A DNA stretch of 41,503 nucleotides, from positions 1 to 41,503 of the forward strand of contig RFFQ01000046.1 of assembly GCA_003697105.1 (NCBI GenBank), in the 5' to 3' direction. The translations under genes were made by a program, and so were the position numbers. The notes below the pieces were generated by a model. It was not told where the DNA came from. It made no database searches and saw only the letters and a program-made list of their open reading frames with translations. Positions 1 to 41,503 of the stretch are shown here, piece after piece (position 1 is the stretch's first letter; each line of letters starts with the position of its first letter). This DNA comes from Gemmatimonadota bacterium. GTDB lineage: Bacteria > 4572-55 > J002.

Positions 1-2153
1 AAAAAGGTATCCTGACAGACACTTTCGTAAACCGGTTCCCACGAGACATAAAAACTAAAGGTGGTATCGGCGCACAAATCCGCCTGCCGAACATCAAACG
101 AAAGGGTGGTTGTAGAATCCCCAAACAGCGTCCCACCATTGCCTGTATAAGTAAAATCACCATTTCCGGCATTATAGCTCCAATCCGAAGCAACATTTTC
201 CACCGTCAACGTACTGGCATTTAAGTCCGATTGAATCACAAAATTAAGGGCACGCCCCCCATTGGTGTTAGTAACCGGAAGCGAAACCGTTTCGGGATAA
301 CCACTCTCCACATTGACCGTACCGGGAAAGGTGATGTTCACGTTGGGTTGTTTTAGCAAGAACGTTAAGCCAGTGGATACCGTTTGCGAACCGGTAGTAC
401 ATGGCTCGCCTGCTGTAGAGGGGACCGAAAGACTATCACAACCATTCACATAGACTTCAAAGGAATAGGTGGAATCATATCCAGCTTCAATTACCGGGAA
501 AAGTGCAGTAAAATAACGGCTGGGAATGTTTGGTGTTACATTTCCACTACCGAGAAAGGACCCGGCAACATATACAAAATCCGCGAACCATGTCGTACTA
601 TCAGTGACATTAAACAAGCGACCTTCACCCGTATTTTTAAGGCGCACTTCAACGCGGATCGTATCCTCAAACGAACCAATCACCGATGATGAAGGTGTGA
701 TCGGTGTTCCGTTTTTCTCGATAGCAACCACTTCCAAGACCAGATTCCCAATCACGACATCATGGGTAAACGTGGTGCTAGCAGAGATGGGGTTATTCTG
801 GTCATCTTCCCCCCGAATCTGCACTGGATTAATATACGTCGCGGAAAGCACCGTACAATCGGTCTGCATGTAGTGATCAATCCGCAGCGTATCCCCCACG
901 GCTAACCGTTGGGCGGCATTAAATTGCCACCGGACGGAATCTGGGGAGAAAACAGTGGTCACAAAATCTCCCGGGGAGCTCAGTGTTAAGCCACCATTAA
1001 TAATTTGGCTGGTGGACTTATAATCAAACCCAGAATCAAACACATTGATAACCGTAAAATCTTCTAGGGCGCTCCCACCGATATTGGTAATCCGGATGGA
1101 GTACCAATCGCCGGCGGTATCATTGCGGTCATGCTGGAGTTCTGCCACAAATAACTCAATCTGCAACGCCGGATCATTTGTGACCCCTGGCGAGACATCT
1201 CCCCCCGTCCGGATCACCCAATCCGTACCATTGTTGGTATCCGTACCATTGGGTGCCAACGCGATCGAATTTCCTGCCACCAAGCCGGTAATATCAATAT
1301 CGTTTACCCACGGCATATCACACGGAGGTGCATTCACATTACCTCCTGTACCATAGGCGATATAATCCACATCATTGCCCAGATCGGTGGTTAAAAGAAT
1401 ATCATCGCCAGCATCGGTAAAAAATTCACCCCCACCGGCATAAAAATGGTAAACCGGACCGACAAAATCGTCAGTACCACTCCCTGCATGGAACACGACA
1501 TATTCACCCGCGCCAACAATTTGATCCGGAAAGGTGTAGGTATTACCATTTTGATTTGATATCGTCCAACCGTTGATATTGTCGCCCGTCACCACATAGA
1601 GTTCCACCCATTCATTGGCGGCGGCGCCAGTTACACTCGCTTCATTAATGACAAACTTACCCAAATCACCATTGGAAGTGCTAATGGAGATATTATGCGT
1701 ATCCGTATCCGTCCCCGCTGGACTCCCAAATGCCGTAACCGAACTGACAATAGATGAAGGCAGATTACAGGTGGTCAGCAGGTCATACGTGATCACAATA
1801 CTATCGCCCGGCGCTAACACATCATTTGAAAAATTGAAAAAGATGAGACTGTCTGGGGAAGGATTGGAATAACTGAGGGTAATTCCACTACCATTGCGGG
1901 TAGCTGTGGGAGCCGGAGTCGAATCAAACAGCAGGCTATCGGGTAGATTATTAACGACCCAGAGCGAATCTGTCGCCGCCCCCGCCGTATTCCGAATCGT
2001 GATCGTAAAGGTTTCGCCATTGGCATCATTCCGGGTCATGGAGGCGGGACCCGAATGGGTCACACTCAACGTTTGCGAGAAGACAATCGGCGTATAAAAG
2101 AACCCAATGATAAGACCGATCAAAACCACACATGAGTAAAATCGAGGTGACAT
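1..2153 (-). CDS. Large secreted surface protein with DUF11-like/Ig domains and a lamin-tail domain (LTD); 3' end runs off the window
   Basis: Not in the ORF track because it has no stop in the window. Translated by hand from ATG 2153 (AGGA upstream): MSPRFYSCVVLIGLIIGFFYTPIVFSQ signal peptide, then FTITIRN..VVNNLPDSLLF..LAPGDSIVITY (DUF11-like), FVINEAS..NEWVELY..GWTISNQNGNTYTFP..GEYVVFH (LTD, ~1660-1180), then further YSIRITNIG and VRLKNTG Ig-like repeats. Frame stays open to position 1. Confidence 0.9.
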   Translation of the reverse strand, partial: MSPRFYSCVVLIGLIIGFFYTPIVFSQTLSVTHSGPASMTRNDANGETFTITIRNTAGAATDSLWVVNNLPDSLLFDSTPAPTATRNGSGITLSYSNPSPDSLIFFNFSNDVLAPGDSIVITYDLLTTCNLPSSIVSSVTAFGSPAGTDTDTHNISISTSNGDLGKFVINEASVTGAAANEWVELYVVTGDNINGWTISNQNGNTYTFPDQIVGAGEYVVFHAGSGTDDFVGPVYHFYAGGGEFFTDAGDDILLTTDLGNDVDYIAYGTGGNVNAPPCDMPWVNDIDITGLVAGNSIALAPNGTDTNNGTDWVIRTGGDVSPGVTNDPALQIELFVAELQHDRNDTAGDWYSIRITNIGGSALEDFTVINVFDSGFDYKSTSQIINGGLTLSSPGDFVTTVFSPDSVRWQFNAAQRLAVGDTLRIDHYMQTDCTVLSATYINPVQIRGEDDQNNPISASTTFTHDVVIGNLVLEVVAIEKNGTPITPSSSVIGSFEDTIRVEVRLKNTGEGRLFNVTDSTTWFADFVYVAGSFLGSGNVTPNIPSRYFTALFPVIEAGYDSTYSFEVYVNGCDSLSVPSTAGEPCTTGSQTVSTGLTFLLKQPNVNITFPGTVNVESGYPETVSLPVTNTNGGRALNFVIQSDLNASTLTVENVASDWSYNAGNGDFTYTGNGGTLFGDSTTTLSFDVRQADLCADTTFSFYVSWEPVYESVCQDTF

Positions 2154-2258
2154 CACGCATTCCTGTTCAAAAAAATGATGATTACCGGCGGATCACATGT
2201 TTATTTTTTTGATACGAACTGAAAAAATCTAAAAAACAAGTCGTGGCGTGCATTCAGG

Positions 2259-5200
2259 TTATCGAATCCGAATTGGCACATAGTGCTGGTGCTTCATCCC
2301 AGAACCCCCCCGATAAGAGAGTTCAACCCAAACCGGTACAAATGTTTGCTGATAATCCGCATCCACCTGAAGGGTGACCACGTGCGTTTGATGGCTGTGC
2401 CGGGACAGTTTATTCAACCGCCATACCGACTGACCCAGATGAACTCCTTCTGCCGGGCTGGTTATATTTAATTTTACGTAATAGGCATCGCCATCACCGT
2501 TATTTTGCACAACCACCACCAGTTGCCCCGTACTACCCGTGCTGAGGGACATATCCGGGGTGAAACTATACGCCAGATACGGCAATTGCGCCGGGTCCGT
2601 GGGAATGGGAACATCCCCAAACACCGGCTCAATATCCGGTGATGGATCGGTACTCGCCAACGCCGTGTTGACGGTCTGGTTGACCTCCTGCACGGTCTGA
2701 TTAATGGATTCCATCACCGGTTCGGTTTGTGTCAATACCTCTGGATTCAAGGTCAACAAGGAGAGCATCGGTGTACTGGAAAGCGTCACCGGCGAATATA
2801 AGCCATTTTTCTCAATCAACCCAATCGTTGCCATGGGGTCAAATTGCCGGATATAATCCGGTACTTCTTGCATCAGTACGTGATCATTCTCCGCTAATTC
2901 CACCACAGCCACATCGCGGTTCTCTGCGGAGACCGGTGTCCTCACGCCACTGAGTAATTCGGGGTCGGGGGCACTGGTGAAAACTTGCTCATCCAATTTC
3001 ACCCGCAGACTGGCGAAAGGACCTTGCTTCCAATAGCTATAATCGGAAAAATCGCGATCCTCGAAGCCGGTAATATTGTAGCCCAAAATCCCTTGGAGAT
3101 TTTGGACAAGCCGCATCCCGACTTCTGCACCCAAACTGTATTGGTAGGTATTCGTCTGGTATTGATGAAGAACCCGTGCTCCAATAGTCAGGTCAAAGCG
3201 GTCTGTCAAATCGTACACCATTTCGGCTAAGCCTAAATCGGTATAGATGGTAAAGGGGTCTAATATTTCAGATTCCCAATCGGTACGCTTAATAGCATAG
3301 CGCCCGCGCAATTGCAACCGGGGCGTTTTTTGGTAAACCGCTTCGGCGGAAACCAACGTTCGGGCGGCAACATACTCCTGCCCTCGATTATAGCGGAACC
3401 GTAACATGGCTAAAACATTTAAGCGATCATGATCCAGAGGGCGAAATGCCCAACCGGCATACCCATCGGATTTGATATTATCCCGTTTGTCTTTCAAATC
3501 CTCATACCAGTAGGTTTGGCGGGCGATAAAATCCACGCCATTTTCAAACCGTTGCCGGGTTTGAAAGTCGATGACATGCTTATCGGAATCATCTCCCATC
3601 CGAATTTCATATTTACCTGAAACTTGGCTGGTGGCAGTCCGCCGGTACGCGGCATTCGCCCCGAAAACATAAAAATCTTCCCGCTGTTGCCCGCTGATTT
3701 TCTGTACAGATTCTCCCCGGACACCCAGATGAAGGGTTTCTCCGAAGGTAAATTTTTGGCGTGCCCCTTCGGTGTACGAGGTACTTTTATTATCAAACGC
3801 AGTATGAGTATAGAGGTCAGTATTTTTTAACACCGTCAATTCCAAACCGGCTTTCGCCCGCAGGGGATTTTCGGTCGAATCAATTTCATCATGTTGGTAT
3901 TCCGCGTTTCCAAACAACCGAATTTTATCAAACAGATGCAGACCTTGCCGGAAATCAAAACTGGCAGTGGATTTGGATGGGAATTGGTCAATCACATCGC
4001 CACTCAAAATTCGGGCATGACCCACCGACAGTTTGAGGTTATTCGTTGGAGCAAAGGTCAATTCGCCTTTTGCCATTTGGGACTCTTCTTTGGAAGTAGC
4101 GCCCTCGCTTTCGGTATACTGATAGCCCACAGCCGCCTCAACACCCGGTAGACCAAAGATAAGTTCCGTGTTATTGACTCGTGTTGTCAGGTCTTTATTG
4201 AGATGATCCCGAACATAGGCTTCACCTCCTAAGCTAATTTTGGTGCGGTTACGGCTACCTAAGCTGAACCGGTATCGCAGCCCATATTTTTCGGTACCCC
4301 GTTCTGCCGACGTGATGCTCGGGTTGGAAAAACTGGATTCCTGATAGCGATAGTACAATTCCACCTGCTTCGTGTTGGATAACGTTTTCACATTCATCAA
4401 GTAGGCTTTACCGGAGGAATCCGCCAATGAGGTGGGGTCTGTGTGTTTGGACTGGGCATATTCCCCTCGAACCTGAATCTTCCGGTTAAATAGGTTCGCT
4501 TTGGCATCGGTACCCAGCAATTCGTAATTTTGAAATTGATCGGCGTTTTCTTCGACCACAGCAGTGACCCCAATTTCACCCACTTCCGGATACCGGATAG
4601 CCGCACGACCGCCATATTTATAATATTTAGCATCCTGCGAGCGGCTTTCATACTGAACGATGATATAAACCGGATTCAAATCAAGGTCTAACGCTGGAAC
4701 CGCTTGCTCAAACAGAATCGACCCATCATCATAATCAATTTGATAATCAGTATGCCGGACTAAATCTTTCCGGCTCAGGATATTTTCAGAATGGAAGCGA
4801 TCCCGCACTTCCACCGTCACTTTTTCACTATTTTCCACCAGAGGGACATGAGACAAGAAGTAATAACCTGAAATACCTTCACTGGGAATTTCTTCCCGTT
4901 GAAAAGCCTGATTACTATAGGTTACAAAACCGGTGGCATTCAAATAATCATTTTCCAGATGTGTTTTGACTCCCTGATACGCCCGGTCATATCGTGTCAA
5001 TTCCGTCTGGGTCAATCCGGCGCGGTAATCACCATACATGGTATAAGACTTATTACGCTCAATCCGGACATATAAAGGAGATTGCGACTCGGAATCATAG
5101 CCCGTTTTGCTAGCATCCCCATAAATCGGATAATAACTATTCGGGTCAATTTGTTCAAACAATTTATCCTTATTGGGGACTTTACGGCTATCATATTGGG

Positions 5201-8200
5201 CTGTCAACAGATATTTCCCTAAGATTCGACCGCGCAAGAACAACTGCAGACCGGCATCGGTCCATACTTCCTCTTCGTAGTCATCCACCACATCTGGGGG
5301 CATCTTCGACCGGTCACCACTAAAGGTTTGGTAGCCAATAGTCCCTTCACCCAAAGCAACAAAGGTAAAATCCCGCAATTCCGGCAGAAATTCAATCCGT
5401 TTGGAGACTTGAAACGAGGTCGAGATCGTCGCGGTAAAAAAGCGGACTTCTGGCTCGTAGGAAGGGCTGAGTTGCACTTTAGCAAAGCCATCTTTGGTTC
5501 TCACCTGATGCCCCGGCATCCCCGGATGCGCGTCGGGAGTCACAAAATCTCCGTGGTCAATCGCGACCGTAACAAAAATGTTATCTGCCACATGAATCCC
5601 ATTTTTATCTAAGATTTCCATAATCAGTGTCGGTTCCGTAACCCCGTCCGACGTCGGATATTTGGGCTCCGTTTTGAACTTAATCTGGGCAGGACGATCC
5701 GCATAATACACATAGACCGGGTCAGATACAATCTCTTTTCGTCCCGGCATAATGGCAACCGCCACCAATTCATTTTTACCCAACTGAATCGGTACACTAA
5801 AATAGTCATATTGCGCCAAACTCACCGCGGCATTTAACCGTTTTTCGCCCACTTGGTCATTGGGGACAACCTTACCATTCACTCGCAATTCATAATTGGC
5901 GGCAAGCGGCACTTGAATACTCACCGAAATTTTGCTTCGTGTCGTGTACACCTCACCATCTTGGGGAGACAGCACAAATGCTTTTTGATTACGTTTCAGG
6001 GCAAGCAATTCTTCCCGCGTCATTTCACTCACTTCTTTGCGGGGCATTGCCGGAGTTTGCTCACCATCCACACCTTCGCTGACCCAGCTTGAGTCCACAT
6101 CGGCTAACGTTTCCGCAGATGATGACGGGACAGAGGAGGTGGGGGTCTTTGACTTCCGAATTAATTTACGACCCGAAGAGGGCTTGCCATTCACATCCGG
6201 CTTTGGTAAGGAGTCCAACTCCACCGCCTCGCCGAGGGGTTTGACTTCATACTGAATGAACGATACACCTGCGGGGACATTCTTTAAATGCCACTCTAAT
6301 TTTCCACCCTCCAGCACTACGGGATCGGGTAGGGGTCTTCCATCCATTTCGGCACTGCCCGGCACATACGCTAACTGGGGAGGGAGTTGATCCTTAACTG
6401 TTAAGGAATCAAACATGCCATCCGCTTCCAGTTTGAGTTCCATACGGGTGGATTGGCGGCGTGATTCCATGGTACTAAGTCGTTCCGGCAATTCAATGAT
6501 AACTTCCGTCCGGCGGTTTTTCTGCATATTTTCTAGGGTGGTATTCGGCGCCACCGGACGTGTTGCCGCAAAGCCCGCCCACGTCATGCGGTCCGGATCG
6601 ACCCCATGATCCACCAAATATTGGTACACCACCCGTGCCCGCGCTTCCGAAAGTTCCCAGTTGGACGGAAATTCTGGGGTGTTAATCGGACGAATATCGG
6701 TGTGTCCTTCCACCCGCCCGGTCGCTGTGGGATAAATCTCTTGCAAGATTTCCACAATACGATCCAAATAATGATAACTCCCTGGGCGTAAATCCGCCTT
6801 ACCCGTATCAAACAGAAAATCACCTAAAGTAAACGTAAGTTCATTTTCATCCGCAACAAATTCGGGTTGTAGGTTCAGCGTAAACTCCTTAGAGCGCCGC
6901 GGATTTCCACGGGCATCAGTCCATTCGATATATGCCAATCGACCCAGAACTTCCGGCATATTTTCAGTATCGACTTCCACGGCGTAGGTAAAAATACCTT
7001 TCATGCCGTCAGGGAAATCACCCAGATTCCAAATGAACTGACCGTCCACCTGCTGGGGAACCGAGTCATATGGTGCATCGTTCCACCGCACACTTTCCGG
7101 GAGATACGTTCCATTTAGGTCTTCACTAACTAAACGGACGTCCGTCATCGCCTCAAAGCTCCGGTCAATACGGAAGATATATTGGACCCGGTTCAAAGCG
7201 GGTTTTTCAGCCCCCGGCGGGAGCAAGGTGATTTCGACCCGGCGGTTGAGTGCCATATTCTTCAGGGAAGTATTCGGCACTTTCGGAATGGACGGTCCAT
7301 ACCCTTTAATGACCATATTTGCGCGATTTGCGCCCAGCGAATCCAGCGCCGCGGCGACTGCTTCTGCCCGTGCTTCCGAAAGCTCCTGATTCGACGGAAA
7401 TTCTGGGGTATGGATCGGACGAATATCGGTATGACCTTCGATTAAAATTTGCCAATCGGGGTGAGTCTCCAAAAAGGCGATCAACTGATGAAATTCATCT
7501 GGAATGCGTAATAGCTCCGCTTTACCCGTATCAAAATGAGATTCTGGAATTTCGAGAACTTGCACAGCTTCCTGTTGTTGCCCCGGTAATAAACGCACCT
7601 CCTGTGATAAATACGCTTTTTGTACGTCAATCGTCGCTAACAGTGGGCGAACCAGCCGGAAATTGGCTTTGACCAGCCCGCTTTCCATCAAATCCACAAA
7701 CTGCGTCGTAGCGGAGCCCACAAAATGATTATCAACCGGCAACGGAATCAAATCAGGCGGCACGGTAACCATATCCAGCTTGATCACATGGACACCGGGG
7801 TCAATACCGTCCACGGAATAAAGACCGTTGGCATCGGTGATAATATACCGCCCATCTTCCATATATAACCGGACTTTATGAAGTGGTACATCCCCCTCAT
7901 CAAATATCCGGTTGTTATTTTCATCAACGAATACTCGTCCCAAAAGACGTCCTTCGGGGCGAAACACACCCTCGATCACCCGGACCACGGCTTGGTCGTC
8001 ATTACTCACCAACGTCACTTCTTCAATTATTTTCACCCGTTCTGGCGAGATAATTTGTTGTGGCGGGACAACTGGATTCCCCGTCATCCGGGCAACATTG
8101 ATATGCTCGCCCACCTGGGTATTGACCCCCGCCACGGAGAGATAACGCAACGTGCGTTTTTCCTTCGGTGCTAAGCTATCTGGGATAACCCACACCGCCT

Positions 8201-10484
8201 GACTTCCATTTTGAATGGGATCGGAGAAGGGTATCCCGTCAACTTTGGAACTACCTTTCACATAGCGGAAACTGTTCGGCATAAAGTCATACAGCCGTCC
8301 ATTGGAAACATATGCGGTCGGGCTCACATTCTCAAAATCAATTTCATATTCCACCAGACCCCCACGCTCGACGGTTTTGCGAAGGACCCGTTTATCAATG
8401 CGGACCATGGGGTTAAGAACGGTAACGACCACAATTTCTGAAAAAGCAACTTCCGTTTCAATGGATTCCAGCGTCGCCATATTGGGAATGCTATCCAAAT
8501 CCACCGCATTATCGATCACTCGGGCATTAAAGGTCACCTGTCCCCACGATTGGCGGGGCAGGGTGGGAAAGGTCCAAATCAGACTCCGGGTGGGTTCATC
8601 GTACCGGGCACTCACCAACACTTCTAGTGAATCGGTTGCCGTTTGGTGAAATTCCGCCTTATTTTGATTATTAATATTGCGCCGGATGACGGACACGGTA
8701 TCCTGATACATCATTAAACGACCATCGGTCCAATTGGTAACATCGGTCAACCGAAAATCGATCTCATCGGTCAAGATGGCATTCGTGATATCAAAAATAC
8801 TTAGATTTTCAAAAGTGATGGTGTACTTCAGCCACTCGCCTGCCTTGACAAATTCTTCCGGTTCCACTTCAATTTTAAGCGGCGCAAAAAAGGCTTGAAT
8901 TCGTTCGATCCGGTCAATGGTGTAATTGGGTCGTGCATCCGGGTCAACGGTGGACTCCACCCGAACGACTAAATCCCAATGCATCGAATTATTATCCCCA
9001 ATAGCGGTGGTATCCGTCACTCCCACCGTGGCAACAATGGTTTGGCGTTCCCCGGGGCGAAGACGCACATCGGGGATACCATCTCCAGACGCATCATCCA
9101 AACGGTCTGTTTGATTCAAGGAATAGAAAAAAACAACGGAATTAGGGGGAAGTGTGCTGTTTTCCCGGTCAAAGAAGACATTAATATCATCCGTCGTATT
9201 ACCGGAATTTAAAATCGTATTAAAAAATACGGCGGGACGTCCTTGCTGGTCTAAGCGGGCGATCTGTCGCACCGAGGAGATATCCGGGGTATCATACCGG
9301 TCCCGCTCCGGATAGTATTCATCGGCGTCATTGGGGAAACGAGGTCGATCCAAAGGACCAATCCAGACTTCAGCAACGGGAGGAATAAGTGTAATGACTT
9401 CATTGGTCTCTTGCGGTTCCCCTTCTAGGGTAGAATAGGAATAGGTACCATAGTTTTCTAACCGCAGATTCCCCGGCACGTTATCATTGACCCGTACCTT
9501 AAAGCGAAACCGTCCCGTTTCCTGCGAACCCAAGCTGAGAATACGGTGCCGGATGCCTAACACATCGGTACCCTCACCGGCGTCCGGTTCTTGATCCACC
9601 CATACGGTATCTTGGATGCCGGAATCAAACACTAAATATTCGGTTTGCCCTTCCGGGAAAACATGAAAACTGCGAGGCACATACGTAATATAAAGACTAT
9701 CATCATCTTGATAGCGGAAAATATCTTGAATGATAACATCACGGGCGGCATTATTCCCTAAATTCCGAAACTCAATGATGTATTCTAAGGTATCGCCTTC
9801 TGCCGCTTCTTGACGATCCACTGACTTATTCACCACCAGATTCGCTCGATTGGAAACATCAACCCGAGCCACATTATCAATATCCGCTGCCGTTGAATGA
9901 ATACTCCGCCCTTCAATATTAAAATAGCCTTGTGCTCCTTCCGGTATCGAGAGGTCCAGTAAGATCGCCACTGCTAAATTAATAAAACCATCCGGTTCGA
10001 TATCTTCTGCTTGGGTAATTTGGGGTTCCCGGGGAGAGGGTAAACCATCCCCGTTCAGATCATGGTAAATACGAATCTGGTCCGGCTCATAATACGGGAA
10101 CCCATTGAAACCTTCCACGTTGAAACAGCGTAAATCGTAAGTATCAGTAATATTGCCTGTATTATATAAGATATAGGAAAAATAGGTTTCAATCCCCGGT
10201 GTGCCAAAACGGGTTTGTCCGGGTGCTTCAACGGTTCCGTTGGGCAGAATTTCCAAACCGTAAACCGGCATAATCTCCGTATATACCGTATTGGAACTAA
10301 CGGTCTGTGGACCTTGGGTGGTACTGTATTTGACATAGGAGGTATTCACAATTTGCATCCCTGCGCGGGCTTTCGCAAAACCCAACGCCGGTAAGCAAAC
10401 CAGAGAGATCACCAATAGCCCGAGCACCCACCAATGGGATCGAGTTTTAAGATATGTCATTATCGGATTCAAAATGGTAGCCAT
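2259..10484 (-). CDS. Giant outer-membrane protein: pilin-like N-terminal domains, DUF11 repeats, SdrD-B-like domain, two OmpA/MotB-like domains, Ig domains, large beta-barrel, C-terminal Ig-like domain
   Basis: ORF 2259..10523; start more likely 10484 or 10460, ahead of the hydrophobic signal WWVLGLLVISLVCLPALGFA. Motifs: NKSVD..GDTLEYIIEFRNLG (DUF11), GRVFVDENNNRIFDEGD (SdrD-B-like), 2x FDTGKA..EGHTD..SNxELSEARA..NRRxE (OmpA-C), and alternating aromatic/Gly beta-strands at ~5370-2980. Confidence 0.9.
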   Translation of the reverse strand: MATILNPIMTYLKTRSHWWVLGLLVISLVCLPALGFAKARAGMQIVNTSYVKYSTTQGPQTVSSNTVYTEIMPVYGLEILPNGTVEAPGQTRFGTPGIETYFSYILYNTGNITDTYDLRCFNVEGFNGFPYYEPDQIRIYHDLNGDGLPSPREPQITQAEDIEPDGFINLAVAILLDLSIPEGAQGYFNIEGRSIHSTAADIDNVARVDVSNRANLVVNKSVDRQEAAEGDTLEYIIEFRNLGNNAARDVIIQDIFRYQDDDSLYITYVPRSFHVFPEGQTEYLVFDSGIQDTVWVDQEPDAGEGTDVLGIRHRILSLGSQETGRFRFKVRVNDNVPGNLRLENYGTYSYSTLEGEPQETNEVITLIPPVAEVWIGPLDRPRFPNDADEYYPERDRYDTPDISSVRQIARLDQQGRPAVFFNTILNSGNTTDDINVFFDRENSTLPPNSVVFFYSLNQTDRLDDASGDGIPDVRLRPGERQTIVATVGVTDTTAIGDNNSMHWDLVVRVESTVDPDARPNYTIDRIERIQAFFAPLKIEVEPEEFVKAGEWLKYTITFENLSIFDITNAILTDEIDFRLTDVTNWTDGRLMMYQDTVSVIRRNINNQNKAEFHQTATDSLEVLVSARYDEPTRSLIWTFPTLPRQSWGQVTFNARVIDNAVDLDSIPNMATLESIETEVAFSEIVVVTVLNPMVRIDKRVLRKTVERGGLVEYEIDFENVSPTAYVSNGRLYDFMPNSFRYVKGSSKVDGIPFSDPIQNGSQAVWVIPDSLAPKEKRTLRYLSVAGVNTQVGEHINVARMTGNPVVPPQQIISPERVKIIEEVTLVSNDDQAVVRVIEGVFRPEGRLLGRVFVDENNNRIFDEGDVPLHKVRLYMEDGRYIITDANGLYSVDGIDPGVHVIKLDMVTVPPDLIPLPVDNHFVGSATTQFVDLMESGLVKANFRLVRPLLATIDVQKAYLSQEVRLLPGQQQEAVQVLEIPESHFDTGKAELLRIPDEFHQLIAFLETHPDWQILIEGHTDIRPIHTPEFPSNQELSEARAEAVAAALDSLGANRANMVIKGYGPSIPKVPNTSLKNMALNRRVEITLLPPGAEKPALNRVQYIFRIDRSFEAMTDVRLVSEDLNGTYLPESVRWNDAPYDSVPQQVDGQFIWNLGDFPDGMKGIFTYAVEVDTENMPEVLGRLAYIEWTDARGNPRRSKEFTLNLQPEFVADENELTFTLGDFLFDTGKADLRPGSYHYLDRIVEILQEIYPTATGRVEGHTDIRPINTPEFPSNWELSEARARVVYQYLVDHGVDPDRMTWAGFAATRPVAPNTTLENMQKNRRTEVIIELPERLSTMESRRQSTRMELKLEADGMFDSLTVKDQLPPQLAYVPGSAEMDGRPLPDPVVLEGGKLEWHLKNVPAGVSFIQYEVKPLGEAVELDSLPKPDVNGKPSSGRKLIRKSKTPTSSVPSSSAETLADVDSSWVSEGVDGEQTPAMPRKEVSEMTREELLALKRNQKAFVLSPQDGEVYTTRSKISVSIQVPLAANYELRVNGKVVPNDQVGEKRLNAAVSLAQYDYFSVPIQLGKNELVAVAIMPGRKEIVSDPVYVYYADRPAQIKFKTEPKYPTSDGVTEPTLIMEILDKNGIHVADNIFVTVAIDHGDFVTPDAHPGMPGHQVRTKDGFAKVQLSPSYEPEVRFFTATISTSFQVSKRIEFLPELRDFTFVALGEGTIGYQTFSGDRSKMPPDVVDDYEEEVWTDAGLQLFLRGRILGKYLLTAQYDSRKVPNKDKLFEQIDPNSYYPIYGDASKTGYDSESQSPLYVRIERNKSYTMYGDYRAGLTQTELTRYDRAYQGVKTHLENDYLNATGFVTYSNQAFQREEIPSEGISGYYFLSHVPLVENSEKVTVEVRDRFHSENILSRKDLVRHTDYQIDYDDGSILFEQAVPALDLDLNPVYIIVQYESRSQDAKYYKYGGRAAIRYPEVGEIGVTAVVEENADQFQNYELLGTDAKANLFNRKIQVRGEYAQSKHTDPTSLADSSGKAYLMNVKTLSNTKQVELYYRYQESSFSNPSITSAERGTEKYGLRYRFSLGSRNRTKISLGGEAYVRDHLNKDLTTRVNNTELIFGLPGVEAAVGYQYTESEGATSKEESQMAKGELTFAPTNNLKLSVGHARILSGDVIDQFPSKSTASFDFRQGLHLFDKIRLFGNAEYQHDEIDSTENPLRAKAGLELTVLKNTDLYTHTAFDNKSTSYTEGARQKFTFGETLHLGVRGESVQKISGQQREDFYVFGANAAYRRTATSQVSGKYEIRMGDDSDKHVIDFQTRQRFENGVDFIARQTYWYEDLKDKRDNIKSDGYAGWAFRPLDHDRLNVLAMLRFRYNRGQEYVAARTLVSAEAVYQKTPRLQLRGRYAIKRTDWESEILDPFTIYTDLGLAEMVYDLTDRFDLTIGARVLHQYQTNTYQYSLGAEVGMRLVQNLQGILGYNITGFEDRDFSDYSYWKQGPFASLRVKLDEQVFTSAPDPELLSGVRTPVSAENRDVAVVELAENDHVLMQEVPDYIRQFDPMATIGLIEKNGLYSPVTLSSTPMLSLLTLNPEVLTQTEPVMESINQTVQEVNQTVNTALASTDPSPDIEPVFGDVPIPTDPAQLPYLAYSFTPDMSLSTGSTGQLVVVVQNNGDGDAYYVKLNITSPAEGVHLGQSVWRLNKLSRHSHQTHVVTLQVDADYQQTFVPVWVELSYRGGSGMKHQHYVPIRIR

Positions 10485-10533
10485 TGCACTTTCTGAATGA
10501 AATAAAAAGCAACACGTTTCCATTTTAATAAAG

Positions 10534-10575
10534 GCTTAGACTTGCCAAGCCGTTAATAACTTGGCAAGTCTAAGC
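10534..10575 (-). terminator. Perfect 16-bp inverted repeat (terminator/attenuator or REP-like hairpin) between the 1075 aa gene and the giant gene
   Basis: GCTTAGACTTGCCAAG (10534-10549), 10-nt loop, CTTGGCAAGTCTAAGC (10560-10575); followed by CTTTATT on the minus strand. Confidence 0.7.
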
Positions 10576-10597
10576 AACTACTTACACGGGCAAACCG

Positions 10598-13500
10598 CTA
10601 GTCAATCGTGACTTTATACGATACACGCCCTTGTGCCCCGGAATTGAGCCGCCCGTTCGCCGCACTATTCCAAATCCAACGGATATCGGTCACCGTCGGA
10701 TCATTAGCCGCTGCAGTCCAGGTTGCCCCATTGTCGTTACTGTATTCAATGGTATCCGTACCACCGCTACCAATTTCAAACCGTGCTGAATTCGGTACGT
10801 AAGTGGTATTTGCCGGAATATCATCATAGATGTAAACCGTATCCAACGCCGTTGCCGCCGTGTTATAGAAGTTCACATAATACTTCAGTGTATCTTGCGG
10901 AACCCCTTGATTCACGGTAGCAGTTTGGTTATATGTGGTATCTCCATCCGCATAACTACTTGGACCGAGGTTACGAACAGCTTTCCGCACATCCATGCTG
11001 GCATCGATAACGGTCGTAATATCGACCGCGGGGTCAGATGCACCAGTGGCATCTCCCTGACCCACTGCCGTAATCGTTGCCACATCCGAAACACCGTCCG
11101 GAGCGTTGGAGGGGATAAACGCCACAACCCGAATCCGCCAGCTACCACCAATCGGTACAGTATAAAGCAGATCCCATTGCCCGCCGGCAAAGGGCAACGC
11201 ATCCCATTGGTCTGCCGTATCGGGATCTTCCTGATACAAGGCGTAGCTCCAACCGCGGCTAGAACTGATCGTAAAGTAGGAGTTGGTCTGGGAGGTATCC
11301 GCACCCGGAATGATCGTGTTCCCCAAGTTAATCAAATCATGGATATACGAGACTTGAGTATTGGGACGGCCCGAATTTGACCGATCCGGCTCTAGCAAGA
11401 GATTCGGGTTCCGTGGAATACGAATAGAGTCACGGACCGTACTATCAATGTCAGTCTTATTGGTAGAGGTCGCCGTAAAGTACGTTGGATAGGTACCAAA
11501 GGCAGTTGTTGCCGGAAAATCCACCACCGCATACACACATGCCGTATCGCCGCCGGCAACCGGACCAATATCACTAATAGCGGAGAGTTCACTTGCATCC
11601 AAATCACCTTGACAGTCGGCGTCTTCATAGTAGGTCACGTTCCAGGTAGCCGGAAATAGACTTTCCGATAAGGTGTATGTATCGGCCCGGTTTGCTGGGT
11701 TCCGTACGGTCAACGGAATGTTGACAACCGTACTGCTATCGGGGTCAGGCCCTTGGAAGGTGTATGCATTTTCATCCGTAGCCACCGCATCACCACCGTA
11801 AGTATACAAACGGTTCACATATTCCACGGCGGCACCGGTGACATTACGGAAGATGATGGTCGTCCGGTTCACCGCACCAATCACCGCGGTCACCACATCT
11901 CCATTTGTAGCAGAGGTTAGTGGCGCCACTTCCAACGTATCGGTCGCCGCATTAATAACGGCTGAAATACGCGTGATCTCATTGCCAACATTAATAAACT
12001 GACCCACTTGAAAACCCGTCGCATCTGCTACTTGTAAATACTGCGTACTCGGGGTAGAACCCTGAGTTGGGTCTGCGGTCAACGTGGTTTCTAGATTGGG
12101 GTTGTTGGTTGAGAAACCGGGAGCATAGGAGGTATCCGCCGGGTTGATGGACGATTGGGCATAGATCACAATGGTAGAGTCTGTACCGGCATCCACATTG
12201 GCATCCACATACACTTGGACCCGAATCATCGCCGTATCTCCCGGCGCCACGGTGCCCACATCACGGTTAAGGTCACCATCCACATTACCCAGCGGTGTTG
12301 CTCCGTCAAAGAACGAAACCGTGAAACTCCCTGGCTTCTGGCTACCATTGGCACCAAACCGCAAAATGTTGATAATGTCATCCTGCAAACCATTGTTCCG
12401 CACCGTGAGATAAATATTTTGGGTTTCTCCGCCAGCAATCGTATTGATGACAACGGTATCTTCGCTGGCGTTCGTGCCAAAGTCATGCGCCGTTGGTAAC
12501 CCAGCGGGACCGATAGAAACCGATACTTTTTCATAACCCGGACCGTTCAAGCGGGTTTGAACCGGGTTGGTCGGCTGATTGGCTTCCGATTGGTCATCCA
12601 AACGATACTCGACTTGCCCTTGGTTCCGGATAGGAGAACGGCTGGCGGTCAGGTCAACCGGAATGCGAACATCAAACTCAAAATCCCAGTTTTGACCGGC
12701 AATCAAAGTACCGCTACCCGAAGAGGTGGTACCGGTAACAAAACCAATCCCGCGGATGAAATAACCGGCGCCTTGGCTGGCAGCCCATGTTTCGGCATTG
12801 GTTCGGTCGTCAAACCACATCCCAGTACTTCCATCGGGCCAAGAGCCATCCGTCGCATCCGAGAGAGTATCGGTAGCGGCAGGTGTGGTGGTACCCACCC
12901 AATACAGGATACTCCCTGCGGCTGGGGTGTACTGAGTATTGTTATCCACCCGGACAATGGGGAAGGGTTCGGAGGTTAAATCCGCATCATCCCGGGTAGG
13001 TAAGGGGTCCGTAATAATGACCCCATAGTAAAACGCATCCGCCGTTCCGTCACTACCGGTATCAACATGGATCGAGTCAAAACCAGTGGATTGATTACCA
13101 ATGTTGCTCCCATAGAGCGAATAAACAAGCGTATCGCCTGAAGACGCATCGGCAACGTTGACATTTTTGTTAGCAGTCACAATCGCCTCTTCGCTCACCG
13201 TTGTTAAATGATAGTTGACGCTATCATTACAGGCTTGACCCGAAACCGTGTCGCCGGCAGCGGCATAACCCCGAATATCGATTTCAATAAGCTGCCCACT
13301 CGTTGCCGTTACCGGAACGGTGTACGATACAATTAGGGAAACCTGATTATTCGGTGCGTTATAATCACCCGGCACATCCGTGACATAGGTAGTAGTATCT
13401 TCACCGGCGTCAATCAACCCGTTGTTATTTGTATCCAGATAGATTGCGGCATTCGAAAGACTAAAGCCGGTCGCATTAGTATTACTACCGTTAGCAAGTG

Positions 13501-13825
13501 AAACATAAAAATCGTTCAAGTCATTACCGGCATTGGTAAGGGTGTATTGATAGTACACAACCTGTCCGGGGGCGGCACTTTGCTGGTGAGCATAAGAGGG
13601 GGCGCTCCCGCTCGGGGTAATATCCATCCCGCAGATTTCCTGAACGGTGGTGATCACTTGATTCGATGGGGTCGTAAATTGCTGACCCGTCTGATCCACA
13701 TATACCGCCGAGGCAACGTTGGTAATGTCCGTACCCGCGCGCGTATATGCATTTGCTGACGATGTGGCCATCAAGATGCCCGCCATCAGCAACACAACAA
13801 GTATGAGTAACTTGTGATTAGACAT
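10598..13825 (-). CDS. Secreted multi-domain DUF11/Ig protein (~1075 aa), candidate major fibre subunit
   Basis: ATG 13825 with AGGAGG RBS; signal peptide MSNHKLLILVVLLMAGILMATSSANA. Mature N-terminus YTRAGTDITNVAS; repeated YTLTNxGN/LTVRNxG Ig-like domains; Ca-loop-like DTNNNGLIDAGE; last DUF11 domain ends abruptly at GRVSYKVTID. Confidence 0.9.
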   Translation of the reverse strand: MSNHKLLILVVLLMAGILMATSSANAYTRAGTDITNVASAVYVDQTGQQFTTPSNQVITTVQEICGMDITPSGSAPSYAHQQSAAPGQVVYYQYTLTNAGNDLNDFYVSLANGSNTNATGFSLSNAAIYLDTNNNGLIDAGEDTTTYVTDVPGDYNAPNNQVSLIVSYTVPVTATSGQLIEIDIRGYAAAGDTVSGQACNDSVNYHLTTVSEEAIVTANKNVNVADASSGDTLVYSLYGSNIGNQSTGFDSIHVDTGSDGTADAFYYGVIITDPLPTRDDADLTSEPFPIVRVDNNTQYTPAAGSILYWVGTTTPAATDTLSDATDGSWPDGSTGMWFDDRTNAETWAASQGAGYFIRGIGFVTGTTSSGSGTLIAGQNWDFEFDVRIPVDLTASRSPIRNQGQVEYRLDDQSEANQPTNPVQTRLNGPGYEKVSVSIGPAGLPTAHDFGTNASEDTVVINTIAGGETQNIYLTVRNNGLQDDIINILRFGANGSQKPGSFTVSFFDGATPLGNVDGDLNRDVGTVAPGDTAMIRVQVYVDANVDAGTDSTIVIYAQSSINPADTSYAPGFSTNNPNLETTLTADPTQGSTPSTQYLQVADATGFQVGQFINVGNEITRISAVINAATDTLEVAPLTSATNGDVVTAVIGAVNRTTIIFRNVTGAAVEYVNRLYTYGGDAVATDENAYTFQGPDPDSSTVVNIPLTVRNPANRADTYTLSESLFPATWNVTYYEDADCQGDLDASELSAISDIGPVAGGDTACVYAVVDFPATTAFGTYPTYFTATSTNKTDIDSTVRDSIRIPRNPNLLLEPDRSNSGRPNTQVSYIHDLINLGNTIIPGADTSQTNSYFTISSSRGWSYALYQEDPDTADQWDALPFAGGQWDLLYTVPIGGSWRIRVVAFIPSNAPDGVSDVATITAVGQGDATGASDPAVDITTVIDASMDVRKAVRNLGPSSYADGDTTYNQTATVNQGVPQDTLKYYVNFYNTAATALDTVYIYDDIPANTTYVPNSARFEIGSGGTDTIEYSNDNGATWTAAANDPTVTDIRWIWNSAANGRLNSGAQGRVSYKVTID

Positions 13826-14037
13826 TTGAAAACCTCCTGAAAAAGGGTTACCAATAAAAGGCGACGTACAAATCACACGTGGATTTGAACGCGAAAAAAC
13901 AGAACACATTCGACACAAAAAAACGGTAGAGGTCAAACCTCCCTAAACGGTGGTATATCTTTGAGCTATCGCCTCCTTTCAACTCAAAACGATGATATAA
14001 GTATGTTACACGCATAAAAAACCTCGGTTATCATCTG

Positions 14038-14559
14038 TTATTTAACTTTAACCCGGTATTTAAACACAATTTCAGCCGCTGGTTCCAGCGGTTCAAACAA
14101 TGTCCATTGAATATGAGTGTACATATCGGGTGTGGCGATTTTCTTTTTCTCAACCAGATTTCCATTTTCGTCTTCTTCCATCACCGTATATGCAATGGGC
14201 GGAACTTGATACGTCTTACCTTTATCAATGCTGTATTTCAGTTCCACATTCGCCATTTCTGTGGCGGTGCTATCAATATACACCGTTTGGTCGGGGATTG
14301 GGCCCACAATGCTGACATCGTTTGCCGCCGTTTCCCCTTCGTTCCAGTACACAAGAGTGTATTCAATCACATCTTCCGGAAAGGCTTTTTCTGCGGGCGC
14401 AAATTTTTCTTTGACTACCTTTTCGCCATCCACAATTTCTTCCACAAAAAGCACTTTTTGAGCGCGCATTTCACCCTTTAATGCAGGTCCCGCAACCTGA
14501 GCGAGAACCGTCGCGGCAAAAAGTAGAAAAAGGATAAACCCACCACTAAATTTTGTCAT
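14038..14559 (-). CDS. Small secreted single DUF11-like domain protein (~173 aa)
   Basis: ATG 14559 with GGAGGA RBS; signal peptide ending VLA-Q; AFPEDVIEYTLVYWNEG..VGPIPDQTVYI..YSIDKGKTY..YTHIQW..YRVKVK stop. Confidence 0.88.
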   Translation of the reverse strand: MTKFSGGFILFLLFAATVLAQVAGPALKGEMRAQKVLFVEEIVDGEKVVKEKFAPAEKAFPEDVIEYTLVYWNEGETAANDVSIVGPIPDQTVYIDSTATEMANVELKYSIDKGKTYQVPPIAYTVMEEDENGNLVEKKKIATPDMYTHIQWTLFEPLEPAAEIVFKYRVKVK

Positions 14560-14639
14560 GTAAATCCTCCTAAAAAATGATGAAACAAGTATAAGGTATT
14601 CCCTCAAAATAGATGATAATTTACCGGAACACTTTGATT

Positions 14640-14655
14640 AGCAAAGGGTACACCA
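14640..14655 (-). promoter_or_regulatory. Candidate sigma-54 (-24/-12) promoter for the DUF11 operon
   Basis: Minus strand reads TGGTGTACCCTTTGCT, i.e. GG-N10-GC with TTGC, about 80 nt upstream of the first start codon. Confidence 0.6.
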
Positions 14656-14684
14656 AAAAAAACATAACGATATAAATCTTTTTT

Positions 14685-14697
14685 TATCAGCTAGTTA
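14685..14697 (+). promoter_or_regulatory. IHF-consensus site
   Basis: TATCAGCTAGTTA fits WATCAR-N4-TTR, in AT-rich context ~30 bp upstream of the -24 box. Confidence 0.5.
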
Positions 14698-14835
14698 TAT
14701 AAAACACCAAGTGAACCCCCACACCCTATCCAGATAATTTAGGGGTTTAAATACCACCGGTAAGGGTTGATCCGCATACCGTTACTAAAGTGGACTCTTG
14801 CAGAACACCAAAACGGCAGCAATAAACCGCTTTAT

Positions 14836-14848
14836 TATCAATAAGTTA
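14836..14848 (+). promoter_or_regulatory. IHF-consensus site
   Basis: TATCAATAAGTTA fits WATCAA-N4-TTR. Confidence 0.5.
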
Positions 14849-14944
14849 ACCGTTATTTCCAAAATCAAAAAAAACTATGTTTTACTAGCATCAACATAAC
14901 GGAGAGTCATTCACTTGAGTACTGTTGTAAATTGTGTTATATTC

Positions 14945-15113
14945 GTTCCTCCATGTGAACTTATTACTTTTGGAGGAACAAACGTATGATGCAGCGTCAG
15001 TTTTGGGCAATATCATCAAATCGGATCGTACAAAATCTGGCAAATAGCGCTATAAGTGTCATACCTGCGGCACGATTTTTTATCGACGCCGGAAGAGCGA
15101 AGCCAGAGAATAG
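14945..15113 (+). pseudogene. Decayed IS1-like transposase N-terminal zinc-ribbon fragment
   Basis: Frame from 15006 reads GNIIKSDRTKSGK*RYKCHTCGTIFYRRRKSE, matching the InsA-type K.G.T..GKQRY.C..C motif with a stop at 15045-15047. Upstream 9-bp inverted repeat GTTCCTCCA/TGGAGGAAC (14945-14979) covers a GGAGG. Confidence 0.6.
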
Positions 15114-15200
15114 AAACAGAGAACTCCCGCGATAGCGGCAACACTGGTAAACAGATAGATTCTCGCATAACGACCAAATGAAAAAACGTAATAAATTTAT

Positions 15201-15213
15201 TATCAATATGTTA
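15201..15213 (+). promoter_or_regulatory. IHF-consensus site
   Basis: TATCAATATGTTA fits WATCAA-N4-TTR, preceded by an AT tract. Confidence 0.45.
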
Positions 15214-15272
15214 CAAATAATGTAGGCATTTTTACCACTGACCACCCATTCTCCCCTCCCACCAGAGGTGTA

Positions 15273-15301
15273 TTGACTGTATTTTCACTTTATGTTATTA
15301 T
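15273..15301 (+). promoter_or_regulatory. Sigma-70-type promoter for the dxr operon
   Basis: TTGACT-N17-TATTAT with extended -10 TG. Confidence 0.65.
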
Positions 15302-15370
15302 CTCTTCCATCATCACGAAGACGGGTTGCGGTACAAACACCAGACATACGGAATTTTAAAGGATAGAAAC

Positions 15371-16513
15371 ATGAAACGGGTTTGCATTTTAGGTTCGACG
15401 GGGTCGATTGGAGTCAATAGCTTGAAAGTAATCAAGCAGTTTGAAGGAGAGATGGAGGTTGTCGCACTATCGTGCTACCAAAATATCACTAAACTGGCGG
15501 AACAAGTTGAAAAGTACCGTCCGCAACAAGTTGCCATTGTCGATTCGAGCAAAATAAGCGCATTTAAGGCACGATGCCGTGTACCCGTGGAAGTGCTTTC
15601 TGGCGTGGATGGCTTAGTAGAAATAGTGAAAAACCCTGATATAAATACAATTATCACTGCCGTGGTTGGTGCAGCAGGTCTCCTCCCTACAATTCGGGGC
15701 ATCCAAGAAAGCAAAAACATCGCCATTGCGAATAAAGAGACCTTGGTTATCGCCGGGGAGTTAGTGATGCAGGAAGCCCGCCGGCATGGGGTCTCGTTAC
15801 TCCCTGTCGATAGTGAACACAGTGCCATTCACCAATGTTTGCATCACCGCCAACCGGACGAAATTCAAAAACTGATTCTGACGGCATCCGGGGGACCCTT
15901 CCGAACCCTACCGGCAACAGATTTTGAGAAGATCACCGTTGAAGATGCACTAAATCACCCCACGTGGAACATGGGCGCTAAAATCACAATTGATAGTGCC
16001 ACCCTGATGAATAAGGGTCTGGAGGTCATTGAAGCACACTGGCTATTCGGCGTTGATGTGGATCGTGTGGAAGTGTTGGTACATCCCCAATCGATCATCC
16101 ATTCCATGGTTGAATTTGTGGACGGCTCAATTATGGCTCAACTCGGCTCACCGGACATGAAATTGCCGATCCAGTATGCCTTGACTTACCCTTATCATCG
16201 GGCACCGGCCTCCATCACCACCGATTTTGTCCAGTTGGGGCAACTCACCTTTGAAGCCCCCGATATGGATCGATTTCCCTGCTTACGGTTAGCCTATGAA
16301 GCCGCCCGAGCCGGTGGCACCTTCCCCGCCGTGCTGAATGCCGCAAATGAAATCGCCGTAAATGCCTTTTTAAACCGGCAGATTCGCTTTATCGAAATCC
16401 CCCAATTGATTGAAACCACGATGAAGGCACACCAAAACCATGCCCACCCCACCCTAGCGGAAATCCTACATGCCGACCAGTGGGCACGGGATTTTACCCA
16501 GCAAACCATTTGA
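15371..16513 (+). CDS. dxr: 1-deoxy-D-xylulose-5-phosphate reductoisomerase
   Basis: ILGSTGSIG, IANKETLV, LPVDSEHSAI, LTASGGPFR, HPTWNMGAKITIDSATLMNKGLEVIEA motifs; ATG 15371 preceded by AAGGA. Confidence 0.98.
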   Translation: MKRVCILGSTGSIGVNSLKVIKQFEGEMEVVALSCYQNITKLAEQVEKYRPQQVAIVDSSKISAFKARCRVPVEVLSGVDGLVEIVKNPDINTIITAVVGAAGLLPTIRGIQESKNIAIANKETLVIAGELVMQEARRHGVSLLPVDSEHSAIHQCLHHRQPDEIQKLILTASGGPFRTLPATDFEKITVEDALNHPTWNMGAKITIDSATLMNKGLEVIEAHWLFGVDVDRVEVLVHPQSIIHSMVEFVDGSIMAQLGSPDMKLPIQYALTYPYHRAPASITTDFVQLGQLTFEAPDMDRFPCLRLAYEAARAGGTFPAVLNAANEIAVNAFLNRQIRFIEIPQLIETTMKAHQNHAHPTLAEILHADQWARDFTQQTI

Positions 16514-16526
16514 CAAATACCGGCTG

Positions 16527-17291
16527 ATGAACGATATTCTCCATCCCATAGACAGCGAACGCCATCCCGAACGTCCGCAACCGGAAATCCACTACCGTAC
16601 CAGTTGGGCAGATCGCCTACCGGTAGCGTTTGCCCACATTATCGGGGCGATACTGATTTCCGGCAGTGTCATGTTAGGGTGGGTGATGTTAGGAACACTG
16701 TTCCGCTTTCCGGTGCTATCACTTCTGTTTGATAGCATTTTCGCCGGAAGCCTAGCCGTTTCCTTCTTTTTAGTGCTTCGGGGAATCGCTTTTTTAGGGG
16801 AAACCCTCTCCTTCCGGTTAGATGACCGGCGGTTGCGCATTCAAGTGGAACTATTCGGCAAAGCGGTGGCGTTTAAAGCCGTGCCACTCCGCACCATAAC
16901 CGGTATTCACCGCCAAAATTCCGGTGATTATACCGAAAATATAACCGACCTGCTTGAATCCGCGGTGAATTTCATCCTCCGGCGGCGCAGTTATGTGGAG
17001 ATCGAAATTCAGAAACGACTTTCCCGCAATCCGGTCGTTTCGCGGGAGATGCACCAAGCGTATTTTCAACCGGAAGTGGACTTACCTACCGGTAGCCGCT
17101 TGGTGATTCAAACGACAGAGGGCATGATCAGCATTCCCAAAAGTACAACCCATTTTAAGACCTATCAGGCATTGGAAATGCGGTTGCTCGGGCAAAAAAC
17201 CACCCCCCCACCAACCCCCCCAGAGGCGACCAAAGCGGTAGATGAAGCGCAATTTCGGGTGATTATGCCCGACGAATACGAAAACGAATAG
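16527..17291 (+). CDS. Hypothetical membrane protein (two TM helices plus soluble domain)
   Basis: ORF fills the gap between dxr and the next gene; two hydrophobic stretches; ATG 16527 chosen to avoid overlap with dxr. Confidence 0.75.
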   Translation: MNDILHPIDSERHPERPQPEIHYRTSWADRLPVAFAHIIGAILISGSVMLGWVMLGTLFRFPVLSLLFDSIFAGSLAVSFFLVLRGIAFLGETLSFRLDDRRLRIQVELFGKAVAFKAVPLRTITGIHRQNSGDYTENITDLLESAVNFILRRRSYVEIEIQKRLSRNPVVSREMHQAYFQPEVDLPTGSRLVIQTTEGMISIPKSTTHFKTYQALEMRLLGQKTTPPPTPPEATKAVDEAQFRVIMPDEYENE

Positions 17292-17304
17292 AAAGGATAG
17301 AAAT

Positions 17305-18345
17305 ATGCAAGTGATTCGCATCCACGAAACCGGCAGCCCCGGCGTATTACGTTGTGAAGAGATCGATCCTCCCGTAATTCGCCCCGATCAAGTTTTGGTA
17401 CGTATCAAAGCCACCGCCATTAACCATTTGGATATTTGGATCCGGAAAGGTATCCCGAAAGTCCCCCTACCCATGATTTTAGGCAGTGATGCGGCCGGAA
17501 CAATTGCCGAAGTCGGCTCCGCGGTGCACGGATGGAACGTGGGTAACGACGTGGTATTGCAACCGGCAGTCAGTTGTGGGCGGTGTGAATCCTGCCTAAA
17601 AGGACGCGATAATTTCTGTGCACACTATGAAATCCGTGGGGAACAGGTGAACGGGTTCAATGCCGAATATGTAGCGGTCTCGCCGGCAGATATGATTCCC
17701 AAACCCCCATCAATTGCCTATGAAGAAGCCGCCGCCATCCCCCTTGCCTTTATGACCGCTTGGGAAATGCTCATCCGTAAGGCGCAACTCCAACCCGGAC
17801 AAACCGTACTCATCTGGGGGGCGGGGAGTGGGGTCGGAAGTTCCGCTTTGCAAATCGCTAAATTATGCGGCGCCTACATCATTGCCACCGCCGGTAGTAA
17901 AACCAAACTGAAACAAGCGAAAGCGCTCGGTGCCCACCACGTTATTCATCATTATGAACACGATGTGAGTGCCGAAGTCAAAAAAATAACCAACCGGCGC
18001 GGGGTCGATGTGGTTGTAGAACATGTCGGACAAGCCACGTGGAATCAGAGTCTAAAATGCCTAGCGAAAGGAGGGAAACTGGTTACCTGCGGCGCGACCA
18101 CGGGCTATGATGTCAAGATTGACCTGCGCTTCCTCTTTTTCAAACAGCACCAAATCCTCGGCTCAACAATGGGGTCCCGCGGAGATTTACACCAAATTAT
18201 AAAACTCGTGGAACACGGTCATTTCAAAGGCATTGTGGACCGGATATTTCCGTTCGATCAAGTCGCTAATGCCCACCAATATGTAGAGGATAAACACCAT
18301 TTTGGCAAAGTCGTTCTTATCCCGAACAGCCAATTCTCATCTTAA
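17305..18345 (+). CDS. Zinc-binding alcohol dehydrogenase/quinone oxidoreductase (MDR family)
   Basis: AINHLD, ILGSDAAG, CGRCESCLKGRDNFC structural Zn site, GAGSGVG nucleotide-binding loop. Confidence 0.93.
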   Translation: MQVIRIHETGSPGVLRCEEIDPPVIRPDQVLVRIKATAINHLDIWIRKGIPKVPLPMILGSDAAGTIAEVGSAVHGWNVGNDVVLQPAVSCGRCESCLKGRDNFCAHYEIRGEQVNGFNAEYVAVSPADMIPKPPSIAYEEAAAIPLAFMTAWEMLIRKAQLQPGQTVLIWGAGSGVGSSALQIAKLCGAYIIATAGSKTKLKQAKALGAHHVIHHYEHDVSAEVKKITNRRGVDVVVEHVGQATWNQSLKCLAKGGKLVTCGATTGYDVKIDLRFLFFKQHQILGSTMGSRGDLHQIIKLVEHGHFKGIVDRIFPFDQVANAHQYVEDKHHFGKVVLIPNSQFSS

Positions 18346-18368
18346 TCATGTTAGAAATGAAGGATAAT

Positions 18369-19010
18369 ATGCAAGCAAATTCTAAAGCTACGTTCAAAAA
18401 AGCGATTACAAAGGAGGAAATCAACCAACTCCCGCTGGGGCAATATTCCGGAAAAATTCATCTGATCCGCCGTGTTGAAGACGTTCAAGATGCCGTGAAA
18501 CAGCTCCAGCAGGAGACTGTGCTCGGATTCGATACCGAAACGAAGCCGTCTTTCAAAAAAGGGGTCAGCCATTTACCGGCACTGTTGCAACTTGCCGGCA
18601 GTAAGGCGGTCTATATCTTTCAGATTAAGTTGATTCAATTACCCCCACCCCTGCGGGAAATTTTATCAAACCCGAATATTATCAAAACCGGGGTAGCGCT
18701 GGATCATGACATCCAAAAATTACAAGAAATCGCTCCTTTTTTTGATGCCGGTTTTGTCGATCTTCGCACGATTGCTGAGCAAATTGGGATTAAACATACC
18801 GGATTGCGGAGTTTAGCGGCAAATTTACTGGGTTTTCGGGTTTCCAAAAGTGCACAACTTTCTAATTGGGCACGGGAGGAATTATCTCAAAATCAAATTA
18901 TATATGCCGCTACGGATGCCTGGGTCAGCCGGGAATTATATCTGGTTTTTCGCGATCAGCTCAAAGCCAATATTCCGGTAAATGGCTCGGTGGCACTCCG
19001 GCGGTACTAA
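18369..19010 (+). CDS. 3'-5' exonuclease (DEDDy, WRN/RNase D-like)
   Basis: LGFDTETKP, LLQLA, SNW...YAATDAW motifs; start 18369 or 18348. Confidence 0.92.
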   Translation: MQANSKATFKKAITKEEINQLPLGQYSGKIHLIRRVEDVQDAVKQLQQETVLGFDTETKPSFKKGVSHLPALLQLAGSKAVYIFQIKLIQLPPPLREILSNPNIIKTGVALDHDIQKLQEIAPFFDAGFVDLRTIAEQIGIKHTGLRSLAANLLGFRVSKSAQLSNWAREELSQNQIIYAATDAWVSRELYLVFRDQLKANIPVNGSVALRRY

Positions 19011-19048
19011 ACCCTAAATCCTGAAACCCTAATCCCTAAACCCTGAAA
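19008..19048 (+). repeat. Short degenerate 7/8-mer tandem repeat
   Basis: TAAACCC TAAATCC TGAAACCC TAATCCC TAAACCC TGAAA fills the intergenic space. Confidence 0.75.
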
Positions 19049-20134
19049 ATGATCGAACCCACCGGCGGATCATACCTGCTCCTTGCCATTTACCTTGCAT
19101 TTACGGTTGGATTTTCCTTTCTGTGCTCGATTTTAGAAGCTGTGTTGCTTTCAACCTCGTTTTCCCATGTTGAAATTTTGATTGAGAATGGGCGCCAGTC
19201 CGGTAAATTGATGCGCCACCATAAACAGAATATTGAGCAAGCTATATCTGCCATCCTGACCGTGAATACCGTAGCAAATACGGCGGGTGCAACCCTCGTT
19301 GGTGCGGAAGCCATGAAGATTTACGGTCATGGCATGGCGATTATTTCGATCATTCTTACGTTTACCATTCTCGTATTTTCAGAAATTATCCCGAAAACAC
19401 TTGGTGCGGTTTACTGGAAACAGATTTCGCCATTTGCGGCGTATGCCATCTGGATAATGGTAGGGATTTTTTATCCCTTCGTATGGGCATTCCAGCGTTT
19501 GGCGGGACTCCTAACCCCGAACCAACCGACCCCCACGATCACCCGTACAGAATTAACGACACTGGCGCGGATCGGTCAGATGGAGGGCACATTGCACGAA
19601 AAAGAACACCGGATATTGCGAAATCTGCTCCGGCTACATTCGATTCAAGTCAGCGATATTATGACGCCCCGCACCGTCCTGTTTGCCCTACCGGAAGAGA
19701 TGACGATCGCGGAAGTATTAAAAGAACACCCGCGGCTGACGTACTCTCGCATCCCCATCTATGCCGGAAATGTGGATCATATCACCGGCTTTGTGCTCCG
19801 GTTTGATATTTTCTCTGAAATCACCCAACAAAACACCGAAAAACCCCTGAAAGAACTCAAACGCGAAATTCATGTCATTCCAGAAATGGTCAGTGTGGAC
19901 CGGGTTTTGGAAGCGTTTTCAGAACGTGGGGATCATATCTTTTGGGTGGTGGATGAATACGGCGGTACCGCCGGTATCATTACCCTAGAAGACGCCTTGG
20001 AATGCTTGCTCGGCATGGAGATCGTCGATGAATCCGATACCGTAACCGATATGCGGGAACTGGCGCGGAAGCGTCACTTACGCCGGTTACAAACCTTGAA
20101 AAAAATGAATGAAGTCCAACAAACGCCACCTTGA
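19049..20134 (+). CDS. CNNM (DUF21) + CBS-pair membrane protein, CorC/HlyC family
   Basis: SFLCSILEAVLLS, FSEIIPKTLG, IMTPR, YSRIPIY, VVDEYGGTAGIITLED. Confidence 0.93.
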   Translation: MIEPTGGSYLLLAIYLAFTVGFSFLCSILEAVLLSTSFSHVEILIENGRQSGKLMRHHKQNIEQAISAILTVNTVANTAGATLVGAEAMKIYGHGMAIISIILTFTILVFSEIIPKTLGAVYWKQISPFAAYAIWIMVGIFYPFVWAFQRLAGLLTPNQPTPTITRTELTTLARIGQMEGTLHEKEHRILRNLLRLHSIQVSDIMTPRTVLFALPEEMTIAEVLKEHPRLTYSRIPIYAGNVDHITGFVLRFDIFSEITQQNTEKPLKELKREIHVIPEMVSVDRVLEAFSERGDHIFWVVDEYGGTAGIITLEDALECLLGMEIVDESDTVTDMRELARKRHLRRLQTLKKMNEVQQTPP

Positions 20135-20153
20135 ACACTCAATGAGACACACC

Positions 20154-20654
20154 ATGAAACAACTTTACCTGATTCGCCATGCCAAATCCAGTTGGAAAGA
20201 AGCCGGACTGAGGGATTTTGACCGACCCTTGAACCCTCGGGGCGAAACGGATGCACCGTTAGTGGGTTCATGGCTCCATCAACAGGGCATTTTGCCGGAT
20301 GCGATCATCTCCAGCCCCGCCAACCGCGCGATTACGACCGCCCAAAAAATTGCCGCGCAAGTGAACTTTCCCCCGGAACAGATTATCCGCGAACCCGAGA
20401 TTTATGAAGCTGATGTGGAGACCCTCTTCCAGATAATCCGCTTTTTGGATGACGGTGCTCAAACCATCTTTTTAGTCGGGCATAACCCCGGCTTTACCCA
20501 ACTTGCCAATTATTTAGCAGCCGGGCAGGTCACAGGGAATATCCCCACCTGCGGGGTCGTGGCTCTGCAATTCCCGGTGGCGTCATGGCGGAAAATTAGC
20601 CCCCATTCGGGAGAATTGCTCTGGTATTGTACTCCCAAACAGCTCAAAAAATAA
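20154..20654 (+). CDS. sixA: SixA-like histidine phosphatase
   Basis: LYLIRHAKSSW, DFDRPLNPRG, SSPANRA, LVGHNP. Confidence 0.88.
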   Translation: MKQLYLIRHAKSSWKEAGLRDFDRPLNPRGETDAPLVGSWLHQQGILPDAIISSPANRAITTAQKIAAQVNFPPEQIIREPEIYEADVETLFQIIRFLDDGAQTIFLVGHNPGFTQLANYLAAGQVTGNIPTCGVVALQFPVASWRKISPHSGELLWYCTPKQLKK

Positions 20655-20655
20655 A

Positions 20656-20687
20656 ACCCCTCCGGAGATGGACTCCTTGAGGGGGTC
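20656..20687. terminator. Imperfect hairpin between convergent genes, possible bidirectional terminator
   Basis: ACCCCTCCGGAG-ATGGA-CTCCTTGAGGGGGT with an A-run on the left. Confidence 0.45.
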
Positions 20688-20713
20688 TAAATATCCGGTG
20701 CTAATCCAAATGG

Positions 20714-21673
20714 CTATATCGACACCGGCTTGGGAGGAAATAACGTATTCAACCGGGCACGAATCTCTTCCGATAGATTGACCGCTAGGGCACCCAAATT
20801 TTCCTGCAATTGTTCCAATTTTGTGGCTCCCATAATCACGCTACTAACACCTTCCTGAGCAAGTGCCCACGCTAATGCCAATTGAGCACGAGAACATCCC
20901 AACTCATCCGCGATAGTTTTCATCTGCCGCACCGGACTTAAAATATCCTCCTGATACAACCGGTCGCGTAGCCAATCCATCCGCGCCAACCGGGAATCCT
21001 CCGGGATACCGCTATCATATTTGCCGGTTAAAACGCCGGAAGCAAGCGGACTCCAAATCACCGTCCCCATACCCCGCGAACGGACGACCGGTAGTAAATC
21101 CTTCTCAAATTTATATCGAGCCAGTAAACTGTATTGCGGTTGCTCCACTTGGGGGGCATAAAGATTCCGTTTATCGGCAATGCCATGAGCACACTCTAAT
21201 TGGGCGCCAGTCCATTCGCTGGCACCCCAATAGAGAATCTTCCCTTGATGCACCAAATCATCCATCGCCCGGACGGTTTCTTCAATGGGGGTATGCGGGT
21301 CTGGACGGTGGCAAAAATAAATATCCAAATAATCCGTACCGATGCGAGCTAAACTTTTATCAATGGATTCCATAATGTGCTTGCGTGATAACCCCCGGTC
21401 ATTGACATCTTCACTCATGGGGAAATAGACTTTGGAAGAAATGACCAGTTCATGGCGAGGAAAATCCCGTAGAACCTTACCCATCGCCCGTTCGGATTCC
21501 CCTTTGGCATAAATATCAGCAATATCATAAAAATTCACACCGGCATCAAAGGCGGCGTGCAAAATAGTTTTGATCAATTTATGTTCTTTTACGCTTCCGC
21601 CAAATGTGGTCCACCCTCCTAAACTCAATTGACTGACCCGGGTGCCACATTGACCTAAATGATGATACTGCAT
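20714..21673 (-). CDS. Aldo/keto reductase (Kv-beta/Tas-like)
   Basis: SQLSLGGW, YDIADIY..G.SE, GLSRKHIMES, DYLDIYFCHRPD, WSPLASGVLTGKY. Confidence 0.95.
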   Translation of the reverse strand: MQYHHLGQCGTRVSQLSLGGWTTFGGSVKEHKLIKTILHAAFDAGVNFYDIADIYAKGESERAMGKVLRDFPRHELVISSKVYFPMSEDVNDRGLSRKHIMESIDKSLARIGTDYLDIYFCHRPDPHTPIEETVRAMDDLVHQGKILYWGASEWTGAQLECAHGIADKRNLYAPQVEQPQYSLLARYKFEKDLLPVVRSRGMGTVIWSPLASGVLTGKYDSGIPEDSRLARMDWLRDRLYQEDILSPVRQMKTIADELGCSRAQLALAWALAQEGVSSVIMGATKLEQLQENLGALAVNLSEEIRARLNTLFPPKPVSI

Positions 21674-21738
21674 AGCAAAACCTCCCTGATAGTTAGCAGA
21701 TTGTGTGCAAATTTAGCGACATCTTCAAATTTGTAAAG

Positions 21739-23091
21739 TTAAAGTTGGCAAAAGTGGTAAACGATCTCATACAACGTCCGCACCCCGAATTCCAGCGCCC
21801 GGATCGAAATTCGCTCATTATGTCCGTGTACCGTGTTGATCAACCCCGGATTTTCTTCCCACAAGATCGGCGCAAAGCCGTAAACATGCGTCCCCAGTGA
21901 TGCGATGTGCTTGGCATCCGTACCACCGGTAAGGAGCAGGGGTACAACCGTCGCGTCCGGCTGGTGTGTTTTCATTACGGCTGTAATCACCTCAAACAAA
22001 GGTGACTCAACGGGAGCTTCCATCGCCGCACCGTAATCCAGCCATTCTAACGCCACATCCGTGCCCAGCAGGGGTCTAATTTCATGCTCAAAATCAGCGC
22101 GATCAAAACCGGGCAGGATACGCCCATCAACCTGAACGGTGGCTTCGGCAGGAATCACATTGATTTTACTACCCCCGCTCAGGATCGTCGGGGTGGCGGT
22201 GTTCCGTGCCATACTGTTTAGATAACGTTTTTGATAAGGAGTCAACGGCAAGTTGGCCAGCGCGTGGTCAAACTGGTGCGGGTCAAGCAACGTTTGCAGA
22301 CCTTTGGCAAGGTCTGCCGGTTGGGTCGCCGCCACGCGATCAATGTATAAGCGAAAAGTTTCCGTGATGTGGAGGGGCAGAGGGGTATTACCGAGGCGGG
22401 AAATAGTCTCCGCTAGGGTGACGATTGCCATGTTGCGGTGCGGAATGGCACCATGACCCGGATCGCCATGTGCCGTAAGCCGGAAACGAGCAAAACCTTT
22501 TTCCGCCGTCTGGCAGGAATAATAAACCTGATCGCCAATTTTGTATCCACTGCCTCCCCCCTCATTCAAGGCATATTCTGCCTGAATCAATTCCGGGTGA
22601 TGTGTTGCCAGCCAACCCGCACCCAATGCCCCACCGGTTTCTTCATCTGCCGCCGCCATCCAAATCAGGTCCCGTTTCAGCGGGGATTCCCCAGCATCCT
22701 GCGCTCGTTTGAAAAGCACCATCAATACCAACTGCGTGGCAATCAAACTTTTCATATCAATTGCCCCGCGTCCCCAAATGTACCCATCATGGATTTCCCC
22801 TCCGAATGGCGGGTGTGTCCAATGTTCCGGCTCTGCGGGGACAACATCGGTATGCCCCATTAGCAAAAGCGGCGGTTTTTCGCCGGTTCCTTTGAGCCGC
22901 GCCACCAGATTTGCCCGTCCCGGGGCGCTTTCCAAAATTAACGGCTCGTAACCTTCCTCCCGTAAGACATCGCGGAGATATGTTGCCACGCGAATCTCAT
23001 TCCCCGGTGGATTTGTCGTGTTGATTTGAATTAAGCGTTGCAAATGCCGGGTTACATCTTGCCGGACGTGGTGAAAATGTGGCGGGAACAT
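21739..23091 (-). CDS. M20/M25/M40 family metallopeptidase/deacylase
   Basis: GHTDVVP, GRGAIDMK, ADEETGG, NEGG, HGHNERI. Confidence 0.93.
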   Translation of the reverse strand: MFPPHFHHVRQDVTRHLQRLIQINTTNPPGNEIRVATYLRDVLREEGYEPLILESAPGRANLVARLKGTGEKPPLLLMGHTDVVPAEPEHWTHPPFGGEIHDGYIWGRGAIDMKSLIATQLVLMVLFKRAQDAGESPLKRDLIWMAAADEETGGALGAGWLATHHPELIQAEYALNEGGGSGYKIGDQVYYSCQTAEKGFARFRLTAHGDPGHGAIPHRNMAIVTLAETISRLGNTPLPLHITETFRLYIDRVAATQPADLAKGLQTLLDPHQFDHALANLPLTPYQKRYLNSMARNTATPTILSGGSKINVIPAEATVQVDGRILPGFDRADFEHEIRPLLGTDVALEWLDYGAAMEAPVESPLFEVITAVMKTHQPDATVVPLLLTGGTDAKHIASLGTHVYGFAPILWEENPGLINTVHGHNERISIRALEFGVRTLYEIVYHFCQL

Positions 23092-23126
23092 GGGATACCT
23101 TTCCTATCGTCATCAGATAAAGAGAT

Positions 23127-23149
23127 GGCGGAGATGAGCGATCTCCGCC
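23127..23149 (-). terminator. Probable intrinsic terminator
   Basis: GGCGGAGAT-5nt-ATCTCCGCC 9-bp stem, followed on the minus strand by ATCTCTTTAT. Confidence 0.5.
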
Positions 23150-23228
23150 GGTTGCCGGTTATCATGGGTTTCGTGATAAAACCGTCTCGTGTTCAAACAC
23201 CGGTTAAAGCTATACCGCATATCACGTT

Positions 23229-25289
23229 TCATTCTTGAACCGGAACATCCTCACCCCTATTTTTGGCGTCACCTTCCGGTACAGCCCACAAACTAACCCC
23301 GAGCACAATGATGGCACTGATTACATACGGCAAAGGGATATGCTCATCCTCAGACACAAGCCATGAGATATTTTCGATACCGGGTAATTTAGTTAGGACA
23401 AAGCCAATCGCATTATTCAAAAAATGGGCAAACATTGCCGGAAAAATACTACCGGTGCGGATGGTTAGATAACCCAAAATCACACCGATCAGCGCCGTAG
23501 GCATGAACCGGTACGGGCTGAGGTGGAAAATCCCGAAGGCAATTGCGACAACCACTACAGCCGTCATGGGCTTCATTACTTGCCGGAAACCACTCAAGGC
23601 AAATCCCCGAAACATGGCTTCCTCACAGATGCCCGGCAAAACGGCACCCAAAAAGATCACCCACATCCATCCCCAGATCGTTTCGGGGTCTCCACCCAGT
23701 TGTTGCAGTGCTTCTAGCAGTTCTTTTGGTAACGGTAAAAATTGATTTTGATAGACCATCAGTTCAGAAATCACCAAAATTTGCGCCGGAACAATGAACA
23801 GAGGTAAAATCATTGCCCCCAGTGGTGGACGGCGGAATGATAACGCCTTCTTAAAATCAACCCCAGAGGTGTAACTGATGAACGCGGTGAGTCCGAAAAT
23901 GAGGACCACTTGCGTTAATAATAGTCCGATGTCCAGATTCCACGTTTGTAAAGGCGCACCCACATAAAAGAGCAACATCAACCCGACAAATAGGACGGTG
24001 GCGGCTTGGGTAGGCGTGGGGCACGGCTTCCATTCATCAGGAGGTGTGAGCCAATCTTTGAGATCAAAGCTGAGTTTGAAGTCCTCCCCCGCATTGAACA
24101 AAATATCTTCCCGCTCAAATAGGTTGGTGGCAAAGAGGATTGAAAGCCATGCCAAACCGAGAGTCGAAAAGACCGTGACCCCAATATGTGTCCAATTGAG
24201 GTCACCGAGCAGTAAATCCCGAATCAACAGCGACATATTGACCACCGGCACAATCACCAGCGGGAAATCGAGTTCGATCCCCGGGATAAGGGAAGCATAG
24301 GCGGGAAACATCCCCAAAATCATGACCGGAGTCAGGTAATTTTGTGCCTCCTTGTAGCTTCGGGCAAGGGTGGAAACCCCCATAGCGAGTGCACTGAACG
24401 TGAATCCTAGTGGAATTGCTAGCAAAACAATCAGCCCCAGTGTTGGCGGGTCAATGGAAAAATTGAGTTGTTCGCTCCCCTCACTACCCATCAGGGTGAC
24501 ACCGTAAGCAAAGGTTAAACCCATGCTGATAATGTTGAGAAGAGCCGTGATCATCGCCGCCGAAAAAACGGTTAAAAATTTGCCTATCACAATGTTGATC
24601 CGGTTTGTCGGGCTAACTAGGATGGTTGCCATCGTACCGCGCTCTTTCTCTCCGGCAGTTAGATCCACCGCCGGATAAAACGTACCGGAGAGCATCATCA
24701 GGATCAAAAACATCGGGATGATTCGCCCAAAAACAAACCCTCCCATCTTCTTTGCGGATGCAACATTTTCGATCTGTTCGGCAATGGGTTTGGCATACAA
24801 TGAATCCAGCCCGGCTGCGTTTAAACGCTGAGTGGTGATGACCTCTTTGTAGGCATATAAAACGGCATCAATTTTTTCTTGTGCCGCTAAGGACTTATCA
24901 TTTGCCTTATCCACATAAATGGTTAATGTAGCTTGCTTACCGGCAGCCAAACGGATCATAAACGAGTCCGGGATCACCACTGCCGCCTGATAGTCACCCT
25001 CTTCTACCTTTTTTTTGTAATCGTCCTCCGGTGCGCTCACGATTTCTAATTTATCGTTAGCCCGCAGTGAATCTGCAAAATCGGGGGCAAACTCAGCGCC
25101 GATCAGAGCCACTTTCGCCTTTTGTGCGGCTAACTTGGACGCCTGAATCGACATAATTTGGGTAAACGCTATAAACATTACCGGATACAACAGCAAGGGA
25201 ATAACTACCATCGCAAAGAGGGTGCGTTTATCCCGCAGAATATCAATAACTTCTTTCCGAAAAATGAGGAGTATCTGGCGATAGTTCAT
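23229..25289 (-). CDS. NatB-like ABC-2 permease fused to a CPBP (Abi/CAAX) intramembrane protease
   Basis: KEVIDILRDKRTL, DLTAGEKERGTM, ARSYKEAQ (NatB-like); EEAMFRG, FGIFH, AHFLNN (CPBP). Confidence 0.92.
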   Translation of the reverse strand: MNYRQILLIFRKEVIDILRDKRTLFAMVVIPLLLYPVMFIAFTQIMSIQASKLAAQKAKVALIGAEFAPDFADSLRANDKLEIVSAPEDDYKKKVEEGDYQAAVVIPDSFMIRLAAGKQATLTIYVDKANDKSLAAQEKIDAVLYAYKEVITTQRLNAAGLDSLYAKPIAEQIENVASAKKMGGFVFGRIIPMFLILMMLSGTFYPAVDLTAGEKERGTMATILVSPTNRINIVIGKFLTVFSAAMITALLNIISMGLTFAYGVTLMGSEGSEQLNFSIDPPTLGLIVLLAIPLGFTFSALAMGVSTLARSYKEAQNYLTPVMILGMFPAYASLIPGIELDFPLVIVPVVNMSLLIRDLLLGDLNWTHIGVTVFSTLGLAWLSILFATNLFEREDILFNAGEDFKLSFDLKDWLTPPDEWKPCPTPTQAATVLFVGLMLLFYVGAPLQTWNLDIGLLLTQVVLIFGLTAFISYTSGVDFKKALSFRRPPLGAMILPLFIVPAQILVISELMVYQNQFLPLPKELLEALQQLGGDPETIWGWMWVIFLGAVLPGICEEAMFRGFALSGFRQVMKPMTAVVVVAIAFGIFHLSPYRFMPTALIGVILGYLTIRTGSIFPAMFAHFLNNAIGFVLTKLPGIENISWLVSEDEHIPLPYVISAIIVLGVSLWAVPEGDAKNRGEDVPVQE

Positions 25290-25738
25290 CGGTTGGTGTC
25301 CTGTTCTGGGAAGTCAGGATCATCAGGTATTATGATAGAGACGATATCCAACTGGAATCCCTTCTTTCGTTCCACAGTGTTGTAATCCATCAGGATTCGC
25401 TTGACGTCGGGGTAAAGTTCCAATTTTCGCTCAAGCAGCATCTGGAGAGTATCTTGTAATGTGCGCCGTTCATTCCAGGCATACCACGGGATCAACGATT
25501 TCACAGCATGTTTTAGCTGCTTTTTCTGGGCTTCTTTGGTGGTTTCAAGGCTGATATTCCATGCCATAATACCAAATATAACCGACTTTTCAAACATATC
25601 CGGATCATCAAAATCAACATATTTTTGTAAGGGTTCAATGACATTCAGAAGTAATTCAGACATTTTGGGGTCTTTTTCATGCCCCCGAATAACACGCATA
25701 TTGTGATGGAGATTACGCTTTTTCATCTGGGGATCCAC
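25286..25738 (-). CDS. Hypothetical protein
   Basis: 150 aa ORF whose stop overlaps the permease start (ATGA); start uncertain. Confidence 0.7.
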   Translation of the reverse strand: MDPQMKKRNLHHNMRVIRGHEKDPKMSELLLNVIEPLQKYVDFDDPDMFEKSVIFGIMAWNISLETTKEAQKKQLKHAVKSLIPWYAWNERRTLQDTLQMLLERKLELYPDVKRILMDYNTVERKKGFQLDIVSIIIPDDPDFPEQDTNR

Positions 25739-25824
25739 TTGATCAACTATGTGGTGTTGCGTCTTATTTTTTGGTTTTCGGACAATTTTGTATCAGGTCC
25801 GGTGATAAGACAGGTTTAATTGCA

Positions 25825-26112
25825 TTAAAATTCATCCTGTAACCGGCGACCGTCTTGGCTTTGTTGAAAATGTTCTTTGTCAAAGCGGAGCATTTCGGCG
25901 ATTTGTCGTTCTTCATCTGACAAGGGGCGATTGAGTTCCGCTAATTTTCGTAAATACTTAGATGCTAATCCGAAATAGTTGGCAAGTGCCAAGTAATACG
26001 ACATTTCCTGTATTTGGCCATCTGCATCGGTGAGTTTGGCAAGTTCCAAATTTGTTTTAGTTCGTACTACGTTTTGACGAGCGTACTCAATTCGTTCAAT
26101 AAAATTTTGCAT
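25825..26112 (-). CDS. Hypothetical small helical protein
   Basis: 95 aa ORF with AAGGAG RBS directly after the ATPase stop. Confidence 0.7.
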   Translation of the reverse strand: MQNFIERIEYARQNVVRTKTNLELAKLTDADGQIQEMSYYLALANYFGLASKYLRKLAELNRPLSDEERQIAEMLRFDKEHFQQSQDGRRLQDEF

Positions 26113-26125
26113 GGCACCGCTCCTT

Positions 26126-27055
26126 TCATGCTACGACGCCTTGAGTGATCGTCATAAAAATATCCTCTAGGTCGGTTTCCTCTTCATGGAAGGCGATCAC
26201 TCGAATGTCATTTAAAACTAATATTTTAAGTAAGTCGGGATCATCACCGTCAGGAGAATCATGGACTTCCACCACCAACGTATTTCCCTCACGCTCAATA
26301 TGCTGGACTTCAGGGAGGTCTCTTAGGAGAAGGTGAGCCGTTTCAACCTGATCGGATACTGTGATGACAAACCGGCGATTTGCCCGAATCTGTTGTAAAA
26401 TGGATTTCACATTACCACTCGCTAGCAGGGTCCCGCGTTCGATGATACCGATAGTATCCACAAAATCTTCGAGTTCAGACAAGATATGGGACGAAATCAA
26501 GATGGTTTTTCCCATCCGCTTCAATTCTTTTAGCAATTCACGCATTTCAATTCGGGCACGCGGGTCTAGTCCGGAAGCGGGTTCGTCCAATAAAAGCACT
26601 TTGGGGTCATGGACAAGCGTTTTTGCCAGACACAGGCGCTGTTTCATCCCGCGTGAGAGGTTATCCACCATATCCTCGCGTTTACTTTCCAGATCGGTCA
26701 AGACTAGCACATCATCAATGATACCAATCCGGCGCTGCTTTTCAATTTTGTAGGCAGCCGCGAAAAAATCCAAATATTCCCAGACTTTCATATCATCATA
26801 AACCCCGAAAAAGTCAGGCATATACCCGATTTGAGATTTCACAGCGTCTGGCTCTTTTGTTACCGAAAAACCGTTGACGATGGCATCCCCGTATGTGGGT
26901 TCCAGCAGGGTGGAAATCATTTTAATTGTGGTCGTTTTGCCCGCACCGTTGGGTCCGATAAAACCAAAAATCACCCCTTGAGGAATATTCAAATTAAGGT
27001 GATTTACGGCAGTGATGTTTTTGTATGTTTTGGTCAGGTCGTGTGTTTCGATCAT
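26126..27055 (-). CDS. ABC transporter ATP-binding protein
   Basis: GPNGAGKTT, LSRGMKQR, LLLDEPASGLDP, SSHIL. Confidence 0.96.
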   Translation of the reverse strand: MIETHDLTKTYKNITAVNHLNLNIPQGVIFGFIGPNGAGKTTTIKMISTLLEPTYGDAIVNGFSVTKEPDAVKSQIGYMPDFFGVYDDMKVWEYLDFFAAAYKIEKQRRIGIIDDVLVLTDLESKREDMVDNLSRGMKQRLCLAKTLVHDPKVLLLDEPASGLDPRARIEMRELLKELKRMGKTILISSHILSELEDFVDTIGIIERGTLLASGNVKSILQQIRANRRFVITVSDQVETAHLLLRDLPEVQHIEREGNTLVVEVHDSPDGDDPDLLKILVLNDIRVIAFHEEETDLEDIFMTITQGVVA

Positions 27056-27057
27056 GA

Positions 27058-29358
27058 TCAGGAGAATTTCATGGTAATCAGAGTAATGTCATCAAATTGC
27101 TCGCTTGTACCCATAAAACGCACGAGTTCGGTCATCAAGATGTGGTGCAATTTACGGGCATTATTCTCTCCATGCAAACCAACTGCCGCTTGAAGCCGGT
27201 TGAGTTCATACAATGTGCCCATTTCGCTACGAGCTTCAGTGACACCATCGGTGTATAGAACGATGCCATCACCGGGTTCAATTTCGATTTCCTTCTCTTT
27301 AAGGAGCATACTCAGGTCATCCGTGAGACCAATTGCCAACCCGCCGGATTTGATCCGCTCACAACTGCGTTTGCTGGATCGATAGACCAAAATATGTTCG
27401 TGCCCGGCACTGGAATATGTCATTTTACGGGTATGTCCATTCCAACATAAGTATAGCATTGTCATAAACTTACCTGTTCCTAAATCGGGGTAAACATATT
27501 TATTGAGCAGTACCAGATTTTCTTTGGGAGAAATAACTTGATTCGCAAGGGTATGCAAAACGGTACGGGCACGCATCATAATCAAGCCGGCAGAAACCCC
27601 TTTACCGGACACATCCCCGATAACGATCCCCAATTCAATACCGGGGATACGCTCAATATAATCAAAATAATCTCCACCGACTTCCCGGGCGGGTACCATC
27701 TGCCCGTAGATATCGAGCCGCAAGGTATCTGGGCGGCGGCTGGGCAATAATCGGGTTTGGATGTCGCTGGCGATGTCTAACTCTTCTTTGACCCGTTCGC
27801 GGGTGGAAACCTCACTGTAAACCCGTGCATTCTGCATGGAGACCCCCGCTTGCCCCGCCAAGACCGAAATGAGGTCAATATCCTCTTTGGTAAACGCCGA
27901 GGGTTCGGCACGAGCCACATTTAACACCCCGACCATCTCATCGCGGGAGACATGGGATAACGCAATGGAAATAAGGCTGCGCATACCGGCATATTCGGGG
28001 GGAATATCACCCTTAAATTTGACTTGTCGTGGAATGTCTTTAATTTGTAATTGGCGCCGTCCTTTGTGCCATTCCCGCGCTAACTTCCCGACAATTCCAC
28101 TGCCGTGCCGGACAGCAAGTTTTTTGACGTTTAGTTTACTGGTATCAATATCGGTCATGGCAGCACACCGCAAAATTTGATGTGGCGGGTCATTCAGCCA
28201 AAGTGAAACCCGATCCGCGCCAACCACCTCTTTGATATTCCGTACTATTTCCGTGGAAAGCTCTTCAATATCCAAAATAGAACTCAGTTGTTTGCGGATT
28301 TCGTTCACGCTTTGCATTTTGCGGGAAAATTCTTTTTCTTGCTCCACAAAATTCCGAATCCAATGCGATAGATCGGTAAAACCACGTGCCACTTGACCAA
28401 TTTCATCGCTACCCCACACGGTTTCATCGATAACCGCAGCCTCCACATCATCTTGGCGGATCGTTTTAACAAACTCGCGTAATTTCTTGAGAGGGGCAAC
28501 CATCAAAATACTCATCACCCATGAGAGTAACGCCAAACAGACTAAACAGACCAGCGCCGTTACCATCATACGGAATTTCATCCGCATACTGGCATTGGTA
28601 ATGCCGTCTAGCGAAAATTCCAATTGAATCCAGCCCACCATGACCCCTTCAGGATTCCGTAATGCCAAAAATACGCGCCCTTCGTCCGGTTGTAGATAGA
28701 TCATATCAGAGATTTTCTTGAGTCGGGACACATCGATACCATCCTGAAGTGACGTGACGGATTCAGCCTGCCGGATCATATTCCGAATCGATTGGATGAC
28801 ACCACTTCCGGCATCTAACGTGTTGCCGATAAACAAAATACCGGTGATATGCCGCCGGGTTTGATCAAAGATCGGTGCCGTGGCATAAATCCCTAAATGT
28901 GGCTGGGGTAATCCTGTCTGGCTGGCGTGGAAAAAGGCGATTCCGGTATTAATGGTATGCCTCTGCGACGAATGGATGACCGGAATGGGGGGAATATCTT
29001 CTTGGGAGTCCGTAAGGACGTTACCATCCACATCACAAATGACAACCCAATCGAGGTGCGAGCGCTCCTTGACTTGGCGTAAGTATTGACGTTCCAACAG
29101 GCTCAACAACTGCGGGTTTTGGAGGTATGTATTTAGGTTGGGGTCTGTTGAAATATAGCGGGCTTCATCCGCCAGATATTGCTGGTGGTCGCGGAGAACT
29201 TGCGGAGCGACCCGGGTTTGTTGCACCAAATAATCCTGAATTTCGCGTTGGGTTAGTTGGCGTTGCTGGATCAATGAATCCCCCAGAAAAAAGAGAAAGG
29301 GGATGAGCATCAGCAGGAAAAAGGCGGCGGCAATGCGGTCTCGGAACGATAATTTCAT
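27058..29358 (-). CDS. Membrane sensor PP2C/SpoIIE (RsbU-like) phosphatase with HAMP and GAF domains
   Basis: Two TM helices, DEIGQVARGF (HAMP), GAF, VGGDYFD, GDVSGKG, YTDG, DDIT. Confidence 0.93.
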   Translation of the reverse strand: MKLSFRDRIAAAFFLLMLIPFLFFLGDSLIQQRQLTQREIQDYLVQQTRVAPQVLRDHQQYLADEARYISTDPNLNTYLQNPQLLSLLERQYLRQVKERSHLDWVVICDVDGNVLTDSQEDIPPIPVIHSSQRHTINTGIAFFHASQTGLPQPHLGIYATAPIFDQTRRHITGILFIGNTLDAGSGVIQSIRNMIRQAESVTSLQDGIDVSRLKKISDMIYLQPDEGRVFLALRNPEGVMVGWIQLEFSLDGITNASMRMKFRMMVTALVCLVCLALLSWVMSILMVAPLKKLREFVKTIRQDDVEAAVIDETVWGSDEIGQVARGFTDLSHWIRNFVEQEKEFSRKMQSVNEIRKQLSSILDIEELSTEIVRNIKEVVGADRVSLWLNDPPHQILRCAAMTDIDTSKLNVKKLAVRHGSGIVGKLAREWHKGRRQLQIKDIPRQVKFKGDIPPEYAGMRSLISIALSHVSRDEMVGVLNVARAEPSAFTKEDIDLISVLAGQAGVSMQNARVYSEVSTRERVKEELDIASDIQTRLLPSRRPDTLRLDIYGQMVPAREVGGDYFDYIERIPGIELGIVIGDVSGKGVSAGLIMMRARTVLHTLANQVISPKENLVLLNKYVYPDLGTGKFMTMLYLCWNGHTRKMTYSSAGHEHILVYRSSKRSCERIKSGGLAIGLTDDLSMLLKEKEIEIEPGDGIVLYTDGVTEARSEMGTLYELNRLQAAVGLHGENNARKLHHILMTELVRFMGTSEQFDDITLITMKFS

Positions 29359-29359
29359 G

Positions 29360-31708
29360 TTAGCTCACCTTTCCCACCAACAGGGTGAAGTCATCATCTT
29401 GCCGGGCATCCTGAATATGATCCAGAATTTGTTGGGTGATACCTTGTTGAATCTCTTCAGCGGTTCTATCAGCATAATCCTGCAAAGCGTGCTTAATATC
29501 CGTGACACTAAACCATTCGTGCGCCGTATTTCGGGCAGTTCGTGCCCCGTCTGTAAAAAAGAGGAAACTATCTCCCGGTTGAAAACTGGCACTATATTCG
29601 GTTAGTTTTGTTTCCAGATCGGTTTCAGCGCCGAGTGCGCCGGTTTTGCTGAATTCATATTCAATAACAAGTTCCGATTCCGCACGGTAGATCAGCAAAT
29701 GAGGCTGTCCGGCACTGCAAAAGGTCAATTTACGGGCGGGACCATCCCAGATGGCATAACTGATCTTGACAAGGGTATTTTCGCTCATGTTATCCTTAAT
29801 GACGTTGTACATGTTCAACACCATTTCTCGCGGAGATTGGATGTATTCCGCCGAAGCGTGAATCGCCATCCGCATGATAATGGTCAAAATACCGGCTTGT
29901 ACACCTCGTGCTGTGACATCCGCCAGCACCAACCCGACCGTATCATCACTCCCGTGATGGATGTAATCGTAATAATCACCGCCATGGGTTCGCACCCGTT
30001 GGATGGCGGCACTGAGCGTCAAATGCGGGACATTGGGGGTGGTTTGTGGCAAAATTTCTTTCCGGATTTCGTTGGTGATTTCCAGTTCCTTCCCCATCCG
30101 TTCCTGCTCGGCAACTTTACGGTACAAACTGGCATTATCCAGCGAGATCGACGCTTGTCCGGCAATCATCATCATAAAGGTAAGGTCGTTCTCCGTAAAA
30201 CCATTTTCCAGACGGGTTGAGTATAAATTAATGGCACCAATGACCATCCCCCGCGTCGTGAGCGGCACCGAAAGGAGGCAAGTATGGATGTTGTTTGGAT
30301 TGGGTAAATTGTGGCGCTCCTCAATCGAATTGACAATCAGCGGGGTGGCTTCCGAGACGACTTTTCCGGCGATCTGCTCGCCTAATTCCATCACTTCCCG
30401 TGAGATCGGTGCGCCGACTCCCGCCGAACCGGAAACAGAAACCTCCAATTCATCTTTTTCTTCGTTTTTCAGAAAGAGTTCAAAGTGGGTCACGTCTTCA
30501 ATCGCGTCAATTGTTTTTTCCATAATCATGTGACGGAGCATATCCAAATCTTCCACCACCCCGGAAATGGAGCGGGCAATCGCATTCAATTTGGAAAGTT
30601 CTGCTCGTTTTTCGCGTTCATCTGCCACCAGTTCATTCATCCGGTCCACGATCACGTTGAAATCCGCGGCAATTTCCCCGACTTCATTGTTGGGAACTTT
30701 TGCTCGAATATCCAAATTATTTTGTAAGACCTGTACAATTTTCGCTTTTAATTCCACCAATGACGTTGACAAATCATGGGTCATCGCACCAATGGAAAGT
30801 GGTAAGATCATGATAATCAGGAAGATCGCCGCCAGTGCCCGTTGAAAGGTTTTTCGTTTCCACAAAGAGAGAAAGGTGTTGGGCTGAGCGTACACAATCG
30901 CCGCCACAATATTTGCCTCCCCATCCGCTAAGGCACGATATGTGACAACATAATGTTGATCATGGATCGGCTGGTGTTGGACAATATCGGTATCCAAACG
31001 CAGGTCGGTAAAGGTAAGTTGTTGCGGGTCAATGATAGGGCGAGTTAAAGCATCCGTGCTAGAAATCAGAACCTGCTTATCCGAGATAATCTGGAAAAAT
31101 GCGCCGGCAGGAAGTTGATCGATCATGTTCTGAATCACTGGGCTTTTTTCCGTGAGGGTGCGTACCGCGGCAACAGAACCGTAAACCTCCGCACCATCCC
31201 GAATGGGTGCGGCAACCATCCATTGAAATTGGTCATTTACCACTGAAATAGAGGAAACAACATTGTTTCCGGTCTCTGCTTTGGCTAATAGGTGGTACAG
31301 ACGTTCCGTAACCGCTGTTGGGTCTGAAAAACGTTGGTTATCTGCCTGAGCCACTACCAATACGTCCAAGTGGTAATGATGTTTTTGTTGCTGGACGTAA
31401 TCTGGATCGATATAAAGGTCCAGGGTATCGGTTCGGAGGCGTTCGAGCAGATCAGTTTGTTGGGCGAGATAATCGGCAATAAATTGTACCGCCCGGTTCA
31501 AGCGCCATTCTTCTTGGTGCAACATGAACTCAATTGAGGCAACATCTCCGCCAAGCTCACTCATCAACGTTTCGCCGGGGGCAATACTGGCAGAATGAAT
31601 AAACGTCGTGGCAATAAACGTGAGCGTGCCCAAGACAATAAATGCCAGCCAGAGCTTACCTTGCAACGAGGACATAAAAATACGGAATATACTTCGTAAG
31701 ATTTGCAC
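29360..31708 (-). CDS. Second membrane sensor PP2C/SpoIIE phosphatase with HAMP and GAF domains
   Basis: Same layout: NEVGEIAADFN, GAF, GGDYYD, ADVTARG, FTDG, DDFT; GTG start overlaps the upstream TAG. Confidence 0.9.
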   Translation of the reverse strand: MQILRSIFRIFMSSLQGKLWLAFIVLGTLTFIATTFIHSASIAPGETLMSELGGDVASIEFMLHQEEWRLNRAVQFIADYLAQQTDLLERLRTDTLDLYIDPDYVQQQKHHYHLDVLVVAQADNQRFSDPTAVTERLYHLLAKAETGNNVVSSISVVNDQFQWMVAAPIRDGAEVYGSVAAVRTLTEKSPVIQNMIDQLPAGAFFQIISDKQVLISSTDALTRPIIDPQQLTFTDLRLDTDIVQHQPIHDQHYVVTYRALADGEANIVAAIVYAQPNTFLSLWKRKTFQRALAAIFLIIMILPLSIGAMTHDLSTSLVELKAKIVQVLQNNLDIRAKVPNNEVGEIAADFNVIVDRMNELVADEREKRAELSKLNAIARSISGVVEDLDMLRHMIMEKTIDAIEDVTHFELFLKNEEKDELEVSVSGSAGVGAPISREVMELGEQIAGKVVSEATPLIVNSIEERHNLPNPNNIHTCLLSVPLTTRGMVIGAINLYSTRLENGFTENDLTFMMMIAGQASISLDNASLYRKVAEQERMGKELEITNEIRKEILPQTTPNVPHLTLSAAIQRVRTHGGDYYDYIHHGSDDTVGLVLADVTARGVQAGILTIIMRMAIHASAEYIQSPREMVLNMYNVIKDNMSENTLVKISYAIWDGPARKLTFCSAGQPHLLIYRAESELVIEYEFSKTGALGAETDLETKLTEYSASFQPGDSFLFFTDGARTARNTAHEWFSVTDIKHALQDYADRTAEEIQQGITQQILDHIQDARQDDDFTLLVGKVS

Positions 31709-32112
31709 TACTCAATCTCCAGAATACCGCGCTCAAAATTGAGGTATAGATGTCCGAATTGACGGAGAAAATTCAAGCCGATCAGTCCGTCCACCCGGCT
31801 GGATTGGGGCACATCATGGCAGATCACATCAATATTTTCAACCGCTTTATCCAGTACGTTCATGCGTTCAATCGTCACCACAGGGACGACTCGAATCCCA
31901 CGCGAGGTGACAATTTCCTTGCGGCGGTCTGTTTTCGCGGGGTCATGCCCGAGGGCAACCGCAACTTCCCACGGGATCACCGTGTACGTGGCCGAAGTAC
32001 TCACCATCATCCGAATTAACCGGGAGGTTTCTGTCTCGGCACTGGTTTTACCGTGAAGCTCGGCATACAGCACAATAATAGGTGTTTGGGGGTCGAAGAG
32101 CACTCGTGCCAT
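31708..32112 (-). CDS. Retropepsin-like (clan AA) aspartyl protease homolog lacking the catalytic Asp
   Basis: RMMVSTSATYTVIP in place of xxDTGAxxT, and DGLIGLNFL matching the GLLGxxFL motif. Confidence 0.8.
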   Translation of the reverse strand: MARVLFDPQTPIIVLYAELHGKTSAETETSRLIRMMVSTSATYTVIPWEVAVALGHDPAKTDRRKEIVTSRGIRVVPVVTIERMNVLDKAVENIDVICHDVPQSSRVDGLIGLNFLRQFGHLYLNFERGILEIE

Positions 32113-32363
32113 CAGAAGATCACCACTAAGTCATCCGGAATATCACCCGTGTAGTCAATACACAATTTGCGCTTGGTACGCATCTGTTTGGTGTAAGTCG
32201 TGGCACGATTTTTTGAGTTGGAGACCACAATGCCGCTGACCAAACTCGTCACATCATCGGTATCATAATCCGCAAGCAACAGCCATTGGTTCGGATATTT
32301 TTTCCGAATGGTGGCAAGATTCTCGCGCTCCATAGGTTTTTTGATGGGGATGTCATGGGGCAT
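32112..32363 (-). CDS. Small protein, DUF5678-like partner of retropepsin-like genes
   Basis: IRKKYPNQWLLL..G.VV..S..R..YTG pattern; GGAGG RBS; TGATG overlap with the next gene. Confidence 0.7.
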   Translation of the reverse strand: MPHDIPIKKPMERENLATIRKKYPNQWLLLADYDTDDVTSLVSGIVVSNSKNRATTYTKQMRTKRKLCIDYTGDIPDDLVVIF

Positions 32364-32404
32364 GACAAAAGTCCTCCCTTACTTTTGCCACATCAGATTT
32401 ACAT

Positions 32405-32869
32405 CTAGTGGTCGGGGGATGGGGACGATTCTTCGATGCTCAACATTTTCAGATGACTTTCGAGGAGTGCCCGTTGTTTAATTAAAAAGGTCTCTTTGTG
32501 TTTTTTCAAACGTTCAATTTCCAATTTGAGGGTTTTGACCTGCTGTTTTGCATCCGCTTGGAGCTGTTCCGCGTTCAGTTCCGCATCTTTCAGAATAAGC
32601 TCGGCTTCTTTGACCGCTTGTCGCTTGGTCTCTTCCGCGGTCATCTGCGCTGAGACGAGGGTATCCCGCAGGGTTTTTTCCATCTGGCGGTAATCGGCAA
32701 TCTGGCGATCTAAATCCGCTAGTTTTTCTTTCAAGTGACTATTTTCGCGGATCAAGGCTTCGTATTCCGCGGCGACCATCTCCAAAAAATGGCTAACTTC
32801 TTCAGCGTCGAAACCACGTCCGGCTTTCTTAAAGGTGTGTTTGCGGATATCTAGGGGGGTAATGTTCAT
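32405..32869 (-). CDS. divIVA: DivIVA-domain coiled-coil protein
   Basis: [25 protein letters not shown] followed by coiled coil; adjacent to yggS. Confidence 0.9.
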
Positions 32870-33564
32870 GGGTACGTTCTGGCTCCAAAAATAGCGGTGC
32901 CCACCCGGATGAGCGTAGCACCTTCTTCAATCGCAACTTCAAAATCGTTGGTCATTCCCATCGAGAGATGCCGCATGGACACATTTGGGAGTTCTAAAGT
33001 CTGAATGTGATCGCGCAAATGGCGAAGTTGACTAAAACAGGGTCGAATGGCTTCCGCGTCATCTAAAAAGGGTCCCACCGTCATCAACCCTTGAATGCGG
33101 ATACCTTCCAATGAGGCCGCAGACTTCACCAATTCAATGGCATGATCGGGATCGACGCCAAATTTGGAAGCCTCCCCCGAGGTGTTGACTTCTATAAGCA
33201 CATCCATCACCTTCTGCCGTTGGAGGGCCCGCTTGCTAATGGCTTCGGCAAGTTTGTATGAATCCACCGAATGAATCAGAGAAAACAAATCCAATGCTTT
33301 ATTAATTTTATTTTTTTGCAAGTGACCAATTAAGTGCCACGTGACAGTGCCCGCAGGCAATTTCGGGATTTTCGTTTCCGCTTCTTGCACCCGATTTTCT
33401 CCTAAAACGGTGATACCCGCATCAATTGCCGCTTGAATTTCGGCAAGAGTACGGGTTTTACTGACCGCAATCAGGGTGATTTCATCCACAGACCGCCCGG
33501 CACGTGCCGCCGCCGTCGCCATACGCTCCCGAACGTGTGCTATGCGGGTGTGAATCGTGTTCAT
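32866..33564 (-). CDS. yggS: PLP homeostasis protein, YggS family
   Basis: [56 protein letters not shown] 33564 with AAGGAG. Confidence 0.96.
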
Positions 33565-33609
33565 CCGTCTCCTTTTCACGAAAAACAATGCCTTAAAATC
33601 AGATTCGTT

Positions 33610-33638
33610 ACTTTAATATATTCGGGGGATTCTATCAA
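33610..33638 (-). promoter_or_regulatory. Candidate sigma-70 promoter for the yggS operon
   Basis: TTGATA-N17-TAAAGT on the minus strand. Confidence 0.45.
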
Positions 33639-33692
33639 GTAAAAAATCGCCGTAGTTGCTTCCGCAGGGTGAGTTTAACTGGCAGATAAACG

Positions 33693-36401
33693 TTATACGG
33701 CTCGTGCCAGTTCAAACCGTTTTCGGTACTTACGCTCCAAGGTATGTCGTAGGACATGGTTTGCCGGATGTGCCAATTCGGGGTCTGTCGCTACGACCTT
33801 AAACGCCAATTCGCGAGCGAGGAACAACACACCCGCATCTTCCACCAAATCCGCGACGTTCATTTCCGGCAGACCCGATTGCCGGGTACCGAAAAACTCC
33901 CCGGGACCCCGAATTTTCAAGTCCGCTTCCGCGATTTTGAAGCCATCGGTGGTTGAGGTCATAATTTCCAAGCGTTGCCGGGCAGTTTCACTCACCGGAT
34001 GGGAAGCAACTAAAATACAGTATGATTGGTAATTTCCCCGACCGACGCGCCCCCGCAACTGGTGCATCTGCGTTAAGCCAAACCGTTCGGCATTCTCGAT
34101 CACCATCACGGAGGCATTGGGCACATCGACCCCCACTTCAATCACGGTTGTGCTGACTAAAATGTGGTAGTGTTTCGCCAGAAATAACTCCATGATTTCG
34201 TCTTTTTCTTCCGCAATCATCCGCCCGTGTAACAGGGCGACCCGGAATGGCTTGAACTGAGGCTGTTTCCGGATGGCGTCTGCCATTTCGGTGGCAGCTT
34301 TCAAGTCCATTTTTTCCGACTCCTCCACGAGGGGATAGACAAAATACGCCTGCCGCCCCTCTTGCAGTTGTTGCCGCACAAAATCATAGAGTTTTTCCCG
34401 CTGTTGGTTCGTAACCCACGAGGTTTGGATCGCTTGCCGCCCGGGGGGCACCTCATCAATGATCGATACATCCAGATTACCATAGACGGTCATTGCCAAG
34501 GTGCGCGGGATCGGTGTTGCCGTCATTACCAACATATCCGGGTTTTGCCGAACACGTTCGGCATGTGCCAAAATAAAGGAGCGGTACCGGTACGCCGCCT
34601 CTTCCCCCAAAAGGGTCTTGAGACGCTGAATCAACTCACTTTTGAGGATAGGTTCCGTCTGGCACAGAGTTTTAAGCGAGTGGATCACCTCCGGTGGGAT
34701 ACTCCGCGCTTCCAAATCGCTCAGGGTATCAACCGTAAATTGATACGCATCCCGCCGTTCTAACTGATTATCGATCAAAGGCTTATACGTTTTGGCCTCT
34801 TTTGCCCCAATAACGATCTTCAAATAATCCGTAAAATTACGTTTGCTCATGGGTTTATTGATGAGCGCCGCCAGGGTCAATTTGACGTCCTCCGGGAGTG
34901 CGTCTTCTTGCTGCAATACCGCGAGACCGGACTCGGTCAAGATCACCTGTTTAACCTTTTTTAGGCGGGCAAAAATCCAGCTACTAAGCTCCGCTGCCAC
35001 CGGTTTGCCCGCCAAGGCGATCAATGTTTGGGTGAGATCGGCTTCATCGGTAAATGTTTGCCCTTTCAGGGTCGAAAGTTGGTCGAGCACTGCCGGTTCA
35101 ATCCGCAACCGCGCTAATTGCTGGAGGGTTTCGGGGGTGATCCGGTACAAAACCGACTTTTCGCGCAAGGCGGCACGTTGAATGACCCCGAAGCGGTGTT
35201 GTTCATCGATCACCACAAAACCGAGGTTGTGAAATTCGAGGGATTCTTGAATCAAAGCATGTGTGCCAACGACAATATCCGCGGCACCGGTCGCAATCTC
35301 GGAATAAGTAAGATCACGCTCCGTTTTGGTCAGCCCGCCGATGAGGCGCACCACTTTGACCCCGAGGTCATAGGAGGCAACCATCGCGGAAATCTTGCGG
35401 AAATGTTGCTCTGCTAGAATTTCCGTTGGTGCCATAATCGCCGCTTGGTAGCCATTTTCTACCGCGATGAGCATCACCAACACCGCCACAATGGTCTTCC
35501 CGGCGCCAACATCTCCTTGAAGCAAACGGTTCATCGCGTTTTCACTACGCATATCCGCCACAATTTCACGGATGGCACGTTTTTGGGCGCGGGTCAACTC
35601 AAACGGTAACGAATCGACCAACTTCCGTGAGAGAGTTCCCCCCTCGGGGAACTGGATCGCTCGGCAATCTTTCGTGGAAAGGCTAAACTCCCGTTTTTGT
35701 AAAGCGAGCATCAATTCCAAATAAAAAAGTTCCTCAAAAGCCAATCGATCATGTGCTTGCTCTTGCAACGCCATGGAATCCGGGTAGTGAATGTGCTTTA
35801 CCGCCGCTTTCAAACTCATCAGATTTGCCGCTTTTAGTACATAAGTGGGGATCGATTCCTCAACATGGGCAAGATAGTGATCCACCGCATATTTCATAAT
35901 TTTGCGGACGTGTTTTTGGTACAATCCGGCAACAAGGGGATAGATTGGTACAATTCGCCCCGCATGGAGGGCTTCTTCTTTACCGGAGATCACCTCACAT
36001 TCGGGATGGATCATACTGAGCGCACCCCGAAATTCATTGACCTTCCCACTGACCAACACTTCATCGCCAATCTCAAACTGGTTGTAGATATACTTGGCAT
36101 TAAAAAAGTTACAAGCGAGGAATGCACTTTCATCGGTGATCATCACAGTGAACATTTCCCCACGGGAGGTTTGTTTTTTCGCAAAAGAGTGTACGGCGCC
36201 GCAGATGGTTGCCTCTTCCCCATCCTCCAAATCGATAATGCGTTGCAGGGTACTCCGATCCACATAGCGGCGGGGCACATAGGAGAGTAGCAGGTCTTCC
36301 ACCGTGAAAATCCCCATTCCGTTGAAAAGCTCCGCGCGGCGGGGTCCAACCCCCTTTAGGTACATGATGTTATCGGTGATTTTGGGTTCAGGTCTGCTCA
36401 T
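33693..36401 (-). CDS. recG: ATP-dependent DNA helicase RecG with ~200 aa insertion
   Basis: LKGVGP, wedge/OB region, LLQGDVGAGKT, MAPTEILAEQH, IDEQHRFGV, MTATPIPRTL, HQLRGRVGRG, DLKIRGPGE. Confidence 0.97.
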   Translation of the reverse strand: MSRPEPKITDNIMYLKGVGPRRAELFNGMGIFTVEDLLLSYVPRRYVDRSTLQRIIDLEDGEEATICGAVHSFAKKQTSRGEMFTVMITDESAFLACNFFNAKYIYNQFEIGDEVLVSGKVNEFRGALSMIHPECEVISGKEEALHAGRIVPIYPLVAGLYQKHVRKIMKYAVDHYLAHVEESIPTYVLKAANLMSLKAAVKHIHYPDSMALQEQAHDRLAFEELFYLELMLALQKREFSLSTKDCRAIQFPEGGTLSRKLVDSLPFELTRAQKRAIREIVADMRSENAMNRLLQGDVGAGKTIVAVLVMLIAVENGYQAAIMAPTEILAEQHFRKISAMVASYDLGVKVVRLIGGLTKTERDLTYSEIATGAADIVVGTHALIQESLEFHNLGFVVIDEQHRFGVIQRAALREKSVLYRITPETLQQLARLRIEPAVLDQLSTLKGQTFTDEADLTQTLIALAGKPVAAELSSWIFARLKKVKQVILTESGLAVLQQEDALPEDVKLTLAALINKPMSKRNFTDYLKIVIGAKEAKTYKPLIDNQLERRDAYQFTVDTLSDLEARSIPPEVIHSLKTLCQTEPILKSELIQRLKTLLGEEAAYRYRSFILAHAERVRQNPDMLVMTATPIPRTLAMTVYGNLDVSIIDEVPPGRQAIQTSWVTNQQREKLYDFVRQQLQEGRQAYFVYPLVEESEKMDLKAATEMADAIRKQPQFKPFRVALLHGRMIAEEKDEIMELFLAKHYHILVSTTVIEVGVDVPNASVMVIENAERFGLTQMHQLRGRVGRGNYQSYCILVASHPVSETARQRLEIMTSTTDGFKIAEADLKIRGPGEFFGTRQSGLPEMNVADLVEDAGVLFLARELAFKVVATDPELAHPANHVLRHTLERKYRKRFELARAV

Positions 36402-36448
36402 AATGGTATGGAAACGTCAAAGTTCGCTGGATATGGACGGTGCGGATA

Positions 36449-36477
36449 ACTCTACACAAATTTGGAGTAATTGTCAA
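36449..36477 (-). promoter_or_regulatory. Candidate sigma-70 promoter for recG
   Basis: TTGACA-N17-TAGAGT on the minus strand. Confidence 0.55.
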
Positions 36478-36498
36478 TTCCGGTTTTGGAAAACGTTG

Positions 36499-36527
36499 TT
36501 GAAAAATTAGGCTGAATATGATATATT
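36499..36527 (+). promoter_or_regulatory. Candidate sigma-70 promoter for the phosphatase-mgtE-thiL-prmC operon
   Basis: TTGAAA-N17-TATATT with extended -10 TG; divergent from the recG promoter. Confidence 0.55.
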
Positions 36528-36576
36528 GAAGCCAACTCATAAACTACTTTTGAGTCTCAACATGAAGGAAAGGGAA

Positions 36577-37062
36577 ATGCCTTATACAATTTTGTTTGTG
36601 TGCAGTGGCAATACCTGCCGCAGTCCGATGGCAGAAGGAATTCTGCGTGATTTTCTGATCGACAAATATGGGGATCGAGTGGTTGTAAAATCCGCCGGAA
36701 CACTGGGTATTGTCAATTCGCCGGCGGCAAGTATGGCCATTCAGGTTTGCCGGGAATTGGAAGTGGATATTTCAGGGCATTTGTCACAGGGGCTTACCCC
36801 GGAACTGGTTGCCGAAGCCGATCTGATCCTGTGCATGGCATACCATCACAAGTCGGATGTCTTGGCGTTGTTTCCCGAAGCGCGTTCTAAAACCTATCTG
36901 CTGAAGGAGTTTGCCCAATCCGCCGACACCAATTTGGAAGTGGATGACCCCATCGGCGGGAGTTACACCGTTTATAAACGCAGTCGAGACGACATCTACG
37001 AGCATATTAAAGCCGCCTTACCGGAGATCGAAGCCCGAATTGAGGCGGCGGAGAAGCTCTAA
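36577..37062 (+). CDS. Low-molecular-weight protein phosphatase (YwlE-like arginine/tyrosine phosphatase)
   Basis: FVCSGNTCRSPMAEG P-loop, DPIGG. Confidence 0.93.
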   Translation: MPYTILFVCSGNTCRSPMAEGILRDFLIDKYGDRVVVKSAGTLGIVNSPAASMAIQVCRELEVDISGHLSQGLTPELVAEADLILCMAYHHKSDVLALFPEARSKTYLLKEFAQSADTNLEVDDPIGGSYTVYKRSRDDIYEHIKAALPEIEARIEAAEKL

Positions 37063-38421
37063 ATGACCCCAGAATCCGTCGATATCCGGAAATTAGCGCA
37101 GAATGTCGAAGCACTAGTTGACCGGCACGAGGAAGATCGAATTCCAGAACTTCTGGACGGGGTACATCCGGCAGATATTGCGGAAATTTCCGAACGTTTA
37201 GATGCCGAAGACCAAAAAGCGCTCTTTGAGAATTTAGATGTTGAAGTTGCCTCCGATGTCCTCCCGGAAATTTACGAGGATGCGCAAGAAGATTTACTGG
37301 AACATCTGGAAGCCGAGCAACTTTCCGGAATTCTGGGCGAAATGGAAGATGACGAGATCGTCGATTTGCTCGATGGGTTAGAGGTAGCCAAGCAGGAAAA
37401 AATCTTGGCGCTGTTCGACCCCGAAGATGATCTGAACCTGCGCCGCTTGCTGGAATATCCAGAAGATACCGCCGGTGGGCGGATGACCACCTCCTTTATC
37501 GCGCTCCACCAAGATCAAACGGTACGCGACGCCATCCGGGCAATCCGGGCGGAAGTAGAAGAGGCGGAGGATTATAATTTTATCTATGTGGTAGATAGTG
37601 CCAAACGGCTGGTTGGCTTGGTCTCTATGGTGGATTTGATCCTGCATAAACGCGGCACTACCTTGAAAACCATCATGGAGCCAGACCCCATCCGGGTCAC
37701 CACGGATCAGGATCAAGAAGACGTCGCCAATATCGCTAAAAAATACAATTTGCCAGTGGTGCCCGTAGTTGACGCCGCCGGACGGTTGGTTGGACGTATC
37801 ACGCTGGATGATATTCTGGAAGTTCTCGCGGAAGAAGCCGCCGAGGATATTTCATTTCTGGCAGGGACACACGAAGATGAGGAAGCCCACCGCTCGATGA
37901 TCCGGATTGCCGGAGTGCGACTGCCGTGGCTAGTCCTTGGGCTTTTCGGAGAAATTCTGGCAGCAATGGTCATGAGCCGCTTTGAAAGTACGCTGGAGAC
38001 CATCCTGTCACTCGCCTTTTTCATCCCGGTCATTATCGCACTGGGTGGAAGTACGGGGATGCAATCCACGGCCATCGTCATCCGCGACCTTGCCACAGGA
38101 GAAATCACCCTTCGAGACACCTTGCCCCGCGTCCTGCGGGAGATCGGCATCGGCATTATCAATGGGATTGCCTGTGGGCTGTTGATTATGCTGGTGGCGT
38201 ATCTGTGGCAAGGCAACCCCCGGTTAGGGGTCGTCATTGGGTTGGCAATGCTCGCCGTGGTAGTGATTGCTTCCAGTGTAGGCGCCATCGTACCGCTCTT
38301 GCTGAAACGGTTCAACGTTGACCCAGCTATCGCAACGGGACCATTTGTGACGACTTCCAATGATGTGCTGGGGATTTTTATCTATCTCGGTTTAGCCACC
38401 CTGTTTATGCGGTGGTTGTAA
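37063..38421 (+). CDS. mgtE: Magnesium transporter MgtE
   Basis: HPADIAE N-domain, YPEDTAGGRMT CBS pair, RLPWL, GGSTGMQS, DPAIATGPFVTTSNDV. Confidence 0.96.
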   Translation: MTPESVDIRKLAQNVEALVDRHEEDRIPELLDGVHPADIAEISERLDAEDQKALFENLDVEVASDVLPEIYEDAQEDLLEHLEAEQLSGILGEMEDDEIVDLLDGLEVAKQEKILALFDPEDDLNLRRLLEYPEDTAGGRMTTSFIALHQDQTVRDAIRAIRAEVEEAEDYNFIYVVDSAKRLVGLVSMVDLILHKRGTTLKTIMEPDPIRVTTDQDQEDVANIAKKYNLPVVPVVDAAGRLVGRITLDDILEVLAEEAAEDISFLAGTHEDEEAHRSMIRIAGVRLPWLVLGLFGEILAAMVMSRFESTLETILSLAFFIPVIIALGGSTGMQSTAIVIRDLATGEITLRDTLPRVLREIGIGIINGIACGLLIMLVAYLWQGNPRLGVVIGLAMLAVVVIASSVGAIVPLLLKRFNVDPAIATGPFVTTSNDVLGIFIYLGLATLFMRWL

Positions 38422-38479
38422 TTCGTTCAGTGCCATACTGTTATCGATATATACGTTCCATCTTTAATTGAGGGCTTTT

Positions 38480-39490
38480 ATGAACCTAAAAACCTTAGGT
38501 GAATTCAATTTTATCGATCTAATTAAAGAAAAAGCAATTGTCCATCCGGACCATGTCATTACTGGGATTGGGGATGACAGCGCCATTTTCCAATCGGATC
38601 GAAACCGGGTGAACGCGATCAGCACGGATACCTTAGTGGAAGGCATCCATTTTGTGCGGGATCAGGTCACGCCGTATGATGTCGGGTTGAAAGCGCTGGC
38701 AGTCACCCTGTCCGATTTAGCGGCGATGGGGGCACGTCCGGCTCATGCGCTGATGAACCTCTCCGTACCGCCGGATATTGAACTGGCGTATCTGGAGCAA
38801 CTCTTTGCCGGTTTTTATGATTTAGCACTGATCTACAACATCAATCTCATCGGCGGTGATCTGACCGCCTCCCGGCGGGACATTACCATCAGCGTCACAG
38901 TGGTCGGGGATGTCTCGCGGCGCCGTGCGTTGCACCGTAACGGCGCCCAACCCGGGGATAAACTGTTGGTAACCGGTACGCTCGGCAATAGTGCTGCCGG
39001 ACAGATGCTCTTAAGTAAATCACTTGAATTTACCAATGAATCCGCCCGAGAACGGCTGATCAAAGCGCATACCCAACCCAAGCCGTACATCTTTGAAGGC
39101 GAATTCATCGCGGAAAGTGGATGCGCCACCAGCATGATTGATATTAGTGACGGGCTGAGCTCTGACCTCAATCACATTGTGAACCAAAGCCAAGTCAGCG
39201 CCCAAATTTACGCCAGTAAATTACCTAGTTCCGATGAACTCCGTTCGTTTTGCGATGCGACCGGTACGAATCCACTGGAGTTGCTGTTGCATGGCGGAGA
39301 AGAATATTCATTGCTATTTTCGCTCAAACCGGTTCAAGCCGACCTGTTTATTGCCAGCTACCAGCACCGGTTTAATAGCCACATCACGGTCATCGGTGAA
39401 ATCGTGGAGGGCTACGGTATGCAGTTGATCGACGCCACCGGTAAATCCACGGAGATTGAACCCGCAGGCTGGGACCATTTTGCGCCATGA
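38480..39490 (+). CDS. thiL: Thiamine-monophosphate kinase
   Basis: GEFNFID, GIGDDSA, DTLVEGIHF, SDLAAMGA, IGGD, IDISDGL, GGEEY. Confidence 0.96.
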   Translation: MNLKTLGEFNFIDLIKEKAIVHPDHVITGIGDDSAIFQSDRNRVNAISTDTLVEGIHFVRDQVTPYDVGLKALAVTLSDLAAMGARPAHALMNLSVPPDIELAYLEQLFAGFYDLALIYNINLIGGDLTASRRDITISVTVVGDVSRRRALHRNGAQPGDKLLVTGTLGNSAAGQMLLSKSLEFTNESARERLIKAHTQPKPYIFEGEFIAESGCATSMIDISDGLSSDLNHIVNQSQVSAQIYASKLPSSDELRSFCDATGTNPLELLLHGGEEYSLLFSLKPVQADLFIASYQHRFNSHITVIGEIVEGYGMQLIDATGKSTEIEPAGWDHFAP

Positions 39491-40350
39491 GACTGATTGA
39501 CGCTCTGAATAGCGCTACAGAACGTTTCGCAACTGCCGGAATTGATGCCCCGCGCGATAATGCGGAACAACTGTTGTGCGCCGTGCGAAATTGTCCCCGC
39601 AGTGACCTGTTTGTGCACGCCACTCAGACCTTAACAGATGCCGAACTACAGCAATTTCAAACCTATGTAACCCAGCGCCTGACTCGCAAACCGTTACAGT
39701 ACATTGTGGGTCGGGTGTCATTTTATAGCGTGACATTAACGGTTACACCGGCAGTTCTGATTCCCCGCCCAGAAACAGAATTGCTGGTTGAAGCCGTCCT
39801 TCAGCGGCTACCATCAGGCACCGTGAGAGTCGCGGATATTGGAACGGGTAGTGGCGCCATTGCCCTCGCAATTGCAGACCAACGTCCCGATGCCGAAATT
39901 TTTGCCACGGATATTTCTGAAACGGCTCTAACCGTCGCCCGTGAAAATGCGGTGCAAACGGGTTGTAAATCTCGCATCCATTTTGTGCGGGGGGATTTGC
40001 TCTCCCCATTTACGCCCTCCTTTTGGCAATCCTTTGATGCCATTGTTAGCAATCCACCGTATGTGGCGAAACATGAGCGGGATCAACTCGCCCCGGAGGT
40101 GATCCAGTATGAGCCACACCAAGCGTTGTTTTCGGGGCAATGCGGTACATCTCATCACCAGCAGTTGATCGATGGCGGCTGGCGTTACCTTAAACCCGGT
40201 GGCATTTTGGCGCTGGAAATGGGACACGGACAAGCACCCACCCTGAGCCGTCTGGCAAACGCTACCGGGCACTACCGGTCGCTCACCATTCTACCGGATT
40301 ACAACGGGATTGACCGCATTTTTATTGGGAAAATACGGGAACCAGATTAA
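39487..40350 (+). CDS. prmC: Release factor glutamine methyltransferase
   Basis: PLQYIVG, LIPRPETE, DIGTGSGAIA, SNPPY. Confidence 0.96.
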   Translation: MRLIDALNSATERFATAGIDAPRDNAEQLLCAVRNCPRSDLFVHATQTLTDAELQQFQTYVTQRLTRKPLQYIVGRVSFYSVTLTVTPAVLIPRPETELLVEAVLQRLPSGTVRVADIGTGSGAIALAIADQRPDAEIFATDISETALTVARENAVQTGCKSRIHFVRGDLLSPFTPSFWQSFDAIVSNPPYVAKHERDQLAPEVIQYEPHQALFSGQCGTSHHQQLIDGGWRYLKPGGILALEMGHGQAPTLSRLANATGHYRSLTILPDYNGIDRIFIGKIREPD

Positions 40351-40407
40351 CGTGACAATGCACGGCAGGTATTCTGGCAACCAACCACCCCACCGTGGAG
40401 CTTAAAT

Positions 40408-41364
40408 GTGACACCATTGCGTGCCTATTACCGTATTTGGGGATACTGGTCTAAAAAATTGAAGGGTCACCCGGATCGAGCTAAATTTATGGCGTTAAAG
40501 TTCGTTGAAATATTGATTTTTGCCCTTTCCCCAGATGCACCACCGCCAGACCGCCCACCCTATAAACCTTTCCCCCCCGCAACGAAAAATGCCGTGCCCG
40601 AATCACCCACAATCGCGCTGGTTGTGCCCTGTTACATAAAAGATGAAATGGGTAAACAGCAGTTAGAGATGCTAATAAGGACAATCCAACAGCAAACTAG
40701 ACAACCCGATTGGATTATTTTAGTCGATGATGCTTCACCGTTTAGCTATGATCTGGATTCCCCTGTTGAGATCATCCGTCTTGCCCCAAATGGAGGACCT
40801 GCCCGTGCCCGAAACGCCGGTAAAGCGCGGGCAGAAGAACTGGGTGCGGACATCATTGCCTTTACCGATAGCGATTGCCGGTTAAGTCCAACGTGGGTTG
40901 AAACAATTATTGAGGCATTTCAAACTAGCCGGGAATTTCAAATATTATCGGGAAATACCCTTTCCTATGGCAACTCGTGGTTTGACAACTATCATGAGAT
41001 TAACGGAACGTTAAACGGGAGACAATTCAAGGATTCTAACCGGCTTCTTTATGGCACCACAGCAAATTTGGCAATCACCCGCAACGTCAATCAACAGATA
41101 GGTTTTAACGATAAATTTCCATCTGCGGCAGGTGAAGATATTGAATTTTGCTTTCGGGCAAATGAGTTTGGATATGCCATCGGCTACATCCCAGCGATGG
41201 TTGTGTATCATGATTTTAATTACTCGAATTCGTTACAGGATAATCTTCAAAAGTTCGTCAACTTATTCCGTAAATACGCCGCCGGACAACCTCGACTTCT
41301 CAAGATTATTCCGAATTATTACGATTATCTGGATAAGACAGAAGGCATTCGAAGAGAACATTGA
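40408..41364 (+). CDS. Glycosyltransferase family 2
   Basis: VVPCY, ILVDDAS, NGGPARARNAG, AFTDSDC, GEDIEF; start codon uncertain. Confidence 0.88.
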   Translation: MTPLRAYYRIWGYWSKKLKGHPDRAKFMALKFVEILIFALSPDAPPPDRPPYKPFPPATKNAVPESPTIALVVPCYIKDEMGKQQLEMLIRTIQQQTRQPDWIILVDDASPFSYDLDSPVEIIRLAPNGGPARARNAGKARAEELGADIIAFTDSDCRLSPTWVETIIEAFQTSREFQILSGNTLSYGNSWFDNYHEINGTLNGRQFKDSNRLLYGTTANLAITRNVNQQIGFNDKFPSAAGEDIEFCFRANEFGYAIGYIPAMVVYHDFNYSNSLQDNLQKFVNLFRKYAAGQPRLLKIIPNYYDYLDKTEGIRREH

Positions 41365-41503
41365 AAGCATTGAAAGACAAAATAAAGCACTACTTTTTGA
41401 CTCGTAAAATTTATATCTCGTTCCATAGTACACGACAAAACTTGAAAAAAAGTCCACTTTCTTCTACTTTCTAGAACAATCCGCTCCTTTTCTCGTTCTA
41501 AAT

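Follow-up and report, generated by a model that had tools for sequence, protein, structure and literature searches.

Split CLIPPER (DUF11) domains in a conserved four-gene set that appears to encode a surface fibre

Introduction

CLIPPER (DUF11, PF01345), a domain of fibrillar adhesins (PDB 9IFR), is an experimentally shown isopeptide domain with the triad Lys715/Asp748/Asn806, according to the portions of PMC12617251 drawn on here. In CnaA-like folds, as described there, the isopeptide bond links the first and penultimate strands, and the CLIPPER bonds in those portions are intramolecular. BsaA of Clostridium perfringens, a member of the TasA family, forms chains by 'donor-strand exchange and lock' in the portions of a preprint used here (PMC11580942): an N-terminal donor enters the sheet of the neighbouring subunit and is locked by an Asn-Lys isopeptide bond that forms by self-catalysis, with an acidic catalyst, and triad mutants lose oligomers. 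The archaeal thread filament Saci_0406 is a head-to-tail fibre with donor-strand complementation, proposed intermolecular isopeptide bonds and a putative cap gene adjacent (PMC9715654).

In chaperone-usher pili (Fim/Pap), incomplete Ig-like subunits are made whole by an extension at the N-terminus of the subunit that follows, the tip comes first and the terminator last, and an outer-membrane barrel lies at the base. SpyTag/SpyCatcher and related pairs are laboratory constructs made from CnaB-type domains, in which a tag strand and a catcher ligate spontaneously.

Here we describe a set of four genes, P1 to P4, that appears to encode a surface fibre with subunits joined via split domains. The domain family common to P1-P4 is CLIPPER, with the same triad as in 9IFR (Lys in the first strand, Asp, and Asn in the penultimate strand), and complete copies are also present in P2 and P3. 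The terminal copy, however, is cut here after the seventh-strand region; P2 and P3 carry the two strands that it lacks, including the Asn, at their N-terminus, which means that the bond would join two chains. The N-terminal donor and self-catalysed Asn-Lys lock that we propose from sequence and models resemble those of BsaA, but BsaA, in the parts of the preprint considered, differs in its unrelated TasA-like fold, small single-domain subunits, Gram-positive host, and SipW- and T4P-linked secretion with no barrel anchor. The Saci_0406 thread shares a head-to-tail donor-strand chain with proposed isopeptides and a cap gene, which here are proposed from the genes; unlike our system it is archaeal, lacks a CLIPPER domain and an outer membrane, and has a single donated strand, with Asn57 bonded to the N-terminal amine of subunit n+2 (PMC9715654).

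What sets the P1-P4 system apart from Fim/Pap pili is a donor that consists of a two-strand hairpin, a subunit size of about 100 kDa spread over about 7 domains, a likely covalent lock, fusion of the barrel with the final subunit, and a small protein, P1, that accepts a strand instead of donating one. In addition, a genome-wide family search found no usher, PapD or sortase families in the 96.85%-complete genome to which the locus belongs, agreeing with an initial annotation made from the DNA letters, which had seen no usher/PapD or sortase motifs. SpyTag/SpyCatcher similarly divides an isopeptide domain into a strand-bearing tag and a catcher with the remaining residues, whereas in the P2 system a CnaA-like domain would be split naturally and serve assembly. 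Deinococcus SlpA (8ae1/8agd) and T9SS SprA (6h3i/8gl6) resemble P3 in having a very large single-chain barrel, which SlpA also combines with a wall-binding module, but their structural agreement with the P3 barrel is low (TM about 0.2, rmsd 12-16 Å), and P3 has OmpA instead of SLH domains, plus a CLIPPER stalk at its N-terminus that bears a donor hairpin.

Results and discussion

Gene set and conservation

The window, by which we mean the whole 41,503-nucleotide stretch analysed, contains the following features in order of transcription:

14038..14559, minus strand: P1, 173 aa counted from Met17 of the listed ORF; signal peptide and a single truncated CLIPPER/DUF11 domain, acceptor only
10598..13825, minus strand: P2, 1075 aa; candidate shaft subunit, donor hairpin and acceptor domain
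10534..10575, minus strand: 18-bp stem-loop located between P2 and P3; may act as an attenuator, a terminator or a 3' stabiliser
2259..10523, minus strand: P3, 2754 aa; candidate base, anchor and translocon, donor hairpin only
3..2156, minus strand: P4, at least 718 aa, its gene being truncated where the contig ends; signal peptide, candidate tip adhesin

All four ORFs are co-oriented, each opens with a signal-peptide-like segment, and each has DUF11/TIGR01451 matches in a search with Pfam and TIGR01451, which bears out the earlier description of four co-oriented secreted genes of DUF11 type. The termini described for P1-P4 in that annotation likewise agree with the translations. P1 ends in ...IVFKYRVKVK before its stop; P2, which is identical to database protein P0005, continues after ...SSANA with YTRAGTDITNVASAVYVDQTGQQFTTPSNQVITTV and ends in ...RVSYKVTID before its stop; and P3 begins with KARAGMQIVNTSYVKY...SSNTVYTEI. 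In the window's own genome the donor hairpin is found in P2 and P3 only. A literature search found no description of a split-DUF11 four-gene system.

The P2 family has 780 cluster representatives at E <= 1e-3, and both odd termini are present in 22/22 P2 homologues. The gene set proved to be conserved in the neighbourhood survey that the initial annotation had called for: a P1-like gene lies directly upstream of P2 in 64/69 loci with sufficient flank, a hairpin-bearing gene directly downstream in 56/57, and an acceptor-ended fourth gene is present in at least 19 other loci, but the loci are phylogenetically clustered (many are Krumholzibacteriota) and the counts therefore overstate independence. 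The order P1-P2-P3(-P4) is conserved in at least 7 labelled phyla, the loci being labelled Krumholzibacteriota, Latescibacterota, Lentisphaerae, Spirochaetaceae, Bipolaricaulota, Trueperaceae and Meiothermus/Thermus. The stem-loop between P2 and P3 (MFE -36.7 kcal/mol, z -5.96) is unique in the genome, and the spacer is structured in 53/54 loci, as against 5/40 and 6/72 in controls. This RNA hairpin would probably keep P1 and P2 more abundant than P3 and P4.

Acceptors and donors are complementary pieces of one domain

The pieces of the split domain, and the complete copy used for comparison, are:

13640..13747, minus strand: residues 27-62 of P2, the donor hairpin that immediately follows the signal peptide; hhalign columns 187-227
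13718-13720, minus strand: codon of P2 Asn36, the presumed isopeptide Asn (N in 69/72 rows, 3 gaps)
12530..13213, minus strand: complete CLIPPER domain inside P2, residues 205-432, whose own triad is Lys220/Asp273/Asn401
10601..11020, minus strand: P2 acceptor domain, residues 936-1075, CLIPPER without its last two strands, from hhalign and the complex-model interface
10982-10984 and 10823-10825, minus strand: codons of the P2 acceptor triad residues Lys948 and Asp1001, respectively
10269..10373, minus strand: P3 donor hairpin, residues 51-85 (Asn60, Asn78), from hhalign

As the reference for 'complete' in hhalign we used the P2 internal domain (residues 205-432, 228 columns). The P2 C-terminal domain aligns to columns 4-185 of it (E 1.7e-22), the P1 family to columns 16-185 (n=74 sequences, E 1.6e-13) and the P4-type C-ends to columns 3-184 (n=19, E 7.6e-14). 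The P2 hairpin, which is equivalent to the final two strands of a CLIPPER domain, aligns to columns 187-227 (E 1.9e-8), and the P3 hairpin to columns 189-226 (n=52, E 3.1e-5); there is no hhalign match between the P2 hairpin and the P2 C-terminal domain (E 0.59). The acceptors thus end at column 184/185 and the donors cover 187-227, so the pieces are exactly complementary, far beyond chance. The proposal that the C-terminal domains are incomplete, which complete folds would have contradicted, holds: they stop at column 184/185 of 228. The window's own P4 presumably also ends in an acceptor, judging from the other loci and an unlinked ORF at a contig end.

When P2 residues 925-1075 were modelled with P2 residues 27-212, as the initial annotation had suggested for hairpin and acceptor, the hairpin docked onto the C-terminal domain with scores of 0.86, 0.85 and 0.92 (median 0.86), against 0.00 in all 3 controls; 58/80 solved complexes and 2/110 mismatched pairs reach the mark used, a calibration that is only rough here because of the custom alignment. 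At least 89% of contacts agree between runs, and partner pLDDT is at least 89. Hairpin residues 27-64 contact residues 943-950 (the Lys948 strand), 969-986 and 990-1007 (including Asp1001). Although the domain adjacent to the N-terminal strands was in the model, the strands did not fold against it. The complex model speaks to complementarity of the pieces rather than to binding in trans within the cell, and two pieces together may score highly by resembling a solved single-chain fold. In the AF2 model of full-length P2 (pLDDT 80.8) the hairpin is confident (pLDDT about 87-92), which would also fit P2 closing on itself.

The isopeptide triad is conserved across the split

Among 72 P2 family members, acceptor Lys948 is K in 71/72, Asp1001 is D in 69/72 and E in 2/72, and hairpin Asn36 is N in 69/69 non-gap rows. 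The split triad is conserved at least as well as that of the internal domain (K 62/72, D 67/72, N 68/72), and counting by locus gives K in 64/65, D or E in 65/65 and N36 in 66/67. With Lys and Asp on the acceptor and Asn on the hairpin, the triad is divided in a way that implies an intermolecular, self-catalysed lock, through which the large subunits would probably be joined covalently. The P3 hairpin, in contrast, has Ser, Gly or Ala in place of Asn36 in 33/52 loci, and the anchor link would therefore often be non-covalent; the P2 acceptor in those loci still has Lys and Asp. Read by eye, the 19 P4-type C-ends all have Lys and Asp and are without a hairpin. The initial annotation did not mention the isopeptide chemistry of DUF11.

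Architecture of P1, P3 and P4

P1 has Gly at the position expected for the catalytic Asp ('VGPIP'), and only 9/74 P1 sequences keep both Lys and Asp, so P1 is probably a non-covalent cap or chaperone. It would probably bind donor hairpins reversibly, either capping free ends or chaperoning them against premature ligation.

Behind its donor hairpin, P3 contains the following regions:

7674..9839, minus strand: residues about 229-950, a stalk composed of DUF11 and SdrD_B-like domains
6495..7535, minus strand: two OmpA-family domains of peptidoglycan-binding type, residues about 997-1343 (PF00691, E 3.9e-29)
5385..5978, minus strand: two Ig-like domains preceding the barrel, residues 1516-1713 (AF2 model)
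3072..5366, minus strand: giant beta-barrel region, residues 1720-2484 (AF2 model, pLDDT 73.9)
2262..3071, minus strand: extension at the C-terminus, residues 2485-2754, where a CARDB-like match is weak

The Ig-like pair matches intimin D0-D1 (VIA-align Z 11.3, rmsd 2.3 Å, 95 aligned). The modelled barrel has 31 consecutive long strands (model 552-1085) and up to 13 more. Its structural matches have large rmsd values of 12-16 Å; FimD ranks best in VIA (Z 15.8, rmsd 14.2 Å, 368 aligned), and there is no usher homology at the sequence level. Because the OmpA domains lie between the N-terminal stalk and the barrel, the stalk would either thread through the barrel or stay periplasmic. In other loci, P3 ends 44-70 aa past the barrel.

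P4 opens with a normal DUF11-type domain, without a donor hairpin, and contains one further annotated module:

1350-1661, minus strand: P4 LTD, residues 166-269

P4-type proteins bear adhesin- or carbohydrate-associated modules (NPCBM_assoc, MG2, SdrD_B and LTD).

A proposed assembly and its alternatives

We consider it reasonably probable that the operon encodes a modular surface fibre whose subunits are held by a split CLIPPER (DUF11) isopeptide domain. The acceptors would be the C-terminal domains of P2 and P4-type proteins, which keep Lys and the catalytic Asp without the last two strands; the donors would be those two strands, with the Asn, right behind the signal peptides of P2 and P3. 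Once Sec has exported the proteins, a donor hairpin would enter an acceptor and complete its beta-sandwich, as in the modelled insertion, and the Lys-Asn bond that normally forms within one CLIPPER domain would form between two chains. The chain would run from the tip P4 (adhesin, acceptor only) through (P2)n to P3, which as a donor without an acceptor would be the chain terminator, tied to the envelope by its two OmpA-type domains and its very large outer-membrane barrel; the barrel may double as a conduit taking the chain to the surface. This donor/acceptor logic would suit P2 as the shaft, P3 as the base, P1 as a cap or chaperone and P4 as the tip, and polymerisation, covalency, surface location and closure in trans rather than in cis are likewise inferred. 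Complementation in trans would be needed because P3 has a donor but no acceptor and P1 and P4-type proteins have an acceptor but no donor, because the 19 P4-type C-ends keep Lys and Asp without a hairpin, and because the P2 acceptor keeps both residues where the P3 hairpin is without Asn36.

Alternatively, the P2 hairpin could complete the C-terminal domain of its own chain, the isopeptide stapling the chain ends together as in nested CnaA-type pilus adhesins; the P3 hairpin alone would then act in trans, holding P1 or P4, to give a non-polymeric anchored adhesin complex and a ring-shaped protein. Discontiguous CnaA-like domains do exist (GBS104-like_Ig comprises residues 137-211 and 587-717 in the consulted parts of PMC12617251), and the confident hairpin in the P2 monomer, the possible one-to-one pairing of donors (P2, P3) with acceptors, and the co-occurrence in 23 loci of P1 without Asp and P3 without Asn36 all suit this arrangement. 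However, the intervening P2 domains are sequential and complete with none nested, so a ring of about 7 domains would be required, and we see no evident reason for such a protein to be locked into the operon in 56/57 loci. Moreover, P4-type acceptors have Lys and Asp though P3 is without Asn36 in most of the same loci, which calls for the P2 hairpin in trans, and the RNA hairpin behind P2 suggests an excess of P2 over P3 and P4. We therefore think cis closure unlikely.

A split-domain chain could also lie inside the envelope, with P3 as a SlpA-like tether from outer membrane to peptidoglycan and the stalk, P2 and P4 as a periplasmic or inter-layer scaffold. The OmpA domains of P3 are N-terminal to the barrel, an order that SlpA shows with its SLH domain; SlpA matches the barrel with Z 14.2-14.3 (435-439 aligned, at an rmsd of 12.6-16.0 Å); and the system occurs frequently in lineages whose envelopes are unusual (Deinococcota, and MAGs labelled Thermotogae and Bipolaricaulota). 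We judge this location quite improbable, given the adhesin- and carbohydrate-associated modules on P4-type proteins, the barrel of at least 31 strands, which exceeds the needs of a mere anchor, and the extracellular stalks of which CLIPPER domains are typical in the cited parts of PMC12617251.

Finally, DUF11 proteins are common and variable and the single-domain Pfam scores here are weak, but that P1-P4 are ordinary independent DUF11 repeat adhesins, whose odd termini are domain-boundary effects with no complementation, is very hard to credit beside the column-exact complementarity in hhalign, the triad kept across the split, the complex score of 0.86 versus 0.00 in controls, and the synteny across phyla.

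A four-gene locus of probably secreted DUF11 proteins

Four co-oriented genes, P1 to P4, fill positions 1-14700 of the window:

14559..14038, minus strand: P1, 173 aa (translated ORF)
13825..10598, minus strand: P2, the candidate shaft protein, 1075 aa (identical to database protein P0005)
10523..2259, minus strand: P3, the candidate base or anchor, 2754 aa (translated ORF)
2156..3, minus strand: P4, at least 718 aa, running off the start of the contig, all of which is the window

All four proteins have signal-peptide-like N-termini, none has a lipobox Cys, and by Pfam and NCBIfam searches we found DUF11/TIGR01451 repeats in each of them. P3 matches PF01345 (E = 5.2e-17) and TIGR01451 (E = 3.5e-21), the TIGR01451 scores of P1 (29.7) and P2 (27.5) are above the cut-off of 24 bits, and the match of P4 to the CLIPPER/DUF11 family model is weak; DUF11 was renamed 'CLIPPER' in a 2025 paper (PMC12617251). 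The same searches identified two OmpA-family domains in P3 and a lamin-tail domain (LTD) in P4. Residues 28-283 of the long P2 ORF (P0002 numbering) are similar to residues 17-257 of P3 (28% identity), and a Foldseek search of structures with a model of whole P2, predicted from 72 sequences, returned generic multi-Ig chains only. Because the neighbors past position 15326 are housekeeping genes (dxr, dehydrogenases, an ABC transporter, RecG and others), we treat P1-P4 as the unit.

A CLIPPER domain divided between protein ends

For profile-profile comparisons with hhalign, the reference was a complete internal DUF11 domain of P2 (residues 205-432), which spans 228 alignment columns. The final domain of P2 (936-1075) corresponds to columns 4-185 (E = 1.7e-22), the P1 family (74 sequences) to columns 16-185 (E = 1.6e-13), and the C-terminal ends of proteins encoded after P3 at other loci, which we call P4-type (19 sequences), to columns 3-184 (E = 7.6e-14). 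Residues 27-66 of P2, a two-strand hairpin directly after the signal peptide, correspond to columns 187-227 (E = 1.9e-8), and the equivalent hairpin of P3 (52 sequences) to columns 189-226 (E = 3.1e-5). From these spans, the three truncated domains (acceptors) end at the same place and the two hairpins (donors) are exactly the piece that they lack. The terminal domains of P2, P1 and P4-type proteins, which stop at column 184 or 185 of 228, are therefore not the single contiguous stretch that defines a CLIPPER domain, and the hairpin and the C-terminal domain do not match each other in hhalign (E = 0.59).

Both odd termini are present in all 22 homologs from a first search. Among 168 proteins–the first homolog search plus the best 150 of 780 cluster representatives of the P2 family–112 measure 770-1180 aa and stop at most a few residues from the terminal strand of the truncated domain. 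P2 and P3 are the only hairpin carriers in the window's own genome. The initial annotation had described incomplete terminal domains and orphan N-terminal strands, which the column complementarity confirms, and had read them as parts of a fibre built by strand complementation; that reading is supported as far as computation reaches, and is sharpened by a split isopeptide triad.

The isopeptide triad is split with the domain

The CLIPPER paper describes a crystal structure (PDB 9IFR) with an intramolecular Lys715-Asn806 isopeptide bond and Asp748 nearby, and states that in CnaA-like folds such a bond links the first and penultimate strands (PMC12617251). In P2 this triad is divided: Lys948 and Asp1001 are in the acceptor, and Asn36 is in the donor hairpin, on its first strand, the one that becomes penultimate once the fold is completed. 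Two sequence searches of PDB chains, one using the N-terminal part of P3 and one using the profile of the P2 family, turned up no CLIPPER entry, so that the assignment of the Asn rests on the first/penultimate-strand statement together with hhalign. Among 72 family members, K948 is conserved in 71, D1001 is Asp in 69 and Glu in 2, and N36 is present in all 69 non-gap rows; the triad of the internal P2 domain is found in 62 (K220), 67 (D273) and 68 (N401) of the same 72. The split-domain triad is thus at least as strict as that of the internal domain. Genomic loci give a similar picture (K in 64/65, D or E in 65/65, N36 in 66/67). The split-DUF11 reading of the initial annotation is upheld here; the isopeptide chemistry of DUF11 is something that it had missed.

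With our own alignments, we modelled P2 925-1075 together with P2 27-212, a construct in which the hairpin is accompanied by its own next domain and is free to pack on that neighbor. The hairpin paired with the C-terminal domain instead, as the initial annotation would predict. The complex scores were 0.86, 0.85 and 0.92 (median 0.86), versus 0.00 for the best of three controls, and the runs share at least 89% of their contacts, with a partner pLDDT of at least 89. The mark for these scores is reached by 58 of 80 solved complexes and by 2 of 110 mismatched pairs, a calibration that, with our own alignments as input, applies only approximately. Because the joined pieces resemble a known single-chain fold, a pass amounts to likeness to that fold, and this likeness is the very point under test. 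Residues 34-45 of the modelled hairpin contact 997-1000, and residues 57-62 contact 972-975, 950 and 1074. The model supports binding of the hairpin by the acceptor, and K948, D1001 and N36 are all within the modelled interface. With the triad split between the two pieces and all three residues at this predicted interface, a self-catalysed isopeptide bond between chains is likely.

Which hairpin enters which acceptor

P4-type C-terminal ends keep the Lys and the Asp in 19 of 19 cases (read by eye) and have no hairpin, so these proteins need an Asn donor in trans. The hairpin of P3 has Asn36 in only 19 of 52 loci, with Ser, Gly or Ala in the other 33, and keeps Asn55 in 51 of 52. In loci whose P3 is without Asn36, the P2 acceptor still has its Lys and Asp, which points to Asn-bearing hairpins, those of P2, as the partners of P2 acceptors. 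The simplest chain would run from P4 as the tip over (P2)n to P3 as its end and anchor. A P2 hairpin may also complete the C-terminal domain of its own chain, and discontiguous CnaA-type domains do exist inside single chains (PMC12617251).

The P1 family has mostly lost the catalytic pair. Both Lys and Asp are present in 9 of 74 sequences; Asp is replaced by Gly in 42 and Lys by Arg in 13. P1 therefore looks like a non-ligating acceptor, to judge by its sequence, and could either cap free hairpins reversibly or act as a chaperone. The family has an invariant Arg of its own in the last strand ('YRV', 74/74) and a near-invariant His (72/74). Two Glu residues of the P1 family have no counterpart in the P2 acceptor, and the 'YRV' Arg is common to the P1 family and P4-type ends. 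We also looked at covariation between P1 (Lys/Asp) and P3 (Asn36); 23 loci combine KG with SN, which is suggestive, and we assigned no pairing by it because it is confounded by phylogeny.

P4 is truncated in the window, and we found a candidate for its missing part on another contig of the same genome, C144:

C144:15721-24690, minus strand: ORF of at least 2990 aa with DUF11 repeats, cut by the contig end

Its strand and its contig edge are right for a continuation of P4. The last domain of the ORF aligns with the whole P4-type acceptor (hmm 5-125 of 125), finishes in ..MSYKVTIK* and has both Lys and Asp. An attempt to join C144 to the start of the window gave no end overlap, and the reading frames need a gap. 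This ORF is either the rest of P4 or a second adhesin with an acceptor at its end. The initial annotation had asked whether the truncated gene stops at an incomplete DUF11 domain: the candidate does, and the overlap that would tie it to P4 is absent.

P3 combines a donor hairpin with a giant barrel

P3 unites in one chain a donor hairpin, a stalk of CLIPPER domains, domains of the peptidoglycan-binding type and a giant barrel. We modelled residues 1400-2500 by AF2 with 35 homologs (pLDDT 73.9). The model has two Ig-like domains followed by a very long run of antiparallel strands: 31 consecutive long ones in the barrel region (model residues 552-1085; at least 31 by DSSP), with up to 13 more before them and one inserted region. 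The top VIA match of the barrel is the usher FimD (Z = 15.8, rmsd 14.2 A, 368 residues aligned), and it also matches Deinococcus SlpA (Z = 14.2-14.3), MtrB (Z = 12.9) and SprA of the T9SS (Z = 12.1, 498 aligned). The structural neighbors of the modelled barrel are thus large outer-membrane barrels, none of them close. The Ig-like pair before it aligns with intimin D0-D1 over 95 residues (Z = 11.3, rmsd 2.3 A). We infer that P3 ends and anchors the chain, and it may also conduct the chain through the outer membrane; the OmpA domains sit between the stalk and the barrel, which allows more than one topology. Past the barrel, P3 of the window continues for about 270 aa more (C-terminal extension, 2262-3071, minus strand), with a CARDB-like match that is weak; in 34 other loci 44-70 aa follow the barrel.

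The gene set is conserved across phyla

At E<=1e-3 the P2 family counts 780 cluster representatives, of which 289 reach E<=1e-10 and 34 reach E<=1e-30. We scanned one genome per species with a 13-row alignment as query, which gave 124 confirmed encoding stretches, and retained the best 80 of these 124 loci. Their record titles name Krumholzibacteriota, Latescibacterota, Bipolaricaulota, Thermotogae, Lentisphaerae, Spirochaetaceae, Trueperaceae, Meiothermus and Thermus. Within these best 80 of 124, a recognisable P2 is present in 74, a P1-like gene is directly upstream of P2 in 64 of the 69 loci whose flank is 700 bp or longer, and a hairpin-bearing gene is directly downstream in 56 of the 57 with at least 1500 bp; 53 of those 56 loci have further parts of P3. 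The loci are related to one another, so these counts are not counts of independent events. Conservation of the set across genomes, which the initial annotation had named as a check, is borne out. A scan of relatives, in a set of mostly 'same domain' genomes that is little informative, found a match in 2 of 41 genomes including the window's own.

At least 19 loci have a fourth gene, of about 1320-1360 aa, after P3. Its last domain is an acceptor, and its other modules are NPCBM_assoc, MG2 and SdrD_B. As in the window, an LTD gene occupies the fourth position in one Lentisphaerae locus. Two variants of the gene set were found. In Deinococcota two genes stand in for P3, one of about 900 aa that bears the hairpin and ends in ..RWRYP, and one of about 1800 aa:

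L059, L060, L074-L079, L081-L083: split-P3 loci of Trueperaceae, Meiothermus and Thermus, with the ..RWRYP end in all

P1 of these loci is without the Lys/Asp pair, and the P3 hairpin keeps Asn36. A two-gene form, in four loci labelled Bipolaricaulota, Thermotogae or Clostridia (L050, L051, L054 and L070), has a large acceptor-ended gene directly before P2. The upstream protein ends in ..YVTYEVELK and the small P1 is absent. No P3 follows P2 in L050, the only one of the four with enough flank.

A stem-loop follows P2

The spacer between P2 and P3 contains a structured element:

10575..10534, minus strand: stem-loop of 18 bp, right after the P2 stop codon

Its minimum free energy is -36.7 kcal/mol (z = -5.96), and 0 of 200 shuffled sequences fold as well. 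We discarded a dispersed repeat as its origin, as the only full-length match in a search of the own genome was the element itself. The P2-P3 spacer is strongly structured (z < -2) in 53 of 54 loci among L004-L083, versus 5 of 40 spacers between P1 and P2 and 6 of 72 segments within P2. Major pilin genes have a comparable attenuator or 3' stabiliser that keeps the subunit in excess. The stem-loop fits such an element, holding P1 and P2 in excess over P3 and P4, and favours more than one P2 per anchor.

Comparison with known fibres

By searches of the own genome, which is 96.85% complete, we found no PapD (PF00345), usher (PF00577) or sortase (PF04203) family member, and control genomes matched all three; PF00345 is likewise not found in P1-P4. 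The initial annotation had seen no motifs of these pathways, and the family searches agree. The usher of chaperone-usher pili is a 24-strand barrel with a plug; the P3 barrel has the usher FimD as its top match (Z = 15.8), at an rmsd of 14.2 A over 368 residues, and at least 31 predicted strands. Sortase pili carry a C-terminal LPXTG-type signal, but P1 (..VKVK*) and P2 (..KVTID*) stop after a beta-strand without one. Type V pilins (FimA/Mfa) are made as lipobox precursors, unlike P2 (...SSANA|YTR) and P1 (...TVLAQ|VAG), which have no Cys there, and P1-P4 have no FimA-family Pfam match. Nor did P1-P4 match any TasA/camelysin-like family in Pfam or NCBIfam, their domains being DUF11-type beta-sandwiches. 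Intimin-type autotransporters have a 12-strand barrel, a threaded passenger and adjoining Ig-like domains; the Ig-like pair of P3 matches intimin D0-D1, its barrel is far larger, and no autotransporter Pfam family matched P1-P4.

The nearest systems by mechanism are BsaA, an archaeal thread and chaperone-usher pili. In Clostridium perfringens, BsaA is joined by 'donor-strand exchange and lock' with an Asn35-Lys74 bond and Glu56 as the catalyst, and its mutants lose oligomers, according to a preprint (PMC11580942). The archaeal thread has donor-strand complementation, proposed isopeptide bonds and a cap gene (PMC9715654). Residues equivalent to the Asn-Lys lock and acidic catalyst of TasA/BsaA are in place here, and in the modelled interface. 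The parts of the present system are CLIPPER family members, and the traits that define chaperone-usher, sortase, type V or TasA-type fibres are missing from it. Our literature search, which covered openly accessible articles, found no description of a split CLIPPER system. Two papers on related subjects were set aside: the Litorilinea DUF11 'grappling hook' is a single giant tandem-repeat protein and not a split system, and the overlap with haloarchaeal tafi is on DUF1102 only.

A proposed mechanism

The proposed fibre would be of the donor-strand-complemented, isopeptide-locked kind; the system is widespread, and its parts are unrelated to any described assembly pathway. The split-CLIPPER mechanism as a whole we judge to be rather probable. 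A further-reaching reading, a little less likely than not, is an unrecognised, phylum-spanning class of diderm surface fibres without chaperone, usher or sortase, in which natural 'tag-catcher' ligation of a split CLIPPER domain polymerises subunits of about 100 kDa. In this reading P1 would be a catalytically dead catcher that masks tags reversibly until assembly, and irreversible isopeptide formation would drive strand exchange. The single polypeptide P3 would be terminator, peptidoglycan-tied anchor and giant-barrel translocon, and adhesins ending in a catcher (P4 and the unlinked C144 protein, at least 2990 aa long) would be interchangeable on the same stalk.

If true, outer-membrane bacteria would have a new route of fibre building, joined by a self-ligating split isopeptide domain, with covalent strength of the Gram-positive pilus type and neither a sortase nor a chaperone-usher pair. 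Nature would then have its own version of the engineered SpyTag/SpyCatcher, from which orthogonal tag-catcher pairs could be drawn; one operon holds three acceptor types and two donor types. A function would follow for the large family annotated as 'DUF11 domain-containing' (780 cluster representatives) and for the giant OmpA-barrel proteins of many poorly known phyla and of cultivable Meiothermus and Thermus relatives, which are open to experiment. A testable question is also raised of how so large a barrel, with at least 31 strands, lets through or retains a chain that is folded and cross-linked.

Other genes of the window

Past the housekeeping boundary, two tandem paralogs at 27058-31708 (minus strand; 766 and 782 aa) each have a GAF and a SpoIIE/PP2C phosphatase domain. 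An ABC-2 type permease at 23229-25289 (minus strand) is fused to a CAAX (Rce1-like) protease domain, and an ABC ATPase gene lies near it at 26126-27055.

Follow-up and report, generated by a model that had tools for sequence, protein, structure and literature searches.

The question raised by this locus is whether a bacterial surface protein may be built into a fiber by a domain whose parts lie at opposite ends of one chain. The window, meaning here the whole stretch of DNA that was analyzed (41,503 nucleotides of a Gemmatimonadota bacterium, GCA_003697105.1 RFFQ01000046.1:1-41503), carries the gene for such a protein, P0002 (Table 1). An earlier note, made from the sequence alone, had predicted from the Lys, Asp, and Asn residues at the two ends of this protein that its subunits are crosslinked through isopeptide bonds, and as a prediction this is supported, with both residue conservation and a modeled complex in its favor. 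The reading preferred here, with moderate confidence, is that P0002 serves as the shaft subunit in a fiber whose joints are split CLIPPER (DUF11) isopeptide domains.

Architecture of P0002

The ATG of P0002 is preceded at 7 nt by AGGAGG, and the protein consists in order of a signal peptide, a donor hairpin, a CARDB-like domain, a complete DUF11 domain, three Ig-like domains, and an acceptor DUF11 domain. The leader, assigned by eye, has a Lys-containing n-region, a hydrophobic core, and the cleavage motif A-N-A, while the C-terminus (...GRVSYKVTID) carries no LPXTG motif and no membrane anchor. P0002 belongs to the CLIPPER/DUF11 family by the curated profile TIGR01451, which matches residues 975-1016 at 27.7 bits (cut-off 24). 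The Pfam DUF11 profile stays below its cut-off on P0002, with no match to the full protein and 13.6 bits for the isolated acceptor domain, and exceeds it in the relatives P0016 (26.7) and P0005 (25.9). No TasA-family Pfam match was found in the three operon proteins.

Table 1. Features of the locus, all on the minus strand; positions are counted from the first nucleotide of the window.
Feature	Coordinates	Strand	Basis or remark
P0002 shaft subunit gene, 1075 aa	10598..13825 (ATG at 13825)	(-)	ORF and translation
P0002 signal peptide, residues 1-26 (MSNHKLLILVVLLMAGILMATSSANA)	13748..13825	(-)	by eye
P0002 donor hairpin, residues 27-62	13640..13747	(-)	hhalign, conservation, modeled complex
N36 codon, proposed reactive Asn	13718-13720	(-)	verified
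P0002 internal complete DUF11/CLIPPER-like domain, residues 214-425	12551..13186	(-)	in-chain triad K220, D273, N401
P0002 acceptor ("catcher") domain, residues 940-1075	10601..11008	(-)	DUF11 without last two strands
K948 codon	10982-10984	(-)	verified; DVRKAV
D1001 codon	10823-10825	(-)	verified; YDDIP
Candidate cap P0003, 173 aa	14038..14559	(-)	single DUF11-like domain, upstream of shaft gene
18-bp perfect stem-loop	10534..10575	(-)	between shaft stop codon and anchor start
Anchor P0004, ~2700 aa	2259..10460	(-)	likely start Met at 10460; ORF open from 10523
P0004 donor hairpin	10269-10370	(-)	Asn at 10344-10346
P0004 OmpA domains, two	7227-7490 and 6513-6815	(-)	Pfam/NCBIfam
P0004 giant beta-barrel	3078-5570	(-)	AF2 model, Foldseek, atlas
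P0004 CARDB-like C-terminal extension	2358-2549	(-)	domain annotation
Partial gene, secreted protein, 718 aa, lamin-tail domain	3..2156	(-)	cut by contig end

The last domain had been described as retaining the first-strand Lys and the Asp of YDDIP and as having no Asn strand, and this is borne out. The chain ends only 3 residues past the seventh strand (V-x-F/Y-x-V-x-V), and in 138 single-unit homologs the corresponding tail is 3-10 residues, which leaves no space for additional strands; the C-terminal domain is not a complete nine-strand CnaA-like sandwich in one chain. Pfam DUF11 matches to the acceptor domain of relatives reach only position 84-94 of the 114 in the profile and stop at the protein end or at most about 30 residues from it. 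The acceptor domain aligns with the front part of the internal domain, placing D1001 opposite D273 (hhalign, probability 97.4%). A sequence search of solved structures with the acceptor domain gave chance antibody matches only.

The mature N-terminus of P0002 (YTRAGTDITNVASAVYVDQTGQQFTTPSNQVITTVQ) is the counterpart of CLIPPER strands beta8 and beta9: in an hhalign comparison it matches the final strand pair of the internal domain, and N36 falls on N401 (probability 86.6%, E 4.5e-6). The earlier note had assigned the missing Asn to an ITN motif in this region; the Asn is indeed there, as N36, but the donor is a two-strand hairpin and not the single strand that had been implied. Behind a signal peptide, the donor motif occurs in only two proteins of the genome, P0002 and its downstream neighbor P0004; one more sequence fits the regex but lacks a leader and is apparently unrelated. 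The internal domain contains all three triad residues, as had been read from the sequence; their codons were verified, and each is at least 90% conserved among aligned homologs. The Lys/Asp/Asn triad of CLIPPER/DUF11 is likewise present in the domain proposed here, split across both ends of P0002.

Modeled Complex and Natural Fusions

In the solved CLIPPER domain 9IFR, a bond joins K715 to N806 with D748 as the Asp of the triad, and the Asn is carried by the last strand but one of the nine (PMC12617251). When P0002 residues 930-1075 and 27-75 were modeled together with a self-made paired alignment, the hairpin went into the acceptor domain with an ipSAE of 0.91, whereas the best of 3 controls scored 0.00; the mark attained by the complex was reached by 58/80 solved complexes and 2/110 mismatched pairs. 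The partner pLDDT was at least 82 and the contact agreement at least 91%. Residues 34-45, the Asn strand of the hairpin, are modeled antiparallel to the Asp strand (995-1002), and the second hairpin strand (52-64) lies beside the Lys strand (946-950). The high score may reflect likeness to an intact domain, given the paired alignment and the solved structures of intact CLIPPER and CnaA domains. Among the 25 lowest-error contacts listed, K948 touches N55 and not N36, and N55 is also nearly invariant among homologs, so the choice of N36 as the reactive residue is taken from where N806 lies in 9IFR. The proposed triad geometry is suggested by the strand pairing together with the solved CLIPPER domain rather than by a K948-N36 distance. 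Covariation (MI-APC, 134 rows, dominated by the poorly aligned loop 1021-1039) placed 1 of the top 20 pairs in the modeled interface, where about 30% would be expected by chance, and so lends the complex no support.

In nature, the two halves also occur joined. P0012, which has two such junctions, and P0014 encode the acceptor domain, 4-5 residues, and the hairpin in a single chain. A Pfam DUF11 match spans the P0012 junction up to fragment residue 156 (profile position 106), and the junction Asn, fragment residue 139, lies inside it. Among 20 long DUF11 proteins, an I-x-N-x-A strand follows within 28 aa after 309/372 internal acceptor-like domains. Sequence searches of solved structures with the P0012 junction and with a 4208-aa DUF11 giant each gave 0 matches, and an alignment search for the fusion junction retrieved only distant internal domains of shafts.

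Neighboring Genes and Their Order in Other Loci

The genes on either side of P0002 fit, as read from sequence, an arrangement of cap, shaft, and anchor. The candidate cap P0003 (29.9 bits on TIGR01451) ends past the equivalent of the seventh strand (...FKYRVKVK) and has no donor hairpin; alignments show that Lys35 is kept and that Gly86 takes the place of the catalytic Asp. Its AF2 model has a pLDDT of 92.5 when folded alone, and P0003 may for this reason need no donor at all. Compared with 9IFR, the model gives Z 8.5 and an rmsd of 2.1 Å over 91 aa, third in rank and tied with unrelated Ig-like folds (VIA-align wide), and 9IFR is absent from the top 50 Foldseek matches to it.

P0004 consists of a signal peptide, a donor hairpin, a shaft-like N-terminal module, DUF11 domains, the OmpA pair, the barrel, and the C-terminal extension, which puts the OmpA domains after the donor end and ahead of the barrel. 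Over its first ~500 residues P0004 is matched by the shaft profile (E 1.3e-64). With a donor hairpin present and an acceptor domain absent, P0004 would terminate the chain. In Foldseek, its barrel scored TM 0.21-0.28 with FimD/PapC, below SlpA and LptD. The OmpA pair is not a conserved component of the system, since phmmer with the P0004 OmpA region gave 0 matches in the metagenome anchors and the motifs occur in 0/31 complete anchors. Beyond P0004, the partial protein at the contig end has no donor hairpin and occupies the position of a large acceptor-only protein in related loci; contig C144 showed no sequence overlap with the start of the window. Pfam gave no chaperone, usher, or sortase match in the three operon proteins and eight scanned neighbors, and with neither LPXTG in P0002 nor a sortase among those eight, the locus does not resemble a sortase-dependent pilus.

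Gene order was examined in 80 loci obtained with the narrower alignment A4, a locus search with P0002 alone having given 1 locus; the counts therefore describe the "IGNQAxATYTD" subgroup and not the window's own branch. Shaft is followed by anchor in 53/62 metagenome loci with downstream sequence, the next gene starting with a donor hairpin in 43 and being detected by its barrel only in 10 more. All complete anchors match the P0004 barrel (31/31), and an acceptor-only protein of 829-1432 aa follows the anchor in 22/26 loci. A small acceptor-only gene takes the cap position upstream of the shaft in 21/60. The donor Asn is retained in 43/44 anchors and the Asp in 22/22 acceptor-only "tails," while the caps have no Asp in 21/21 metagenome loci, nor does P0003, so that a covalent bond is improbable at the distal joint. 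A Candidatus Latescibacterota genome has the same gene order, with Ser at the Asn position of its anchor, and one further anchor carries Val there. In the other two genomes of the phylum the system is absent. At E <= 1e-30 a profile search gave 3232 cluster representatives, a count that takes in unrelated multi-DUF11 giants; judged by sequence, the protein family is large and without a name, and the split domain holds across it.

Proposed Assembly

In the preferred reading, each P0002 subunit would be exported by Sec. Its C-terminal domain would supply seven of nine strands together with K948 and the catalytic D1001, and the following subunit would contribute, through its mature N-terminus, a hairpin that bears N36 and makes up the missing strand pair. 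Docking of the hairpin would finish the beta-sandwich and bring Lys, Asp, and Asn together, after which a spontaneous Lys-Asn isopeptide bond would lock the two subunits without a sortase. The distal end would be formed by acceptor-only proteins, namely P0003, whose attachment is probably non-covalent, and in all likelihood a giant adhesin, and P0004 would tie the fiber to the envelope through its two OmpA-like domains and the giant barrel in the outer membrane. Repetition of this joint would yield a homopolymer rather than a 1:1:1 chain, with growth presumably at the base end and export through the barrel of the anchor. Bonds between subunits are favored over self-cyclization because the operon pairs an acceptor-only protein with a donor-only anchor.

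Covalent or Non-Covalent Joints

Whether the joint is covalent bears most directly on the triad residues, and the expectation that Lys and Asn should be conserved in homologs holds for all three. N36 is invariant in 134/134 aligned homologs, and the AGTxIxN motif around it is present in 133/138. On the acceptor side, K948 is kept in 137/138, D1001 in 136/138 (with one Glu in addition), and P1004 in 138/138. Among 73 metagenome shafts, K and D are each retained in 71 and N in all 73. It is possible, though rather unlikely, that the subunits are joined by donor-hairpin complementation that stays non-covalent, as in chaperone-usher pili, with the triad serving folding or hydrogen bonding only. 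Donor-strand fibers free of covalent bonds are, in the sources as available, the rule (type 1 and P pili, TasA, cannulae), the oligomers of BsaA are described as SDS-resistant even without their bond in the available part of its report (10.1101/2024.11.04.621531), and both the caps without Asp and the two anchors with Ser or Val fit such a joint. Yet triad positions are, according to the accessible text of one study, not universally conserved across DUF11 (PMC12617251), whereas here they are nearly invariant. The losses also speak against it, as Lys and Asp disappear jointly (P0100 has Leu and Thr in their places, L062_19 and L088_5 have Thr and Asn), and the sole Asp substitution with Lys retained is Glu, which the same text gives as a catalytic acid in CnaB-like domains (PMC12617251).

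Polymer, Defined Stalk, or Closed Monomer

A fiber of many shaft subunits is preferred to a defined stalk in which cap, one shaft, and anchor are present 1:1:1 and the split domains join separately exported adhesin modules, a reading given only a slim chance. The natural fusions are in keeping with such a stalk, in that they hold two or more units per chain and its joined product would resemble an ordinary long DUF11 adhesin, and the complex was modeled for the self pair only. That self pair is itself difficult for the stalk, as the shaft's own hairpin is modeled confidently in its own acceptor domain. The stem-loop after the shaft gene points the same way: its free energy is -36.7 kcal/mol (z -6.2; 0/200 shuffles equally stable), and a stable structure is found at this position in 36/53 related loci against 2/53 mid-gene controls. 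It is likely an attenuator or mRNA stabilizer, and its place hints at an excess of shaft over anchor.

Completion within the same molecule, with the hairpin entering its own acceptor domain to give a self-cyclized or self-capped storage form, is very unlikely. Self-complemented monomers are known for FimA, according to the portion of the report available (PMC6615685), and the subunit may cap itself transiently in the periplasm, no chaperone having been found among the operon proteins and the eight scanned neighbors. Five domains nevertheless lie between the two ends of P0002, an intramolecular covalent bond would be a dead end, and the acceptor-only and donor-only partners in the operon make sense only if joining is intermolecular. 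Least probable of all is that no exchange occurs and the hairpin belongs to the subunit's first domain while the C-terminal domain is a shorter, seven-strand Ig variant, for although P0003 folds confidently alone and the available text of PMC12617251 describes DUF7507 domains as compact, with seven strands, the hairpin shares homology with strands 8-9 of the complete domain, directly follows the acceptor domain in natural fusions, is placed in the complex far above the controls, and has a motif confined in this genome to these operon proteins.

Significance

The intermolecular reading, extended to the whole locus, would describe a widespread and previously undescribed Gram-negative surface fiber that uses no chaperone, usher, sortase, or ATPase. 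It would depend on a natural split CnaA-type domain, a last subunit fused to a barrel of about 30 strands or more that acts as export pore and anchor, and interchangeable acceptor-ended adhesins; the chances of this full account are put slightly below even. If it is true, the isopeptide chemistry of single adhesin domains and of engineered tag/catcher pairs polymerizes proteins naturally in outer-membrane bacteria, and a pilus-like assembly route would be added to the chaperone-usher, type IV, type V, curli, and sortase routes. It would also provide protein engineering with many natural and mutually diverged tag/catcher pairs.

Comparison with Known Systems

The literature searched, to which subscription journals and supplementary files do not belong, gave no account of intermolecular or split DUF11/CLIPPER assembly. 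CLIPPER/DUF11 domains (PF01345, TIGR01451) are of the same family by profile and share the triad of the P0002 split domain. As far as the available text goes, they occur in Gram-negative surface proteins, the characterized adhesin also has an OmpA-like anchor, and intermolecular bonds are mentioned as background only (PMC12617251). In 9IFR a single chain provides all nine strands and contains the bond, whereas P0002 is cut after strand 7; with strands 8-9 and the Asn placed at the partner's N-terminus, the bond would join two proteins.

The archaeal threads of Saci_0406 combine donor strand complementation with proposed intersubunit covalent bonds for which no enzyme is known, and differ, in the part of the report available, in having no Lys/Asp/Asn triad, an unrelated fold, and an archaeal host without an outer membrane (PMC9715654). 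Closer in mechanism is BsaA of Clostridium perfringens, a TasA-family protein whose N-terminus is inserted into the next subunit. Its "donor strand exchange and lock" is reported, in the text available, to use a spontaneous Lys-Asn bond with a catalytic acid and no sortase, and Ala mutants of the three residues abolished oligomers (10.1101/2024.11.04.621531). By the same account, BsaA has a TasA and not a CnaA-like fold, Glu in place of Asp, one strand in place of a hairpin, a Gram-positive host, a SipW peptidase, secretion linked to type IV pili, and no outer-membrane barrel anchor. P0002 has neither the TasA/BsaA fold nor its Asn-Glu-Lys triad, so the two are alike in mechanism and not in family.

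In chaperone-usher pili, the tip has no donor, the shaft has both parts, and the terminator has no acceptor, with an outer-membrane barrel as the last component. The P0003/P0002/P0004 operon shares with type 1 and P pili this logic of tip, shaft, and terminator as well as the final barrel, a likeness of working, as the modeled complex suggests, and not of family membership. No PapD-like chaperone or usher match was found in the operon, and FimD/PapC is just one large barrel among many that resemble its own. The donor here has two strands, the joint is potentially covalent, and anchor and barrel are combined in one protein. SpyTag/SpyCatcher is an engineered split of the FbaB CnaB2 domain in which a Lys-Asp bond forms with Glu as the catalyst. 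There too, a last-strand peptide with the reactive residue docks on a remainder that holds Lys and the acid, and bonds spontaneously. That pair is man-made and has a CnaB fold, whereas P0002 would represent a natural, CnaA-like split used for fiber building.

Split of the Lys/Asp/Asn triad between the two ends of the shaft subunit

The gene for the shaft subunit P0002 is preceded by an AGGAGG motif 7 nt 5′ of its ATG at 13825, and residues 1–26, which end in A-N-A, resemble a Sec signal peptide when read by eye. In agreement with the earlier note, the last domain of P0002 carries the first-strand Lys and the catalytic Asp and has no Asn strand, and an internal domain holds the complete Lys/Asp/Asn set within a single chain; the codons for these residues were checked, and the sequence observation of a split triad is confirmed. 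NCBIfam TIGR01451, a DUF11-type repeat, scores above cut-off at residues 975–1016, while Pfam DUF11 is below cut-off in P0002 and above it in relatives.

Coordinates of the shaft gene, the parts of its split triad and the adjoining features
Feature	Position	Strand	Description
P0002 shaft gene	10598-13825	minus	1075 aa ORF
P0002 acceptor domain	residues 940-1075	minus	C-terminal DUF11/CLIPPER domain; DVRKAV (K948), YDDIP (D1001), terminus ...RVSYKVTID
P0002 mature N-terminus	residues 27-62	minus	YTRAGTDITNVASAVYVDQTGQQFTTPSNQVITTVQ, includes N36
P0002 internal domain	residues 214-425	minus	K220, D273, N401 in a single chain
Stem-loop	10534-10575	minus	18-bp perfect stem, between shaft stop codon and anchor start
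P0004 anchor	2259-10460	minus	downstream of P0002
P0003 candidate cap	14038-14559	minus	173 aa, upstream of P0002

Judged by four independent lines of comparison, the C-terminal domain of P0002 is truly truncated, with the N-terminal hairpin as its missing piece. First, profile comparison matched the acceptor domain to the first part of the complete internal domain, with D1001 falling on D273 (probability 97.4%), and the N-terminal hairpin to the last two strands of that internal domain, with N36 falling on N401 and N55 on N420 (E 4.5e-6). Second, in 20 long multi-DUF11 proteins, an I-x-N-x-A strand occurs within 28 residues after 309 of the 372 internal domains whose match to the acceptor profile runs through to the profile's end, so the complete version of the acceptor domain continues with what P0002 has N-terminally. 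Third, in the natural fusions P0012 (3865 aa, two junctions) and P0014 (2023 aa), ...VxFGVQI leads after 4–5 residues into AGxxVxNQxSATY... in one chain; at the P0012 junction, the Pfam DUF11 match reaches fragment residue 156 (profile position 106), and the junction Asn is fragment residue 139. Fourth, the chain ends 3–10 residues beyond the seventh strand in 138 single-unit homologs, and Pfam DUF11 matches in relatives end at profile position 84–94 of 114. Thus, the CLIPPER domain is split after strand 7, and the Asn hairpin is found at the N-terminus of the partner proteins. The earlier note had implied that the N-terminus of P0002 supplies the Asn as a single strand; the Asn stands (N36, codons checked), but these four lines make the donor a two-strand hairpin.

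Conservation and distribution of the split triad

With a profile built from eight homologs, 33,190 cluster representatives matched at E ≤0.001, of which 3232 did so at E ≤1e-30. Both counts take in unrelated multi-DUF11 giants; the best 150 matches were mostly proteins of 850–1050 aa that matched end to end. Conservation was assessed on 138 proteins of 750–1150 aa drawn from 157 homologs, among which the split triad is near-invariant. The N-terminal Asn motif was detected by regular expression in 133/138 (the homolog P0105 also has it by eye), and four homologs, apparently N-terminally cut or false matches of the expression, were left out of the shaft alignment. All 134 rows of that alignment have N36, and conservation of K948 and D1001 is 90% or higher. 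The C-terminal alignment (n = 138) has K948 in 137, D1001 in 136 with one further Glu, and P1004 in all 138. Conservation of the Lys and Asn in homologs, a check named by the earlier note, is therefore borne out.

The 80 metagenome loci yielded 73 complete shaft genes, of which 71 have the Lys, 71 the Asp, and all 73 the Asn. The homolog P0100 has lost both Lys and Asp and retains the donor Asn, as do two shafts from related loci, L062_19 (L062, 9872–12502) and L088_5 (L088, 3242–5896), whose losses count as one event because both are close to each other. Where the Lys is retained, the only substitution of the Asp is Glu (P0028). According to passages of PMC12617251, not every member of the DUF11 family conserves the triad positions.

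Distribution of the shaft is patchy. A full-length homolog is absent from G001 and G002, the genomes of the two other species in this small phylum, whose best matches (E 2.5e-7 and 2.3e-11) reflect DUF11 repeats only, and the nearest relatives, at 33–44% identity, are from other phyla. P0012 and P0014, head-to-tail fusions with two or more shaft units per chain, both terminate in dockerin-like repeats (...DCDGIVNIDDLTIV...).

Modeled joint and assignment of the reactive Asn

The joint was modeled as a complex of residues 930–1075 with residues 27–75, the 134-row alignment being supplied for each. The model reached an ipSAE of 0.91 (0.91, 0.93, and 0.89 in three runs), and none of the 3 controls exceeded 0.00; the mark set by the model is met by 58/80 solved complexes and 2/110 mismatched pairs, a calibration that is rough here since the alignment was our own. 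The runs had at least 91% of contacts in common, with a partner pLDDT of 82 or more. In this model, residues 34–45 of the hairpin run antiparallel to the Asp-bearing strand (995–1002), residues 52–64 adjoin the Lys-bearing strand (946–950) and 969–976, and K948, D1001, and N36 all lie at the interface. The score may stem in part from likeness to intact solved domains.

K948 contacts N55 among the 25 listed lowest-error contacts. In 9IFR, a solved CLIPPER domain with an in-chain Lys-Asn bond, the bonded N806 is described as lying on the penultimate strand, 12 residues ahead of the last-strand Cys motif and 22 ahead of the domain end, and in all six tabulated CnaA-like families the Asn lies 17–29 residues ahead of the domain end (PMC12617251). 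Since N36 is 26 residues from the hairpin end, as against 7 for N55, N36 was assigned, by analogy, as the probable reactive Asn.

Candidate anchor and cap, and gene order

After its signal peptide, P0004 opens with ARAGMQIVNTSYVKYSTTQGPQTVSSNTVYTEI, a donor hairpin including the Asn, and its first ~500 residues are matched by the shaft profile (E 1.3e-64). P0002 and P0004 are the only proteins of this genome that carry the donor motif after a leader peptide. P0004 also has DUF11 domains, two OmpA domains lying between the donor hairpin and the barrel, and a conserved module of ~830 aa, modeled by AF2 from a 32-row alignment as ~30 long antiparallel strands (mean pLDDT 77.6). Foldseek matched this module only to large outer-membrane barrels (SlpA, LptD, MtrB, SprA, and FimD/PapC; TM 0.2–0.28), and a language-model atlas pointed to outer-membrane and TonB-receptor-like clusters (0.96). 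P0004 runs ~280 residues past the barrel end (...LRVKLDEQVF; 2358–3077, minus), including a CARDB-like domain, unlike most related anchors, which stop a few residues from the equivalent KFDE motif.

The gene order acceptor-only, donor-plus-acceptor, donor-only recurs elsewhere. In Candidatus Latescibacterota CP070677.1, an acceptor-only protein of 164 aa is followed by a shaft of 900 aa, an anchor of 1972 aa, and a further acceptor-only protein of 1485 aa; in this anchor (L001, 4731–10649), Ser stands in place of the donor Asn (GYQISSRSTAEY), and the second Asn (NSNQV) is retained. Of the 80 metagenome loci, which form a proteobacteria-like subgroup and not the window's own branch, 73 have a complete shaft with donor and acceptor. 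The next gene opens with a donor hairpin in 43 of the 62 loci having at least 600 nt downstream, with 10 more recognized by the barrel alone, and the donor Asn is kept in 43/44 anchors. All 31 complete anchors match the P0004 barrel. OmpA motifs occur in 0/31, so the OmpA domains are a lineage-specific addition in the window's branch.

Acceptor-only proteins of 829–1432 aa follow 22 of the 26 anchors with enough flank, with the Asp in 22/22 and, by eye, the Lys in 22/22. In the window, a secreted protein of 718 aa, cut by the contig end, occupies the corresponding slot (3–2156, minus); it has a lamin-tail domain and lacks a donor hairpin. Another contig of this genome, C144, encodes a protein of at least 2990 aa (15720–24690, minus), N-terminally cut, whose acceptor-type C-terminal domain has Lys and Asp (...MQLVKSVD...QMSYKVTIK). 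These proteins may represent two halves of a single gene; no overlap between C144 and the window contig was found.

Upstream, a small acceptor-only gene was detected in at least 21/60 metagenome loci, a lower bound since the detector is weak for caps. P0003 has a signal peptide and a single DUF11-type domain ending in ...FKYRVKVK, with no donor hairpin; it retains the first-strand Lys and has Gly86 (14302–14304, minus) at the catalytic Asp position. All 21 metagenome caps, in which the Lys is variable, have Leu, Ile, Val, or Gly at this position, so the distal joint looks non-covalent by design. P0003 alone folds confidently (pLDDT 92.5), and VIA-align ranked 9IFR third for its model (Z 8.5, rmsd 2.1 Å, 91 residues), tied with unrelated Ig-like folds; 9IFR was not in the Foldseek listing for this model. 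Of the overall scheme, the cap is the least secure element.

Proposed assembly and comparison with known systems

Docking of the hairpin would complete the acceptor sandwich, after which a Lys-Asn bond would arise spontaneously. Shaft subunits would thereby polymerize head to tail into a presumably extracellular fiber, with the anchor hairpin terminating the chain and the giant P0004 barrel as a putative export pore. Pfam scans of the three operon proteins and eight neighboring proteins detected no chaperone, usher, or sortase family. The stem-loop past the shaft gene has a free energy of −36.7 kcal/mol (z −6.2), with 0/200 shuffles equally stable. Judged against lenient mononucleotide shuffles, the 100 nt past the shaft stop reach z ≤ −3 in 36/53 related loci versus 2/53 mid-gene control windows. 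The stem-loop may be an attenuator or mRNA stabilizer setting the shaft-to-anchor ratio. Such structure would be expected if the shaft were made in excess over the anchor, and this hint of stoichiometry favors a polymer over a 1:1:1 chain. The intermolecular isopeptide crosslink between subunits put forward in the earlier note is supported as a prediction.

Full-text searches of freely accessible main articles turned up no description of a CLIPPER assembly that is split or joins separate chains, and in passages of PMC12617251, bonds in DUF11/CLIPPER domains are described only within one chain. For archaeal threads, a covalent link of another kind has been proposed (PMC9715654). In mechanism, the proposed assembly resembles that of BsaA of Clostridium perfringens, described as undergoing donor strand exchange and then a spontaneous isopeptide lock, there with a TasA fold and Asn-Glu-Lys (10.1101/2024.11.04.621531).
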